The position numbers and the translations under genes are program-made. A stretch of 64,000 nt of DNA from Candidatus Omnitrophota bacterium (GTDB taxonomy: Bacteria; Omnitrophota; Omnitrophia; Omnitrophales; Aquincolibacteriaceae), in the NCBI GenBank assembly GCA_016930235.1, contig JAFGHI010000025.1, positions 16,437-80,436 on the forward strand. The letters run 5' to 3'. Positions 1-64,000 of this stretch are shown piece by piece; the stretch's first letter is position 1; every line of letters begins with the position of its first letter. The notes under the pieces were generated by a model that did no database searches, was not told the DNA's origin, and was given only the letters and a program-made list of their open reading frames with translations.

Positions 1-730
1 ATTTAGCGTCCGGAAACTGTTCGCTTAACTTCAAAAATGCTTCGGCTAGGAGATGGACTCCCTTTTGTTTAACCAAACGACCCACAAAAAGGATGATCGG
101 CCCCGATGAAATTCCGTGCTTACGCAGCATATCTTCCTTCGAATAATCTTTGCGGGTCCTCCTCGCAAAATCATTGAGAATGATCCCATTATGAAAAATT
201 CTTGTCCGCTCTACTGCCGCAGGAAACCGTCGGCAAATTTCATCAACGATAAACTGGCTAACACCGGTAATGGTATCGCACATGCGGATATTCTTGTCCG
301 TCCATACTTGACCACAACTCAAACTGCTTAGTTGGTGAATACTCAAGATAATGCCCACCTTGGGTAATGCCTTTCGAATATGCGGCACATAATGCATCCG
401 CGACATCACATTGACGATATCGGGATTGATCTTTTTAATTTGCGCAGCCGCCCATTTACCATAAAAGCATTCAAACCAAGGCGAAGCACTACGCTTAAAA
501 GGCAGTTTATAGGTACCTAACAAAACTTTCTCAATCCACGATCTTTTGTGGCGGATATAAGTAACATGGCCTTTGCATTCACGTCGCGGAAGCTCCGGGT
601 CACTAATCCCCAAAACATAAACCTCGTGTTCGGAAAGCTGGGTGGTCATCTCATGAATGATATTTTCAATAGCGCCTCCACGGATCGGAGGGACCGGAAA
701 TATTTCAGGGGCGAGAATCACAATCTTCAT
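1..730 (-). CDS. Glycosyltransferase family 4 (group 1), C-terminally truncated by the window edge
   Basis: Reverse-strand ATG at 730-728 (ATGA overlap with the downstream gene stop) opens a frame reading MKIVILAPEIFPVPPIRGGAIENIIHEMTTQLSEHEVYVLG..., which is typical of the GT4 N-terminal domain. The frame is open to position 1. It is not in the ORF track because it has no stop inside the window. Confidence 0.7.
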   Translation of the reverse strand, partial: MKIVILAPEIFPVPPIRGGAIENIIHEMTTQLSEHEVYVLGISDPELPRRECKGHVTYIRHKRSWIEKVLLGTYKLPFKRSASPWFECFYGKWAAAQIKKINPDIVNVMSRMHYVPHIRKALPKVGIILSIHQLSSLSCGQVWTDKNIRMCDTITGVSQFIVDEICRRFPAAVERTRIFHNGIILNDFARRTRKDYSKEDMLRKHGISSGPIILFVGRLVKQKGVHLLAEAFLKLSEQFPDAK

Positions 731-1695
731 GATACCCGCCTCCCCAGGGTTTGAAACAAACAAGCGAGATAAACAAGATAAGGCTTTATCAGATTGATAC
801 CAATCTGAAAAATACCCGAAGATCCCTCTATAAACTGTTTACCGACACACCGATCACGCACAATCGCTTGCTGCACCCTCCTTAATGCCTCATGCGCATC
901 TCCCCGTTTCAAATATTCAATCCCGAGTAAATATTGATAGCGCGTAATATAATTCTCTATAACTTGACGGCGCTTTCTAGATAGACAAGCCTCATAACGT
1001 TGAACGAGGCGATGCTGAAAACGCAAATAACCTTCATAGAGGTTTAATCGATTCGAAGCGGAATCCTCCGCATGACGTCGGACATAACTCACAACTTTAG
1101 GAATAAAAACCACTGGGTATTTCTCAGCGATGCGAAGCCATAAATCGATATCTTGGGCAATTAGAAGCCACGGATCAAACACGCCAACTTGTTCCAAACA
1201 CGATTTCTTAATCGCGGTCGCACATGTGTAAATCGATTGATGATCTCCATTTAATAATTCCTCGAAGTTCTTAGCCCCTACCGTAGGTTTTATTTCCGCA
1301 TCGGTCGATTGACACTCACGTATAAATTCAACCTGTCCATAAAATAATCCCGCGCCGGGGTTTCTTGATATCGCATCCGCCACGGCTGAAAGCATCTCCG
1401 GATGCCAATAATCGTCAGAGTCTAAAAACACAATATGAGATGCTCTAGCCCTCTCAATGCCGCGATTTCTCGCAATTGATTTTCCAGCATTCTCCTGATA
1501 TAAATAGTGGATCCGATTATCCCGGTATTTTTCCACAATCTCTTTCGTATTGTCCGATGACCCATCATCGACAACAATCAATTCCCAATCCTGTTCGTGT
1601 TGAGCAATAACAGACTCAATAGCCTGCGCAATCAAATCGTAACGGTTATACGTGGGCATAACGATACTAAATTTTGGACTATCGATTTGCGTCAT
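727..1695 (-). CDS. Glycosyltransferase family 2
   Basis: 322 aa. N-terminus FSIVMPTYNRYDLIAQAIESVIAQ...LIVVDDGSSDNT...FLDSDD carries the GT2 DXD signature. Confidence 0.85.
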   Translation of the reverse strand: MTQIDSPKFSIVMPTYNRYDLIAQAIESVIAQHEQDWELIVVDDGSSDNTKEIVEKYRDNRIHYLYQENAGKSIARNRGIERARASHIVFLDSDDYWHPEMLSAVADAISRNPGAGLFYGQVEFIRECQSTDAEIKPTVGAKNFEELLNGDHQSIYTCATAIKKSCLEQVGVFDPWLLIAQDIDLWLRIAEKYPVVFIPKVVSYVRRHAEDSASNRLNLYEGYLRFQHRLVQRYEACLSRKRRQVIENYITRYQYLLGIEYLKRGDAHEALRRVQQAIVRDRCVGKQFIEGSSGIFQIGINLIKPYLVYLACLFQTLGRRVS

Positions 1696-2684
1696 GGCTC
1701 ACTTATCTTCCTCATATTTAATTTTGTTCTTACAAACTCTGCTTTCGATATCCGCTTCCTCAATCGATCCCACATGGCGCCTAAGTAATAATACCTTCGA
1801 AGCCAGTGCCACAACGCATCATCCTTACTGCCTTTCAGAAAGGATTTCAATGCCTCAAAATGGAGTTGTACGAAGAATCGCATCATCCAAATGGGTATTC
1901 CTAAAACAGATTTACTAGATTTGCATCTCTCCTCATATCCGGCATCCGTTCTCATTCCATGATGAAAGAATCGTTTAGCGAAATATTTTTTTGAAAGACT
2001 AGACGAACGAATCTTGTGACGGACCTTCATCCTAGGTTGATAGATCAATTTGCAACCGCAAGATAAGAAAAAACGATAAATTTCATAGTCTTGATTTTTA
2101 TGATTAAGCTCAAATCCACCATATTTCATAAATAATTCCCGTTTATATGCCATATTGGGACCTACAAAAGGTGTCTCCAATGTGTTAGATGCAAACAATT
2201 CATCACCATGATTAACAATCGCCAATTGCCGAATTAAGCTAGCGCCAAGCCATTTAGGTCGTTCACCAATCCATTCTGCTTCTATTGGACCGCCCACACC
2301 ATCTGCCGCTGTCTCTTCAAATGTTCGATAAATATGGGACAACCAATCCTTCGGTATAAGCACGTCATCATCCGTAAGCGCAATATACTTTCCTCGGGAT
2401 TTCTCTATTCCTAAATTAAGGGCATACCCTTTCCCTATCCTGCTTTCATAAAGATATTCGAGCGAGACCGGATAATCGTTAATGAGCGCTTTAACTTTTC
2501 GGTTGGTATCATCATCAGAATTGTTATCGACGATAATGACTTCATAGAAAAACTTGCCTTCTGTAATTTGATCTCGCAAAAAACTCAATACTTCACAGAT
2601 TTCTTTCGACCTATTGCGAGTTGCTATAATCACACTGCAATCGATCACGGCGTTTTGAGCCAGACTGAAACTACCCTCATTCAT
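1692..2684 (-). CDS. Glycosyltransferase family 2
   Basis: 330 aa. CSVIIATRNRSKEICEVLSFL...IIVDNNSDDDT...ALTDDD is a GT2-A fold signature. There is a 4-nt overlap with the downstream gene. Confidence 0.85.
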   Translation of the reverse strand: MNEGSFSLAQNAVIDCSVIIATRNRSKEICEVLSFLRDQITEGKFFYEVIIVDNNSDDDTNRKVKALINDYPVSLEYLYESRIGKGYALNLGIEKSRGKYIALTDDDVLIPKDWLSHIYRTFEETAADGVGGPIEAEWIGERPKWLGASLIRQLAIVNHGDELFASNTLETPFVGPNMAYKRELFMKYGGFELNHKNQDYEIYRFFLSCGCKLIYQPRMKVRHKIRSSSLSKKYFAKRFFHHGMRTDAGYEERCKSSKSVLGIPIWMMRFFVQLHFEALKSFLKGSKDDALWHWLRRYYYLGAMWDRLRKRISKAEFVRTKLNMRKISEP

Positions 2685-2764
2685 TTAACGCTACCGCCTT
2701 TTCGATAAAAGAAACGATGCTTGAATCATATAATCGCTATTCGTATTCTTGCAATCTTACTCAA

Positions 2765-4294
2765 TCACACATGGTCCGATTGTAATTCATTTGAGTATTC
2801 ATATGTCTGTTGAATGTCGTCTTTCTTTTTTGTTTTTGGTTGATGCCTAAACAACATATCAATAATTTCTTGCACCAACGTACGATCGGCCCAATATAAA
2901 GTCAGAAGATAAACACTACCACCAACAGCAGATAAAATGGCTAATTTCAACGCGTAGAGTTCCCGCATAACGTTCATCTGCCCCATACCATACTTCGATA
3001 AAACAATTATGCTCGACATGGCTACGCATGCAATGAAAGTCGATTTAATTCGAATAACGAGTTCTCTCAGTCGGTAATCAACGATTCGTTTTACAAGATA
3101 GAGATTGATGGGTACAAAAATTAACGAAGTCAGAATCATAGCATAAACTGCACCCTCGGCACCCCACACATAGGCGAACCCGATTAAAACAGGCAATCGA
3201 AAAATAACACGGGCCAGATTTAATCGAAATTGATAGTCCGGCTTACCGCATCCCATAAATATTGGCCATGAACTTGCACCTAATGGACTAATGATCTGCA
3301 CAATTCCGAATAATTGCATGAGCGGGATCATCGGCACCCATTTCGCTCCATAAATAGTCAAAACAATCTCCTCTGCCGCCAGAATAATGAAAAAACTGAA
3401 CGGAAATGAAAGGCACGATATGAAACTGACGATTTTTAAAAAGGTCTTTCGAACCGTTGCAAGATTGTTCTGAATCGCAGCATAGGCGGGGAACATCACA
3501 CGGGAAATAAGCTGGGTGAAATGACTGTTAATAAAATTACCGATGTTGGACGCTAACGCAAAATACCCCAGAATAGTCGTCCCCAGCATTTTTCCGACTA
3601 CAATATTGTTCATGTTATCCATCACATAACTCAGAATCGAGAGCCCGACTATAAATTTGCCGAAACTAAATAATTCTTTAGCCGCTTTCTTCTCATATTG
3701 AAATTTGACACGATACCCTGAAGAGAAGAACAGCAAGATGACCATGACCACGCCCTTAATGATATAAGCCCACACCAGACTCCAAATTGTCGGCGATATT
3801 AATGCAAAGGAAATTGCACAAATGGAATTGACAAAAGAACTGGCAAGGCGAATAAACGAAATCGTCCGAAACTTCATCCTTCTTGTTAAAAGCGCCGAAG
3901 GTACTTTCCCAAAACTATTGATGACGAAAATGATACCCAACGCCTGGACCACAACGGTGACTTCAGGATTTCCGAAAAATTTACCGGCTAATGGTGCCAA
4001 CAGCATACACAAACTAAAAACAACAACGCCAAAAAATAAGATAACGGAGAATGCCGTGTGGTTGGCAATGTCACGACTGTCTTTGCGTTGAATGAGCCCT
4101 GAATCGATACCAAAACTCTGGAAGATCCCTAACCCATCAATCAAGATAAACGCCATAGCAAACAACCCAAAAACAGAAGGCTCAAGAATCCTCGCTAGAA
4201 TGGCAAAAGTCACCACCGACGACATCTTTTGAGTTATTTTGACAATCATCATCCACTTCACGCCCGATACAGCTTTTTGCTTAAGACCTTTCAT
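2765..4294 (-). CDS. Wzx-type oligosaccharide flippase (MOP/polysaccharide biosynthesis protein family)
   Basis: 509 aa, about 12-14 predicted hydrophobic helices, Wzx-like length and composition. It sits among GT genes. Confidence 0.75.
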   Translation of the reverse strand: MKGLKQKAVSGVKWMMIVKITQKMSSVVTFAILARILEPSVFGLFAMAFILIDGLGIFQSFGIDSGLIQRKDSRDIANHTAFSVILFFGVVVFSLCMLLAPLAGKFFGNPEVTVVVQALGIIFVINSFGKVPSALLTRRMKFRTISFIRLASSFVNSICAISFALISPTIWSLVWAYIIKGVVMVILLFFSSGYRVKFQYEKKAAKELFSFGKFIVGLSILSYVMDNMNNIVVGKMLGTTILGYFALASNIGNFINSHFTQLISRVMFPAYAAIQNNLATVRKTFLKIVSFISCLSFPFSFFIILAAEEIVLTIYGAKWVPMIPLMQLFGIVQIISPLGASSWPIFMGCGKPDYQFRLNLARVIFRLPVLIGFAYVWGAEGAVYAMILTSLIFVPINLYLVKRIVDYRLRELVIRIKSTFIACVAMSSIIVLSKYGMGQMNVMRELYALKLAILSAVGGSVYLLTLYWADRTLVQEIIDMLFRHQPKTKKKDDIQQTYEYSNELQSDHV

Positions 4295-4446
4295 GCGTTT
4301 AATCCTTTCATAATTCCATCATATTGAATTTATAAAAACCGTTTGTCATAATGCCCAATCACTGTGTCAAATAAACACAAAGTTTCCGCCGGCGGAAAAA
4401 TTCAAAAATATAAAGGCAACCTATACGAAAAAATAAGTTACCCCTT

Positions 4447-5478
4447 TCACCCCACGGTTACGACCTCGCACTGCTTTTTGTCTTCCTCTACAATCGCTGC
4501 TTTCGCCAGATCTCTTGAACCTTGATTGAATCCAACAAGATAAATGACAGCGCCCGTAACAGCCATTAACACCATCAAAGAATAATTGACGATCGAAAAC
4601 AAAAAAGCATTCTCCGGGAGTACCCCTACCAGCCCAAGGAAGTAAACAAATCCATTTTCCCGTATACCGATCCCATTGACTGTGATCGGAAGCATCGTAA
4701 GCGTTACGACCAGCATGGTCATTACCGAGACTGTCGCGAAACTCAAATCGAACCCGAAAGCCTTGGCAACTAAAAAATACCGAAGAAAAACAAACAACTG
4801 CATGACTAATGAAATCAGAAAAGCTTCCAAAATGACCCCATGCTGATTTCGATACGCCCGCAAAGTTTCAACGGCCTTTCCAATAACGGTAATCCTCTTC
4901 CCGAGTTTCTCAATCCACGCGCTTGAACTCATCAACCCATACCCTAAGATCATCGCTCCGATTAATAGAACGCTGAAAAACACCACATTCCCCCTCGATA
5001 TGTTAAAGATCTTCATCAGCGTGCCTGACAGCGATAAACAAATAGCCGCCAAAACCAGTATGGCCACTGTTCCAATGAGCCGGCCAATTAAGACGATGGT
5101 CATCGAACGCGTCTTGCCTACACCGTATTTGGACATCGAGTACGCCCGCACAAAATCACCGCCGATAATCGTCGGTAGAAAGTGACCGAAAAAATAACCG
5201 ATCATGTAACATTTCAGTGTATAGCGATATGGAACCTGAGCTCCGTTCGCGTGAAGAAGCCGCTTCCATCTCAGTGAATGCAAGGCAAACAGTCCCCACA
5301 TGGCAACATAGCCCGCAAAACACCATTCCCAGCGAATACTTTTAAAAACCTCTGTAAGATCCGCCCAATTCAGGTTGCGGATTAAAAACCCAATTAAAAT
5401 CAGGCTTATGCCGAGCTTTAATACCCATGAACGATGCCGAACTTTGTCTATCCACGCTTTTACCCCAGTCAAAATCAT
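4447..5478 (-). CDS. Flippase-like / lysylphosphatidylglycerol-synthase TM-region family (UPF0104) membrane protein
   Basis: 343 aa polytopic membrane protein. The N-terminus has RHRSWVLKLGISLILIGFLI...DL..V; this family is commonly paired with GT2 genes in EPS loci. Confidence 0.6.
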   Translation of the reverse strand: MILTGVKAWIDKVRHRSWVLKLGISLILIGFLIRNLNWADLTEVFKSIRWEWCFAGYVAMWGLFALHSLRWKRLLHANGAQVPYRYTLKCYMIGYFFGHFLPTIIGGDFVRAYSMSKYGVGKTRSMTIVLIGRLIGTVAILVLAAICLSLSGTLMKIFNISRGNVVFFSVLLIGAMILGYGLMSSSAWIEKLGKRITVIGKAVETLRAYRNQHGVILEAFLISLVMQLFVFLRYFLVAKAFGFDLSFATVSVMTMLVVTLTMLPITVNGIGIRENGFVYFLGLVGVLPENAFLFSIVNYSLMVLMAVTGAVIYLVGFNQGSRDLAKAAIVEEDKKQCEVVTVG

Positions 5479-5514
5479 TGATCGGAAACCTTCCTGGACA
5501 AATCCTCTACTTAA

Positions 5515-6327
5515 TCATGTCACCATAAATCCAAAGATAAAAATCGATGCCTGAACTGCGCGCACAAACGCTACGGACTCATGAATCTTAATCCTTTCCC
5601 GCATTTCAACCAAAGCGCTCACAACGGACCATATCGAAAAAACAATTGCGAGTTCAAAAAAGACCGGCTTTAAAAATGCCGGACTCATGAGAAACAAAAG
5701 GAAATCCTGAAACCCTTCAATATGGTGTATCGCCACCCCCAGACGCCCGACCTTTAAAAAAGGCAGTGAATATCCGTAAAGCTTCGAAGAAAAAGGCCAA
5801 AACAAAGGCACACCATAAGCGCTGAACATATCGAGAATCACGTGGGTGGAATAAGCCAAGAAGCTGAGAGCGAAGAGACGTAGCTCCTGTGACTTTTCTC
5901 GTATAAATTTTGAAATTCGAATCTCGAAACTCGAAACAAATCCGAATAAATCAAATCCTAATATCGAAACGGTTCTTTTGGAAGCAAGCCTATTCGCCAA
6001 ACTCCGGCATTTTTTATTATTGCCTTCTTCGGATTTCTGATTTGCTTCGAAATTCGGATTTCGGATTTCGGATTTAAGGCTCTTGACAAAGTGATATCCC
6101 CCTACAATCATGAAGGCTACGATGAAAGCAGCCGCCAGACTATGGGAAGGTCCTCGGTGAAACCGTGCTGCCTGTTGGATGAAAAGCCCGGGGAGAAAAT
6201 CAAAATCGGCTAGAGCGGCGAGCAGGACAAAAAAGAGAAGGTAGGGCCATCTCGTTTTCCGGTCCTTTTGTTTTGCAAAACAATAAACCGAATAACCCGC
6301 AAACGAATGTATCACCGGTAATGGCAT
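5515..6327 (-). CDS. DUF457/YdjM-type membrane-bound metal-dependent hydrolase carrying an in-frame ~190-nt repeat-element insertion
   Basis: HRGPSHSL and YSTHVILDMFSAYGVPLFWP match the YdjM motifs HRGFTHSL and YLSHILADM..GVPLLWP. The protein is 270 aa versus about 190 aa expected for the family. The extra ~63 residues (EIRNPNFEANQ...FIREKSQE) are encoded exactly by the family-1 repeat at 5883-6075. Confidence 0.7.
   Translation of the reverse strand: MPLPVIHSFAGYSVYCFAKQKDRKTRWPYLLFFVLLAALADFDFLPGLFIQQAARFHRGPSHSLAAAFIVAFMIVGGYHFVKSLKSEIRNPNFEANQKSEEGNNKKCRSLANRLASKRTVSILGFDLFGFVSSFEIRISKFIREKSQELRLFALSFLAYSTHVILDMFSAYGVPLFWPFSSKLYGYSLPFLKVGRLGVAIHHIEGFQDFLLFLMSPAFLKPVFFELAIVFSIWSVVSALVEMRERIKIHESVAFVRAVQASIFIFGFMVT
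5883..6075. mobile_element. Family-1 inverted-repeat miniature element, copy A, inserted in-frame inside the DUF457 gene
   Basis: Left arm gaaattcgaatctcgaaactcgaaacaaatccgaata... and right arm ...cttcgaaattcggatttcggatttcggattt are inverted copies of the cgaaat/tcggattt heptamer arrays seen at 6985, 8212, 10845 and 41617. Confidence 0.6.
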
Positions 6328-6333
6328 AGCGCA

Positions 6334-6792
6334 TCATACCCCCCGAAAAGGTTCGTGAGACGATGAACTCGTCCCGCTCAGAACCGGTGATTCGGAGAAA
6401 CGGCGAGACGGCGATTTAATGACCCACTTATCCGCACTTTCTATCATCATGACAATTTGACCCATGATACGATCCGTTTCCTCTTCAAGATGTTCTGCCT
6501 CTTCCTTTGTAATATAATTACATCTCCTTGCGATTTCAGACCATACTTGTGTTTCGCAAGCTTCTGTCTCAGCATCGCTGAGCTTACTTATGAATGCCGC
6601 TTTATACCGGCGCTTCCGCCAAGCTTCTGCCAAGTTTGAACAAACCGACCTCGAAGACCTTTTCATTTGATCCGTCAAAGAATATTTTTCCTCACTCGGA
6701 AATCTCTTCGTTATTCGAAATATTTCCATTGCCATATTCATTGCACGATCATAAACATTAAGCTCTTTATAACTCGATATTATCTTCCCCAT
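6334..6792 (-). CDS. Four-helix-bundle protein (TIGR02436, '23S rRNA intervening-sequence protein' family), copy 1
   Basis: LTDQMKRSSRSVCSNLAEAW matches the family core QLxRAAxSIxxNIAEG, and ETEACETQVWSEIARRCNYI matches the C-terminal helix. About 30 aa C-terminal extension. Its stop is 6 nt from the DUF457 start. Confidence 0.8.
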   Translation of the reverse strand: MGKIISSYKELNVYDRAMNMAMEIFRITKRFPSEEKYSLTDQMKRSSRSVCSNLAEAWRKRRYKAAFISKLSDAETEACETQVWSEIARRCNYITKEEAEHLEEETDRIMGQIVMMIESADKWVIKSPSRRFSESPVLSGTSSSSHEPFRGV

Positions 6793-6799
6793 CTCTTTT

Positions 6800-6960
6800 C
6801 CCGTTGCGCCGCTTCTCCGTCTCTCCGGCTCACCCGCTCTCGTCTCTCGCCCCTTGCCCCTGCTCTTTCACCGGTTCTTCGTTTCGCCTACCCCCGTCTC
6901 GTGTCTCTCGCCCCTTGCACCTGCTCTTGCCCCTGCCCCCTTAGGGAATCATTTCTTGAG
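6800..6960. repeat. CT-rich imperfect tandem direct repeat, two copies about 58 bp apart, core ctctcgccccttgc(c/a)cctgctctt
   Basis: Read directly: ccgctctcgtctctcgccccttgcccctgctctt at about 6832-6866 and ccgtctcgtgtctctcgccccttgcacctgctctt at about 6890-6925. Confidence 0.6.
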
Positions 6961-6984
6961 AACTAAGAACACGACCTCTTATAA

Positions 6985-7170
6985 ATCCGAATCCCGAAAT
7001 CCTAAGCACGAAACAAATTCGAATATCGAAATTCAAACAAAACCAAACTCTTCATTATCTTAAACACACATTGCATTTCTTTGCTTTTTTCTTTGCCGCA
7101 ATGTTTTATATTTATCTTTCTTATTTCTGATTTCGATATTGCTTCGGATTTCGATATTCGTATTTCGAAT
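6985..7170. mobile_element. Family-1 miniature element, copy B (arms plus about 90-bp spacer; internal-deletion derivative)
   Basis: Left arm atccgaatcccgaaatcctaagcacgaaacaaattcgaatatcgaaattcaaacaaaacc and right arm ttatttctgatttcgatattgcttcggatttcgatattcgtatttcgaattt. The spacer reverse complement reads ttgcggcaaagaaaaaagcaaag..., a degraded 4HB start (MAA.KK..). The right end abuts the BY-kinase stop codon at 7171. Confidence 0.6.
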
Positions 7171-8157
7171 TTACAGCCTTTGTTCCGTGTTCTTAGTCCT
7201 TTCTTTCTTCAGCACTGCCTTTTCCCACCAGCCCTGGAACCGCTCTTCCATATCCTTCAAATTAAAGCCGGCCCGCTTAAAATGATAATGAGCACGGTTG
7301 CGGCCCTCATCACTATATTCATCGTAATAGTTGTAATAGCGGTAGTCGGGCGATGAAAACTCCACATTGGTAAGAACATAACCAAGCATCTTGGCCCCGG
7401 CCTGTTTGAATAAAACCTGGGCATGAGAAATGACACTCTTGGGCGTCCTTCCGACCTGGATCACGAATAAAACACCATCCACCTCTTTGCCCAAGATTCC
7501 GGCATCCGCCACGGACATGATCGGAGGCGAATCAATGATGATGTAATCAAAGTGATGACGAAGTTCCCGTATGAAATACTGCAGCTTTGAAGAGCTCACA
7601 AGTTCGGCGGATTTCCGGGTCGCTTCCCCTCTCGGGATAATCACAAGATTCTTTAAGGAATTCTTGCACATAACCTGCTTTGGATTCAAATCCTCACGAA
7701 GCAGCTCAGTCAGTCCCTTCTTCTTGTCACCAAAACCCATATAATCGGAAATGTTCCCGCGTCTCAAGTCGGCATCAATCAAGGCCACTCGCGCTTCGCC
7801 GTTCTCGGCCAGAGAAAGAGCCAAGTTTGTCGCGGTCACCGTCTTCCCCTCTGAGTGAATGGAACTGGAAACGAGAATCACTTGTGCCTGCTGTTTCGTC
7901 AGCTGCGCCTTCAAGGAGGTGCGAAACATCCTGTATTGCTCGGCCAGCATGGAGTCCGGAAACCTTAGCATGATCAACCGACTGTCCGGGTTTGTATTTT
8001 TAATTGTCGTAATCCCACGCTCAAAAGATGAAACATTGTCAACGGCTTCATCTTCATGTGCCGGAAGTCGCAACCCCGGACTGCCATCAGAACCAGCGGC
8101 TTTCGCCTGGTCCCTTTCCTCTTGTAGTTTTTCAAGTGCTTTCGTGTATTTACTCAT
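7171..8157 (-). CDS. BY-family protein tyrosine kinase (CpsD/EpsG-like cytoplasmic ATPase, separate from the co-polymerase)
   Basis: Walker A HSEGKT, Walker A' ALIDADLRRG, Walker B DYIIIDSPP, and a C-terminal tyrosine cluster YRYYNYYDEY. 328 aa. Confidence 0.85.
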   Translation of the reverse strand: MSKYTKALEKLQEERDQAKAAGSDGSPGLRLPAHEDEAVDNVSSFERGITTIKNTNPDSRLIMLRFPDSMLAEQYRMFRTSLKAQLTKQQAQVILVSSSIHSEGKTVTATNLALSLAENGEARVALIDADLRRGNISDYMGFGDKKKGLTELLREDLNPKQVMCKNSLKNLVIIPRGEATRKSAELVSSSKLQYFIRELRHHFDYIIIDSPPIMSVADAGILGKEVDGVLFVIQVGRTPKSVISHAQVLFKQAGAKMLGYVLTNVEFSSPDYRYYNYYDEYSDEGRNRAHYHFKRAGFNLKDMEERFQGWWEKAVLKKERTKNTEQRL

Positions 8158-8211
8158 TTTGGTATGTCTCCTTTATTCCTTTATGATAACTATTTGCTAT
8201 AACTAAACTCG

Positions 8212-8748
8212 TTAAATACGAATCTCGAAACTCGAAATCCGAAACAAATTCGAATATCGAAATACAAATAAAACAAATAACACTAAAACAATACTCGCTT
8301 GTTCCTTCAGATTGACTTTCGTACAATAGAACCGAAAATGTTCATCAATTCCGTCGATTCTTGAATCAATGACTGCACTTCTTTTTCTAAACCGTTCGTA
8401 CAAACGCCCTCCAAAAGTCGAAGCCAATAACGGCTTTCTTTTGCCTCTTTCCTGCAGATCGTGATACGCATGCCAAAATCTTTTTTCCCTAACGACTCGT
8501 TGGCTTCGATATAGTTTGCGCCAACAGAGCCGGAGGCCCTCAATAACTGTCGCATATCATCCTGCACAATCCAGGACTTGTTCGCCTTCGATAATAGATC
8601 GCGCACTTGTACGGCAAATTTATAAGTCCGTTCCTCTAAATCGTATTTCTTTTCTTTTTTATCCGCTGCCATAACGATTTCGTTTTCTCTTTCTTATTTC
8701 GAATTTCGAAATTCCTTCGGATTTCGTGATTCGGATTTCGTATTTTCT
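8212..8748. mobile_element. Family-1 composite element, copy C: inverted heptamer-repeat arms flanking an intact four-helix-bundle gene
   Basis: Left arm 8212-8285 (cgaatctcgaaactcgaaatccgaaacaaattcgaatatcgaaatacaaataaaac) and right arm 8690-8748 (ttatttcgaatttcgaaattccttcggatttcgtgattcggatttcg) are inverted relative to each other and enclose ORF 8307..8672. Confidence 0.6.
8307..8672 (-). CDS. Four-helix-bundle protein (TIGR02436 family), copy 2, carried inside the family-1 element
   Basis: 121 aa. DDMRQLLRASGSVGANYIEANE and KDFGMRITICRKEAKESRYWLRLL match the family's two conserved helices. Confidence 0.85.
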   Translation of the reverse strand: MAADKKEKKYDLEERTYKFAVQVRDLLSKANKSWIVQDDMRQLLRASGSVGANYIEANESLGKKDFGMRITICRKEAKESRYWLRLLEGVCTNGLEKEVQSLIQESTELMNIFGSIVRKSI

Positions 8749-8767
8749 GCTGTTGCGCCTACTTCGG

Positions 8768-9586
8768 TTATCCGTGTCGAATCGTCGTCATGGCATCGCG
8801 TACGATCGCCTCATCGATTTTCTTGGTTTCGGCGATATAGCCCGCCAGGAGCGAATGATCACACAGATTATTAATCACTCGCGGGATCCCTTTGGTGAAT
8901 TCATAAATCAATCGATAAGATCCTTCCGGAAAAAGCCCCGAATAATCTTCGCCGTTGAGCTTGGCATGGTTTAAGCGATGGACGATGTAATTCTTCGTGT
9001 CTTCCGGACTTAACGCATTCAGATGATACTGAATCGATATCCTTTGTTTTAACTGGGCCAAACTCGACAACTCAAGCTTTCTTCGCAGTTCCGGCTGGCC
9101 CAACAAGATAATTTGGATCAATTTCTCCTTTTCGGTCTCTAAGTTTGAGAGCATTCTTACCTCTTCGAGGCAGGCCGGGCTCAGGTTCTGTGCTTCGTCG
9201 ATCATGAGAACCACATTCTGGTCGGAAGCCATCTGCTCTAAAAGATAATTATTGAGCTGAATCAGTAACTTATCTTTTGAACCATTCCGGTAATGGATGC
9301 CCAAATCTTCCATGATGAGCGTCAGAATACCTTTCGGACTTATCGTCGTATTGGTCACCAGCGCTGTTTTTACATCGCGGTCCAACTTCCGTAAAAGCGT
9401 CCGTGCAATGGTTGTTTTACCGGCACCCACTTCGCCGGTAATCACCACAAAACCCTTTCGCTGCCGAATCGCAAAGAGAAGCGCATCCAGGGCCGTTTTA
9501 TGTCCCAAGGATTCAAAGAAAAAACCTGAATCGGGCGTCTGGTTGAATGGATTTTCCTTAAATCCAAAAAATTTGTTATACACCAC
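8768..9586 (-). CDS. ExeA-like AAA ATPase (putative secretion ATPase of the EPS/PEP-CTERM locus type)
   Basis: 272 aa. P-loop VITGEVGAGKTTIARTLL, and DEAQNL as the Walker B region. Its position between the co-polymerase and the BY-kinase matches the known PEP-CTERM-locus arrangement. Confidence 0.75.
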   Translation of the reverse strand: MVYNKFFGFKENPFNQTPDSGFFFESLGHKTALDALLFAIRQRKGFVVITGEVGAGKTTIARTLLRKLDRDVKTALVTNTTISPKGILTLIMEDLGIHYRNGSKDKLLIQLNNYLLEQMASDQNVVLMIDEAQNLSPACLEEVRMLSNLETEKEKLIQIILLGQPELRRKLELSSLAQLKQRISIQYHLNALSPEDTKNYIVHRLNHAKLNGEDYSGLFPEGSYRLIYEFTKGIPRVINNLCDHSLLAGYIAETKKIDEAIVRDAMTTIRHG

Positions 9587-10790
9587 TTCCGGCCTTTAAC
9601 CTTTCTCCGAGAATCAGTTCCTCGGGACGAATCGTTGCGATCGCTCCGAAAATCGGAAGATCGAGTAGATTTCTCGCCTCTTCCAGATTCCGGATCGAGT
9701 TATCGCTCAGTTCGATCAGGTAAATGATGATGAGCCCCAAGGCCACTCCGACAATCAAGCCGCCGATAAAAAAGAGTGTCTTATTGGGTTTGACGGGCTC
9801 GAGCGGCAGCCTCGCCGGTTCCAAAATCCTGAATTTTGTCCCGCTTTCCGAATCTTCCAGCGTCTGGGACATTTTTGCCGTCTCCAGTTTCTGTAAAAGC
9901 CTTTGATAGATCTCGGCATTGACCGCATAATTTCTCTGCAGTTTCGCCAATTGCTGTTCCTGATAGGGCACGCTCGAGACCATTTTAGCGTATTGTTCGG
10001 GCTTGATTTCCAAGCCTTGGACTTCAGCCTGCGCCAAGAAAGCATCGCGCTGCTGTTCCAACTGGCCGATCATATTACGGACCTGAATCACACGCGGATG
10101 GGCCTCGGTGTTATCCACCAGCAGCTGATTCAATTCCATTTTTAAAGCCACAAGCTGTTCGTTCAGTCTCGTCGCAATCGGCAGCGAGGACATATACACC
10201 TCACGAAACTCCCGGAGGGCATTTTCGGATTCCTCAAGCTTCACCCGGTAAGTTTCGAGTTGATCGTCAATGAAACGAATCGCGCTGTTTGCTTCAAGAT
10301 CCGCAGAGGTAATATTCCCCCCAATAATGATGTCGGCCAGCGTCTTCACAATCAGTTGGGCCTTTTTCGGGTCCGGGCCCTCGTAGGAGATCGTAATCAT
10401 GTCCGCCCCGCGGAGTTTGATATCAATCTTCTTTCTAAGATTCCGAATAAGCCGATCCCTCTGGATGGGCGTAATTGCCTTCTTATCCAACACTAATTTC
10501 TCAATCAGCAAAGTCAGCCGCTCCCAAGATAAAAGTTCCTCCCGAAGCGTACTCATCCTTGCCCTCATCGAGGGTGAAATCGCAAGCCCGCGAATCAAAG
10601 GGTTCAAAATAGTCTCGCTTTCAACCAGGAGGACGGTCTCAGCCCTATAAATTTTGGGCAGCGTAAAAGCCATCAAAAGCGCAATGACGACCGATACAAT
10701 CAGGGCACCAAAAAACCACCCTTTATGCCGGACCCCCATGTAGTAATATTCCCTCAATCTTAATGTTTGTGTCATGTTGTTTAGATTCAT
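9576..10790 (-). CDS. Polysaccharide co-polymerase (Wzz/chain-length determinant, PCP family)
   Basis: 404 aa. N-terminal TM followed by the Wzz motif (PKIYRAETVLLVE), a long coiled-coil periplasmic region, and a C-terminal TM LFFIGGLIVGVALGLIIIYLIE. Confidence 0.8.
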   Translation of the reverse strand: MNLNNMTQTLRLREYYYMGVRHKGWFFGALIVSVVIALLMAFTLPKIYRAETVLLVESETILNPLIRGLAISPSMRARMSTLREELLSWERLTLLIEKLVLDKKAITPIQRDRLIRNLRKKIDIKLRGADMITISYEGPDPKKAQLIVKTLADIIIGGNITSADLEANSAIRFIDDQLETYRVKLEESENALREFREVYMSSLPIATRLNEQLVALKMELNQLLVDNTEAHPRVIQVRNMIGQLEQQRDAFLAQAEVQGLEIKPEQYAKMVSSVPYQEQQLAKLQRNYAVNAEIYQRLLQKLETAKMSQTLEDSESGTKFRILEPARLPLEPVKPNKTLFFIGGLIVGVALGLIIIYLIELSDNSIRNLEEARNLLDLPIFGAIATIRPEELILGERLKAGSGV

Positions 10791-10844
10791 GTGTTATCTA
10801 TCTCCTTAATTATGATTTCATATATTCATAAAAACTAAGCTTAA

Positions 10845-11040
10845 TAAATTCGAAATGCGAAACACGAAATCCGAAACAAATTCAAATATCGAAATTCAAA
10901 TAAAACCGAACGCTTCATTTCCTTAAATACAAACCGTATTACCTTCTTTTTTATCCACCGCCATATCGTTTTATACTTTTTCTTTTTTATTTCTAATTTC
11001 GAATTTGTTTCGTGCTTCGAAATTCGAATTTCGGATTTTC
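10845..11040. mobile_element. Family-1 miniature element, copy D (deletion derivative), directly adjacent to 4HB copy 3
   Basis: Arms cgaaatgcgaaacacgaaatccgaaacaaattcaaatatcgaaattcaaataaaacc and ttatttctaatttcgaatttgtttcgtgcttcgaaattcgaatttcggatttt. The spacer reverse complement reads ATG GCG GTG GAT AAA AAA GAA GGT... (MAVDKKEG), almost identical to the MAADKKEKK start of 4HB copy 2, then stops. Confidence 0.6.
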
Positions 11041-11064
11041 ATGAACGCGGTACGCGGTCCATGC

Positions 11065-11502
11065 TCAGTGTGTCAACGCACCCTTCCAATCCGAGTGGAG
11101 CTGGGAATAAATACAATAGTTTTCATGTAAACGATGAATGCGCTTGGACAATTCCTGATAGCCTCGAGTAAGCTGATCATATTCGGTTTTTTCGATATAC
11201 CCGCAGTTCAAGGCCAGACCTAAGCACACCAGAACATGATTGGCCGCACCGCACGCGTCTCTTAAATGTCTGCGAAGGACGGTTTCACGACGTCTTTTCG
11301 CCCAGCCTTCGGCGATATGGGCAGAAACACGCCTCGAACTATTCAAAGTTTGACTAAAAAGCGTGTGCCTTTCATAGTCTGGAAATTTCCGGACACATTT
11401 AAATATCTGGCCGGCCAAAGTCATACTGATTTTGTAACTTTCCAAATCCTCGAACCCGCCGATTTCCATCTCCGATGTCAATTCACTTTCACTCGTCATC
11501 AT
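11065..11502 (-). CDS. Four-helix-bundle protein (TIGR02436 family), copy 3
   Basis: 145 aa. FSQTLNSSRRVSAHIAEGW and LRDACGAANHVLVCLGLALNCGYI match the family helices. It is more divergent than copies 1 and 2. Confidence 0.75.
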   Translation of the reverse strand: MMTSESELTSEMEIGGFEDLESYKISMTLAGQIFKCVRKFPDYERHTLFSQTLNSSRRVSAHIAEGWAKRRRETVLRRHLRDACGAANHVLVCLGLALNCGYIEKTEYDQLTRGYQELSKRIHRLHENYCIYSQLHSDWKGALTH

Positions 11503-11719
11503 TTCGATTACCCCTCAATCATGTTCCAAAGATTTAAGACAACCCGAAAGACCAGCTTGCCGCCCATTACAATAAGTGGCCAGATGATGAGATTACTATA
11601 GGCTCTCAAGATTGCTTCCCGGCCTCTCTTTAAACTATTCTTCTTTTTCATCGTCTTCCTTTTTCTTCTTGATTCGTTATTAGGCGCTGAAATTCTCTTC
11701 TGCTCCGGAAACGCATCAA

Positions 11720-12757
11720 TTAATCTCCCTTTAAATACCCGTCCTGGCCTCCATAAGCCAATTCGTAAACAGCCGAGGCCTGGAACAGCGGCCCGACCAA
11801 TCTTGAAAAGTTGTTCACAAACTTATCGAAATAACGCTGGTGAACAACAATAGTATCGCCGGGCATCAGCATGAAATCGTTCGCCGAATCCCCTTTGTAG
11901 AGCAATTCTTTTAAATTCACTTTCTTTTTCTCGGCTTCCCCGCTCTCGGTATACTGAGAAGGCCTTATCACATAAACCCGCTTCAAAGCCCCGTCATAAG
12001 TCGGCAGACCTGCCGCCACAACGGCCTCTTTCACCGTGATATTGTCACCCTTCATGGCAAATTTTCCGGGACGATTGACATATCCGAAGATATAGACGGC
12101 TTTACTCCGGTATTCGGAGATCATCACGGCCACTTCGGGATACCGGACAAACTTCTTGAGAGCGCTGACGACATCTGCCTTGAGTTCTTCCTTGGTCTTC
12201 CCTTCGGCCTTAATGTCACCCACAAAGTTGTATTGAATATTTCCCTCCGGATCGATCACAAATCGGCCAGAAAAGTCAGGCTGGTTGCGGACAATGACCG
12301 TCACGACATCATCAATCCCAAGGGTGTAATCAGATCCCTCCCCGATGACTTCGATATAGGGCGAATATTTTGAATAGGGCGAAACTTCAGAGGCCATAAA
12401 AGGATCCTGGTTGGCTGTCTGCTGACCCGGCGGCGGCGGTGTATATTGCGGCTGCCCCATGAATTGATATTGGGCCGACAAATTCCCCTGAGTGTAGGGA
12501 GAATTCATAAAGCTCGCGTATGGGGAAAATTGCGTTGAATAATTGGTACTGTAATTAACCGGCATCACATTCGAATACCCCGGTTGAGTATTCTGGGTCT
12601 GCATCTGTGACGGATCGTTTTCTCCCATATAGAGAAGATCCTCCGCAAAAACAGGGGCCGACAGGATGAATGCGATAAAAACTCCCAAAATGGCGATTTT
12701 AAATATTTTGCTTTGTGATTTCATTTCTTCTTTCCTAACCTTTCGATAATTTTTCAA
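11720..12757 (-). CDS. Polysaccharide export protein (Wza-like; Poly_export plus SLBB domains) with a ~90-aa Q/Y/P/S/N-rich low-complexity insert
   Basis: 345 aa. Signal peptide, then a low-complexity stretch PSQMQTQNTQPGYSNVMPVNYSTNYSTQFSPYASFMNSPYTQGN...YTPPPPGQQ, then a Wza-like core (GDI..EGKTKEELKADVVSALKKF...VAVMISEYRSKAVYIFGYVNRPG...PGDTIVV). Confidence 0.8.
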   Translation of the reverse strand: MKNYRKVRKEEMKSQSKIFKIAILGVFIAFILSAPVFAEDLLYMGENDPSQMQTQNTQPGYSNVMPVNYSTNYSTQFSPYASFMNSPYTQGNLSAQYQFMGQPQYTPPPPGQQTANQDPFMASEVSPYSKYSPYIEVIGEGSDYTLGIDDVVTVIVRNQPDFSGRFVIDPEGNIQYNFVGDIKAEGKTKEELKADVVSALKKFVRYPEVAVMISEYRSKAVYIFGYVNRPGKFAMKGDNITVKEAVVAAGLPTYDGALKRVYVIRPSQYTESGEAEKKKVNLKELLYKGDSANDFMLMPGDTIVVHQRYFDKFVNNFSRLVGPLFQASAVYELAYGGQDGYLKGD

Positions 12758-12960
12758 GACTCATAAACCGTGCTCACGATCTGCTGAAGGGCCTCGAGAT
12801 CTTCTTCCAGATAGATCCGCCAGCCTTTCCAGTCGCGCTTCGGTTTGCGTATTCTTCCGGCCTTTTCCCACCGAATGATGGTTTTGGCCGTGACGCCGAC
12901 TTTCTCGGCAACCTCAGTTATTGTCATTCTCTCTTCAATCACGCTCGTTTCCTCCATCAA
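12754..12960 (-). CDS. Small excisionase/MerR-type HTH DNA-binding protein (putative locus regulator)
   Basis: 68 aa. MTITEVAEKVGVTAKTIIRWEKAGRI is a helix-turn-helix of the excisionase-family DNA-binding domain type. It is the first gene of the export operon. Confidence 0.6.
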   Translation of the reverse strand: MMEETSVIEERMTITEVAEKVGVTAKTIIRWEKAGRIRKPKRDWKGWRIYLEEDLEALQQIVSTVYES

Positions 12961-13296
12961 TATGATCCTTTAATGAGACTTGGTTAAACCTAACAAAACT
13001 GTCATACCTTTTCGCCGAACGTCCTACTCTGTCCGGGTAAGTCCTAGTATGTACACATTCCATGCCAACAATTATCTGACATTATTATTTGATCTGTCAT
13101 TGATCCCAATTCATTGGTAAAATTGATGATACAATGTTGAGAATTTACTTGGGTCGGAACTTTTATAATAGATTTCATTAGCGGTTAGACCTTCATTTGT
13201 CTGAACAAAAATCTTTGCATTTTCATAACATGTTGTCATATAATAAGTTACAAATGTTGCCATTTCTAGACAACATAGCTATCAGGGTAAGGTTGA
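12961..13296. promoter_or_regulatory. AT-rich divergent promoter region between the HTH/export operon (minus) and the asnB-like gene (plus), with repeated tgtcat/atgttg motifs and a palindrome atgttgtc...gacaacat
   Basis: A 336-bp non-coding interval between divergent starts. Motifs were read directly; no -35/-10 elements were assigned. Confidence 0.35.
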
Positions 13297-14847
13297 ATGA
13301 ATCATAGCGTTCCATTTTTTCACGCCACATTTCAAAATGGGAAAACCATTACTCGCGGTATTTCCCATTGTAATTTAGGTCATAAAATTCCCATCGGTAC
13401 TGACCGCATAGATGGGATATACGTCGACTGGAATTGGGATGGTCAAAGACTAGAAGTCAAAAATGACCTATATGGATTTTATCCGCTTTATGTTTACCAT
13501 GATCAAAACGAGATATGCATCTCGCCATCGATTGTCAAATTGCTCGCCGAAGGCGCAAAACGGGATCTTAATTGGCCTGCCCTGGGCGTTTTTATGCGGG
13601 CGGGATTTTTCATTAAAGACGATACCCCCTTCCGCTACATCCGCGCATTGCCACCAAATGCCAAATTTCTTTGGGGAAATGGCAAACTCAAAATTTCTGG
13701 ATCTTACACTCTAAGGGATGAAAATAAGCTGACTCTTTCTCAAGCCTTAGACGACTACATTGATCTTTTCCGGCAAGCCATAAAGCGAAGATTACCCCGA
13801 AACCGCGAGTGTTTTCTACCATTAAGCGGAGGCCGGGATTCGCGGCATATACTTTTTGAACTTCTAAAAAACGGCATTCGACCTCAATCATGCATTACTG
13901 TCGAACATTACACGCAGGGCTCTAATGAAGATGCGCGCATCGCCCAACTGCTAGCGTCAACATTCAGCCTAAAACACATTTTGCTCCGGCAAACCGTTCC
14001 TTTTTTTAATTCAGAGTACAGGAAAAATTTTCTTACGAATATGTGCACGGATGAACACACGCATTTCTTAATCATGGCGGACATACTCGCCAACTCTAAC
14101 CACGCTATCTACGATGGCATCGGAGGCGATATCTTGACCTCAAGTCGGACGCTTTCAAACACGATTCTACAACTATTCCGTTCAAGAAATTTCAGGGAAT
14201 TATCTAATCTCATTTTTCGATGCGACGAAAACCTTTTAAAATGGCTGCTGAGAAGAAATATCTACTCAAAGATGAATCGTGAATCAGCTATCGAGTACCT
14301 CACGACAGAGCTTGAGCAGCATACGGATGTTCCAAATCCCCCCGGATCGTTTTATTTCTGGAATCGCACACGAAGAGAAATTTCACTTTCCAGCTATGCC
14401 CTCTGCGGTTTTAACTCGCTCATTCATATGCCTTATATTGATTATGATCTTTTCAATTTCTTGGCCGGGATACCTACTTCTTTGCTTCTCAACCAAGATT
14501 TTCATACACGCGCCATTAGCCGCGCTTTTCCTGAATTCGATAACATTCCCTACCAGGATAAAACCGTTAAAGATGTTGACCGCGAAAGTCTCCAGGATCG
14601 GTTTTTCTATGACGTCCTGGCCTATTTGATGCGATATCCATTTTATAAGACTGAGATGCTCCAACTTGAGTCCTTAATCCCTCGATGCCTTCACGCGTTG
14701 ATCAGCCCTTCCAAACGACGCGACAGCATATGGTTTACAAAACCATTACTCTATCTCCTGCAGCTTGAAGAGTTGGCGACGAAACCGGCAGTGATTTCCA
14801 ACGCCTTACGAATCGTTGAGCGCCGAGATACCGTCAAGACAACTTGA
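13297..14847 (+). CDS. Asparagine-synthetase-family (PP-loop ATP pyrophosphatase) protein lacking the N-terminal Cys glutaminase nucleophile; putative sugar amidotransferase
   Basis: 516 aa. PP-loop FLPLSGGRDSRHI. The start is MNHS, not the Met-Cys of class-II GATase. One of only two plus-strand genes. Confidence 0.7.
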   Translation: MNHSVPFFHATFQNGKTITRGISHCNLGHKIPIGTDRIDGIYVDWNWDGQRLEVKNDLYGFYPLYVYHDQNEICISPSIVKLLAEGAKRDLNWPALGVFMRAGFFIKDDTPFRYIRALPPNAKFLWGNGKLKISGSYTLRDENKLTLSQALDDYIDLFRQAIKRRLPRNRECFLPLSGGRDSRHILFELLKNGIRPQSCITVEHYTQGSNEDARIAQLLASTFSLKHILLRQTVPFFNSEYRKNFLTNMCTDEHTHFLIMADILANSNHAIYDGIGGDILTSSRTLSNTILQLFRSRNFRELSNLIFRCDENLLKWLLRRNIYSKMNRESAIEYLTTELEQHTDVPNPPGSFYFWNRTRREISLSSYALCGFNSLIHMPYIDYDLFNFLAGIPTSLLLNQDFHTRAISRAFPEFDNIPYQDKTVKDVDRESLQDRFFYDVLAYLMRYPFYKTEMLQLESLIPRCLHALISPSKRRDSIWFTKPLLYLLQLEELATKPAVISNALRIVERRDTVKTT

Positions 14848-14928
14848 TGAGATTGATTTATTTTAAAAACGGACACGCCGCTTTGAGAAATCTACAAAGG
14901 CTTCGGAAGGCTTAACTCATTCTATGAA

Positions 14929-16041
14929 TCAGGAATTAGGAATTAAAACCGCATATCCCCGATCGAGGAGTATCTGATTTAAATAGATCAGGCGGTTTGA
15001 TCCCTTTTTAGAATAGAAGATGTCCACGACGTAGCGGCCCCACTTGCCTTTCCTGCCGGAAACATTGGATTTGACGGTGAGATATTCGGCCTGCGCGAGT
15101 TCGGACTCCACAAACTTTTTGGCCGCTCGGCCTTCCGATGTCTTCACTTCCGGGCAATCGATCCCCTTCAAACGGAACTTGTCGGTGAACCGGTGACCGA
15201 ATCCCAAATGGAGTTCGAGCTTGAGTGTGTCACCGTCAATCACCTTTTCCACATAAGCTTTATAGGTGTAAAGCGGCGGATCGTTGGCATCAGCCCCAAG
15301 ATCAAACTGTACGGGAGCTTTTTCGAGCCGGTACTTGCCTTTTTTATCTTTCACGCTCGAGACAATCAAACCCTCGACAAATTTGACACCGGGGAAAATC
15401 CCCGCCTCCAAACGCTGCGAAAATCCAAGATCCAGAAGGAGTTCATTTTTTTGCGAGTGAATATTTTGACGCTTCACGACCGAATACGTCTCAAAACTCC
15501 CAAGACAGACAAGCGGCAGCCTTGCCTTCGATAGATCTGCCTTCTTTAAGATGTGACTGACCTTGGATTGAAGCTCCTCGCATGTCCATTCCTCTTTCAC
15601 GGCTTGCTCCGTCAAACGCAAACGTGCTTTATTATCCCCAACAGCCATGAGGATTCGATAATGTGTCCAGTTCAATTCCGACCGTACGGTCGGAATCTGG
15701 GGGTAGGTCCGATAAAATTGGAGTGTCCGCTCCAGGAGCCGTGTGTTCAGTCCGAGATCTCCGGCAAGACGCTGAAGCACACGGTTTCCGTAATCCGCGC
15801 GTTCTTGATGATGCAGGAAATGTTCGTGAATGTAACGGCCGGTACGCCAGTAGGTTTCGACCTTGAGCCGTTCAATCTCTCGCCGCCCCTGAATGAGGGT
15901 CTCCCGGATGAGAGCGAGTAAGCCCGAGTAGGTTTCGCTACCGGGTTTGACCCCGGACTCACTCTTGCGTTCAAGTGTTCTTACCTCAGCCATCTTACTT
16001 ACCTCCTGGAAGGAATGCCGCCTGAGTCTTGATTGAGGCAT
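14929..16041 (-). CDS. Fusion of a YhcG-like DUF1016 N-terminal domain with a C-terminal staphylococcal-nuclease (SNase/thermonuclease) domain
   Basis: The N-terminal region YSGLLALIRETLIQGRREIERLKVETYWRTGRYI...YGNRVLQRLAGDLG resembles DUF1016_N. The C-terminal VIDGDTLKL...RLKGIDCPE...GKWGRYVVDIFY...LLDRGYAV matches SNase motifs. The likely true start is the internal Met at about 15993. Confidence 0.55.
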   Translation of the reverse strand: MPQSRLRRHSFQEVSKMAEVRTLERKSESGVKPGSETYSGLLALIRETLIQGRREIERLKVETYWRTGRYIHEHFLHHQERADYGNRVLQRLAGDLGLNTRLLERTLQFYRTYPQIPTVRSELNWTHYRILMAVGDNKARLRLTEQAVKEEWTCEELQSKVSHILKKADLSKARLPLVCLGSFETYSVVKRQNIHSQKNELLLDLGFSQRLEAGIFPGVKFVEGLIVSSVKDKKGKYRLEKAPVQFDLGADANDPPLYTYKAYVEKVIDGDTLKLELHLGFGHRFTDKFRLKGIDCPEVKTSEGRAAKKFVESELAQAEYLTVKSNVSGRKGKWGRYVVDIFYSKKGSNRLIYLNQILLDRGYAVLIPNS

Positions 16042-16283
16042 ATTTTACTCTAGCCTGCACGGTCGAATAAAGATCTTTTATTCCCTTCAGATAGAACAGA
16101 CTATCGTTAAAGACTGAAACAAAATAAAGGTTGGGGGCAAAATTGGCAGCCGAAAAAAATAGGCTCTTTAGCGACACACGAAGCACCCTTCGAGACATCG
16201 ATTTAACAACAACCGTAAAAACTCTACGCCGTACGCAACGCTTTGGTCATCAAAAGAAATTGTTTAATTGCAAGACTAAAACA

Positions 16284-16322
16284 AAAAACCGCAGGCCGGA
16301 TTTTGCATCCAGCCTGCGGTTT
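16284..16322 (-). terminator. Rho-independent terminator downstream of gap
   Basis: The minus-strand reading ccgcaggctggatgcaaaatccggcctgcgg is a GC-rich hairpin followed by TTTTTTG, 30 nt after the gap stop. Confidence 0.6.
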
Positions 16323-16351
16323 CTAGGTTAAGGCTCTCGATCTTTTTTAAA

Positions 16352-17413
<1,062 letters not shown>

Positions 17414-17536
17414 CTAGAGAGCTCAGTCTGTGGGGGCAGAGTCACGTCTAAGCGGTCGTGATTACAGATTAGTGGGACATTATAGAGACTATTTAAGGGC
17501 TGTCAAGGGGGGTAATCGAGGAGCGCTGGGAACCGC

Positions 17537-17812
17537 GATTTGCGATTTTGGATTTTAGATTTTGGATTGCGGATTGCCCGTTTGGGCGAAAATCCGAAGT
17601 ATGAAGTTCGAGGTACGAAGTAAGAGGTAAGATGTATGAAATTTCGGATTTGGGATTTTGGATTTTAGATTTTGGATTGCGGATTGCCCGTTTGGGCGAA
17701 TTTAACCCCTCACCCTTTCCCTCTCCCCTTTGGGGAGAGGGCAGAGATGAGGTGATAAATTTGCCTAAGCGTATAATCGAAAATCCAAAATCCGCACTCC
17801 CAAATCTAAAAT
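17537..17812. repeat. Family-2 miniature element, copy E: left arm duplicated in tandem, with internal palindrome ccctctcccctttggggagaggg
   Basis: gattttggattttagattttggattgcggattgcccgtttgggcgaa occurs twice (17547-17592 and 17655-17700). The right arm at about 17776-17812 (tcgaaaatccaaaatccgcactcccaaatctaaaatgg) is inverted. A segment gaagtatgaagttcgaggtacgaagtaagaggtaag is shared with 19888-20008. Confidence 0.6.
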
Positions 17813-17827
17813 GGGCCTCTTAACACT

Positions 17828-18935
17828 CTAGCCTACCACTTCTTGATAAACCCCGAATATCTCTCCGGCCACCCGAGTCAGAGTAAACCGTTCGGTTACA
17901 AGTTTCCGCGCCTCGCCGATGAGCTTCCGGCGAATCCCGCCCTCATCTAAAATTACCCGCGCTAAAGCTTTTTCAAGGGCGTCTTCATCCTTCGGAGGGA
18001 CTAGGAGACCGGTTTTTTCGTTTTCGACAATTTTATCCAGTGCCGGGATGGCCGTCAAAACAACGGGCTTCCGGCAGGCCATTGCCTCGGCTATCGTCAG
18101 CCCGAAACCTTCGCGATAAGTGGGGGTAAATGCAAATAGATCGATCGCCGCATAAACCTCCGTCACGTCACTTAAATTCCCCAAAAAGACAACATGTTCT
18201 TCCAGTCGGAGATCCCTGACCAGGTTCTCTAATGCCTGCCGATAGGTTCCCTCTCCGGCAATAAGTAGTTTTAAATTTTGGAATTTTCTCCTTAAGTCCT
18301 TGACCGCGCGGATCAGGTAGGAGTGTCCTTTATCTTCGACAATTCGCGAGACGACACCGATAACCGTATCGGTGGGCTCAAAACCGTAGGAACGCTTAAG
18401 TTCACTGGCGTCCTTTTCCCCCATCCGTTCATCCAGCTCCTCGACATCAACACCGTTTTCGACTAAGCGAATTTTCGACTCCTCCACGTGAAAAGTCTCT
18501 CTTAACATCACACGCACCGGATCACTGATGGCAATGACCCGATTGCCCCATGCCGGATGTAAACGCCTGCCCAACCGCGGTTTGTAAAATCCGTGGCACG
18601 TTGTCACATAAGGAATGCCGGTCAACACATGGATCCACGATGCCAAAACCTCGGTCACACGCGTATGCGCATGAAGGAGATCGATCTTTTCCCCTTGGAT
18701 CATTCGAATTATTCCAGGCAGATTCCAATAAATCTTCGGATTCAATTCACTTTTGGTCCGGATCGGAAAGACCCAGGTCTTAAAACCTTCCTTTTCGAAT
18801 TCATTAAGGGCCGTGCCGCCGCTCGATAAAAATTGAGTTTCAACACCATATTTCCGGAGTCCTTGAGAAAGCTTGAAGACATAAACCGTAATCCCGCCCG
18901 TATTAAGGTGAGTCGTGAGGTGCAGGACTTTCATG
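17828..18935 (-). CDS. Glycosyltransferase family 4
   Basis: GT4 C-terminal motifs (EGFGLTIAEAMACRKPVV). The start was adjusted to the internal MKVLHL Met at 18935, giving an ATGA overlap with the fmt stop. Confidence 0.8.
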
Positions 18936-19872
18936 ATTGGCCGAGGCAATACCCGGCGGTTAACCGTTTACCGTTCGCATAATCGGCACCCGACATTTCT
19001 TTTCTGCCTTCGGGTCGTAAGCGATCAATAAGAAGATGTCCTTTTCCCGTTTGGACCCGGATAAAACCGTCCTTGGAAATCTCTTTGATTTCACCGGGTT
19101 TTCCTGCGCTTTCAGTTTTATTCCCGCAACGCGCCTTCAAAATAAGGATCTGCTTCTTTTGATCAAAGGTATACGCCCTCGGCCACGGAACAAGACCGCG
19201 AATTTGCCGATGAATTTCCTCTGCAGGCTTCGACCAATCGATATGCCCGTCTTCTTTTGTCAGCTTGCGCGCATACGATGATGTGATATCACTTTGCGGA
19301 ATCCGAAGCTCGGTCCCCTTGCCGATCTGTCTTAAGACAAAGGCCACCACCTGATAAGACAGCTCCGCCAACTTCCCGTTTAAAACTTCAGAATCCCAAT
19401 CAGGATCAAGCGGGATCCGTATTTGATGGAAAATATCCCCCGCATCCAGACGATGGGTCACTTCCGCCACGGATACTCCGGTTTCACTGTCGCCGTTTAA
19501 GATCGGCCAATTGATCGGAGCAGCACCTCGATACCGCGGCAAGATCGAGGGATGGACATTCAACGCATATTTTGCGGGTACCGTCAACCACGTTGAAGGG
19601 ATAAAGAGGCCGTAGGATGAAACCACAAAAAGGTCCGGCGTTAAAGCTTTGATCTTCTCCAACAAGGCTTCGTCTTTGAGAGTCTCCGGCATCTCGCAGG
19701 GAAGCTGTCTTTCTTCGGCAAAGAGACGAACCGGGGTCGGCTGCATCACAAGACCGCGGCCCTTTTTCTTGTCCGGCGTCGTAATGATAAGAACAACCTC
19801 GTGCCCGCTCTCCAAGCAGGCCTCCAATGCCTTCATTGAAAAATCCGAAGATCCAAAGAATATAATTTTCAT
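18931..19872 (-). CDS. fmt: Methionyl-tRNA formyltransferase
   Basis: 313 aa. MKIIFFGSSDFS...HPSLLPRYRGAAPI are the formyltransferase motifs, with the C-terminal Fmt domain. It lies upstream of def. Confidence 0.9.
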   Translation of the reverse strand: MKIIFFGSSDFSMKALEACLESGHEVVLIITTPDKKKGRGLVMQPTPVRLFAEERQLPCEMPETLKDEALLEKIKALTPDLFVVSSYGLFIPSTWLTVPAKYALNVHPSILPRYRGAAPINWPILNGDSETGVSVAEVTHRLDAGDIFHQIRIPLDPDWDSEVLNGKLAELSYQVVAFVLRQIGKGTELRIPQSDITSSYARKLTKEDGHIDWSKPAEEIHRQIRGLVPWPRAYTFDQKKQILILKARCGNKTESAGKPGEIKEISKDGFIRVQTGKGHLLIDRLRPEGRKEMSGADYANGKRLTAGYCLGQS

Positions 19873-19887
19873 GGTATTTCCTTTATG

Positions 19888-20008
19888 CCTCGAAGTATGA
19901 AAATTCCTACTTCCCGCCTCTTACTTCGTACTTCCTACCTCATACTTCCGGCTTCCTACTTCTTACCTCTTACTTCCGACTTCTTACTTCATACTTCCTA
20001 TTTCCTGC
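19888..20008. repeat. Family-2-related tandem array of tacttc(g/c)tacttcct(a/t)cct units filling the fmt-def intergenic space
   Basis: The 19888-20008 sequence is tacttcccgcctcttacttcgtacttcctacctcatacttccggcttcctacttcttacctcttacttccgacttcttacttcatacttcc. It is the reverse complement of the gaagtatgaag/gaagtacgaagta segments in family-2 arms. Confidence 0.55.
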
Positions 20009-20010
20009 CC

Positions 20011-20547
20011 TTAAAGTCTCCGTCCCTTTTCCTTCTGGATTTGTTCGTATTGGGCGAGCAACTCCTGGCGGGTCCCAAAATCCACGCGATCCACAAAAAG
20101 TTTGCCGTTCAGGTGGTCTGTCTCATGCTGAATGACGCGCGCGTAAAAATCCTTGGCCGTCATCTCGCATTTTGTTCCCTCCCGGTCATAATATCGAAGC
20201 CGAATGGATTTGGCCCGTGGGACCTTCGCCGATATATTGGGAAGACTCAAACAACCTTCGACGTCTGTCTCCTCACCCTGCATCTGATCAATCTCGGGGT
20301 TGATGACGATAATTTCTTCTCCCTGTTTCATCGTCGGGCATGCCACGAATATTTGTTTTGCAACTCCCACTTGAGTCGCCGCCAAACCGACACCATCCTC
20401 CACATACATGGTTTCGATAAGGTCCTCAATGAACTCCTGGGTTTCGGGACCAAAATCAGACACCCTTTTCGCGGTCTTCAGTAAAATCGGAGCCGGATAA
20501 ACATATATTTTTAATACAGCCATAGTTTCACGACCTCCTAAGCGCAT
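20011..20547 (-). CDS. def: Peptide deformylase
   Basis: GLAATQVGV, EGCLS and QHETDHLNG are the three Def motifs. Confidence 0.95.
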   Translation of the reverse strand: MRLGGRETMAVLKIYVYPAPILLKTAKRVSDFGPETQEFIEDLIETMYVEDGVGLAATQVGVAKQIFVACPTMKQGEEIIVINPEIDQMQGEETDVEGCLSLPNISAKVPRAKSIRLRYYDREGTKCEMTAKDFYARVIQHETDHLNGKLFVDRVDFGTRQELLAQYEQIQKEKGRRL

Positions 20548-20577
20548 TATAACGAAACGCCCGAAACCGGATCAACA

Positions 20578-22644
20578 TCATAAAATCGATAAGGGGTCCA
20601 CATCGATAGCGACTTGAACCGCTGCGGGCTTTCGCAAAGATGCAAGGCATTGACTCACTCTTCCCGCAAGTTTCATCCCTCGAGCGAATTTGATCATGAT
20701 ATGCCACCTAAAATGACCGCGTAATTTATAAAACGGCAAGGGTGAGGGGCCCACAATTTGTGCCCACTCCGATTGTCCCGGCGCGGGGTTATCCCCGCTC
20801 ATGATGCCTTGAAATTCCTTTCGCAACTGGTCCCGCAGCTCCCTTGAAAACAGATACACCTTTTTCTCCTCGCGGGAACGGACAATGATGTTCATCAGCT
20901 GGTAAGCCGGAGGATAATGGAAAAGATGCCTTTCGGGAAGTTCCTGCTTATAAAAATTTAAGTAATCGTGATTTTTTGAAAACTTAACGCTGGGATGATC
21001 AGGGGAAAACGTTTGAACATAAACGCGCCCCGGCTGACTTCCTCGGCCGGCCCGTCCGGCTACCTGCGTTAAAAGCTGAAAGGTCCTTTCGGCCGATCGA
21101 AAATCCGGAAGCATCAAACCAACATCGGCAAGGATGACTCCGACAAGGGTCACGTGGGGAAAATCAAAACCTTTCGCAATCATCTGGGTCCCGATCAGGA
21201 TATCCGAATTGCCTTCCCGAAATCCTTTCAATATTTTTTCATGAGACCCTTTCCGGCGGACACTGTCGGCATCCAAACGCGAAATACGCGCCGTGGGAAA
21301 TTGTTTTGCAACTTCGCTCTCCACTTTCTCGGTTCCAAATCCGGCAAATTTCAGCATCGGAGACTTACATTGGCCGCAAATGACCGGTACGGGCTTCTCG
21401 GCATTGCAGTAATGGCACAAAAGCGAGTTGTCCTCCTGGTGAAATGTCAGTGACACCTGGCAGGAATCGCATTGTTCGACATAACCGCACTTCGGACAGT
21501 GGATATGGGTCGAAAACCCTCTCCGGTTTAAAAGCAGCAGCGTGCCTTCCTTGGCTTTCAGATTTTTTTCAATTTCGGTGGCGAGCGGAAAGCTGAGTAT
21601 CCCTTTTTTTCTAAATGCCGGTCCGCTATTTTTTAAATCGACAATATGCACTTCCGGAAGAGGCCGGTCTTCGATCCGGCTGGTTAAATCCAAACGGACA
21701 ATTTCACCGGTCTCGGCCTTGTACATCGTCTCCAAGGAAGGCGTTGCAGATCCCAGGACCATCACTGCATTTTCATTTTGAGCGCGGAATTGGGCGACTT
21801 CTCTGGCATGATATCGTGGATTGGTCTCCTGCTTATAAGAGTTTTCATGCTCTTCATCGATAATAATCAAGCCTAAATTCGGGACCGGGGCAAAAATGGC
21901 CGAACGCGGCCCCAACACCACGCGCTTTCGTCCGCTTTCGAGACGCTTCCAAGCCAGAAACCTTTCGGTATCATTCAACTTACTGTGCAGGATTTCGAGT
22001 TCATCCCCGAAGTGATCGTGGAAAAACCTCTTAATCTGTTCGGTTAAAGCAATCTCCGGTACCAGACAGATGGCCGACTGATTCTGCTTCAAAATATCCC
22101 GGATGGCCCGAATGTAAACTTCGCTCTTCCCGCTGCCGGTGATCCCGTAGAGGAGAATGGGCTTCGGATTTTCCTCGAGGAATCCCGAACGAATGGCCTC
22201 AAGCGCCCTTTTCTGATCGTCCGTCAAATTGAAATCTTCCTTCTTTTCCCAATCAACGACTTCCGCGATGGATTCCTTCTGAAGGGCTCTCTCGGCCTTC
22301 TTGCCGTACTTCACCCAGCGCGGCAAGGCATTTTCGATCGCCTCACCCCAACTGGACCCATAATATTCAGAGATCCATTTAGTCAGCTCAAGAACTTTTC
22401 CGGACAGAACCGGCTCATCGTCAAGAATATCCTTGATGTCCTTACAAGAAATGTCATCGGCGGCTTCCTTGCGATCGACGAGATAACCAATCAATTCCCT
22501 GTTTCTGAAAGGAATCGAGACGCGAACCCCGCGCTTAATTTTGGGTTCTAGTTCAGCCGGAACCGCGTAAGTAAAAAGTCCTGTGACGGGAAGGGGTACC
22601 GCAATATCGATCAATAATTTCGTCACTTCGGTTGTTTGGGACAT
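20578..22644 (-). CDS. priA: Primosomal protein N' (replication restart helicase)
   Basis: 688 aa. Walker A GITGSGKSEVY, DEEH box, and a Cys-rich zinc region CPKCGY...CDSC...CHYC...CGQC. Confidence 0.9.
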   Translation of the reverse strand: MSQTTEVTKLLIDIAVPLPVTGLFTYAVPAELEPKIKRGVRVSIPFRNRELIGYLVDRKEAADDISCKDIKDILDDEPVLSGKVLELTKWISEYYGSSWGEAIENALPRWVKYGKKAERALQKESIAEVVDWEKKEDFNLTDDQKRALEAIRSGFLEENPKPILLYGITGSGKSEVYIRAIRDILKQNQSAICLVPEIALTEQIKRFFHDHFGDELEILHSKLNDTERFLAWKRLESGRKRVVLGPRSAIFAPVPNLGLIIIDEEHENSYKQETNPRYHAREVAQFRAQNENAVMVLGSATPSLETMYKAETGEIVRLDLTSRIEDRPLPEVHIVDLKNSGPAFRKKGILSFPLATEIEKNLKAKEGTLLLLNRRGFSTHIHCPKCGYVEQCDSCQVSLTFHQEDNSLLCHYCNAEKPVPVICGQCKSPMLKFAGFGTEKVESEVAKQFPTARISRLDADSVRRKGSHEKILKGFREGNSDILIGTQMIAKGFDFPHVTLVGVILADVGLMLPDFRSAERTFQLLTQVAGRAGRGSQPGRVYVQTFSPDHPSVKFSKNHDYLNFYKQELPERHLFHYPPAYQLMNIIVRSREEKKVYLFSRELRDQLRKEFQGIMSGDNPAPGQSEWAQIVGPSPLPFYKLRGHFRWHIMIKFARGMKLAGRVSQCLASLRKPAAVQVAIDVDPLSIL

Positions 22645-22659
22645 CCAATAGCACCTTAT

Positions 22660-22901
22660 ATTTTAGATTTCGGATTGCGGAATGCGGATTGCCCGCTTAG
22701 GCAAAAATCCGAAGTATGAAGTATGAAATGTGAAAAAAGATGAATCGTAAGTAAATGAGTCCATAGCGACTATTTTTTCGCTTTTCTCTCCTACCGCGCA
22801 CATCATATTTTTTACGTCATATTCCATGCGTCCTTCATACTTCATACCTCGTACCTCATATTTCTTTATTCAATCCAAAATCCGAATTCCAAAATCCAAA
22901 A
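22660..22901. mobile_element. Family-2 miniature inverted-repeat element, copy I, between priA and the UDG gene
   Basis: The left arm ttttagatttcggattgcggaatgcggattgcccgcttaggcaaaaatccgaagtatgaagtatg and the right arm catacttcatacctcgtacctcata...caatccaaaatccgaattccaaaatccaaaat are inverted copies. The right end abuts the UDG stop codon (22902). The 60-aa ORF inside it is probably spurious. Confidence 0.55.
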
Positions 22902-23645
22902 TTAGAGTTTCACATCGCCCAAGTTATCCATTTCCCCCTTGATCTTTTTCATATCCTCCCAGACCTTACGCTTCTCCCCGGGATTGCGCAAAAGATAAGC
23001 CGGATGGTACGTGCAAAGAACCGGAATCCCGCGGTAGTCGTGGAATCTTCCCCGCATTTGAGAAATGGACGAGCCCGTTTTGAGAAGGGCTTGTGCGGCA
23101 AATGTTCCTAAGGCACAGATGATTTTGGGTTGAATCAAATCAATGGTCCCGCTCAAAAAAGGTTCGCAATTTAAAATTTCTTCCGGCTTGGGGGTGCGGT
23201 TTCCGGGCGGACGGCAGCGCAGGCAATTCGCTATAAAAACATCCGAACGCTTGAGCCCGATCGATTCGATAATCTTCGTCAAAAGCTGTCCGGCTTTTCC
23301 CACAAAGGGCAGCCCTTGAATATCCTCATCACGGCCGGGCGCTTCCCCGACGAACATTAATTTAGCTTGAACATTGCCCGCCCCAAAAACGACTTTGTTG
23401 CGCGTCGACGCTAATTCTTCACAAGCGGTACATTTCAAGGCTTGTTCACGCAAATCGATCAGTTTTTCTCGAACACTTTTGGCTTCCGTTGAGGATTTTA
23501 CCCGAACCGGTCCGGCATCGGCTCGAACGGCTACAGGCTTCGATGCGGGGGCAAGGTAAACCTCCTCAATCCCATCCTCTTTCAGCATTTGCATAAAAAG
23601 CTTGGCTTCCGAGGTCTTAAGCGCTGTCTCCTGACTCGGGTTCAT
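22902..23645 (-). CDS. Uracil-DNA glycosylase, family 4, with an N-terminal extension
   Basis: GEAPGRDEDIQGLPFVGKAG (the family-4 GEAPG motif) and a C-terminal HPAYLLR-type segment. 4-nt overlap with the upstream GT28 gene. Confidence 0.8.
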   Translation of the reverse strand: MNPSQETALKTSEAKLFMQMLKEDGIEEVYLAPASKPVAVRADAGPVRVKSSTEAKSVREKLIDLREQALKCTACEELASTRNKVVFGAGNVQAKLMFVGEAPGRDEDIQGLPFVGKAGQLLTKIIESIGLKRSDVFIANCLRCRPPGNRTPKPEEILNCEPFLSGTIDLIQPKIICALGTFAAQALLKTGSSISQMRGRFHDYRGIPVLCTYHPAYLLRNPGEKRKVWEDMKKIKGEMDNLGDVKL

Positions 23646-24763
23646 TTCTCAACACCTCTTAATGCTTCTCGCACAAGATCATCGGACGCATTCGGTTTCG
23701 CCAATTCCCGGATAATCCTTTTTTTCTCTTCCAGCATTCCGGGATTCTTGAAAATCGTGCCCATAATCAATCGGACATCTTCCGGTTTTTTCATCATAAA
23801 AGCCGCATTTCTCGTTTTCAAAATCTTCGTGTTCCACATTTCCTGCCCGGGAATGGGGTCGATGACGATCATCGGAACACCTTTGGCCAGGCTTTCGGTT
23901 GTTGTTGCTCCGCCGGGTTTGGCAATCATCAAATCACTGGCTTCCATCAAATCGTGCATAAAGTCAACGAAACCGAAAATCTTGACCGGAAAACGATAAC
24001 TTTTCGTTTCCAGCTGCCTTTTCATTTCTTCGTTATATCCGCAAACAACAAAACATTGAACCCGGTCATGAAAATCATCCAGGGCCTTCAAAATACCCTC
24101 CTGCGGCCCCAATCCGAAACTGCCGCTTGTCACCAAAACCGTCAACCGATCGTCTTGAAATCCCCATTTTTTCAAAATCTCCGATTTCTTGCCTCTGGGC
24201 AGAAAAATCGGATCGACGGGAATTCCGCCCACGCGAATATTTTTCTCCTCGACACCCTTCTTCATGAGGGCTTCCTTGCCCTCCTCGCTCATGATCCAGT
24301 AAAGATCCGTTCCCCGGCTCAGCCAATAAGCATGGGGATAGAAATCGGTCACCACGGTAATTAATTTAGACCGGAGTTTCCCTTCGCGTTTTGCCCGCGC
24401 AAATAGCTCGGCCGGAAAAAAATGCGTCGAAATAATCGCGTGAGGCTTTTCCTTCATCACTTCTTCGAGAACCCCCCGCCCCATGACCCGGTTCGAAAAA
24501 CTGTTGATCGGTCCGAATAAACGATCCATCTTCGGTTGATCCAAGGTTTCATAGATCCATCCCCATAGCCCCGGGCAATATTTCACCATATAAAAATAAA
24601 CGGCCGGGTACGCCTTGCGAAAATAGGCCGGGGTATGATCCAGGATATCCTCAAGCTTAACATCCTGGGCCGATAAACCGCTCCTCAAAAAGGCCTTTTC
24701 GAGGACCTCCGCCACACGTTTATGCCCTTGTCCGGCATTGGCATGATAAAGACGAATCTTCAT
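23642..24763 (-). CDS. MGDG-synthase/MurG-like glycosyltransferase (GT28; processive diacylglycerol glycosyltransferase family)
   Basis: 373 aa. An N-terminal MGDG_synth-like region (KIRLYHANAGQGHKRVAEVL) plus a GT28 C-terminal domain (KPGGATTTESLAKGVPMI). Confidence 0.7.
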   Translation of the reverse strand: MKIRLYHANAGQGHKRVAEVLEKAFLRSGLSAQDVKLEDILDHTPAYFRKAYPAVYFYMVKYCPGLWGWIYETLDQPKMDRLFGPINSFSNRVMGRGVLEEVMKEKPHAIISTHFFPAELFARAKREGKLRSKLITVVTDFYPHAYWLSRGTDLYWIMSEEGKEALMKKGVEEKNIRVGGIPVDPIFLPRGKKSEILKKWGFQDDRLTVLVTSGSFGLGPQEGILKALDDFHDRVQCFVVCGYNEEMKRQLETKSYRFPVKIFGFVDFMHDLMEASDLMIAKPGGATTTESLAKGVPMIVIDPIPGQEMWNTKILKTRNAAFMMKKPEDVRLIMGTIFKNPGMLEEKKRIIRELAKPNASDDLVREALRGVEK

Positions 24764-24765
24764 CC

Positions 24766-25314
24766 CTAACGGATCCCTTTCTTTAAGATCTCGACGGCCG
24801 ATCTCAGATTATCACAAACAGCATCGGGTCTCGATTCCTCGGTTAAGCGGGTTTCGTCACGTCTTCCATACCCCGTTCGGACAAGTATCGTCTTAAGGCC
24901 AAAACGCTTCCCCGCTAAAATGTCCGAGACCTTATCCCCGATCATATAGGTTTTTTGAGGATCATACTGAATATCTTTGACGGCCTCTTCAAGGAGCCCG
25001 ACCTCCGGCTTGCGGCATTTACACTTCTCATCCTTCCCATGAATACAGTACATCGCATCACGAATCGACACACCATGTCTTTTGAGTTCGGCGAGCATTT
25101 TATGATGGATTTCCCAAAGAATATCTTCGGAAAAGAGTCCGTCCCCAACTCCCGCTTGATTCGATATCATTATGATTTCAAGCCCCATCCTGGAAATCAA
25201 CTGGAGAGCTTCGATAGCCCCTTCTTCAAATTGGAAGTCCTCCCACTTGGTCACATAGTCCATCAAATCAACATTGACGACACCATCACGGTCAATAAAA
25301 ATAATCTTTTTCAT
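24766..25314 (-). CDS. gmhB: HAD-IIIA phosphatase, D,D-heptose 1,7-bisphosphate phosphatase-like
   Basis: IFIDRDGVVN (HAD motif I), ISNQAGV, a Cys cluster HGKDEKCKCRKP, and GDKVSDILAG. The start was moved to the internal MKKIIF Met. Confidence 0.7.
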   Translation of the reverse strand: MKKIIFIDRDGVVNVDLMDYVTKWEDFQFEEGAIEALQLISRMGLEIIMISNQAGVGDGLFSEDILWEIHHKMLAELKRHGVSIRDAMYCIHGKDEKCKCRKPEVGLLEEAVKDIQYDPQKTYMIGDKVSDILAGKRFGLKTILVRTGYGRRDETRLTEESRPDAVCDNLRSAVEILKKGIR

Positions 25315-25337
25315 CTTGAAATTTCCCTTTTGCATGA

Positions 25338-26471
25338 TCACTTTCGCCGGTAAAATTCGCGCGCCGCTTGATAAACGCGGTCAATTTCGGACTCTTCCAT
25401 TTCCGGGAACATGGGCAAAGCAACCACTTCCCGGCACAAGCGATCGGTTATAGGCAATCGTTGTGATTTCCGGACAAATTGACGGTAAGCAGGATGCCGG
25501 TGGACCGGCACCTCATAATGTATCATGGTTTGCACCCCTTCTTCGGCAAGCTTTTGGCGGAAATCATCTCTTTTCCCGCTCGGCACACGAACAACGTACA
25601 AATGATAAACATGGCGTGCTTGTTCGGGACGATACGGCAGGATAAGAGGCGTCTCTTTGAGGTACTCATCGTAAACCCCCGCGATTTCCTGGCGCCGCTC
25701 CGTCAATTCATCAAGATGTTTGAGTTTGACCCTCAGAATGGCCGCCTGAACGGCATCCAGGCGCGTGGCCCATCCCGCAACAACGTATTTCCCAGCTTCA
25801 TTTCGACCTACATTCCGAAACTCGCGCACCTTATTTCGGGTCTTTTCCGAAAGCGTTGTCACCATCCCGCCGTCACCGAAGGCCCCTAAATTTTTGGTCG
25901 GATAAAAACTAAAACAGCCGGCATCGCCAAAGCTTCCGACTCTCCGGGCACTCCATTCGGCCCCGTGGGCCTGAGCGCAATCTTCGATCAATTTCAATTT
26001 CTTTGTCCGAACAATCTGCATCAAGGCGTCCATGTCCGCCGAAAGCCCGTATAAGTGAACCGGGAGAATCGCTTTCGTCTTTTTCGAAAGCAATCTTTCC
26101 ACCGAAACGGGATCCAAGTTGAACGTCTTCGGATCAACATCCGCAAAAACGGGTTTCGCTCCGACATGCGTAATTGCATAAACAGTAGAAACAAAGGTAT
26201 AAGAAGGAACCAGGATCTCGTCTTTGGGTTGAATACCGACAGCCTTAAGGGCCAGTATCAAGGCATCGGTTCCCGAGCCGATGCCGATCGCATCAGGCGT
26301 CGTGCAATAAGCCGCAAATTCTTCTTCAAACGCCCTGACGATATCGCTCAAGATATAATTTCCGGAATCGAGAACCTGCGCGATGGCCTGATCGATTTCC
26401 GTTTTGAAGCGAAGATATTGTCTTGTCGTATTAAAATAAGGGACCTTTGTCATTTCCCGATGAACAGCCAC
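25338..26471 (-). CDS. DegT/DnrJ/EryC1/StrS-family PLP-dependent sugar aminotransferase
   Basis: 377 aa. Family-typical layout; ATRLDAVQAAILRVKL is the dimer-interface helix. Confidence 0.85.
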   Translation of the reverse strand: MAVHREMTKVPYFNTTRQYLRFKTEIDQAIAQVLDSGNYILSDIVRAFEEEFAAYCTTPDAIGIGSGTDALILALKAVGIQPKDEILVPSYTFVSTVYAITHVGAKPVFADVDPKTFNLDPVSVERLLSKKTKAILPVHLYGLSADMDALMQIVRTKKLKLIEDCAQAHGAEWSARRVGSFGDAGCFSFYPTKNLGAFGDGGMVTTLSEKTRNKVREFRNVGRNEAGKYVVAGWATRLDAVQAAILRVKLKHLDELTERRQEIAGVYDEYLKETPLILPYRPEQARHVYHLYVVRVPSGKRDDFRQKLAEEGVQTMIHYEVPVHRHPAYRQFVRKSQRLPITDRLCREVVALPMFPEMEESEIDRVYQAAREFYRRK

Positions 26472-27238
26472 CTAGGCCACCTCTTTCTTTCGTTTCATTT
26501 CACGGTACTTTGCGTAGGAAAAAAGCTGATAGAGTCCATGAAAGACGGACATAAGAAACCCCATGAATCCGTGTTTCCATCCTTGCTTCAGGAAATAGTT
26601 CTTGAGGAAACGGTCTGCGGTCTTCCTCAAGATAGTCGCCATCCGGACTTTTCGTCCGTCCTGGATCCACTTGTCGGCCTCAAGCGTTGTCTCCCGGTTA
26701 AATTTGCATATCCATTGCTGCAAGGTTTCGCAGGAATAGTGAAGGATGTCGCCTTTCAGTTGACCGCAGGTTCCCTCATAAATTACCCGAGGATGCACAC
26801 GCGCTTCTTCATAACGGAACTGTCCCTTCCTGAAAAATCTGGCCTTCGCCGCCGGATAATACCCTGCGCCCTGAATCCACTCATCCCCAATAAAGGTTTT
26901 GATCGGAATCGCGTAGCAAACATGCGGGGAAGCATTCTCTCGAGCAATCTCAGAAATTTCAACCGCAAGTTCCGGCGTGACCCGTTCATCGGCATCAAGA
27001 CTCAAGACCCAATGCTGAGTCGCCTTGTCGTAACCGAAATTCCTGTGCCGGCCCTCGATGTCCATCGCCCGCTCGAACACCTTGGCTCCGCACTTTTTGG
27101 CAATTTCAACCGTGCGGTCGGTACTCTGGTCATCAATCACGATGATTTCCCGGGCCCATGCCGCACTCTTCAAACAATCCTCTAAACGTTTCTCTTCGTT
27201 CTTGGCAATCACCACAACAGAAACGGGTGCTTTACTCA
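26472..27238 (-). CDS. Glycosyltransferase family 2
   Basis: VSVVVIAKNEEKRLEDCL...IIVIDDQSTDRT...LSLDADE. The start was set to the internal MSKAPV Met (27238), because the 5' extension in the ORF track is encoded by the family-3 repeat arm. Confidence 0.8.
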
Positions 27239-27244
27239 TTTTGA

Positions 27245-27390
27245 CTCCTTCGTAACAGACCAAAGACCGAAGACTCAAGACAACAGACCGAATTCTAAAA
27301 AAATACCTTCATATTCAACTTTTTTAAACCCATTTAAATCTTTCTCACCAAAGTTTTTGGTCTTTAGTCTTTGGTCTCCAGTCTTCGGTC
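27245..27390. mobile_element. Family-3 miniature inverted-repeat element (gaccgaa/ttcggtc heptamer arms)
   Basis: Left arm cagaccaaagaccgaagactcaagacaacagaccgaa (27257-27293) and right arm tttggtctttagtctttggtctccagtcttcggtcttc (27350-27387) are inverted, with a spacer of about 57 bp. The element fills the gap between two genes. Confidence 0.55.
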
Positions 27391-27394
27391 TTCA

Positions 27395-28822
27395 TTAATA
27401 CGCGTTTTTAAAACCTCTTGAGGTTAACGTCATCAGTAAAATTTCAATATCAAACAAAAGAGACCAGTTTTCCATATAAAAAAGATCATACTTAATGCGT
27501 TCTTGAATGGAGGTATTTCCCCGGTAACCGTTCACCTGGGCCCAGCCCGTAATGCCCGCTTTAACCTTATGCCGTGACATATATCGGGGTATAGCTTCTC
27601 GAAATTGACTGATAAAATGCGGGCGTTCGGGACGAGGTCCGATTAAACTCATTTCGCCTTTGAGCACATTCAAAAACTGAGGCAATTCGTCAAGGTTCCA
27701 GCGCCGCAAGAAATTGCCGATCCGGGTGCGGCGAGCATCTTTGACATTGGCCCAAACCGGACCCGAATCCTTTTCTGCATCTACCCGCATCGTCCTGAAC
27801 TTGAGCAAATTAAAAACTTTTTCGTCGCGCCCCATTCTCTCCTGACTGTAGAAAATAGGACCTCCGTCATCAAGCTTAATGAGCACAATCACAAATAACC
27901 ACAAAGGGAAACTCAAAAGAAGCAAGATGGATACCGCCAGAAGATCAAAACACCGCTTGGCAAACCGATTCCAAATATCGTCCAACGGTAAAGGCCTGAA
28001 TCCGAGTAACGGGACCGTGCTAATATAATCCACGTCAACGTTGCGGGATAATAACCCGTAAAAATCGGCTCCGATTTTAAATTCGATGAATTTATCTTCG
28101 CAGGCAGCCACCAAATCGGTGATCCTTTCCCGCGTAAAACTCGTATCCAAGAGAATGACCTCGTTGGGCTTCAGATGATCAATAAAACTTTCGCATTGAT
28201 CCGAGATGCCAAGAATCGGAACCCCTTCGACATGTTTGCCGACAAGACCGGGATCCTTTGCGAGGACTCCCACGATTTCACGCCCATAATGAGGGTTGTT
28301 TTTCGCCCATTGAATGATTTGGCGCGTATTGCGATTACTCCCAAGAAGAAGGATCCGTTTAATGTCCCGCTTCTTGATTTTTCTCCTGTATTCCCATTGG
28401 ATCATGAGATAACGCGAAAAAGTCAAAATAATCCCCGAAATGACCCACAAAGTCACCAGGTAAATTCTTGAATAGGAAAAACCACGGTAAAAGAATGTCA
28501 CGGCCATTAGAATGACAACCGAAAAGGTCACCGCTTTAGAAACCAAAAAGATCTCTTCGATCCTTCGAATATGCCGGTACGTTGAATACAATCCATATTC
28601 TCTGAAGAAGTAAAGATAAACCGGAAGAATCACCATAAGCGCCTGAACATAAGGCAGGAAACTGGGGATATTTTCGCTCGAAATCCAACCCGTCACAAAC
28701 CGCACGTAATAAGCAAAAAAGACACTCGCAATCACCGCACCGCAGTCGGCAAGGACCGTCAGGAAAATAAAATGGAGTCTCTTTTCAGTTGTCGGCATCG
28801 GCCACCGGATTATCTTCCTCAA
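27395..28822 (-). CDS. Initiating polyprenyl-phosphate sugar-phosphate transferase (WbaP/EpsB-type 'bacterial sugar transferase')
   Basis: 475 aa. 4-5 N-terminal TMs, a central linker, and a C-terminal catalytic domain KRCFDLL...PIFYSQERMGRDEKVFNLLKFRTM...DELPQFLNVLKGEMSLIGPRP. Confidence 0.9.
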   Translation of the reverse strand: MRKIIRWPMPTTEKRLHFIFLTVLADCGAVIASVFFAYYVRFVTGWISSENIPSFLPYVQALMVILPVYLYFFREYGLYSTYRHIRRIEEIFLVSKAVTFSVVILMAVTFFYRGFSYSRIYLVTLWVISGIILTFSRYLMIQWEYRRKIKKRDIKRILLLGSNRNTRQIIQWAKNNPHYGREIVGVLAKDPGLVGKHVEGVPILGISDQCESFIDHLKPNEVILLDTSFTRERITDLVAACEDKFIEFKIGADFYGLLSRNVDVDYISTVPLLGFRPLPLDDIWNRFAKRCFDLLAVSILLLLSFPLWLFVIVLIKLDDGGPIFYSQERMGRDEKVFNLLKFRTMRVDAEKDSGPVWANVKDARRTRIGNFLRRWNLDELPQFLNVLKGEMSLIGPRPERPHFISQFREAIPRYMSRHKVKAGITGWAQVNGYRGNTSIQERIKYDLFYMENWSLLFDIEILLMTLTSRGFKNAY

Positions 28823-29885
28823 TCAATCCTAGCATCTCTTCTTTAAAGCAAGGCTTGTCAAAATCCCGAATGTCCCCCGGGACATTTCCCCGCTCCCATG
28901 TTTTAGTCTCAAAATCCAGTATCTTTTCGCGAATCGCCCCGGGGCTTTGCTCCTCAAAGAAGAGACCGTTCATCACGCTCTCAAGGGCCCCACCCTTTTT
29001 GAACGCGATCACCGGAGTCCCGCAAGCCTGGGCCTCAAGCGGAACAATCCCGAAATCTTCATCGGTCGGGAAAATAACGGCCCGCGCCTCCGAATACAAT
29101 TTCCGAAGCTCTTCGGCTTGGACCACTCCCAAGAACCGAACCTTGGAACCTCCGGTTTCTTTGGCTTTTCGGCGATAAACTTCCTCTAAGGGGCCCGATC
29201 CGACAATCCATAGTTCCCGATCTAATCCTTGAAAAGCATCAATCACCAGATCCACTTTTTTATAAGGCACAAAAGCCGAGACAACGAGATAATAATTTTT
29301 TGGCTCCCCATCGGGATAAAATCCGGTCAGGTCAACGGGCGGATATATAACTTCAGCCTCGCGATGATAAAAAACCTCGATTCGTCTTCTAACATTCTCG
29401 GAATTGGCGATAAACCGATCAACGCTTGCATTGACCTGAAAGTCCCATTTCCTCAGGCTTGATAAAATCCATGCGATGAGCGGACGAATCCAACGAGGGA
29501 ATTTCCCGAAATAATCCTCTTCGTATCCCCACGCATACCGCATGGGCGTATGGCAATAACAGTAATGCCGTGCCCCTTTGGGGATTCGGACACCTTTGGC
29601 AACGCAATGCGAACTCGATATGACAATATCGCAAGGTTTGATTTGAAGGGTACGGACCACCCAGGGCAAAACCGGCAGCAACCACCGGTAATATTTTTTA
29701 ATGCCCGGCAAATACTGCAAAAAAGACGTCTTCACTTTTCTTTTTTTTAGAGTTTCGCTGATTTTATTTTTATCATAAAACAAGGTATGAATCACGGCCT
29801 CGGGATAAAGTTCCGCCAATGCCTCCAAAACTTTTTCCCCGCCACGCATATGAATCAACCAATCATGGACGAGCGCTACTTTCAT
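28785..29885 (-). CDS. Glycosyltransferase family 4
   Basis: MKVALVHDWLIHMRGGEKVL, with a GT4 C-terminal half. Confidence 0.8.
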   Translation of the reverse strand: MKVALVHDWLIHMRGGEKVLEALAELYPEAVIHTLFYDKNKISETLKKRKVKTSFLQYLPGIKKYYRWLLPVLPWVVRTLQIKPCDIVISSSHCVAKGVRIPKGARHYCYCHTPMRYAWGYEEDYFGKFPRWIRPLIAWILSSLRKWDFQVNASVDRFIANSENVRRRIEVFYHREAEVIYPPVDLTGFYPDGEPKNYYLVVSAFVPYKKVDLVIDAFQGLDRELWIVGSGPLEEVYRRKAKETGGSKVRFLGVVQAEELRKLYSEARAVIFPTDEDFGIVPLEAQACGTPVIAFKKGGALESVMNGLFFEEQSPGAIREKILDFETKTWERGNVPGDIRDFDKPCFKEEMLGLIEEDNPVADADN

Positions 29886-29994
29886 CGTGCCATATCCCAG
29901 TGATAAGTTTTAAGCAATAAGTTGTAAGGAAAAACAAATTTATTCATCGGCCAGAACCTTTTTGTGAAATCCTGATATCATTCGACCCACTTCA

Positions 29995-30052
29995 TCCAAT
30001 CCAAAATCCGCATTCCCCGCCTGCCAGCAGACGGGCAGGCAAAATCCAAAAT
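29995..30052. repeat. Small palindromic family-2-like element (caatccaaaatccg...cctgcc agcagac gggcagg...caaaatccaaaat)
   Basis: Read directly. A hairpin gcctgcc/ggcaggc flanked by inverted aaaatcc/ggatttt units. Confidence 0.4.
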
Positions 30053-30064
30053 TCTCCTGCGTTC

Positions 30065-31180
30065 TTATTTCCCAAGCACCCGCTCATAAACTTCCGCGGT
30101 TTCTTTGGCTGCATTTTCCCAACGGAATTGAGAGACATGCCTCAGGCCGCGCTTCTTGAAGTCTTCGCGCAGCGAATCTGATTTCTCGAGACGCACAATA
30201 GCATCCATCATTTCATGGTGGGCGCATGAATCAATCAAGCAGGCGGCATCTCCGACAACTTCCGGGATCGATGCCGCACGGCAAGCTAAAACCGGTGTTC
30301 CGCAAGCCATGGCTTCAAGCAGCGTCAATCCGAAGCCTTCGTAGAGGGACGGATGAATCAAAGCCAAGGCACCGCTATACAAATGCAAGAGCTCATCCTC
30401 CTCAACATAAGGGATATGAACGATGCGGTCCTTATTTTTTAAAGCCGATAACGCCTCATATCCGGCCGGATATTTTTTATCCTTCCGTCCCACAAGCACA
30501 AGTCCGGCATCGACACGGTTTTCCTCAATCAGATTGCCGAACAAATGGAGCAACCATAATACGTTCTTATGCGGCTTGATCATTCCGACATAAAGAAAAT
30601 AGGTCTCCGGAAGATTATATTTATCTCGCACAGCTTCAATTTTATTCACGTCTTCTGTCGGCCGAAACCGCTCATCAACACCTTCGTAAATAACCGAAAT
30701 CTTTTCGGGGTCAGCATCGAAATGCGTAATCAAATCATCGCGGGTTTTGCGGGATACCGCGATGATTTGATCTGCTTTTTTGACTGTCCGGGTCAACATT
30801 TTTCCGGCGTAAAGAGCCTGGAGAGGCGTAAAAAAATCTTTGCGAAATATCCAGTGGATCAAATCATGGATCGTCACCACCAACTTGGCATTGCCTTTCC
30901 AATAAGGAATGTTGTAATGCGGCGCATGCCACAATTCGCACTGCTGCAAGCATAAAGGATATTCAAGTTGTTCGGCGATGGAATAAATCGATGACCGGAA
31001 CGGATGGCAGGAAACTATATTTTGACCGTCCGGATCTGCATAAGACCCAAAATACTTGATGCTCCTGGCATTGACAACACCCGTCGCACGAAAAGCTTCG
31101 ACTAGACCTTGGATATAGGTGCCGATTCCCGTGTTACGGCTCATCCTGACATCGAATCCTACGCGGCAATTTCGCCCCAT
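30065..31180 (-). CDS. Glycosyltransferase family 4
   Basis: 371 aa. C-terminal EGFGLTLLEAMACGTPVLA. Confidence 0.85.
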   Translation of the reverse strand: MGRNCRVGFDVRMSRNTGIGTYIQGLVEAFRATGVVNARSIKYFGSYADPDGQNIVSCHPFRSSIYSIAEQLEYPLCLQQCELWHAPHYNIPYWKGNAKLVVTIHDLIHWIFRKDFFTPLQALYAGKMLTRTVKKADQIIAVSRKTRDDLITHFDADPEKISVIYEGVDERFRPTEDVNKIEAVRDKYNLPETYFLYVGMIKPHKNVLWLLHLFGNLIEENRVDAGLVLVGRKDKKYPAGYEALSALKNKDRIVHIPYVEEDELLHLYSGALALIHPSLYEGFGLTLLEAMACGTPVLACRAASIPEVVGDAACLIDSCAHHEMMDAIVRLEKSDSLREDFKKRGLRHVSQFRWENAAKETAEVYERVLGK

Positions 31181-31185
31181 GACTC

Positions 31186-32655
31186 TTATGCCTCCCTACT
31201 CGACAAATATTCTTTTGCCGGGTTCGCCCGCGACTGAGATCCCGACGCCCCTGAACCCATCGAAGGATGATCTTTAGAACCGAGGGCCAACCGCACTTTT
31301 TCAACGACTTCATCGACAGTCATTTTATTCATACAGTCATGATGTCCCAAAGGGCATGTTTTTTCCTCGCACGGAGAGCACGATACGGTATGGGAAAGCA
31401 GATAGAGTTTACGTGAAACCGGATGCCAAGCCTGCCATGGATTCGTCCCGCTAAAGAGACAAACACACGGGATCCCTTGTGCGGCGGCTAAATGGGACGG
31501 CCCGGAATCATTACCAATAAAAAGATCACAGTGATCAAATAAAATCGGAAGATCCTCCAACCGGGTTTTTCCCCTCAAATCAACGATCGCTTTCCCGTTG
31601 AAACCATGTAGAGGATAACGCATCTTATCACGCTCGGACCCTATCACCACAACCTGCCCCACACCTTCCCCGACCATCCGATCAATTAACGTCTCATAAT
31701 TTTCGTGCGGCCATTCTTTGGATGGATATCCCGCATAGGGGTGAATCACAATCCTCAATTTCTCTTTGGGTTCCAAAACGCTTCCGAAGGACCGCCAAAA
31801 ACGCTCTTTTTTCTCTTGGGAATAAGTATACGGGGATTCCATGCTATTCGGATTGACTCCAAAACGTTCGAGCAAACGTAAATTAAGTCCCATCTGATGC
31901 AGATCCCGGGAATAATTTCCTTTCTCGGTTAATAGAAACCCTCCGCCTGTCTCCGCATAGCCCAACCGGTATGGGATACCGCTTGAAAACATGAGTAGGA
32001 TATTCCGGAGATCTCCTCGAAAATCAATCGCGAGATCATAATTCTTTTTCCGGATCATCGAAGCGGCACGAATAAAACTTCGCACCCTCTTTCCCAGATT
32101 CGATTGTCTTGAAAACCAGTGATCGTCCATTCCGATCACTTGGCGAATGCCCCGGGAATCCTCAAAGAGAGGCTTTATTTCATGCGAAACAAGAAGGTCA
32201 ATTTCCGACGTCGGGAATGCCCGGCATAAAGCCTCTAACGCGGGTTTCGTCATCGTCACATCGCCGATATGATCAAGGCGAATTACCAAGATACGTCTGA
32301 AACAGTCCGAGGATACTTTTTTTCTGAAAAGACTAAATGGAAAGACAAGGATGTAGCCCCCTAGATCCAGCAGCATCATGACCCAACGTTTCCATCGGCT
32401 TTTAAAAACATATCGTGGAAAGATACCCAACATTTCACCTCGAAATAACCTTTCGCTTTCAATGATCATCACCGAACCGGCATGATCTTTTTTGAAGAAA
32501 CCCATCCCGCACAGCAACCCTTTTTTAGAAACAGCCGTGCCGGATATCGATCTTAAAACAGTGTGTAAATAAAAGGAGTCACGGCTGAACCTTGTGTAAA
32601 AACAATTAATGCCCCGAGTAAAAGCATGACGAGGACGATCGGCGTCAGCCACCAT
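31186..32655 (-). CDS. Glycosyltransferase family 9 (heptosyltransferase-like) with a ~130-aa N-terminal membrane-associated extension
   Basis: ILVIRLDHIGDVTMTKPALEAL, GNDSGPSHLAAAQGIPCVCLF, and C-terminal CSPCEEKTCPLGHHDCM. 489 aa. Confidence 0.75.
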   Translation of the reverse strand: MVADADRPRHAFTRGINCFYTRFSRDSFYLHTVLRSISGTAVSKKGLLCGMGFFKKDHAGSVMIIESERLFRGEMLGIFPRYVFKSRWKRWVMMLLDLGGYILVFPFSLFRKKVSSDCFRRILVIRLDHIGDVTMTKPALEALCRAFPTSEIDLLVSHEIKPLFEDSRGIRQVIGMDDHWFSRQSNLGKRVRSFIRAASMIRKKNYDLAIDFRGDLRNILLMFSSGIPYRLGYAETGGGFLLTEKGNYSRDLHQMGLNLRLLERFGVNPNSMESPYTYSQEKKERFWRSFGSVLEPKEKLRIVIHPYAGYPSKEWPHENYETLIDRMVGEGVGQVVVIGSERDKMRYPLHGFNGKAIVDLRGKTRLEDLPILFDHCDLFIGNDSGPSHLAAAQGIPCVCLFSGTNPWQAWHPVSRKLYLLSHTVSCSPCEEKTCPLGHHDCMNKMTVDEVVEKVRLALGSKDHPSMGSGASGSQSRANPAKEYLSSREA

Positions 32656-32725
32656 TTTTTTCTGACTTTAAGAAAATCCCAAAATTCCTTCAGGATCGAT
32701 AGTTTTCCCATATGGTTTTCCTTTT

Positions 32726-33142
32726 TTAATACTGAACCTCATACTTTTTAGGATTAAACTCACATTGTTCTCGATGAATCCAATAACTTTCCTTATTCTC
32801 CCGAAAGGATAGGTCTAAGAATCGTTTTCCCAATATTCGACTCAATAGCCCGATCGGCGTTACGACAAGATAAAACAAGATTGTTAAAATAATCCGCGTC
32901 ATGACCCACCCCATCATGAGCGCCAGCGTCATCCAGATTTTGTGGATAGGCCATAGTAAGACGGGTGCTATGAAACCGGCAAGAAAGAAGAAAGCCGCAG
33001 CATAAATCAGCACCACGGGCCGGACGCCATGGAGCCACCAGGCAAGCCCAAAAATCACGACGGAAGCAATGGTCATAACCTTCGCAAACGATCGCAATTC
33101 CTTTTTCCCGCTTTTGATGGTTTTCATTTCATGCAAAAACAC
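32726..33142 (-). CDS. Small 3-4 TM membrane protein immediately downstream of the carbamoyltransferase (possibly SxtJ-like)
   Basis: 138 aa, hydrophobic helices. The SxtJ-like assignment is a guess from context only. Confidence 0.35.
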   Translation of the reverse strand: MFLHEMKTIKSGKKELRSFAKVMTIASVVIFGLAWWLHGVRPVVLIYAAAFFFLAGFIAPVLLWPIHKIWMTLALMMGWVMTRIILTILFYLVVTPIGLLSRILGKRFLDLSFRENKESYWIHREQCEFNPKKYEVQY

Positions 33143-33154
33143 TTTTTTTCTCCC

Positions 33155-34972
33155 CTAATCTAACTCAAATTCTTTCAACCAATCGATATCTTTATCTAAC
33201 GGTTTTTGCTCTGTCTTTTCCAGCAAATATCGACCCATAATCAAATAATCCATGTTCGTTCTCATAAAGCACAGATAGGCATGTTCCGGACTGCAGACAA
33301 TCGGCTCGCCGCGAACGTTAAACGATGTATTGATAATCACCGGGCAGCCATATTTGTCGTTGAAGATCTTGATCATTTTATAATACCGGGGGTTATCTTC
33401 CTCCTTAATCGTCTGCAATCTTGCCGAAAAATCGACATGCGTCACCGCAGGGATATCCGACCGGATGGTATTCAACTTCGCCAATCCGAATCTCTTCTCT
33501 TCTTCATCGGTAAGCTGTTTTCTCCTGCCCCCCTGGACATCGGCGACAAGCTGCATATAAGGACTTTCACAATCGATATCAAAATATTCTTTTGTCTTTT
33601 CATAAAGGACCGTCGGAGCAAACGGACGAAAACTCTCACGGAATTTGATTTTCAGGTTCATGATTTCCTGCATCTTGGGTGAACGCGCATCTCCGATGAT
33701 CGAACGGTTTCCCAAGGCCCTCGGACCAAATTCCATTTTGCCTTGGAACCATCCGATAACATTTTCGGCGGCAATCAAATCAGCAATCTTCTCAGGGACT
33801 TCTTCGTCTTTGAGTTCGACATAAGGGACTCCTTTTTTATCCAGAAAAGATTTGACCGCCTCATCGGAAAATTCAGGCCCCAAGTAAGAAGCGGCCATTT
33901 GATCTTTCCTAGAATCAACATTTCGTTGATTCCCAAGGTATTGATACCAGGCTAATAAAGCCGCCCCTAAGGCACCTCCCGCATCACCGGCGGCCGGCTG
34001 GATCCAGATATTTTCAAACGGGCCGTTACGGAGGATTTTCCCGTTCGCAACACAGTTAAGGGCAACCCCCCCTGCTAAGCATAAATTTTTCATTCCGGTT
34101 ATTTTGTGCGAATATCGCGCCATTTTCATCATGACTTCCTCGGTCACATCTTGGACGGACCGCGCTAAGTCCATGTCCCGTTGCGTCAGCTTGGATTCTG
34201 GTTTTCTCGGAGGCCCTCCAAACAATCGGTGGAACCGGTCATTCGTCATTCTCAAACCGGCGCAGTAATCAAAGTATTTCATATTAAGCTTAAAAGAGCC
34301 GTCATCCTTGACATCGATCAGTTCTCTGAGAATGACGTCTTTGTATTTTGGAATGCCGTACGGCGCCAGCCCCATCACCTTATATTCTCCGGAATTCACC
34401 TTGAATCCCGTGTAGTACGTAAAAGCCGAATACAGAAGCCCTAAAGAGTGCGGAAAACGAATCTCCGACAAAAGCTCGATACGGTTCCCACGCCCCACGC
34501 CAATACTGGCAGTGGCCCATTCACCCACACCATCAGCCGTAATCACGGCAGCTTCTTCGAAGGGCGACGCATAAAAGGCCGACGCGATATGCGATTCGTG
34601 ATGCTCAGGAAATAGGATTCGGCCCTCATAATCCAGTTTTTCATTGATCAAGGACTTGATCCAAAGCTTTTGCTTAATCCAAAGGGGCATAGCTTTGATA
34701 AAAGACTGGATCCCATAAGGAGCAAAAGTCAGGTAGGTTTCTAAAAGCCTCTCAAATTTTACAAACGGCTTGTCATAAAAGGCTGCAAGATCCAAATCTT
34801 TGCCTTGAATTCCCCCTGCTTCCAGACAAAAACGGATAGCATTCTCCGGAAATTCATGATCATGCTTTTTACGGGTAAACCGCTCCTCTTGGGCCGCGGC
34901 GACTATACGGCCGTCCTCGACAAGGCATGCGGCCGAATCATGATAGTAAGCTGAAATGCCTAGAATTTTCAT
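33155..34972 (-). CDS. NodU/CmcH-family carbamoyltransferase
   Basis: 605 aa. MKILGISAYYHDSAACLVEDGRIVAAAQEERFTRKKHD and ...GGVALNCVANG... are family hallmarks. Confidence 0.9.
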   Translation of the reverse strand: MKILGISAYYHDSAACLVEDGRIVAAAQEERFTRKKHDHEFPENAIRFCLEAGGIQGKDLDLAAFYDKPFVKFERLLETYLTFAPYGIQSFIKAMPLWIKQKLWIKSLINEKLDYEGRILFPEHHESHIASAFYASPFEEAAVITADGVGEWATASIGVGRGNRIELLSEIRFPHSLGLLYSAFTYYTGFKVNSGEYKVMGLAPYGIPKYKDVILRELIDVKDDGSFKLNMKYFDYCAGLRMTNDRFHRLFGGPPRKPESKLTQRDMDLARSVQDVTEEVMMKMARYSHKITGMKNLCLAGGVALNCVANGKILRNGPFENIWIQPAAGDAGGALGAALLAWYQYLGNQRNVDSRKDQMAASYLGPEFSDEAVKSFLDKKGVPYVELKDEEVPEKIADLIAAENVIGWFQGKMEFGPRALGNRSIIGDARSPKMQEIMNLKIKFRESFRPFAPTVLYEKTKEYFDIDCESPYMQLVADVQGGRRKQLTDEEEKRFGLAKLNTIRSDIPAVTHVDFSARLQTIKEEDNPRYYKMIKIFNDKYGCPVIINTSFNVRGEPIVCSPEHAYLCFMRTNMDYLIMGRYLLEKTEQKPLDKDIDWLKEFELD

Positions 34973-35196
34973 ATCTCGTTTATTAACCGACAGTTACAAA
35001 CTATATTTCGGCATGAAAATGGCACAGTTTTTCTGTGGTAAATGTGTAGAATACCTTTTTTTATATATCGAATCAAGCTTCATTATTCCTTGTCATTTCG
35101 TCACTTAGAGCAAACTGAGCCGAAAATTTTGAGGTGGATAAGTCTGGAGGGTCAAGGCGAGCTATAGGACGAAAATCTTGGAAAGACCTGCCTATT

Positions 35197-36441
35197 TTAT
35201 GGTTCGGAGGCAGAGGCCATGTTCTGATACGCCCATTGAATCCCCATAAGAAACCAAAATTGCATGACAGGTTGCGGGTTATGAAGTACGGTATCGATCA
35301 AAGCCATGATTAAGAAGTTGAATAAACCGACAAGTAATCCGAACCGTAATGTTGTCACTCCGAACCACTTAGCATGTCCGCGGCTTAGCACTCCCTTGAG
35401 CGCTTTTGAAAAATAAAGAATCAAAAACAACAAAAATAGCAGCAAGCTCGGAATTCCCGTTTCGGCTGCCATTTGCAGATAACCGTTATGAGCGTAATAT
35501 CCAATTACCCGCTTATTACGCGTCTTGTCATATTTCCCGTGGGCCATCGCATAAGTATTAATCCCTGTCCCGCCAAGAGGCGCAGCCTGAATCACATGGA
35601 TAGCCCGGTCCCACAAATAATATCTCTCAACAAGCGATTGTTCTTTCCCTTCTGCGTCTAAGTGGATAATCATCCCCTTGGGTAGAACCCAGAATCCCGC
35701 CAAGGCCAGAGCGCCTATAACCGTTAGCCATTTCCACTGTTTTGCCAAGATAAGAGCTGCCAAAAGGCCTATGATGAACGCTAGCAAACATCCTCGAGAA
35801 CGTGTCATAAAAAGTAAGACAAGTCCTAATATAACTAATATCCCGAAAAAAGCTGTGGCCGCTTTTGATTTTTTCTTTTTGATGTTATCCACAGCCAAGG
35901 ATGCCATCACGGGAATCGTCATGATCAAATAAGCGCCCAATAATCCGTAGCTCTTGAAAGAAGCCGAAATGCGCAATCCCGCGCTCGATTCTTCGGGCGC
36001 ATAGCCTCGCAAAAAATCGTGCCCGAATAAATATTGGACAAATCCATCGATAACCATGACGGCAAATAAGGCCATAAAGACTTTTTCGAATTGGTTAAGC
36101 GCCTTTTGAGCACAGAAGACATCGGCGACCATCCAAAAAAGCATGACCTGTTGTAAAACCTTAAAGATACCCCGGTAACTCAGTCCCGGATAACTTGACC
36201 CAAAATAGGAAAGTATACAAATCAGGACGAATCCGATCAGGGGCCAAAAAATCCCCCACTTTGAGATCCGAGGCAAGACCGATCGATGCAAAAATTTGTT
36301 CAGGAGCCAGCATCCGAAAGCGATGGAGAAAGAAATTTCAATAAGCGCAGGCGAAAAAGCGGAGGATGCCCAGAAAACAAGCAACGTGTAAAAAGTCACT
36401 TTCTCCAAAACAACTTCGCCCTTGACCACTCGATCGCTCAC
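35197..36441 (-). CDS. O-antigen ligase/polymerase (Wzy-like) family membrane protein
   Basis: About 10-12 TMs with a large periplasmic loop. The ORF-track start overlaps the upstream GT2 by 118 nt, so the start was moved to a GTG just past that gene's stop. The exact start is uncertain. Confidence 0.6.
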   Translation of the reverse strand: MSDRVVKGEVVLEKVTFYTLLVFWASSAFSPALIEISFSIAFGCWLLNKFLHRSVLPRISKWGIFWPLIGFVLICILSYFGSSYPGLSYRGIFKVLQQVMLFWMVADVFCAQKALNQFEKVFMALFAVMVIDGFVQYLFGHDFLRGYAPEESSAGLRISASFKSYGLLGAYLIMTIPVMASLAVDNIKKKKSKAATAFFGILVILGLVLLFMTRSRGCLLAFIIGLLAALILAKQWKWLTVIGALALAGFWVLPKGMIIHLDAEGKEQSLVERYYLWDRAIHVIQAAPLGGTGINTYAMAHGKYDKTRNKRVIGYYAHNGYLQMAAETGIPSLLLFLLFLILYFSKALKGVLSRGHAKWFGVTTLRFGLLVGLFNFLIMALIDTVLHNPQPVMQFWFLMGIQWAYQNMASASEP

Positions 36442-36446
36442 GGTTT

Positions 36447-37196
36447 TCAAGAGCCCCCCCGACCGAAAGCTTTCAAGAAGCGCTGATATTTTAAAAAAAC
36501 ATAATAAGCCGACAGTCGAGCATACTGAAAACCTGCCCAACCGTCCCGCCAACCCGACTTCCAAATATAAAGAAAAAGAAATTTCCCCGAAGCTCTCAGG
36601 TACGGGTCCATTCTTCGTACTGACTGTCCCCGGTTTTGGATTACCTTCAATTCCAAAGGAATATATCGATCAAGCTTTTCTTGATAATGTTTCCGGTCTT
36701 GCGTGCTGAAATGAACAATGGTTTGATGCAAATATTCAACATCCAGCTTTGTCACCAGCTCTTCATGGACGGGTTGTGCATAATGAGCCTTGCCTCGGGG
36801 AAATAACCGGATCGGATAATCATCCTGTGTCCCGCTGAAACCGAGCCTCTTGCCGAAAAAAAAAGTCTGCCGCTTAATCCCATAAACACATTCTTCTTTG
36901 TCCTGCTGGACAATCTCTGATATTTCGGATTTGAGTCTCGGCGTGACCCTCTCATCGGCATCCAGAATCAATATCCAGTCTCCGGAGGCCTTTCGGATGG
37001 CTTCATTCTTCTGAGTTGAGAAATCCTTGAAGGGTATCCGAAAAACCTTGTCCGTATACTTTCTTGCAAGGGCCATGGTTTCATCACGGCTTCCCCCATC
37101 CACGACCACAATCTCATCGGCCCAACGCACCGACTCCAGACAGGATTCAATGTTTTCTTCTTCATTTAACGTGATCACAACCGCTGACAAGGTCAT
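36447..37196 (-). CDS. Glycosyltransferase family 2
   Basis: LSAVVITLNEEENIESCLESV...IVVVDGGSRDET...LILDADE. Confidence 0.85.
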   Translation of the reverse strand: MTLSAVVITLNEEENIESCLESVRWADEIVVVDGGSRDETMALARKYTDKVFRIPFKDFSTQKNEAIRKASGDWILILDADERVTPRLKSEISEIVQQDKEECVYGIKRQTFFFGKRLGFSGTQDDYPIRLFPRGKAHYAQPVHEELVTKLDVEYLHQTIVHFSTQDRKHYQEKLDRYIPLELKVIQNRGQSVRRMDPYLRASGKFLFLYIWKSGWRDGWAGFQYARLSAYYVFLKYQRFLKAFGRGGS

Positions 37197-38068
37197 CGTT
37201 CCCCCTTAAACCACAAAGCTTGCCAGAACCCCCTCACGAAAGCAACGTTTCCTCTCAGTAGTGAAAAAAGAATCCGCGGTGGCAAAAAAACAAGATGAGC
37301 TGTCCAGAAAGCGAACTCTCGAAAATTTTTCCACATGAAAAGAAAGGTATTCCGATAAGCTAAAACAGCAACTTCTCCGGCCCCAAAACGGCGCTTAAAA
37401 CTCACTTGCCCAAGATGATAGACAACACTCTTGGGTTCATAATAAAGCCGGTAACCGGCACGACGCGCCCGATGACACAAATCAACATCCTCCAGGATTC
37501 CCGGCAGATATCGCTCATCATATCCCCCCAATTCTAAAAATATCTTTCTTGAAAAGGCCCCGAAACCGGAGGAATAGGTTTCCGAAGCCTGATCTGCTTC
37601 CTTGTCATATCCCGGATATCTGGCATCACACCAAAACATTCCCCAGCGCATCCCCGCTTTTGAACGGGCTGCCTGAATTTCAGCGCCATCAAAACTCATC
37701 ACTTTCGGCGCAACCAAGAAAGTCTTCGAATCCTGCCGAAATCTCTCGATCAACGGATCGACAAAACCTTTGTCGACCCGGATATCGTTATTCAGCAAAA
37801 TGGCCACGGGCTCCTGCATAACCGTCAAATAATCGTTATAAGAGCAAAGAAGCTTGTTCGCCGGAGAGGTCCATAATTCGACCTCGGGATAATTTTTTCT
37901 GACATAATCAAGTCCGTCATCCGTGCTTAAATTGTCCAGGATAGTCACCCCTGTCGGACACTCCGCTTTTCTTGCCGCTTCGACGATACTCGGAAGACAC
38001 TGCGGCAAAAGATCTTGGCCGTTATAATTCAAGATGACTATTCGTGCTCTTAGCGTTTCAGTGCCCAT
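37193..38068 (-). CDS. Glycosyltransferase family 2
   Basis: IVILNYNGQDLLPQCLPSI...LLNNDIRV. Confidence 0.8.
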   Translation of the reverse strand: MGTETLRARIVILNYNGQDLLPQCLPSIVEAARKAECPTGVTILDNLSTDDGLDYVRKNYPEVELWTSPANKLLCSYNDYLTVMQEPVAILLNNDIRVDKGFVDPLIERFRQDSKTFLVAPKVMSFDGAEIQAARSKAGMRWGMFWCDARYPGYDKEADQASETYSSGFGAFSRKIFLELGGYDERYLPGILEDVDLCHRARRAGYRLYYEPKSVVYHLGQVSFKRRFGAGEVAVLAYRNTFLFMWKNFREFAFWTAHLVFLPPRILFSLLRGNVAFVRGFWQALWFKGER

Positions 38069-38240
38069 ATCCTCTTTTCGCGATCGCTTGATTCCCGTTT
38101 CAAACTACAAATGACATAGTCTAGCGGAAAACATTTCATTCGCAATGCTTTCTTCAATCTCCATCCGTACCCACTTCCCTGCCTCTATCCTCTTAAGCTT
38201 TCCCTTGACAATTTCTCCTCGTTTCGCTATTTTCCGGGTC

Positions 38241-39029
38241 ATGACAGCCAAGAATCCTTTTGTCAGCTTTATCATCCCCGTCTTCAACGAAGAGCTGAAC
38301 ATTACAGGCGTTTTCAAGGATCTCTACGACATTCTCCACCGCCACCCCGAATGGAACTGGGAAGTCATTGTGATCGAAGACGGCTCCAAAGACAATACCC
38401 GCCGAGTAATTCTTGACCTCGTTAAAACTTATCCCGAAACTCAATTAATTCTTCACGACCAGAACCGGGGCTACTGCGCCTCCATGCGTGACGGTCTGGC
38501 CAAGGCCCAGGGAGATTACTTGATGTATATCGGCGCCGACGAGGAATTCGATTGTTCAGAACTCCCTGCCTTCGTCGAGCCTTTACGTCAAGAAGGCGCC
38601 GGGCATGCGGACATTGTCCTGGGCGTACGATGGCAACGAAATGCCTATAAACTCCACCGTTTCTTTCTTTCCGTCATCTACATTTTCCTTTTGAATGCCA
38701 TGTTTCGAATGCGCGTCAACGACTACAACTGGTCTCAGGTGTGGTCCAGGGATTTCATCGACCGTTCACAAATTGAATCCAAATCCCTTTTTATGCTTCC
38801 CGAAATTATCATCAAAGCTTACGATGCGGGATATAAGATCAAGGAAGTCCCCTCCAATCACCGGGGTCGAAAATGGGGAAAATCATCACTCAATATGAAG
38901 ATCATGACGCATGCCCTTCTGGATGCCTTCCGCTTCTGGATTCATCGCCGTTCAAAAAAATACCGGCCGCTTAAACCATCTTCTCCGTCAAAAGAACTTG
39001 TGGAATCCCCCCAAGAAATCAAAAAGTAG
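38241..39029 (+). CDS. Glycosyltransferase family 2 (polyprenyl-phosphate sugar synthase-like)
   Basis: VSFIIPVFNEELNI...VIVIEDGSKDNT...IGADEE. The start is at the internal MTAKNPF Met. This is the only plus-strand gene in this block and is divergent from 37193..38068. Confidence 0.8.
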   Translation: MTAKNPFVSFIIPVFNEELNITGVFKDLYDILHRHPEWNWEVIVIEDGSKDNTRRVILDLVKTYPETQLILHDQNRGYCASMRDGLAKAQGDYLMYIGADEEFDCSELPAFVEPLRQEGAGHADIVLGVRWQRNAYKLHRFFLSVIYIFLLNAMFRMRVNDYNWSQVWSRDFIDRSQIESKSLFMLPEIIIKAYDAGYKIKEVPSNHRGRKWGKSSLNMKIMTHALLDAFRFWIHRRSKKYRPLKPSSPSKELVESPQEIKK

Positions 39030-39072
39030 GCACATGTTTTATCGTGGCGCTTAAAATCAAACCATCGAATTC

Positions 39073-40761
39073 CTAACTTCGCTTGGACACTCCGCGTAAT
39101 TGCATGGGACCGCCATTCATGATTCGATGCTCGGTCATGACATAGAAGTCATCTTCTTCATGAATGAGAAAATAACCGGCCTTCATCAGATCCGTCAGCT
39201 CTTCGGGAAGGCCCCGGGAATTCGGCTCCCAAAACTCCCGGTCAAAGATGACATAATCAGCCTGCTTTTGCTTGGCAATCTCCGCTTTCGTCGGCACGGC
39301 ATTATAATCAAACTGATAAATTTCCTTTCGATGAGCCAGTTGCGGAATAAAATTGTTATGGGTCAGCACGGAAGCTTCTTGCGGTACATCTTTTAAGATA
39401 AAACGAATATATTGACGCCTCGGACTGTTGTGTTGAGCGCTTTGCCAATAATAATAATATTCGGATGGCCCTGACCTCAAAAGACTCACAATCATCAAAC
39501 CGGCCGCGACACCATAACGATAACGATGAAACCAATTGTATTTTTCGGTCAAACGCTGAAAACCATAGATGGCGGATATGAATACGAAGGGAGTCAACCC
39601 CGCCGTGTAATGGTAAGCAAAGGACCTCATGACGGGATTCTCTGAGAGAAGATTTTGCGTCAGGATTGGCAAGGTCAACATCCAGGTCGGAAAATGAAAG
39701 AATGATAAAAACATGAGCGGCGAATAGACCTTCAAAATATATTCCCAGGTGTCCCCCGAAAAAATGACTTTGAGAATCCCTAAGGGCGAATTCATGAGAT
39801 ACACATAGAAACCCTGATACAAATAAGGTTTTTGGCTCAGTTTGGGAATGATCCAGGAAACCTCCGCCCAAAATAAAAGGGCCGCGAAGATCATGACGGA
39901 TAAACCCAGACGATATGCTTTTTTAAACGAAACGGCATAAAGCCCCAGCATAAAAGCTACCGCCAGCATATTTTCCTTGGCCAAAATAACAACGCCAAGC
40001 GTTAGCAGAAAACCCGTCCACTTTCGCTTCTCAAGAAATATAAAAGCTAAAAAGATGAACGGTTCCGCTAAGACTTCGGGGTGAAAATCCTCATGCAAGG
40101 CATTACGGGAAGGGAGAAAGAAAAAATACGCGATGACAAAAACAAATGCCAGGAAATAATCCCCGGTTCGTTCTTTCGCAATTTTTCCAATCAGGAAAAC
40201 GCAGCTTGCCGTCGCAAGCGCTTGAAGAATCAAGAGCATCCTCGGATCCGGCCAAATCAGATAAAATGGCGTTGCGACAAGCAGAATGGGACTCATATGA
40301 TCGCCCAACAGGCAGATTCCATCCTTGATCGAAGAATAAAGGAAATGCCCTTGCATCGTATTCCAAACTGCCTGGTCAAAGATCCCGAGATCAAAGGCAC
40401 GCGTTTCAAGAGCAAGGTGGCGAATCCACCCCACCGAAATGGTCATGCCGCTATAAAGCAAAAAAACTAAGCTCACAAAAACCCAGAAACTCCAGCCTTT
40501 CAATCCCTGAATCAAGCGCACAAACCATAACTGCCGGAAAACCTCGGGACACTTCCACCTAAGAAACAACAAGGGAACAGCTAGAAGCGCCACCCCCATA
40601 CGCATCATATTGACATATCGCGTTTTCGAACTCAATTCGCTCATGAGGCCCATCTGGATCAAAGGAATACCGTTGGTGAGGATGAAAAAAAGGCCGGCCA
40701 ATCCAAGAAATGTTGTTAACAACTGCCAATGGAATGTTCTAAAATCTGACTTCAAACTCAC
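39073..40761 (-). CDS. Large polytopic membrane protein, DUF2079-like (putative GT-C-type transferase)
   Basis: 562 aa, at least 12 TMs, an AFDLGIFDQAVWN motif, and a C-terminal soluble domain. The family assignment is from memory and was not verified. Confidence 0.4.
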   Translation of the reverse strand: MSLKSDFRTFHWQLLTTFLGLAGLFFILTNGIPLIQMGLMSELSSKTRYVNMMRMGVALLAVPLLFLRWKCPEVFRQLWFVRLIQGLKGWSFWVFVSLVFLLYSGMTISVGWIRHLALETRAFDLGIFDQAVWNTMQGHFLYSSIKDGICLLGDHMSPILLVATPFYLIWPDPRMLLILQALATASCVFLIGKIAKERTGDYFLAFVFVIAYFFFLPSRNALHEDFHPEVLAEPFIFLAFIFLEKRKWTGFLLTLGVVILAKENMLAVAFMLGLYAVSFKKAYRLGLSVMIFAALLFWAEVSWIIPKLSQKPYLYQGFYVYLMNSPLGILKVIFSGDTWEYILKVYSPLMFLSFFHFPTWMLTLPILTQNLLSENPVMRSFAYHYTAGLTPFVFISAIYGFQRLTEKYNWFHRYRYGVAAGLMIVSLLRSGPSEYYYYWQSAQHNSPRRQYIRFILKDVPQEASVLTHNNFIPQLAHRKEIYQFDYNAVPTKAEIAKQKQADYVIFDREFWEPNSRGLPEELTDLMKAGYFLIHEEDDFYVMTEHRIMNGGPMQLRGVSKRS

Positions 40762-41576
40762 GAACCCCTCGGCTCCTCGCCGATTGAACGCTCATAGTCG
40801 TTATCGATTTTTCGGGATGAAATCCAATACACCGTTTTTGTGACAGCCATCAAGGGTGCGGCAGCACTATAATAAATAAAACACAGTATCCGCACATCAA
40901 AATCTTTGAAAACCAACCCCTCGAGGACCGCACCGATTGTAAGGACGTTCATCACCACGTGGATTTCGCAACTCTTATGCAGCCAGGAAAAGACATCCCG
41001 GAAGCGCCCTTTCTTCACTTGATTCAGATGGTTATCAACGTGAGCGGCCTTGAAATAAAAAGATGTTTTTTCATGCGTCGACATTTTTTCATAAAATGTT
41101 TTATATTTCACGTCATGAAGGAGATTAAAAAGCGTAATGGCTAAGGCCGGGAGAAACCCCCATTTGATAAAAAAGGCAATGCCCGTCTCGTGATAAGCAT
41201 AAAGGCCAAATCCGAAGAACAAAGCCGCATGAATAAGATGATGGGTCAGGAAATCGAAAAACCGACCGGTCAAAGTCACCTGCTTGCGATACCTGGCTAT
41301 TTGGCCGTCCACATGATCGAGCAAATACCAAAGCTGAAGCAAAACAACCCCAATAAAAAAACCGCTCATCGCAGGCACCGTCAACCACGCAATTCCGAGA
41401 AACCCGATCCCGAGTGACATCAAAGTCACCTGATTCGCCGTTACGTTTGTATGCAAAAACAGCCAAGTGACCGGCAAGGCCGCATCCCGTACAAGATGAC
41501 GCGCCATCCAGTTCCCCTTCTTCTTATAATCAGGTTTTTGGACTATTTTGTTGAGTTCTTTGAGTGATTCCATCAT
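40758..41576 (-). CDS. CDP-alcohol phosphatidyltransferase family protein
   Basis: DHVDGQIARYRKQVTLTGRFFDFLTHH matches the D-x2-DG-x2-AR...G-x3-D motif. Multi-TM. Confidence 0.8.
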   Translation of the reverse strand: MMESLKELNKIVQKPDYKKKGNWMARHLVRDAALPVTWLFLHTNVTANQVTLMSLGIGFLGIAWLTVPAMSGFFIGVVLLQLWYLLDHVDGQIARYRKQVTLTGRFFDFLTHHLIHAALFFGFGLYAYHETGIAFFIKWGFLPALAITLFNLLHDVKYKTFYEKMSTHEKTSFYFKAAHVDNHLNQVKKGRFRDVFSWLHKSCEIHVVMNVLTIGAVLEGLVFKDFDVRILCFIYYSAAAPLMAVTKTVYWISSRKIDNDYERSIGEEPRGS

Positions 41577-41616
41577 AGCGTCTTCCTTTTATTGAGCCCG
41601 CCATTTTGGCGGATGT

Positions 41617-41782
41617 AAAATCCGAATCTCGAATTTCGAAGCACAAAACAAATACGAATATCGAAATTCAAATAAGGCAAACAAAAGATCTGTGTCCTAT
41701 GCCCTTCGTACCTTGTTTTTTTCTTTCCTATTTCGAATTTTGATATTTCTTCGAATTTCGGGATTCGCGCTTCGGATTTCCC
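41617..41782. mobile_element. Family-1 miniature element, copy G (35 kb away from the other copies)
   Basis: Arms aaaatccgaatctcgaatttcgaagcacaaaacaaatacgaatatcgaaattcaaataagg and ctatttcgaattttgatatttcttcgaatttcgggattcgcgcttcggattt. It abuts the methyltransferase stop at 41788. Confidence 0.55.
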
Positions 41783-41787
41783 TGTGC

Positions 41788-42483
41788 TTACGCTTGTTTG
41801 TTGCAAAAAAAGCAAAAGTGATAGGAAAAACGAGTCGGGATAAGCCAATCCTTGATCTGCTGTTTCCAGGATTGGCGAGCTATACCGTTATATTTTTCCG
41901 TTTTCATGACTTTAAGTCCGTGGTCTTCTAAGATTTGCTTCCACTCGCCCCAGCTGGCAAACTTTTCATGGGTTTGGTTCCTGGCGAATCGATCTCCTTT
42001 CAACAAAACCGAAAGGATGTCCTTATACCAAAAGATATTCGGAACCAGGATCAAAAAAAGGGCATCCCTTTTAGCTACCCTTTTCATCTCACGGATCGCT
42101 TCACCGATATCGAGAAAATGCTCCAGGCTGCCTAAACAAGTCACGCTGTCAAAAATCGCATCACCAAACGGCAATTTTTCCGCAACCGAATGAAGATAAG
42201 ACGCTTCCGGACATTCCTTCCTGGCAATTTCAAGAGCCCTTTCAGAAATATCAACACCCGTAAGGGATACCTTTCCTTGTACAACATGCCGGATATGTTT
42301 TAAAAAATAACCGCCGCCGCAAGCAATGTCCAAGACGGATTTCACCGATGGCTGATATTGAATCAGGCGGTTAGCAAACCACGCATAGGCCCGGTCTTCG
42401 TCCCGAATGGGTTCTTTCTCGTACAGCTGATTGTATTCCGCTTGGATATCTTTAAACTCTTTTTGATCGATTTCAACACTCAT
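41788..42483 (-). CDS. Class I SAM-dependent methyltransferase
   Basis: VLDIACGGGYF (motif I) and DAIFDSVTCL. Confidence 0.8.
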   Translation of the reverse strand: MSVEIDQKEFKDIQAEYNQLYEKEPIRDEDRAYAWFANRLIQYQPSVKSVLDIACGGGYFLKHIRHVVQGKVSLTGVDISERALEIARKECPEASYLHSVAEKLPFGDAIFDSVTCLGSLEHFLDIGEAIREMKRVAKRDALFLILVPNIFWYKDILSVLLKGDRFARNQTHEKFASWGEWKQILEDHGLKVMKTEKYNGIARQSWKQQIKDWLIPTRFSYHFCFFCNKQA

Positions 42484-42486
42484 GTC

Positions 42487-43572
42487 TCACACCGTCGATT
42501 CATACACTTTTATTGTTTCCCGAGCTGCCTTGTCCCAGGAAAAATTCTTGATCTGTTGGAATCCCTTTTCGACGAAATCACTCCGAACCGATTCATCATG
42601 ACCGAACGTGATCATACCTTCCACGATCTGCTGAGTTTGTGTGGGATCCACCAGCCAGGCGGCACTTCCTGCGACTTCCGGCAACGAGGATGTCTTCGAT
42701 GTCAACACCGGTGTCCCCGAAGCCATGGCCTCCAGAACCGGGATCCCGAATCCTTCATAAAGAGACGGAAAAATCAACGCTTGCGAGTTAGAGTATAACA
42801 AATTCAGTTCCTCTTGGCTCAAGTAATCCGTAAAAAGGATATCGTCCAGATTAGCCTGAGAACCATGCACAAGCAACTCGTACGCGCGCCCCTGCGCGAA
42901 AGATCTTGAACCGGCAATCACTAGCTGAAACCGCACATCGCCACGCTTTTGCTTTAAAAACTCGTCAAAAGCACGGATAACACGTTCCAAATTTTTTCTG
43001 GGTTCGAGCGTCCCGACGGACAGGAAATATTTCTCCGCAATGTTGAGACGTTTTTTCAGAATCTCCCACTTGGGATGATTTTTCATGTTCGAAAAACCTT
43101 CATGCCCTGAAGGATAGACGAGATGAATCTTCTTTTCAGGGATGCGTAATTCTTGCATGATATCGCGCTTGCTATTTTCAGAATCAGTAATGATCGCGTT
43201 CGCCGATCGAACAGCCACCGGGAGCCATTTCCCCCAGTAGAAACGGCTGGGCCAACCCATCTGATTGGGGAACTTCATCCCGATAAGGTCGTGCACCGTA
43301 ACGACAACTTTAAACGGTCTGATAATCGGAGGGGCAAAACAGGGTACATGCAAAAGACGGATCCTATCCTTGAAGGCAATCGAAAGGAGCTCATAATTCT
43401 CCCACTGCATACGTTCTGCGGTATTCCAATCTTTCTCACGTGGTTTTGCATAGCAGCGAATAATATGTCGATCGCGAGATTCCCGGATGATGGAGCGCAC
43501 AAGATTTTCGGTATAAACCCCAAGCCCCGTCTTCTGCCCAAAACAAGAGTGCGTATCAATACCTATCTTCAT
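42487..43572 (-). CDS. Glycosyltransferase family 4
   Basis: EGFGIPVLEAMASGTPVL. Confidence 0.85.
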   Translation of the reverse strand: MKIGIDTHSCFGQKTGLGVYTENLVRSIIRESRDRHIIRCYAKPREKDWNTAERMQWENYELLSIAFKDRIRLLHVPCFAPPIIRPFKVVVTVHDLIGMKFPNQMGWPSRFYWGKWLPVAVRSANAIITDSENSKRDIMQELRIPEKKIHLVYPSGHEGFSNMKNHPKWEILKKRLNIAEKYFLSVGTLEPRKNLERVIRAFDEFLKQKRGDVRFQLVIAGSRSFAQGRAYELLVHGSQANLDDILFTDYLSQEELNLLYSNSQALIFPSLYEGFGIPVLEAMASGTPVLTSKTSSLPEVAGSAAWLVDPTQTQQIVEGMITFGHDESVRSDFVEKGFQQIKNFSWDKAARETIKVYESTV

Positions 43573-45074
43573 AGCGCGTCACTCTCTGGCCGTTTTCCCA
43601 TTTTGTTTAACTGATCGGTCATGACCTTGCCCATCACGGTAAGCAGGCCTGTACGGCGATTCACATACCAGGCGCACGGTACCGTCAAAAGTACGTACAG
43701 CCCGCACCTAAGCAAGACGCCCAGAAAAGAAAAATCATTTCCGACCCGACTCAACAAAAATGTCAGCACGAAGAAATATCCGAGCATCAGAAAAAGCGCT
43801 CCGATAAACCGTATCACTTCGGCACTTCCCGAAAAATGACTTTTGGCATAAATAAGCATCATGAGATTATAAATCATAGAACCCAAAACGACACCCCAGG
43901 CAACTCCCACTAACCCCATGCCTGAGCGCACAAAAACAAAATCAAAAAGAGCAATGAGAAAAACTCCTACCATTAAAATGGGAAGCATTCGCCACTGCTT
44001 GTCAAGCGTAATCAAAAAAGTATTAGCTTGTTGGCCGATCGCCATAAAAAAAGTCGACAGTAGCAGCACTTTCATGGCCGGAAGACCCGCTGTGAATTTC
44101 GGAAGCAATGTGTGTATCAAAATAGGCCCTGCCAGAATAGCCAGTCCGATCAGGAATGCCGTTATCAAACCGACAACCCAGACGGGATAAAGCAAATATC
44201 CCTGGATCCCTGCCGCACTACCGCTTTCTCCGTATTTTTCTTGTAGCCGCGGGTACAGTACAATCGCCAGCATATTGGGAATTCCGATAATATACTGATG
44301 AAACATCAGTGCAATGGAATAATTTCCCAGGGCCGTGACACCCAAATAGGTAGCAATCATAATTTTATCGACGCTGCGAATAGTCTGCTGGCTAAGGCCG
44401 ACCAACAAAAGTGGGATACCGATGCCCATGATTTTTTGGAGTCCTTCACTCGAGAGTTTAAGCTTGAATCCATAATGCGTGCGCACATGAACAAAAAGAA
44501 GCCCAAGGGCTGTGCTCAAATACGACGCAACGAACAAACCGTATATTTTGAAAGGCTTCACCAAGATAAAAACAAATATCAAATTTAGAATTGCGCTGAG
44601 GACAGTAACTTGAGCGATATAATAAAACTCTTTATTCGCCCTCATGATGGTCGTGTAGTAGTCGTAAACGCGCTGGATTAGGATAATGGCTGCTACATAA
44701 AGCAATCCGATATACAAATAATTCGAGTGCTTTTCTTTCGTCCAGAAAGCGTAAATCGCAATACCAATCGCAGGGAGAAGGGCCATGAGCACCGTAAAAG
44801 TAAAAACCTCGTTCTTGATCTGCTCGGCCTTGTCCCATTCCTTGCGTCCACGGTAATAAGGTATTTCCCGAAAGGCGGCTTTGGAAGCCCCTAACGTCGC
44901 ATAATCGCAGTATCCGAGGATCACCTGCACAACATTCCAAACACCGACCATGGTAGGTCCCAAAAATCGCTTCGTTGCGACACTGATCACAAATCCCAGA
45001 AATTGCGCAATATAGTTGCTTGAAATGTAGAGCGACGAATCTTTAAATATAGCTTTCTTAGTTGCATGTCCCAT
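43569..45074 (-). CDS. Wzx-type flippase / polysaccharide biosynthesis protein (MOP superfamily), second copy
   Basis: 501 aa, about 14 TMs. Confidence 0.7.
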   Translation of the reverse strand: MGHATKKAIFKDSSLYISSNYIAQFLGFVISVATKRFLGPTMVGVWNVVQVILGYCDYATLGASKAAFREIPYYRGRKEWDKAEQIKNEVFTFTVLMALLPAIGIAIYAFWTKEKHSNYLYIGLLYVAAIILIQRVYDYYTTIMRANKEFYYIAQVTVLSAILNLIFVFILVKPFKIYGLFVASYLSTALGLLFVHVRTHYGFKLKLSSEGLQKIMGIGIPLLLVGLSQQTIRSVDKIMIATYLGVTALGNYSIALMFHQYIIGIPNMLAIVLYPRLQEKYGESGSAAGIQGYLLYPVWVVGLITAFLIGLAILAGPILIHTLLPKFTAGLPAMKVLLLSTFFMAIGQQANTFLITLDKQWRMLPILMVGVFLIALFDFVFVRSGMGLVGVAWGVVLGSMIYNLMMLIYAKSHFSGSAEVIRFIGALFLMLGYFFVLTFLLSRVGNDFSFLGVLLRCGLYVLLTVPCAWYVNRRTGLLTVMGKVMTDQLNKMGKRPESDAL

Positions 45075-45112
45075 AGTTACAGTCCTATCTAAATTAACCG
45101 GGATGCCAAGAT

Positions 45113-45769
45113 CTAAACGGTCCCCTTATTCTCCTCGTAAGCCCTCAAAACACTATCTCCTCTTATCACTTTGGGAGCATAAGTAACTAAACGGGGATCC
45201 TGGGGCCACCCTTGCGGGATTTTGCCGCCCCGAAAGAGATCGATTAAATCTGGAATCATGGAAGCTGCGAGAACGGCCGTTTTTTGAATCACCCTATTTT
45301 CTGTATCGCTTTCGGAAAGCGGCAGGGATCGCTGCAGAAGAATGTCACCTGCATCCAATTCCTCGGTAAGGTAATGGATGGAAACGCCTGTCTCCTTTTC
45401 TTTATTCTTGACGACGGCATAAAACGGACATGGCCCACGATACTTCGGCAGCAGAGAAGGATGGATATTCACAATTCCAAATTTCGGAATGTTAATGATT
45501 TGCCTGGGTACGATCTGGGCGAATGTTGCAACAATGATCAGATCGGGTTCCAGCGTTTTGATCAAATCAACCGAATTTAAAATTTTTTCGCCAGAACAGG
45601 TGATTTTCATTCGCTTGCATAAATCGACCAATGCTTCTTCCTCGTAATAAGGAAACTTGTTCTTGTAAATCGTCGTGAAAACAGCCGTAACCCAAACATC
45701 GGGGATATTAAGCAAAGCAGGAAGCACCGTATTTCCAAAACCCGTCAGACTGAACAAAATAATTTTCAT
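45113..45769 (-). CDS. Formyltransferase (Fmt N-terminal catalytic domain only; sugar N-formyltransferase candidate)
   Basis: IVNIHPSLLPKYRGPCP...ETGVSIHYLTEELDAGDIL. It lacks the Fmt C-terminal tRNA-binding domain. Confidence 0.75.
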   Translation of the reverse strand: MKIILFSLTGFGNTVLPALLNIPDVWVTAVFTTIYKNKFPYYEEEALVDLCKRMKITCSGEKILNSVDLIKTLEPDLIIVATFAQIVPRQIINIPKFGIVNIHPSLLPKYRGPCPFYAVVKNKEKETGVSIHYLTEELDAGDILLQRSLPLSESDTENRVIQKTAVLAASMIPDLIDLFRGGKIPQGWPQDPRLVTYAPKVIRGDSVLRAYEENKGTV

Positions 45770-45787
45770 GGCGGATATCCTCTTTCC

Positions 45788-46498
45788 CTAGCCCAATTTT
45801 TTAATCGCTTTTGCCGGAACCCCAACCGCAACAACGTGCGGCGGAACATCCTTTGTAACGACACTCCCGGCTCCTACAATGGCACCCGATCCGATGGTAA
45901 CCTTTTTCAGAATAACCGTTCTCGCTCCGATCCACGCATTCGATTCAATCCGGATGGGTCCGTGAATTTCCCCATGCATGCTAATTTGTCCCGTAGAAGA
46001 ATCCACTCGATGATCTGCATCAATGAGGAAAACGCCGGGTCCGATGATCACATGGTCCTCAATACTAAGATCTTTCCCGCCGATCCAGCAATCCCGGGCA
46101 ACCCATACTTCTTTCCCGATCCGTGAATTTCCCAAACTGGAAATCTGAGAATTTTTCAATAGCGATAAACGTTCCCCGATTGTCAAATGTCCTTCAACAA
46201 CAATCTGTGATTGGGCGCCAATAAAAGAAGAATCACCGACCACAAGTTCTCCGTCGGAAACGAAAAAGGAACTTCCCTCTTCAATGACCACGTTGCTGCC
46301 GATGATCGTCTTCTTAGCACCACGCAGAGAGATATATCCCGTAACGATCGAACCGCGCCCGAAAGCTCTGAAACGGCGCCGGTAATAAGCAGACCAAAAG
46401 ATTTTTTTTAGTCGGAAGAGTATTTTCTCCAAAACACCCAAAATCCCATCGGATTCATGCAACGTCTTAAGTTTGCTCATATTTTTGTCATTCCCCAA
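45788..46498 (-). CDS. Left-handed beta-helix (hexapeptide-repeat) acetyltransferase
   Basis: Repeated [LIV]G.....[IV] hexapeptides. IGARTVILKKVTIGSGAIVGAGSVV. Confidence 0.8.
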   Translation of the reverse strand: MGNDKNMSKLKTLHESDGILGVLEKILFRLKKIFWSAYYRRRFRAFGRGSIVTGYISLRGAKKTIIGSNVVIEEGSSFFVSDGELVVGDSSFIGAQSQIVVEGHLTIGERLSLLKNSQISSLGNSRIGKEVWVARDCWIGGKDLSIEDHVIIGPGVFLIDADHRVDSSTGQISMHGEIHGPIRIESNAWIGARTVILKKVTIGSGAIVGAGSVVTKDVPPHVVAVGVPAKAIKKLG

Positions 46499-46527
46499 TG
46501 TGCGTTTTTAAAATTGTGTGTATGAAT

Positions 46528-47586
46528 TTATTCGACCAAATCCCAACTTACCGGAATCCCGCGCTTCACATCCAATCTCACTTTCCGGCCGACGATCTCC
46601 TTCAAATATTTCGGAGCCAAACCGTCGGATGGCCTTATCGAACGGATATCCTCCGGAACAATGCAAGATCCTTTGCGGATATCCCGAGCAAAGAACAAAG
46701 AACGTCTGTAACGTTTATACGGTTTCTCATCTTCACTTAACTCATAACGAATCGATCCCACGGCCTCATGAGCAGCCTTGGATTCATCAACAAGAAGTTT
46801 TAACTCCGAAGGTTCGAGCGCATAAAAGTCATCCAAACCGCGATCCTTTCTGCTGAGAGTAAAGTGGCGTTCGATCAAAACAGCACCGAGTGCAGTTGCA
46901 GCGAGCGAGGCCCCAATACCCACAGTATGATCGGAAAACCCAGTCAAAACATGAAACGACTCCGCGAGATGATTCATGATCTTCAAATTGCTCAAACCGG
47001 CTGGAGAGGGATAGACCGTGGAACATCTCAAGAGGACAAGATCGCAGGGACCCACTTCCCGCGCGGTCTCCACCGCTTCCTTGATCTCATCAAAAGAGGC
47101 CATACCCGTCGACATAATTAAGGGTTTTCCTGTCCTTGCGCAGCATCGAATCAGTTCTAGATCCACGAGTTCACAGGATGCGATTTTGTAGGCAGGCGCA
47201 TCAAGCTTTTCAAGGAAATCAACCGCTGTCGAATCAAAAGGTGAACTAAAAACAGTGATTCCGATCTTTTTCCCAAGGTCGAAAATTTCTTTGTGCCATT
47301 CCCACGGCAAAGATGCCCGTTGGTAAAGTTCAAATAAGGACTGCCCCGCCCATGGATTGTCATTCGATACCCTAAATCGGGGATGATTGCTACGCATTGT
47401 GATCGTTTCCGCAGTAAATGTCTGCAACTTGACTGCGTGCGCACCTGCCTTCTGGGCCGCTTCGACAATTTGCAGGGCCCTTTTTAATGATCCGTTATGA
47501 TTTGCAGACATTTCTGCCACAATCATCGGCGGATGCGAAGGTCCGACCTTGTGATCACCGATTTGAATATCCCCTAAAGATATCAC
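46528..47586 (-). CDS. NeuB-family nonulosonic acid synthase (pseudaminic/legionaminic acid synthase-like)
   Basis: IGDHKVGPSHPPMIVAEMSANHNGSLKRALQIVEAAQKAGAHAVKLQTF, with a C-terminal SAF domain. Confidence 0.85.
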   Translation of the reverse strand: MISLGDIQIGDHKVGPSHPPMIVAEMSANHNGSLKRALQIVEAAQKAGAHAVKLQTFTAETITMRSNHPRFRVSNDNPWAGQSLFELYQRASLPWEWHKEIFDLGKKIGITVFSSPFDSTAVDFLEKLDAPAYKIASCELVDLELIRCCARTGKPLIMSTGMASFDEIKEAVETAREVGPCDLVLLRCSTVYPSPAGLSNLKIMNHLAESFHVLTGFSDHTVGIGASLAATALGAVLIERHFTLSRKDRGLDDFYALEPSELKLLVDESKAAHEAVGSIRYELSEDEKPYKRYRRSLFFARDIRKGSCIVPEDIRSIRPSDGLAPKYLKEIVGRKVRLDVKRGIPVSWDLVE

Positions 47587-47619
47587 TCAAATTCCCCCGA
47601 TTCGATAAGATCAGAAGTT

Positions 47620-48510
47620 TTAGGTTCGCACCGCGTAGGCAATGACCTGTCTTCCGAGATTCTGCTCGGCGAGCGATTGATAAAAACGCCTGAGTTCCCT
47701 CTGCCTACCGAGTTTCCGCATATTATTTTCAAAAGCCATTCGGCGTTCGTGGCATTGCCTTCCCAGATTTCCATCGCCAACATAGTTGTCTCCAAACAAC
47801 AAAAAAAGTTCCATCGGGAAAGAGGATTCGACAAGCCGAACCGAAAAACCTGTACCTTCAAGAAGTTTTTTTAACGAATCTGCGCTGAAGTAATTAAGAT
47901 GCCCCGGCGGAGCGACCCACCATTCCCCCAAATGATGCAGTTCTTTGGCACAAATCTGAAATACATTGAATTCGTTTGGAACGTCGATCGCCAAAACACC
48001 ACCCGGCTTAAGAACTTTCTTATAGATTTCTTCCAGAACGGTCACGGGATCAGCGAAATGTTCCAGAACGTTTAAAAGGGTTACGATATCAAAACGCTTA
48101 TCACCGAAAACCGCCATTTCTTCCATGCCCGCGGTGACGACATTCAATCCCTGTTTGCGGCCATACTCGATGGCTTCGGGCGCGGGATCAAAACCATAGC
48201 AGCTCAATCCGGTTTCCCTAAAAAAGAGCAACGCCTGTCCCCAGCCGCATCCGATATCAAGAATACTCTTTGATTTCAGTGACTCACCTAAAATATCGGA
48301 AAAAGCCTGTGTCATATCACTATAATGGCCCTGGTAAAAATCCCTGTCGCGTAATTGAATGTCTAAGGACGAATCATTAAACCGTTTGTAATCACCCGAA
48401 TAAAATTCATCAGTGTAGAATTTCGCTATTTCTTCCGCAGTTGGCGTTGGGTTGATTTGATAAAAACCGTACCGTGGATTTTTCTTCAATTGATAGGATT
48501 TTATATTCAT
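47620..48510 (-). CDS. Class I SAM-dependent methyltransferase
   Basis: ILDIGCGWGQALLFF and VLAIDVPN. Confidence 0.8.
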   Translation of the reverse strand: MNIKSYQLKKNPRYGFYQINPTPTAEEIAKFYTDEFYSGDYKRFNDSSLDIQLRDRDFYQGHYSDMTQAFSDILGESLKSKSILDIGCGWGQALLFFRETGLSCYGFDPAPEAIEYGRKQGLNVVTAGMEEMAVFGDKRFDIVTLLNVLEHFADPVTVLEEIYKKVLKPGGVLAIDVPNEFNVFQICAKELHHLGEWWVAPPGHLNYFSADSLKKLLEGTGFSVRLVESSFPMELFLLFGDNYVGDGNLGRQCHERRMAFENNMRKLGRQRELRRFYQSLAEQNLGRQVIAYAVRT

Positions 48511-48546
48511 TTCGACTCCCTTTCTCTGTTAACACAATGACCGAGC

Positions 48547-49491
48547 TTACTGTCTTCTCGGCTTGCAGTTGGTAAAAATCTCATATGCCATAAAATTTCC
48601 TCGCCAGTCGTGGTCGTCGTACATTTCAAGCGCAGCATGTGCGAGATCGTAACTTTTTTCGTCTCCATCCTTCAACAAAGGTGGCATGGGTTCCCAAAGA
48701 GAAAAACGCTTATCTTTGACCTCGAAACCGTAAGAAAGCAAATGCTTTTCTATCGTCAAAGGATTGTGCAATATCACCAGGTTTTTGTCCCGCAAGGAAT
48801 GGGCCCTGACAACCGGTTCTTCCGGATGGGTAATGAGTTGACGAAAACGAGAGACGGCTTTCTCCGGATCCACGTACTGCTCAATCGGTTTGAATGTTAG
48901 GACATTTCTTTTAAAAAAATCGACGGTATACCGGTTGAAGGACCAGACATCGAAAAGTTCATTCGTGAAGGTTACAACGAAACGGCCCGAGGGCTTCAAA
49001 ACTCTTCTGACCTTTCGGTAAAACTTCCGTTCCTCTTCCCGGTTCAAATAACGAACCAAGCCGGCCGCGGTTACAAAATCCAGGGAATTGGATCTGAATC
49101 GATCGAGAAAAGACAGATCAGCGCAAACTGCGCGCTCGGCGTTCAAATCAGATTTTTTAAGAAAGTCTTTTGCTTGTCTGATCATGTTGTCACTGTAATC
49201 AAAACCATAAGCATCATGGCCAAGTTGCAAAAGCCGTACAAGCAAATAGCCCGTTCCACATCCGACATCAACAATTCGATATTTCCTATGGTTCGAAATC
49301 GCTTCCAAAAACATTCGAAACCGGTGCATGGACTGGCGGTCTTCTTTGCGCTGGATATCCTCAAGCTGTTCCCCTTTGTAAAAATCCGCATACCATTTTG
49401 CCCAGTTATCGAACATTTTGATTTTTTGTCTCTTTTTAGCCTGACAAACGGATTTTACCTTTTTTCTATTCACTTTCGTTAATGCGCTCAT
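48547..49491 (-). CDS. Class I SAM-dependent methyltransferase
   Basis: IVDVGCGTGYLLVRL. Confidence 0.8.
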   Translation of the reverse strand: MSALTKVNRKKVKSVCQAKKRQKIKMFDNWAKWYADFYKGEQLEDIQRKEDRQSMHRFRMFLEAISNHRKYRIVDVGCGTGYLLVRLLQLGHDAYGFDYSDNMIRQAKDFLKKSDLNAERAVCADLSFLDRFRSNSLDFVTAAGLVRYLNREEERKFYRKVRRVLKPSGRFVVTFTNELFDVWSFNRYTVDFFKRNVLTFKPIEQYVDPEKAVSRFRQLITHPEEPVVRAHSLRDKNLVILHNPLTIEKHLLSYGFEVKDKRFSLWEPMPPLLKDGDEKSYDLAHAALEMYDDHDWRGNFMAYEIFTNCKPRRQ

Positions 49492-49495
49492 TAAA

Positions 49496-50233
49496 TCATC
49501 CTTTCAGATTGGTTGTATCAAATGTTGTTTTATCTGCGATATAATTTCCTGTTTTAACATAATGGGAAGCGGCTTCCCATCCGATATTAGCAATAACATC
49601 CAGAACCGACAAAAAACCGACGAATTTTTGAACATTTTTTTGAGGATATTCCCCCGGAATATAATTTTGAAATTGCAGACGGATGCATGAATGTTGAAAC
49701 GCCCCATCGTCCATGAGGTAATCACGAGAACCCAAAGGGCTCAAATATTCGTCACACGAGAAATGTCGGCAAATCGCAAGAAGCCTCTCCGAACGGGATC
49801 CCCCGATATCTAGCGCGCTTGATCTTGTAAATGTTTTCGCTAAACCAAGGCGTTCCGCAAGAGCCACAATGATCCTTATGTTCAAATCCGCCAACCGATT
49901 CGTCGAAGCATCCGCAATGATCTCAGTCACAAACGAAAATTCCTGGCCGTACGGGTGCTTGGAAAATTCTTGCGTAATGAGTCGGCAATGTTTTTCTCTC
50001 CAGCGCTGATGATCATCCAACCCTATCGTCATAATCAAGTCATTGAGGCCGGAGCGGACCGCTGGCACGGTTAGCCACTGCGGTTTCCCTTTCACAAGCA
50101 CTCGGTTGCGGTTCTGCCATGATGTTTTTTTATACTGCACGTCATCGAGGAAAACGAACGTATCCGACGATGCAATCAAATTAAAATAGCCTGCCCAAGG
50201 CAGATAAGTCGGCTGCATAATGACGCATCGCAT
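49496..50233 (-). CDS. WbqC-like family protein
   Basis: MRCVIMQPTYLPWAGYFNLIASSDTFVFLDDVQY. Typical WbqC N-terminus. Confidence 0.75.
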   Translation of the reverse strand: MRCVIMQPTYLPWAGYFNLIASSDTFVFLDDVQYKKTSWQNRNRVLVKGKPQWLTVPAVRSGLNDLIMTIGLDDHQRWREKHCRLITQEFSKHPYGQEFSFVTEIIADASTNRLADLNIRIIVALAERLGLAKTFTRSSALDIGGSRSERLLAICRHFSCDEYLSPLGSRDYLMDDGAFQHSCIRLQFQNYIPGEYPQKNVQKFVGFLSVLDVIANIGWEAASHYVKTGNYIADKTTFDTTNLKG

Positions 50234-50235
50234 AT

Positions 50236-51285
50236 TCAGTTACCTAAATGGTTGAGCAAATAATCCACAACCCGTTCAGTCCCCCTTCCGTCGACAGCCT
50301 GAAAACTCAAATCCCGCATCCGGCTTAATTGTCCGGTCTCCATCACAAATTTCCTGAACTGATTCAAAAACTCATTTTCGGTTATGGTTTCCGCGCTGCC
50401 GAAATATTCACAAAATCCGCTTTCTTTTAACCGCTTGAGGATAGGGATCTGATTTTGCGAAATCGACAGATAGGCACCGACGAGCCCCATGCACGCACGT
50501 TCCCATGTTGTCGTCCCCGGTGCGCCCACGGCCATGTTGCAAGGCAACATCGTCGATGCCATATTCTGCACGTCCTGCTGAAACCGGAATCGCGTTTCGT
50601 AAGACCTCTGCAAGCTCATGAGATCTTTCGGATAACGATAAGCTTTGCTCACTACAGCCGTTATCTCGATATCACTCAAAGATTCAAGAAGAAGCTTCGA
50701 AAAGCGGACCGTATGATTTCGTGTATCCATACCTCCAAAGAAAAGATGAATGTGGCGTCTATCCCACGTACGAGCGTTCGATCGAATGCATGCTCGTTCC
50801 TTCCGGAATTCGCTTTTCAACAAAACATATTTCGAACCAAAAAGCCCATGGCAATGTCCAGAGATCAAACCGCAGTATCTCGTACCATCTTCTCCGAACG
50901 TTGAATCAATTATGAGATCCCCTTCATGACGCCGGTTTGCGAGATCATCAATGATAATGATCTTACCGACACAATCCTTCACACGGTTTTCGCCCCGATG
51001 ATCCCATCCATAGTGATCAACAATGAGCCATTGCGCATCGCACCCTTCGCTCTCCAGTAACCGTCTGGTTTCTTCTGCATCCGCCGCCCAATTCGAAGCC
51101 GATATCAAATAAAATCGAAAGCCATGTTTCTGGAGCATTTGACTAGTATACCCTTCAGAATCATTGGTAATAAAAAAAACTTCGGCTCCGATATCTCTTA
51201 CAGCCTCTGCTAAAACCGTACAACGGATCAAATGCCCTGTCCCTATACGATTGGATGCATCGACTCTGAATGCAACCTTCAACAT
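50236..51285 (-). CDS. pseG: PseG-like UDP-sugar hydrolase (GT28-fold)
   Basis: MLKVAFRVDASNRIGTGHLIRCTVLA matches the PseG N-terminus (RADAS..IG.GH..R...LA). Confidence 0.7.
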   Translation of the reverse strand: MLKVAFRVDASNRIGTGHLIRCTVLAEAVRDIGAEVFFITNDSEGYTSQMLQKHGFRFYLISASNWAADAEETRRLLESEGCDAQWLIVDHYGWDHRGENRVKDCVGKIIIIDDLANRRHEGDLIIDSTFGEDGTRYCGLISGHCHGLFGSKYVLLKSEFRKERACIRSNARTWDRRHIHLFFGGMDTRNHTVRFSKLLLESLSDIEITAVVSKAYRYPKDLMSLQRSYETRFRFQQDVQNMASTMLPCNMAVGAPGTTTWERACMGLVGAYLSISQNQIPILKRLKESGFCEYFGSAETITENEFLNQFRKFVMETGQLSRMRDLSFQAVDGRGTERVVDYLLNHLGN

Positions 51286-52040
51286 AATGTCTCTTTGGCG
51301 CGGGACTTTGCATACCCCTCATTCCGTCCAACATGTTCGTTGATTTTCGTCATCTCAGGATGCCTCTTCAGCCAGTTGAGCACATCCTGCCAATCAAATT
51401 CCGGATTTCTGAAGTATAACGCTTCGTAAATTTTCGTGATCAACTCAAAATCCTCAGATTCGTCAACGGTCCAGCGCAAGCGTGAATAATCAATCGGCGA
51501 TTTAAAATTGCCAATTCGAAATTTCTCTTTATGATGATAAATAAAGGCCGTAACATGCTCGCGTTCTGATTTCAAGGCGGCTTCCTTCCACATACGTTTA
51601 AGACATGAATAGGTTAAAACTTCCGCATCAAGCCCGTCGGGATAGGTTGGCTCAAAAGCATTGCTTGTATAATCGTAGCCTCCACGCAAATGAAACTCGA
51701 TAATCTGATCAATCAGACCGGGATCCGCCAGAGGACAATCGCCTGTCAGACGCACGATCTGCCGCGCCTGGGTTTTCTGTGCCGCCTGATAAAACCGGTC
51801 CAGAACATCATCCAGAGATCCCCGGAAGCAATCGATGCTTTCTTTTTGACAAATTTTTTCGATTGGATCATCATCCTGGAGCTCGCTCGTCGCGACGATC
51901 AACTTGTCTATCCGGCGCGACCTTTTCAAGCGTTCAATTTGGCGAAGCAGCATGGGAACACCCAGCAAAGGTTTCAGAACTTTCTCGGAAAGCCTGCTGG
52001 ATGATGTTCTAGCCTGAAGAATACCGAGAATCATGAACAT
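51279..52040 (-). CDS. CMP-nonulosonic acid synthetase / acylneuraminate cytidylyltransferase-family protein (PseF/SpsF-like)
   Basis: ILQARTSSSRLSEKVLKPLLGVPML and RLTGDCPL. Confidence 0.75.
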   Translation of the reverse strand: MFMILGILQARTSSSRLSEKVLKPLLGVPMLLRQIERLKRSRRIDKLIVATSELQDDDPIEKICQKESIDCFRGSLDDVLDRFYQAAQKTQARQIVRLTGDCPLADPGLIDQIIEFHLRGGYDYTSNAFEPTYPDGLDAEVLTYSCLKRMWKEAALKSEREHVTAFIYHHKEKFRIGNFKSPIDYSRLRWTVDESEDFELITKIYEALYFRNPEFDWQDVLNWLKRHPEMTKINEHVGRNEGYAKSRAKETLC

Positions 52041-52079
52041 TTTCAGCTCCCCATTGAGGCACCTTCCGAAAAAACAATA

Positions 52080-53147
52080 TCAAATGTCATAGTCGGTGCA
52101 ATGTCTGCAGATCTCAATTTCTGCCATACGCCCTTGTTCATTGAGTTCGAGCAGCTTTCGTCTTTCATCGGAATTCCAGATATCGTATAGAGTCCGTTTC
52201 TGAATATTTCCCAGGCAGATCTCTCCATTATAAGCCGCATCACATGGGACAACTGAACCATCGGAACAAATGAAGCAGTCATTTCGGGAAATGCGGATAC
52301 AGTTCTTCAATTCCTTGCGCAAACGCTGTTTAGCCCCGAAAGCATTACTCGTAAAATGAACATACTCAAGCATATTGACTGAAACGATCTCGGCTTTGTC
52401 AAAATGCGCCTGAATAAAGCCATCGACTTCATATTGCGTCGCCTCCTGCTCAATCATTTGACAATGGAGAAAGGGTTTGCTGAGGATCCCGTTTTTGCCT
52501 TTCATTTTGTAAAACAGCTTCAGATTATCCTGGACAGTCTTGAAATCTCCTCTCGGAACCACCTTTTTATAGGTTTCTTCGGTAATAGCATGGGCTGAAA
52601 AATTGACGTAATCGATACACGAGCCGAGAACATATCGGATCGCTTCGGCATCGAATTTATGGCCATTCGTGCTCATCCAAATGTAGCCCAGATTCCTTTT
52701 CGTTGAAATATAGTCAACTAATTCTCTGAAATCCGGATGCAAAAGAGATTCTCCGAGGTGATATGTCGCGAGATATTCGATTCCGTATTGATCGATTTCA
52801 TCAAGAACTTTTTTGTAGAGCGCCTTATCGATATCCATACTCGCCCTTTTGAGTTCCTGGCGGGGGCACATATGGCAAAGCACATTGCAATGGCTCGTCA
52901 TTTCGAAAAGAATCCTTCGGGGAAATGTTAATCGATCTTTAAAATTCCGTTCCGGCAAAATCCGGCGGATCGGAACAACTCGAATTCCCTTTTTAGATAA
53001 TTCTTCGACATAACGAAGGTTAGCCTCTTCCTGGACCATCTGAAGTTCCTGGGTCAAATGGACCGGTTTCATTTTAAGCAATTCTTGAAAAGGCGGGATC
53101 TTCCCCTCATTGATTTTTGTATATCTTCCCAAGTCGGTAAATTCCAC
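52080..53147 (-). CDS. Radical SAM protein with a SPASM-type C-terminal Cys cluster
   Basis: CNVLCHMC (C-x3-C-x2-C), and C-terminal CFICSDGSVVPCD...CRHCTD. Confidence 0.8.
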   Translation of the reverse strand: MEFTDLGRYTKINEGKIPPFQELLKMKPVHLTQELQMVQEEANLRYVEELSKKGIRVVPIRRILPERNFKDRLTFPRRILFEMTSHCNVLCHMCPRQELKRASMDIDKALYKKVLDEIDQYGIEYLATYHLGESLLHPDFRELVDYISTKRNLGYIWMSTNGHKFDAEAIRYVLGSCIDYVNFSAHAITEETYKKVVPRGDFKTVQDNLKLFYKMKGKNGILSKPFLHCQMIEQEATQYEVDGFIQAHFDKAEIVSVNMLEYVHFTSNAFGAKQRLRKELKNCIRISRNDCFICSDGSVVPCDAAYNGEICLGNIQKRTLYDIWNSDERRKLLELNEQGRMAEIEICRHCTDYDI

Positions 53148-53181
53148 AAATTCCCTCCTAACTAATTTTTTAACTAGTTTT

Positions 53182-55014
53182 TCATAGATGAGACTGTTTC
53201 AAATGAAAAGCAATCACATCTTCCGGAGCCGCCTGCTGTCCCCTATTCAAGCAATCCCGGTAGGCTCCTTCACGATCCCCGATTGCTAACGTTTCAACGT
53301 CTTCGCACAACCGTTTAATCCAATTTGCAAGTGAACGCTTATCCTCCGCATAATGAAGCACCTGATATTTCCGATATTCGACAAGTAATGGGCTCCATTC
53401 GTCATGAAGCCAGATAACGGGTGTTCCCATCGCGAAGCCTTCGACGGCAAGGGTCGAACCATAGACGATCAGGAAATCGGCAGCCTTGGCTAATAGGAGT
53501 GGGTCATAATCCTCTACAATGATCAGCCGCTTTTCCAATTGGTGATCACTGATCCATTTCTCGCTGTAATTTCTGACCTCACAGTCCGATTTCCTTTTGA
53601 TCTTGATTAGAAATTGAACATCGGGAATTGAAGAAACCACTTGCAGCACTTCATAAAAGAATTCTTTCCATTTTTGTTCAAAAAACCTTAAACGGGAATA
53701 TTTGATCGGAGGAAATGCGATCACCGCCAATTTATTTCTACAATCGAGTTTCATATCCCGAACAACACGCTCCCGGATTTCTCTCTTATTCATATGAAGA
53801 TAAGCCGTATACCGGGTACAGCCGGACACTATAATTTTTTCTTCAGGAACTCCCCACGCTGCAAGTTTTACCTTTTGTGCAGTGCCCCAGACAAATATAA
53901 TATCGGCTGTTACTGGCGCGAATCCGCTCTTTTCTCCAAGAGCTCCGTGGCATTCCACAAAGGATCGGACACCGCAAAGACGGGCGATCTGGCACGCCGC
54001 ATTCTTGGTCGGGGCAACGTCCTCGTCCAGCAAGATTGAACGAATCGCCTTTTGACCGTTGAATAGTCGAAACAAGGCATCGATATCATAAAGGAGTTTC
54101 GGCAGCATCGGCCGGAATAACGATTCCAATCCAAGGCCTAAAAGCTTTCCTGCATCGAATCCATCAAAACCACTATTGGTAAATGGATTTTGGGTTTTCA
54201 GTCTTTCGATAAATTCCGAGGCTAAAGCCTTATATTTATGATCAGCTGAATGCTGGTAATTGTATTGATAAAATCCAAATCCTTTCAAGCGCGATTGAAG
54301 AAAAAGCCTAGGTGCTTTCACGTCGGTATAAAAAGCAACATTTCTCCAATTGAGTTTTTCAGAAACTCTGCGGACTTTCGAGAAATCTGAAAAGAGCAGG
54401 TATTCCAAAGAGCCCTGCGTCTTTGGACCGATTCTGGAAGGCCAAAAGCCTAGACCTCTTGACCAAGACATTCCATTGCCCGTCCGGTATCGATTTGTTT
54501 GGGAGGATTGGATATCGATCATCCTGGTCACCGACTTCAGCGAACTATTTTCATAAATCAACCGCGTCGGAACATTCACCTCGCTATCTTCGATGCAAAA
54601 ATCGGCGGGACCATATTTTTCCGCTATTTTCGATAATACAGCATAGCGGATTGCGAAATCGTTGGCGTAATTGAAAAGCTTTTTCTTAAAACACCAAAGG
54701 AGATCAACGCCCCGGTAAGAAAAGAATTCGCGAAATGCATTATTTTCAATCTGTTCGAGAAAAGCCTCATAAACTCGATAATAAATCTCCTGATACTGGG
54801 CCAGATCCAAATAATCACTCGGAAAAGAATCTGCGTTGTTCGGAAAAAACGAAAAAACATGATCGAAATTTTCCTTTATCTTCGGAATCCGATGCTCGAC
54901 GATCAAGATTCGATTTCGCCTATCCGTTTTCTCATTGAATGATGATTGAACCAACTCTTTCGAGCTCATCTTGTCCTCAACCTTGCTCTCCTTTAAAATT
55001 CGTTGCGAAAACAA
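53182..55014 (-). CDS. Large (610 aa) soluble protein of uncertain family inside the nonulosonic-acid block; candidate glycosyl/glycerophospho-transferase (TagF/KpsC-like or Maf-like)
   Basis: No family signature is certain. A weak resemblance of LIVYGSTLAVEGFAMGTPVIWL to TagF-type C-termini is a low-confidence guess. Confidence 0.3.
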   Translation of the reverse strand: MFSQRILKESKVEDKMSSKELVQSSFNEKTDRRNRILIVEHRIPKIKENFDHVFSFFPNNADSFPSDYLDLAQYQEIYYRVYEAFLEQIENNAFREFFSYRGVDLLWCFKKKLFNYANDFAIRYAVLSKIAEKYGPADFCIEDSEVNVPTRLIYENSSLKSVTRMIDIQSSQTNRYRTGNGMSWSRGLGFWPSRIGPKTQGSLEYLLFSDFSKVRRVSEKLNWRNVAFYTDVKAPRLFLQSRLKGFGFYQYNYQHSADHKYKALASEFIERLKTQNPFTNSGFDGFDAGKLLGLGLESLFRPMLPKLLYDIDALFRLFNGQKAIRSILLDEDVAPTKNAACQIARLCGVRSFVECHGALGEKSGFAPVTADIIFVWGTAQKVKLAAWGVPEEKIIVSGCTRYTAYLHMNKREIRERVVRDMKLDCRNKLAVIAFPPIKYSRLRFFEQKWKEFFYEVLQVVSSIPDVQFLIKIKRKSDCEVRNYSEKWISDHQLEKRLIIVEDYDPLLLAKAADFLIVYGSTLAVEGFAMGTPVIWLHDEWSPLLVEYRKYQVLHYAEDKRSLANWIKRLCEDVETLAIGDREGAYRDCLNRGQQAAPEDVIAFHLKQSHL

Positions 55015-55015
55015 T

Positions 55016-55948
55016 CTAAGACAAGGTCCACTTTCTTGGATCCGTCAAGTTGGAATCCTCGATCCGGATATCTTCTAACTCTTTCCGGATAGGGTGAAAT
55101 TCGTGGATTCGTTTGAGAGCGTTGACATTGTCAACAACTTCCGCCCTCGATTTCATTCCGATTAGCGTTGAATGAATTCCATCGCAGGTGACCGCAAAAA
55201 GCAGTGCCATTTCGCTGATGCTGAATCCTCGCTTCAAGGCAAGTCTCTCAAGGGATTTCTTGTAATCCAGCATGCCACCCAACTCGTCCGGCAATTGATC
55301 CATAGCCGCGGGAATCATTCCCTTCAAAAATACCGATCGACTGATCACGCCGATATTCAATTTCCGGAATGCCGGCAAAAATAGATCGAATGAATTATCG
55401 AAAATATTATAAGGAATTTGAATAAAATCAACTTCTTTTCCGGGATTTTTGATAATGCCCTCCACTTCCCGGGGTTCATAAACAGAAACACCGAAAAAAC
55501 GGATCCGCCCCATGTTTTTGGCCCGGTGAATTTCCTCCCAAAAAATATCCGAATCAGCCAGGCTTCCTATTGATTGGTGCAGTTGAAGAATGGGAATACA
55601 ATTCAAATCAAGCGACTCCATCGATTTTTCTATCGACTTCCAGATCCACTTTTTGAGCTTGTCTGGTTCTTGCTCCATCCCCTTTGGAATGACTTCCAGT
55701 TTTGTCGCGACAAGGAAGTCCGCATCTTGATGTCTCCTCTTAAAATTGCCGATTTTATTTTCGCTGTCGCCATAGCCCCGTGCCGTATCAATTAAATTAA
55801 TCCCCTCTGCGAGACTCGCCTCAAGCACAGCATCGGCTTCATCCTGAGATATTCGCTTCGTCAATCCGTAATCCATTCCGAATTGAACTGTTCCAAGGCC
55901 GATTATTGAAATTCGAATATCCGTTAACGGAACATGCTGGTAAATCAT
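55016..55948 (-). CDS. Aldo/keto reductase
   Basis: IGLGTVQFG...DTARGYGDSE. Confidence 0.85.
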   Translation of the reverse strand: MIYQHVPLTDIRISIIGLGTVQFGMDYGLTKRISQDEADAVLEASLAEGINLIDTARGYGDSENKIGNFKRRHQDADFLVATKLEVIPKGMEQEPDKLKKWIWKSIEKSMESLDLNCIPILQLHQSIGSLADSDIFWEEIHRAKNMGRIRFFGVSVYEPREVEGIIKNPGKEVDFIQIPYNIFDNSFDLFLPAFRKLNIGVISRSVFLKGMIPAAMDQLPDELGGMLDYKKSLERLALKRGFSISEMALLFAVTCDGIHSTLIGMKSRAEVVDNVNALKRIHEFHPIRKELEDIRIEDSNLTDPRKWTLS

Positions 55949-55955
55949 CGATTTA

Positions 55956-57308
55956 TCAATTTAACCTCATGAAACCCGAATGGCAAACGGGTCCTTCAAG
56001 GATTCTTTCAAGCGAACCACTTTTTAAACAGGCAGCGATTTTCCCAAAAACACCGTTCGCCGTTTCCAGATATCGTGTAATAATTTGGGGCGTATGAGCA
56101 TCCGATACAAAGATGACCGTTGAGGCAAGAAATCCCTTTTTCAACATTTCCTGTGTAAAAATGGTCTTAACCAAAAGAGGACTGCTTTCCTGGATGAGAA
56201 TCGTCGGAACACACGTAAGACCGCCAATTTCAATCTTCAAACCATGGCTTGAGAATATTTTTTTTAAGCCCGAACGAATTTGTTCTCCCCGCACCTGGAT
56301 ACGGTCCACAACTTGATGATTCTCGAATTGGTCAATTACAGCAAGAGCAGCTGCGAAACCAACTCGCTCGGTCCAATAAGTACTGCTGATAAATGTCCTC
56401 TGAGCTGCTTCCATAATGTCTTTCTTGCCGATCACTGCTGCGATCGGATAACCATTCCCCAGTGCTTTTCCCAGAACCACGATGTCAGGCTGCAAATCAT
56501 ACAAGACATGCATGCCACCTGTTCTTAACCGGAATCCGGATGTGACTTCATCGTAAATGAGAACGGCCCCAATACGTCTGGCAATTTTTTGCACGGCCCG
56601 CAAAAATTCAAGATCAATGTCTTTTGTCCGCTGAACCTCCATCATGATGACTCCAATATCTTCATTTTTTTTTAGGATATCTTCTAAACTCCGGATTTTT
56701 CCATAATAAAATGGAATAGAGGTTCCTTTTAAAGCCTTGGGAACCCCAATCGGTTCCAATCCCGGCAAGAGCTGCTCACGCAGATTTTCAGGATCTTCAA
56801 GATTCGCGGCTAAATACCAATCATTCCAGCCATGGTATCCGCAAAACGCAACTTTATCACGGCCCGAGAAAGCCCTGCCGATCCTGATTGCTAGCGCACA
56901 TGCCTCCCCACCTGTTCTTGCAAATCGAACCGAATCTGCCCACGAATGCAGGTCGATCAACTTTTCCGCAAGAACGACTTCTTCATAACAGTTCAAAGTG
57001 CTCATGTTTCCCAGTTTAATTGCTTGTCTGACTGCTCGGTTCACCGCCTGGTTGGCATATCCCAAAACACAACAACCCACTCCCATCAAACTCATATCAG
57101 TATATTGAACATTGTCGAGATCCCAAACCTGAACGCCCTTGGCTTTTTTGAAATAACTTGGCCAATAATCCGGCAAAAACATCTCAGGACGTTTTGAAAG
57201 TAACTGGTTTCCACCAGGAATAACCTTCTTTGCTCTACGCCATAACTCAATCCCCTGACAACTAGGCATCATACTGCCGGCTCCTTGTTTATTTTTCTTG
57301 CTCATCAA
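55956..57308 (-). CDS. Class-III PLP aminotransferase (glutamate-1-semialdehyde aminomutase-like)
   Basis: YDEVTSGFR and LGKALGNGYPIAAV (probable PLP-Lys region). Confidence 0.8.
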   Translation of the reverse strand: MMSKKNKQGAGSMMPSCQGIELWRRAKKVIPGGNQLLSKRPEMFLPDYWPSYFKKAKGVQVWDLDNVQYTDMSLMGVGCCVLGYANQAVNRAVRQAIKLGNMSTLNCYEEVVLAEKLIDLHSWADSVRFARTGGEACALAIRIGRAFSGRDKVAFCGYHGWNDWYLAANLEDPENLREQLLPGLEPIGVPKALKGTSIPFYYGKIRSLEDILKKNEDIGVIMMEVQRTKDIDLEFLRAVQKIARRIGAVLIYDEVTSGFRLRTGGMHVLYDLQPDIVVLGKALGNGYPIAAVIGKKDIMEAAQRTFISSTYWTERVGFAAALAVIDQFENHQVVDRIQVRGEQIRSGLKKIFSSHGLKIEIGGLTCVPTILIQESSPLLVKTIFTQEMLKKGFLASTVIFVSDAHTPQIITRYLETANGVFGKIAACLKSGSLERILEGPVCHSGFMRLN

Positions 57309-57416
57309 TAGCGAAATTCCCGGTTAACTGCTCCCCATACAAAAAAGAGTGAAGCATCGTTTTGTGAAAACTTTTAAGATTTCCAACAACAACTGCACCC
57401 ACCTCATCCATCGAAT

Positions 57417-58958
57417 TCATACCCGAGTCGATAAAGAATAAACAATTGCTCGCGGTGAATCGTCGACTCGTTCGTAATTGTCTTCCAAATACCTTTTCAA
57501 CATCGGCTCTCGATTGAGCTGATGCCGATCCGAAACTGCGAAATATTCAGCACCTTGCGATTTATAAAGTTCCAACTGATTGATTGAATTTGATTCTAAT
57601 TCGTCCTTGAAACGAACTGCGCGCTTCTTGCCAGAGCTGATTTGAAAAGCCCAGCCATCACGTTCGGTATAATACAAAAAAGATGTCGAGCTGCCATGAG
57701 ATGCAATCACCCGGCTAGCCTCTGGGACAATCTCTTTGACTTCCGACGAAGCCTCTAAAACATATCGGTCTTCGGCTGGTATGATTAAAAGCGGTGAAAT
57801 AGAAAACCGTATAGATAAGAGAATATTAAAAAATATAACGCTCGCTCCAATCATTCGCTTAAAGTGGAAACGGCGTAACAGATTAAATATTGATAAGCCG
57901 GCAAGAACAGCCAAAAAAGGAACCAAAGGTAAATAATAATACTCGAACTCAATAAATTTTCTGGGAGCGATCCAAAAACCAAGCGAGAATGCAAAAATGC
58001 TAAACCACAGGAAAGCAATTATATTTCTTCGGCCGCGCTGCATCATGAATACTGAAATAATCACAAAAACTATGCCGACTGGGGTTAAAAGCTTGTTCAT
58101 CATAATGTAAAAAACCGGCTTATAATAATCAATCCCATAAGCCATCTTGCTTCGGGTGGGATCATCGAGAACAAAGACACGTAAATTATCCAATAGACTG
58201 CTTTCAACATCGAGCGCCATTCCCTTATAGTACGCATATACATGCCATGCTATCGGAAGTGAAGATGAAATGAATATCAAAAGAAGACTATCCCTTATTT
58301 TGGAAATTCTCGGAGGACATCGTAAGAGCATCAGGAGAAGCGGCGGCATTAATAAAAGTGCGTAATAAATTCTCAAACTGATCATCACAGCAAAAAACAG
58401 TCCGCTGAAAATAAAATATCTTTTGGATGAATCCCAATATCCTTTTAAAAATAAACTATAGGCAAACAGGCCCGCTGTCAAAGCTGGGATTTCCAAAAGA
58501 AACGCTTGACCATAGATAACGGTTAGCGGAGAAAAAACATAAAAAAAAATGACCCATCCGACAACTTCTTTGTCTGGAAATATTCTTCGGAGAATGAAAT
58601 AGAAAGGAATCAGTGACAAAAAAAATAAAAAGGCTGAAAACCCGCGGCCCGATACTTCAATACCCAAACCGGTAATCTTACAAATTATTGCCACGATTGT
58701 CATGGTAAAGGGAATATCACCCAAGAATAAACGGGGCCGGCCATGCGCTAAAAAACGCATAGCGGGATGAAGGGGATCAATTCCTGTTTTTAACCATTTT
58801 TGAACAACCGTTGCATAATCCGTCTGATGTTGAGCAAAATTTCCAAGGAAAGGCTGTCCAATGCCGATTAAGTGAAGAGTTGTACCCAATAAAAGGACAA
58901 CTAAGATTAGAACAACGTTTGGTCGTAGAATATTTATTCCTTTTCGAGATTTAATCAT
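57417..58958 (-). CDS. GT-C-fold (ArnT/PMT-like) polytopic membrane glycosyltransferase with a C-terminal soluble domain
   Basis: 513 aa, about 11 TMs. Its C-terminal domain FSISPLLIIPAEDRYVLEA...HGSSTSFLYYTERDGW is shared with the partial gene at 63508+. Confidence 0.5.
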   Translation of the reverse strand: MIKSRKGINILRPNVVLILVVLLLGTTLHLIGIGQPFLGNFAQHQTDYATVVQKWLKTGIDPLHPAMRFLAHGRPRLFLGDIPFTMTIVAIICKITGLGIEVSGRGFSAFLFFLSLIPFYFILRRIFPDKEVVGWVIFFYVFSPLTVIYGQAFLLEIPALTAGLFAYSLFLKGYWDSSKRYFIFSGLFFAVMISLRIYYALLLMPPLLLMLLRCPPRISKIRDSLLLIFISSSLPIAWHVYAYYKGMALDVESSLLDNLRVFVLDDPTRSKMAYGIDYYKPVFYIMMNKLLTPVGIVFVIISVFMMQRGRRNIIAFLWFSIFAFSLGFWIAPRKFIEFEYYYLPLVPFLAVLAGLSIFNLLRRFHFKRMIGASVIFFNILLSIRFSISPLLIIPAEDRYVLEASSEVKEIVPEASRVIASHGSSTSFLYYTERDGWAFQISSGKKRAVRFKDELESNSINQLELYKSQGAEYFAVSDRHQLNREPMLKRYLEDNYERVDDSPRAIVYSLSTRV

Positions 58959-59043
58959 GAAAGTCGTTGTGCCAACATTTCAATTGCATATTGATTTTCA
59001 TTTTCTACAATCTAAATAACTTTTCGAATTCGCATAAGCCCAA

Positions 59044-60240
59044 CTAAAACACAACCGGTTTTTTCCGTTTCTTGCTTTTATTAAAAACACCATCAAGTAT
59101 TTCCTTGACTGCGGCAATAACCAACTGAACATCCCTTGACGTTAACCTTGGATACATCGGCAGACTTACAACTTCCTGGTAATACCGTTCGGTTTTAGGA
59201 TGCCTAAGGCTGGACTTCGCTAGATGCCTTTGGTAATAAGGATGATGCGTGATAGGAATATAATGAACCTGTGACATGACCCCGTACTCTTGTAAAGCTT
59301 CATAAAACCGCCGGCGATGAATGGAAGTTTTCTTTAAGTTGAGACGGAATAAATAGAGATGCCACGCATGTTTTCGATCGGGATAATGGAGTTTCGGTAA
59401 GATCACCTTTTCGCCCAAACTTTGGAGGGCTTCGCCATACTGTTCGGCGATTTCCCGTCTTCGCTTCAAAAAAAAGTCAAGCTTTCGTAACTGTGATAAT
59501 CCTAAAGCCGCCTGAAAATCCGTAATACGATAATTAAAACCGATATTGTTCATCTGATAAAACCAGTTTCCCACCCGCCTCCGAGCCGATTGAGGACGCC
59601 CGATCCCGTGATGCCTCATCTGTAACATCTTCTTGTAAAAATCCCTATTGTTGGTCGTAATACAGCCACCTTCACCGGTCGTAATGTGCTTAACGGGATG
59701 AAAGCTGAAGACAGTTATATCGGAATACTGGCAGGAGCCTATCTTTTTCCCGCGGTACTCAGCTCCGAGGGCATGACATGCATCCTCGATCACAATCAGA
59801 TCTCGACGGCGGGCAATCGCGGCGATCTCCTTGAGATCGACCGGTAATCCCGCAAAATGAACCGGAACAATCGCCTTCGAGCGTTTCGTAAGCTTCTTTT
59901 GGATTTCTTCAGGATCAATATTGACTGTGTCATAATCAATATCGGCGAAAATCGGTGTGGCTCCGGTAAAGACAGCAGCGTTGGCGGTTGCAAGAAAAGA
60001 CATGGGAGTCGTAATCACCTCATCGCCTTTTCCCATTCCCGCAACACAATAAGCCAAATGAAGACCCGCCGTTCCGCTCGAAACGGCAACGGCATATTTC
60101 GCTCCGCAATATTTCGCAATGGCTTCTTCAAATTCCCTAATTTTGGGTCCTTGAGACAGCCAATCGGATTTGAGAACTTTTACGACTTCATTGATATCAG
60201 ACTGATCGATCCATTGCCGCCCATATGGAATTTTCTTCAT
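59044..60240 (-). CDS. pseC: PseC-like DegT-family aminotransferase
   Basis: IPYGRQWIDQSDINEVVKVLKSDWLSQGPKI is a PseC-type N-terminus. The start was set at MKKIPY. Confidence 0.8.
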   Translation of the reverse strand: MKKIPYGRQWIDQSDINEVVKVLKSDWLSQGPKIREFEEAIAKYCGAKYAVAVSSGTAGLHLAYCVAGMGKGDEVITTPMSFLATANAAVFTGATPIFADIDYDTVNIDPEEIQKKLTKRSKAIVPVHFAGLPVDLKEIAAIARRRDLIVIEDACHALGAEYRGKKIGSCQYSDITVFSFHPVKHITTGEGGCITTNNRDFYKKMLQMRHHGIGRPQSARRRVGNWFYQMNNIGFNYRITDFQAALGLSQLRKLDFFLKRRREIAEQYGEALQSLGEKVILPKLHYPDRKHAWHLYLFRLNLKKTSIHRRRFYEALQEYGVMSQVHYIPITHHPYYQRHLAKSSLRHPKTERYYQEVVSLPMYPRLTSRDVQLVIAAVKEILDGVFNKSKKRKKPVVF

Positions 60241-61249
60241 TTTTTGTTTCTTCCTCATTGATCATGGTTTCGAGTTCCGGCACACTCAGCTGCCATTCTT
60301 GACCATCACTGCGGTAACCTTCAAAATCAGGTCCTAATGGCTTGGGTAAATCTTTCCGGGTCTGAGAAATAACTTTGGGGTAAGTAATGTAACGGTCTTT
60401 AAATTCATACGTAAAAGGGCCATCGTCGGATGCAATTAAAACCTCATGGAGTTTTTCACCGGGCCGTATCCCGACAACCTTCTGACGGCATCCCGGACAA
60501 ACAGCCTTGGCCAAATCGGTTATACGGATACTCGGTAATTTTGGAATAAAGATTTCTCCACCGACCATCTCTTCAAGTGATTGGATGACAAAATCCACTC
60601 CCTGGGGCAATGTAATCCAGAATCGTGTCATTCTTTCATCCGTAATAGGAACTTCTCCTTTGACCCTGCATTCCTTAAAAAAAGGCACAACGCTTCCTCT
60701 GGAGCCAAAAACATTTCCATAACGAACTACTGAAAATTTTGTCCCGAGAGGAGAATAGTTGTTCCCGGCGACAAACATCTTTTCGGCACAAAGCTTTGTG
60801 GCACCGTAAAGGTTGACCGGATTGGCGGCCTTGTCCGTGCTGAGAGCAAGCACCTTTTCAACGCCGTTATCGATCGCCACATTGATCACATTCTCTGCGC
60901 CAATAATGTTGGTTTTTACCGCTTCAAAAGGATTGTACTCGGCCGTCGGAACGATTTTTAAAGCCGCTGCGTGAACGATAATGTCGACGTTCTCAAAAGC
61001 ACGGTGCAACCGGTCAGCATCACGGACATCTCCGATAAAAAAACGAACCCGCCGTTCCGGGTCGTGGAGCTTCTGTTTCATCTCATATTGTTTCATCTCA
61101 TCGCGGCTGAATACGATGAGTTTTTTAGGGAGGCGTGTTTTTAACATCGTCTGAACAAACTGCTGTCCGAAGGAGCCCGTCCCTCCCGTTATCAAGACAA
61201 CTTTGCTTTTCCAATCAATCCCCATGTCGTAGCCCTCACTTTTCGTCAT
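60197..61249 (-). CDS. pseB: PseB-like UDP-GlcNAc 4,6-dehydratase (SDR, inverting type)
   Basis: VLITGGTGSFG...DVRD...YGATKLCAEK (Y-x3-K). Confidence 0.85.
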   Translation of the reverse strand: MTKSEGYDMGIDWKSKVVLITGGTGSFGQQFVQTMLKTRLPKKLIVFSRDEMKQYEMKQKLHDPERRVRFFIGDVRDADRLHRAFENVDIIVHAAALKIVPTAEYNPFEAVKTNIIGAENVINVAIDNGVEKVLALSTDKAANPVNLYGATKLCAEKMFVAGNNYSPLGTKFSVVRYGNVFGSRGSVVPFFKECRVKGEVPITDERMTRFWITLPQGVDFVIQSLEEMVGGEIFIPKLPSIRITDLAKAVCPGCRQKVVGIRPGEKLHEVLIASDDGPFTYEFKDRYITYPKVISQTRKDLPKPLGPDFEGYRSDGQEWQLSVPELETMINEEETKNEENSIWAAMDRSV

Positions 61250-61529
61250 TAATCTTCTGTTTCGCTTCGCTCACCACGTCGTCTTCGTGAAGCCATCGTC
61301 TTCCCTTGTTATAAATCTTCCCCACCCGGTCCTCAAGTTTCGGAGAAACCATCCTTAAGATTTCTTTTCCCAATATCCTGTATTGTTTACCCACTTTAGC
61401 CGCCCGGATAATACCCTTTTTGATTAATCGGGTCATCGTACTCGAGCTGACCTTAAGGATTTTCTGCGTCTCTTCCAGCGTATAGATCTCGTTTTCATTC
61501 ACGATCATAGGAAACCTCACAAACTGCAT
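61236..61529 (-). CDS. Small excisionase-family HTH DNA-binding protein (paralogous in type to 12754..12960)
   Basis: YTLEETQKILKVSSSTMTRLIKKGII. It is the first gene of the pse operon. Confidence 0.55.
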   Translation of the reverse strand: MQFVRFPMIVNENEIYTLEETQKILKVSSSTMTRLIKKGIIRAAKVGKQYRILGKEILRMVSPKLEDRVGKIYNKGRRWLHEDDVVSEAKQKINDEK

Positions 61530-61657
61530 TCGTAAATTATTAAACTAAGGGAAGGATTATAATCTACTCAATGCAACATGTCAATAGACGTCATCAGTAG
61601 TCATTGGTAGTCAATATCAGCATAACTCATAGGATAATTTGCCGTTCGATCATTAAC

Positions 61658-63511
61658 TTAGATGGGCTTTGTGGTGCGTCGGTAGACATCATACTTCAAG
61701 CCCTGAGATCCGACCTTTTCGCTGATATTCTCATAATAGCCAACTCGAGTTAATTCCTTAAAATACGGCTCAGGACGGAAACGATCTTCTGATTGTCTCG
61801 ATTGGGAATACGGATGAGAATCAGCCACAATCGCAATATGGCGGATGTCGTTTTTATCGAGCAATTGAACCGTTTTTTCTTCTCGGTCAAAATCAGGGTA
61901 TCGAGTAAAATTTCTAAAGGTCATCTCTCTTATCGCGATTAAATCATAATAATAGGCCTTGTTATCCCCCACGAGGAGCACTTTTTCCTTCGGGTTATTA
62001 ATCCTAGCGCTAACCCATTGCCCCATTCCTCGAGCAGGATCACTCGTGCGAACAAAAAAATCCTTTTTCACATGATAACCCGCCCATAGAAGCTGGATGA
62101 AGCCAATCAATACGAATGTTGCCCCCATCACTTGGGCCAAACGGGCATATCGCTTCTGAACGTTCGCAAATCCAATACCGGAAAGTACCGCCACTAAGGC
62201 CAAACCTGGAAGAAGATATCTTGTATATTGCGAAAGATTAAACCAGATCACTGTATAAACCAACAAAAAACACCACAGATACAAATGTTTTCGAAATGAA
62301 AAAAGCATAAGCGGAAAAGAGACCAGAAAAAGAAGGCCCAATTTGTCGCCTCCAAACAAAGCTGGCTTGAATGTCATGGAAACTGGAAGAAGAATAAAAT
62401 CAAGGACTCCTTTTCCTGTCCCTGCAATAAAATGACTGACATTCGAACCCACTAACCCAGCCTGAGTAAGCCCGTAACCAAAAGGCGTGCCGAATATCTT
62501 CTGCGCAAAAGGAAAGACAGGATTCCCATAAACTATCCAGGATCGGAGATAAAAAGGCAAGCCGGCCAACGTCAAACCAAACAAAAAGAGTAAGTTATTC
62601 CTGAAAACCTGTTTTTTTTGATGTCCTTGAAACCATTCCAACAAAATCACGGGGGACATTGCAACAACACCATAGAGCGCCAGATATTTTGTCGCAACCG
62701 CAGCGCCGCAGAAAAGACCTGCGAGAAAACTTACCCCCCATCCCTTTCCTTTGGAACTTTCCATTCTCATCAGAAGCAAAGCCATGATTAAGAAAGTAGA
62801 GAAAAATATATCATTGTAGGTCGACGGAGCATGGAAGAAAAAAACGGGACCGCCTGCAATTAGCAATGTAGTCAAAAGCGATGCTGTCATATTTTGAGTT
62901 CGAGTCCATACAAAATATCCGCACGAAAGACTGAGGGCCACGTAAAGCAAAAAGGAGACAGCCTTCGACAATACAATCGTATGGAGAACCTCGCCGGGCA
63001 CAAAACTCATTTCGGCAAGAAGCGGCCAAAAAGCGTGCTCCGAATAAGGAATATGCCAAATTTTTCCCATCAAGACGAACATTTTCGGCAAATAGAGATG
63101 GTATACAAGAGAATCGCCATCGACATAGGAAGCCCAGCATCGGGAAAACGTAAATAAAAAAATGACGAAAATCTCCGATGCAATAAGGACATTGATCCAT
63201 CCTGCATGTCGGATCTTCAGAAAAAACTTGCGAAAGGCTGCGGGCAAAAAACTAAGCTGCTTCCAACCCAAAATCAGGGATACAAGAGAAATTCCTCCAT
63301 AAAACCAGACCGAGTAGAGCCCAAGTAACCCTACGAGCCCCGTAACGAACCAAAAGTAGGCATAAAAAATAACTCCTGTAACAAACGCCGCTATAGAAAA
63401 GAAGAAAGAGGGTAAGTCATCATTCATGCGGAGGCGAATAATTTTCAGAAAAATGGTCCCATTAGCTAGGAAACTCAGACCCATAAATAAGAAGAGGAAA
63501 AGTTCCATCAT
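61658..63511 (-). CDS. Large polytopic membrane protein (617 aa; GT-C-like, family unknown) with a C-terminal soluble domain
   Basis: About 13 TMs and a C-terminal hydrophilic domain of roughly 150 aa. Confidence 0.4.
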   Translation of the reverse strand: MMELFLFLFMGLSFLANGTIFLKIIRLRMNDDLPSFFFSIAAFVTGVIFYAYFWFVTGLVGLLGLYSVWFYGGISLVSLILGWKQLSFLPAAFRKFFLKIRHAGWINVLIASEIFVIFLFTFSRCWASYVDGDSLVYHLYLPKMFVLMGKIWHIPYSEHAFWPLLAEMSFVPGEVLHTIVLSKAVSFLLYVALSLSCGYFVWTRTQNMTASLLTTLLIAGGPVFFFHAPSTYNDIFFSTFLIMALLLMRMESSKGKGWGVSFLAGLFCGAAVATKYLALYGVVAMSPVILLEWFQGHQKKQVFRNNLLFLFGLTLAGLPFYLRSWIVYGNPVFPFAQKIFGTPFGYGLTQAGLVGSNVSHFIAGTGKGVLDFILLPVSMTFKPALFGGDKLGLLFLVSFPLMLFSFRKHLYLWCFLLVYTVIWFNLSQYTRYLLPGLALVAVLSGIGFANVQKRYARLAQVMGATFVLIGFIQLLWAGYHVKKDFFVRTSDPARGMGQWVSARINNPKEKVLLVGDNKAYYYDLIAIREMTFRNFTRYPDFDREEKTVQLLDKNDIRHIAIVADSHPYSQSRQSEDRFRPEPYFKELTRVGYYENISEKVGSQGLKYDVYRRTTKPI

Positions 63512-64000
63512 GAAGATTTCTTCAGCAAGTAGACAAGAGAATGCTCCGATTGGTCGATGCGTTCATAATTCTGTGCCAGGTATTCATAAAATTCCGGAAC
63601 AGACGATATCTGACTTTTATCGGCCAACGCGAAATAATCGGCTCCTTGCGAGCGATATTTCTCAAGCTGAGCAATGGGCGTCGCTTCTTTATCATAAAAT
63701 TTACGGACAAGATTTCTCTCCTCACTTCTTGGACTGAGAGTCCAACCGTCCCGATTCGTGTAGTATAGAAAAGAAGTTGAACTTCCGTGTCTCGTCACCA
63801 CCTTTGACCTTTCGGGCACTAATGAACGAACCATCTCGGCCGCTTCCAGAACATATCGATCCTCAGCAGGAATAATTAAAAGCGGACTGATTGAAAAACG
63901 ACAAGCCAGCATGGCGTTAAAAAGAAGAATAGAAATCGTCAGAAACTTTCGAAATGACGGCGCTAAAGCGTAAATCCCCTGGACAGCGGTAGCAGCAAGA
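63508..64000 (-). CDS. C-terminal part of a second ArnT/PMT-like membrane protein, paralog of 57417..58958; N-terminus beyond the window
   Basis: FSISPLLIIPAEDRYVLEAAEMV...HGSSTSFLYYTNRDGW is nearly identical in pattern to the C-terminus of 57417..58958. The frame is open to the window end. Confidence 0.6.
   Translation of the reverse strand, partial: LAATAVQGIYALAPSFRKFLTISILLFNAMLACRFSISPLLIIPAEDRYVLEAAEMVRSLVPERSKVVTRHGSSTSFLYYTNRDGWTLSPRSEERNLVRKFYDKEATPIAQLEKYRSQGADYFALADKSQISSVPEFYEYLAQNYERIDQSEHSLVYLLKKSS

Follow-up and report, generated by a model that had tools for sequence, protein, structure and literature searches.

Pseudaminic acid (Pse) is a bacterial surface sugar resembling sialic acid. 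In the canonical pathway of Campylobacter jejuni and Helicobacter pylori, PseB, PseC, PseH, PseG, PseI and PseF lead from UDP-GlcNAc via 6-deoxy-L-AltdiNAc and the nonulosonate to the CMP-sugar. In C. jejuni, the amidine synthases PseA and PtmG and the N-methyltransferase PtmH tailor the sugar at the nucleotide level and are encoded between core genes, as is proposed here. PseJ, a characterized formyltransferase of the Pse pathway (PDB 6ci2/6ci4), belongs to the Fmt superfamily, is encoded in a Pse cluster without PseH and yields Pse5Ac7Fo (cited in PMC11040635). In Clostridium flagellar Pse clusters pseF has been identified through SpsF-type homology to the Bacillus subtilis sps genes (spsC-G), the same type of cytidylyltransferase activating the nonulosonate (PMC13317340); in the descriptions of these clusters that were consulted there is no mention of a radical SAM (rSAM) enzyme, a class-III aminotransferase, an aldo/keto reductase or WbqC. 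CMP-NulOs of Ca. Kuenenia stuttgartiensis carry formyl and methyl decorations seen by MS, but its cluster is of the Leg type with a deacetylase (bioRxiv 10.64898/2026.04.20.719630), whereas the cluster described here is of the Pse type.

The pseudaminic acid cluster and its surroundings

We analyzed a 64 kb stretch of a Candidatus Omnitrophica MAG (the window), in which a co-directional block of 16 genes (61529..45113, minus strand, intergenic gaps of at most 108 nt) lies within a Wzx/Wzy polysaccharide locus (Table 1). The block is a bona fide pseudaminic acid gene cluster. It shares PseB, PseC, PseG and PseI and the overall logic with the canonical pathway, but lacks the GNAT PseH, has an SpsF-like cytidylyltransferase instead of a PseF equivalog and interleaves eleven further genes. 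All genes named in the first-pass annotation were recovered in place on the minus strand and its domain calls were correct, with two amendments: the ATG given as the start of PseC, 60240, lies inside the longer ORF, and the 610-aa ORF and the PMT_2/GT-C protein had been missed.

Core genes were scored against NCBIfam equivalog models with curated cut-offs and all other genes by Pfam. PseB, PseC, PseG and PseI each exceeded the cut-off of the respective Pse model. PseB scored just 61 bits with LegB, PseC reached 257 bits with LegC (cut-off 420) and PseI 290 bits with NeuB (cut-off 400). This comparison bears out the core pathway that had been proposed and supports its assignment to Pse and not to Leg, Neu or Kdo. 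As judged from these curated family models, PseB and PseC would convert UDP-GlcNAc to UDP-4-amino-4,6-dideoxy-L-AltNAc, PseG would take off UDP, and PseI would condense the sugar with PEP to a pseudaminic acid.

The first gene of the block encodes an HTH_17 protein and overlaps the start of pseB by 14 nt; a homolog was not found in the related loci described below. Promoter-like sites in the region did not in total exceed the shuffle expectation, and the only perfect match is the one preceding this gene. Co-directionality, the short gaps and this perfect sigma-70 consensus support the view that the block forms one transcription unit. A gap of 38 nt separates the formyltransferase gene from the Wzx-type gene that follows it. 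The remainder of the locus encodes GT4, GT2 and GT9 transferases, a methyltransferase, a CDP-alcohol phosphatidyltransferase, DUF2079, a carbamoyltransferase, a GmhB-like phosphatase and an MGDG-synthase-like GT.

Table 1. Features of the gene block and the adjoining polysaccharide locus, with positions in the window
Feature	Position	Strand	Basis or remark
Promoter-like site, TTGACA-17-TATAAT	61556..61584	-	12/12 match; ~27 nt upstream of the block's first gene
HTH_17/excisionase-family DNA-binding protein, 97 aa	61236..61529	-	PF12728 46 bits; TIGR01764
PseB, UDP-GlcNAc 4,6-dehydratase (inverting)	60197..61249	-	TIGR03589 462 bits, cut-off 408
PseC, UDP-4-amino-4,6-dideoxy-L-AltNAc transaminase	59044..60258	-	TIGR03588 487 bits, cut-off 423
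Polytopic membrane protein, 513 aa, PMT_2 (ArnT/GT-C-like) glycosyltransferase	57417..58958	-	PF13231 27 bits, cut-off 26.1; insertion particular to the window
AT3, class-III PLP aminotransferase, module member	55956..57308	-	PF00202 (Aminotran_3) 127 bits
AKR, aldo/keto reductase, module member	55016..55948	-	PF00248 (Aldo_ket_red) 122 bits
ORF610, 610 aa, candidate CMP-nonulosonate glycosyltransferase, GT-B-like C-terminal half	53182..55014	-	Weak matches
rSAM/SPASM enzyme, 355 aa, signature gene of the module	52080..53147	-	Radical_SAM + SPASM (Pfam)
CTP3, SpsF-like CTP_transf_3 cytidylyltransferase	51279..52040	-	PF02348 107 bits
PseG, UDP-sugar hydrolase	50236..51285	-	TIGR03590 236 bits, cut-off 154
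WbqC-family protein, 245 aa, module member	49496..50233	-	WbqC (Pfam)
MT-314, class I SAM methyltransferase, 314 aa	48547..49491	-	Methyltransf_25/11 (Pfam)
MT23, Methyltransf_23 methyltransferase, 296 aa, module member	47620..48510	-	PF13489 100 bits
PseI, pseudaminic acid synthase	46528..47586	-	TIGR03586 450 bits, cut-off 340
Hexapeptide-repeat acetyltransferase, O-acetyltransferase-like	45788..46498	-	PF00132 (Hexapep)
Formyltransferase, 218 aa, catalytic N-domain only	45113..45769	-	PF00551 (Formyl_trans_N) 105 bits
Wzx-type flippase	43569..45074	-	PF01943/PF13440
Rest of co-directional polysaccharide locus	23642..43572	-	Exception: one GT2 gene, 38145..39029, +
Wzy_C	35197..36564	-	Within polysaccharide locus
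Initiating phosphoglycosyl transferase	27395..28822	-	TIGR03025 443 bits
Second DegT aminotransferase	25338..26471		Within polysaccharide locus

An extended operon in several phyla

Across a non-redundant set of 38 loci, which come from bacteria and a single archaeon, genes for AT3, AKR, the SpsF-like cytidylyltransferase (CTP3), rSAM/SPASM, WbqC and the 296-aa methyltransferase MT23 recur together with Pse genes. Their typical order, PseB-PseC-AKR-CTP3-AT3-PseG-MT23-rSAM-GNAT-WbqC-PseI, is kept across Geobacteraceae, Desulfonema magnum, Acetobacterium, Elusimicrobia, Omnitrophota and Candidatus Methanoperedens. Partners of rSAM in the 38 loci, many of whose contigs are incomplete at their ends, were MT23 (33, mostly directly upstream of the rSAM gene), PseG and PseI (28 each), WbqC (27), PseC and GNAT (25 each), CTP3 (24), AKR and AT3 (23 each) and PseB (19). 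Fusions were also seen: CTP3 is joined to AT3 in six loci and GNAT to WbqC in three, and family TIGR04321 ('spiro-SPASM') unites CTP3 and rSAM, its two halves being matched by the adjacent pair in the window. A fusion of CTP3 and AKR is described for Vibrionaceae (PMC7371886).

The operon sometimes adjoins flagellin genes, as in Acetobacterium, where Maf is also present, and in a Rhodocyclaceae MAG, and the loci include flagellin glycosylation islands without any other polysaccharide genes; the additional genes would therefore serve the nonulosonate. Because they travel with Pse genes in the 38 loci, flagellin islands included, there is support for placing AT3, AKR, rSAM/SPASM, WbqC and MT23 in the nonulosonate pathway instead of that of a different O-antigen sugar, and for these five the proposal that the tailoring set acts on the nonulosonate can be retained. 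The set had also been called unusually rich. This is not supported, since its bulk is a conserved syntenic operon common to several phyla, of which the window is therefore just one member. In our judgment the block is fairly probably, taking this statement jointly with the whole pathway proposed here, a rearranged version of an 'extended pseudaminic acid' operon that is conserved and has spread horizontally, here at the head of a Wzx/Wzy locus; the steps of the pathway are predicted from family membership and comparative genomics. As the extra genes mostly belong to this multi-phylum operon, the family is of greater interest than the single Omnitrophica locus, and the sugar may, as had been suggested, have an undescribed structure.

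The formyltransferase and genes particular to the window

A search of the whole 64 kb by tblastn with four PseH-like GNATs returned no PseH or other GNAT. The formyltransferase, in which the motif HPSLLPKYRG is visible, matches Fmt (96 bits), GART, GDP-perosamine formyltransferase and ArnA in the PDB. Among the 38 loci, Fmt-type genes occur in 5 of the 13 without GNAT and in none of the 25 with GNAT (Fisher p=0.0026), and the slot of GNAT is taken by an Fmt gene in both L025 and L048. From this we infer that an Fmt-type enzyme substitutes for PseH; formylation of the 4-amine by this enzyme would lead to a 5-N-acetyl-7-N-formyl Pse skeleton and thus to a known type of derivative, 7-N-formylated as in the PseJ route. 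The N-formylation suggested by the first-pass annotation is plausible on these grounds. The window enzyme has 34-42% identity over the core to the Fmt-type proteins of other loci and scores 36 bits with PseJ, well below its 96 bits with Met-tRNA formyltransferase; the swap is therefore one of analogy, not orthology, and the enzyme was probably recruited independently of PseJ.

The hexapeptide protein was considered as a PseH substitute and rejected, as it looks O-acetyltransferase-like: SACOL2570 and galactoside/maltose O-acetyltransferases head its PDB matches (63-84 bits), and the sugar N-acetyltransferases QdtC, WlbB and PerB gave only 38-45 bits. It may add an O-acetyl group. MT-314 may contribute an additional methyl group; its similarity to methyltransferases of the related loci is weak (23-29% identity across roughly one third to one half of its length). 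ORF610 is a candidate nonulosonate transferase. The only family matches of its C-terminal half are sub-threshold, namely the NCBIfam BFO_1060 family with 39 bits (cut-off 200) and TIGR04396 (residues 389-574); Pfam Epimerase_2 gave E=0.003. BFO_1060 is the homolog in strain FDC 92A2 of the Tannerella forsythia transferases of Pse/Leg derivatives Tanf_01245 and TFUB4_00887, both examined by knockout (PMC5420450). ORF610 lies within the CMP-Pse block, but it is longer than that family (610 versus ~445 aa) and its score falls short of membership. With its GT-B-like half it would add the sugar, once complete as CMP-sugar, to the repeat unit.

Neither the hexapeptide protein nor MT-314, ORF610 or the GT-C protein has a close counterpart in the 38 related loci, as would be expected if only the conserved module served the nonulosonate and the formyltransferase, hexapeptide protein, MT-314 and GT-C modified other sugars of the repeat unit, with the PseH function supplied from another part of the genome. 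We regard this as unlikely, yet worth serious consideration. The locus holds many glycosyltransferases and a second DegT aminotransferase, which could supply another 4-amino sugar to the formyl- or acetyltransferase; the formyltransferase gene lies at the Wzx boundary, and its product resembles Fmt, GART and ArnA best, not PseJ. Against this, the window yielded neither a GNAT nor a 4,6-dehydratase that could partner the second DegT enzyme, and it is specifically the Pse operons lacking GNAT in which Fmt-type genes recur, in the GNAT position.

Activation and tailoring enzymes of the conserved module

The CMP-transferase noted earlier is present as a CTP_transf_3 protein, but fails the PseF equivalog model (24.7 bits, cut-off 205.7). 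Its best PDB match is 6oew, 'Cytidylyltransferase' (140 bits), followed by KdsB. It is the sole cytidylyltransferase found in the window and, by comparative genomics, would form the CMP-sugar, acting as CMP-Pse synthetase. Because AT3, AKR and rSAM are each fused to a cytidylyltransferase in other genomes, we place their predicted action at or beside the activation step.

AT3 is closest in the PDB to the aminoglycoside C-6' aminotransferases 7lm0/7lld (139 bits), then to an aminopentol aminotransferase and GSAM. The rSAM family is tight (~355 aa, 53-62% identity, 155-168 clusters among 5.8 billion proteins). BtrN ranked first by three methods of structure search, and the top matches include DesII, BlsE and SpeY. 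All four are sugar or cyclitol enzymes. A radical-SAM C-methylation had been envisaged; we found no evidence for it, as the enzyme is without a B12 domain and BtrN-type enzymes are structurally closest to it. For both rSAM and AT3 the nearest solved relatives thus come from 2-deoxystreptamine/aminoglycoside tailoring, whose logic of C-OH to C=O to transamination would carry over to the window. In contrast to BtrN, to which it has 18-20% identity, the window enzyme begins with an additional domain of ~70 aa and has more conserved cysteines in its C-terminal part, and its proposed substrate is a nonulosonate, not a cyclitol. Tentatively, a Pse hydroxyl (C4 or C8) might be oxidized by rSAM and/or AKR, after which transamination might install an additional amino group or reduction might return an epimer. 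AKR and AT3 occur without rSAM in Anabaena, and rSAM occurs without them in L015, L017, L040 and L050; a strict relay from rSAM to AT3 is therefore not obligatory. In a Binatia contig rSAM is present without Pse genes.

WbqC is nearest in structure to BshC, a putative Cys:GlcN-malate ligase, and to class-I tRNA synthetases. With low confidence, we propose that it might ligate or activate an N-substituent in an ATP-dependent manner and that MT23 might add a methyl group; PtmG of C. jejuni is a protein of ~45 kDa, against 245 aa for WbqC.

The adenylate-forming, ligase-like fold of WbqC and the separability of AKR and AT3 from rSAM would also suit a scheme in which the product of CTP3, AKR and AT3 is an independent small molecule linked to CMP or CDP, such as an amino-alcohol or amino-acid-like substituent that becomes joined to the glycan or to Pse, for instance by WbqC, leaving the Pse ring unmodified by them. 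Pse N-acyl groups beyond acetyl are indeed known, e.g., glyceroyl (T. forsythia) and 2-methoxy-4,5,6-trihydroxyhexanoyl (T. denticola). We nevertheless consider this scheme distinctly improbable. These operons contain no CTP_transf_3 gene besides CTP3, so that its absence would leave Pse unactivated; D. hafniense has CTP3 with Pse genes but neither AKR nor AT3; and enzymes of PF02348 (KdsB, NeuA, PseF) act on ulosonic acids. That rSAM/SPASM instead matures peptides or proteins (as in RiPP or anSME-like cofactor maturation), with sugar genes as mere neighbours, is very improbable, given its adjacency to Pse genes in at least 33 loci of several phyla in conserved order, its fusion to a nonulosonate-type cytidylyltransferase in TIGR04321, gene maps that show neither a small conserved ORF nor a target for a maturase beside it, and the sugar and cyclitol enzymes among its best structural matches.

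Pseudaminic acid core and conserved extension

Pseudaminic acids (Pse) are carried on flagella, pili, capsules and O-antigens, where they affect motility, phage attachment and recognition by the immune system. According to PMC11040635 and PMC5378307, the enzymes behind their diversity are for the most part unknown. The locus analyzed here combines a Pse pathway with a predicted replacement of acetyl by formyl and with a conserved, biochemically uncharacterised extension, and it is situated inside a polysaccharide locus. Its 16 minus-strand genes overlap or stand at most 108 nt apart, and a promoter scan placed a perfect TTGACA-17-TATAAT match in front of the first of them; over the whole region, promoter and terminator scans gave counts at chance level.

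Domains were assigned with Pfam and NCBIfam, which confirmed each domain named in the first-pass annotation, and NCBI curated equivalog cut-offs (NCBIfam) served to distinguish Pse from sister-pathway enzymes. PseB, PseC, PseG and PseI all exceeded the cut-offs of their own models (see table), and PseC and PseI stayed below those of the LegC and NeuB models, respectively. By these cut-offs the synthase and the hydrolase are of Pse type and not of sialic-acid or Kdo type, and the core of the block is the standard Pse pathway. The gene listed previously as a CMP-transferase does encode a CTP_transf_3 protein but is not a PseF equivalog. Among solved structures, PDB 6oew is its closest relative and KdsB comes next. 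Activation by an SpsF-type enzyme has been assumed for Clostridium clusters (PMC13317340) as well as the B. subtilis sps genes, and the SpsF-like cytidylyltransferase (CTP) of the block is predicted to be a functional analogue of PseF. Two genes had been missed, encoding a PMT_2/GT-C membrane protein of 513 aa and a 610-aa ORF without Pfam family (ORF610).

Features of the window and their family matches
Feature	Position (strand)	Match
Pse block	45113..61529 (-)
Promoter-like site before the block	61584..61556
PseB, inverting UDP-GlcNAc 4,6-dehydratase		TIGR03589 462 bits (cut-off 408)
PseC, aminotransferase		TIGR03588 487 bits (cut-off 423); LegC model 257 (cut-off 420)
PseG, UDP-sugar hydrolase		TIGR03590 236 bits (cut-off 154)
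PseI, synthase		TIGR03586 450 bits (cut-off 340); NeuB model 290 (cut-off 400)
CTP, SpsF-like cytidylyltransferase	51279..52040 (-)	CTP_transf_3; PseF model TIGR03584 24.7 bits (cut-off 205.7)
rSAM, radical-SAM/SPASM protein	52080..53147 (-)	PF04055, PF13186
218-aa formyltransferase	45113..45769 (-)	PF00551 105 bits
Hexapeptide protein	45788..46498 (-)
MT-314, methyltransferase	48547..49491 (-)
ORF610	53182..55014 (-)
GT-C membrane protein	57417..58958 (-)	PMT_2/GT-C
HTH protein	61236..61529 (-)
617-aa membrane protein	61658-63511 (-)
Wzx flippase	3' of block	PF01943
Wzy_C protein	polysaccharide locus	PF04932 86 bits
Initiating phosphoglycosyl transferase, WcaJ/EPS-type	polysaccharide locus	TIGR03025 443 bits (cut-off 296)
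CDP-alcohol phosphatidyltransferase, DUF2079 protein	39073-41576 (-)
Carbamoyltransferase, SxtJ-like protein	32726-34972 (-)	NodU/CmcH type, 344 + 238 bits
Second DegT aminotransferase, GmhB-like phosphatase	24766-26471 (-)	PseC model 241 bits; GmhB 173 bits (cut-off 178)
516-aa protein (plus strand), DUF1016 + SNase gene	13297-16041
Second EPS-type export locus	0.7-12.8 kb
Three PF05635 paralogues	6334-6792, 8307-8672, 11065-11502 (-)

The radical-SAM/SPASM protein (rSAM) belongs to a tight family, in which nearly all members have 353-358 aa and 53-62% identity and which comprises 155-168 clusters among 5.8 billion proteins. Neighbourhoods of rSAM relatives from named genomes and metagenomes were scored with the window proteins, yielding 38 non-redundant loci, many of them on truncated contigs. 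The 296-aa methyltransferase MT23 accompanied rSAM in 33 of these, PseG and PseI in 28 each, WbqC in 27, PseC and a PseH-like N-acetyltransferase (GNAT) in 25 each, the cytidylyltransferase in 24, the aldo/keto reductase AKR and the class-III aminotransferase AT3 in 23 each and PseB in 19. The genes usually follow the sequence PseB-PseC-AKR-CTP-AT3-PseG-MT-rSAM-GNAT-WbqC-PseI. Among the hosts are Geobacteraceae, Syntrophaceae, Desulfonema magnum 4be13, Desulfovibrio, Rhodocyclaceae, Acetobacterium, Elusimicrobia, Verrucomicrobia, another member of the Omnitrophota and the archaeon Candidatus Methanoperedens. Five uncharacterised enzymes (rSAM, AT3, AKR, WbqC and MT23) form a defined set that accompanies the Pse core in different bacterial phyla and also in an archaeon.

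The tailoring set had been called unusually rich, but this richness recurs in the 38 loci and characterises an operon family of wide distribution instead of the window in particular. For the window itself less can be claimed. It holds a single rearranged representative of the family, in a polysaccharide instead of a flagellar locus, and the first-pass proposal of a heavily modified, possibly undescribed nonulosonate is partly supported. The window copy is also interrupted. Counterparts of the hexapeptide protein, ORF610, the GT-C protein and the HTH protein were found in none of the related loci, and MT-314 gave only weak partial matches to methyltransferases of these loci.

The extra genes could in principle belong to the pathway of another O-antigen sugar. 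Flagellin genes, however, adjoin the operon in Acetobacterium (where Maf is also present) and in a Rhodocyclaceae MAG, and the extra genes therefore serve the nonulosonate. The gene set is modular. Desulfitobacterium hafniense retains, together with PseB and PseI, only CTP, PseG, a methyltransferase and WbqC, Anabaena azotica has all genes of the set except rSAM, and some Desulfocapsaceae-type loci contain rSAM, MT and WbqC without AKR and AT3. Concrete enzyme candidates and cultivable sources for new nonulosonate chemistry are thereby at hand, namely D. magnum 4be13 with the full module and A. azotica and D. hafniense with reduced versions that lack rSAM.

Three further observations concern individual loci. 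The full extended operon of bacterial type in the archaeal MAG of Candidatus Methanoperedens sp. (L011; rSAM 61% identical) implies inter-domain transfer or else a binning artefact. In Candidatus Binatia (L005/L022), a 59%-identical rSAM/SPASM copy (6372-7436) adjoins another rSAM/SPASM gene and a HATPase/DUF4325 gene; it is an orphan or differently used copy, because these are its neighbours and no Pse genes lie within 10 kb. A 430-aa Lactamase_B_2 protein, absent from the window, is inserted after MT23 in loci L021, L029, L031 and L080 (Sulfuritalea, Elusimicrobia, Anabaena) and is a further uncharacterised accessory gene in a subset of the operons.

Proposed replacement of PseH by a formyltransferase

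None of the window ORFs scanned encoded a PseH-type GNAT or qualified as a PseH member, and tblastn with four PseH-like GNATs of related loci gave no match in the window. The hexapeptide protein has its best matches among the sugar O-acetyltransferases LacA/Maa/SACOL2570 (63-84 bits) and reaches only 38-45 bits with sugar N-acetyltransferases. Addition of an O-acetyl group is therefore a likelier role for it than that of a PseH substitute.

The 218-aa formyltransferase carries the folate-site motif HPSLLPKYRG and matches Fmt, GART, GDP-perosamine formyltransferase and ArnA, and weakly also PseJ (only 36 bits to chains 6ci2/6ci4), to which the pathway leading to the natural derivative Pse5Ac7Fo is attributed (PMC11040635). 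Fmt-superfamily genes were present in five of the 13 loci without GNAT versus none of the 25 with GNAT (Fisher p=0.0026). In Rhodospirillaceae LM-1 (L025) and in L048 the Fmt gene sits exactly in the usual slot of the GNAT (MT-rSAM-Fmt-WbqC-PseI). The exchange of PseH for a formyltransferase is recurrent, and since the cores of the Fmt proteins from different loci are only 34-42% identical, we read it as repeated recruitment of one solution. Replacement of PseH by a formyltransferase is already known from PseJ. The genomic exchange with the GNAT supports a PseJ-like role for the 218-aa protein, and with moderate confidence we predict a 7-N-formyl group on the Pse of the window.

Possible chemistry of the extension

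The rSAM cysteines C87, C91 and C94 of the CX3CX2C cluster motif are invariant, as are C283, C302, C347 and C350 in the C-terminal Cys-rich auxiliary-cluster domain, and C291 is nearly so; together with its domains, this protein is a member of the Radical SAM/SPASM-Twitch group. It does not belong to the spiro-SPASM family TIGR04321, which is defined as a single polypeptide with at least 250 bits and in which spirochaetes have CTP and rSAM fused. The adjacent window genes match its two halves, CTP at profile positions 21-227 (39 bits) and rSAM at 225-505 (62 bits), and the pair is a split, distant relative of TIGR04321. Through the spirochaete fusion, the family may be connected to the flagellar Pse derivative of Treponema denticola. 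A literature search found no paper with the term 'spiro-SPASM'.

In other genomes, module enzymes are fused to the CMP-activating enzyme or to PseH. CTP-AT3 fusions of 675-701 aa occur in six loci (L020, 4742-6847; L025, 5873-7918; L036, L048, L051 and L054), D. magnum among them, and GNAT-WbqC fusions of about 435 aa in three (L026/L064, L051 and L054). A CTP-AKR fusion is noted in Vibrionaceae (PMC7371886), the only result when the literature was searched for radical SAM and pseudaminic acid together, for Pse alongside glutamate-1-semialdehyde aminomutase-like genes and for AKR in NulO clusters; no characterisation of the rSAM/AT3/AKR/WbqC/MT module was found in the searchable literature. 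These fusions connect the additional enzymes with CMP activation. Together with the closest solved relatives of AT3, which are aminoglycoside C-6' aminotransferases, they suggest that a Pse hydroxyl might be oxidized and then either transaminated, giving an extra amino group, or re-reduced, giving an epimer. AKR plus AT3 and rSAM each occur without the other, so that a single relay is not required.

WbqC gave a full-length match to PF08889 (211 bits, positions 1-216 of 218) and is a member of this family, for which the literature search returned no paper assigning a function and a sequence search of the PDB no solved structure. Its predicted fold is class-I aaRS/BshC-like. An identity with PtmG (Cj1324), the Leg acetamidino synthase, was rejected on size, and no paper connecting WbqC with Campylobacter was found. 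PtmG runs at about 45 kDa (PMC8687705) and WbqC proteins have 225-245 aa. An exact-sequence look-up of WbqC retrieved only one 4-kb Logan contig, which added no context, and the PDB search with MT23 gave nothing informative.

It is possible, at somewhat less than an even chance, that the BtrN-like rSAM, AT3, AKR, the ligase-like WbqC and MT23 make an undescribed class of nonulosonic acid. The product would be a Pse with an additional amino group at C4 or C8, possibly N-acylated or N-methylated, or an epimer generated by the radical-SAM enzyme, and the window version would add N-formyl and O-acetyl groups. If true, nonulosonate biosynthesis would thereby gain its first radical-SAM step, and the WbqC family a first assigned function in it. 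By MS, CMP-nonulosonates with formyl and methyl groups have been detected in Ca. Kuenenia, and C10 CMP-ulosonic acids are reported from Magnetospirillum gryphiswaldense (bioRxiv 10.64898/2026.04.20.719630). A link to the latter is not supported, as an rSAM search with the protein of the magnetotactic Rhodospirillaceae LM-1 gave no Magnetospirillum homolog (nearest match 59% identical).

The surface-polysaccharide setting

In this chromosomal contig of a Candidatus Omnitrophica MAG, the genes found downstream show that the Pse block heads a Wzx/Wzy surface-polysaccharide locus and not an island for flagellar glycosylation. A single locus holds a flippase, a Wzy-type polymerase/ligase and an initiating phosphoglycosyl transferase, as expected of a Wzx/Wzy-dependent system, along with GT4, GT2 and GT9 transferases, a carbamoyltransferase and a second DegT aminotransferase, almost all on the same strand; past these lie the housekeeping genes UDG, PriA, def and fmt. 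For transfer of the sugar, ORF610 is a low-confidence candidate CMP-Pse transferase. Its C-terminal half gave sub-threshold matches to the GT-B fold and to the BFO_1060 family, members of which are needed in T. forsythia for transfer of Pse and Leg derivatives (PMC5420450). At 39 bits, in the C-terminal region only, it falls outside BFO_1060/Tanf_01245 as delimited by NF046086 (at least 200 bits), and a PDB sequence search found nothing.

Within the polysaccharide locus, the carbamoyltransferase, followed by a small SxtJ-like protein, suggests an O-carbamoylated sugar, and a CDP-alcohol phosphatidyltransferase with a DUF2079 membrane protein hints at a phospho-alcohol substituent or a lipid-linked step. 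The second DegT-family sugar aminotransferase stays under all equivalog cut-offs, with PseC as best model, and adjoins a GmhB-like heptose-bisphosphate phosphatase; no dehydratase partner was found for it within the window. Between this locus and the second EPS-type export locus lie a DUF1016 plus SNase nuclease-like gene and a protein with a weak Asn-synthase (PP-loop) match. Scattered among the genes for EPS export (Wza, GNVR/Wzz, AAA_22, ParA-like ATPase) are three paralogues of the '23S rRNA-intervening sequence protein' (bAvd-like four-helix bundle). A very hydrophobic polytopic membrane protein of 617 aa, encoded directly upstream of the promoter-like site of the operon, is GT-C-like by eye and had no family match in Pfam or NCBIfam. 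AT skew around 62-64 kb is unusually high (0.27).
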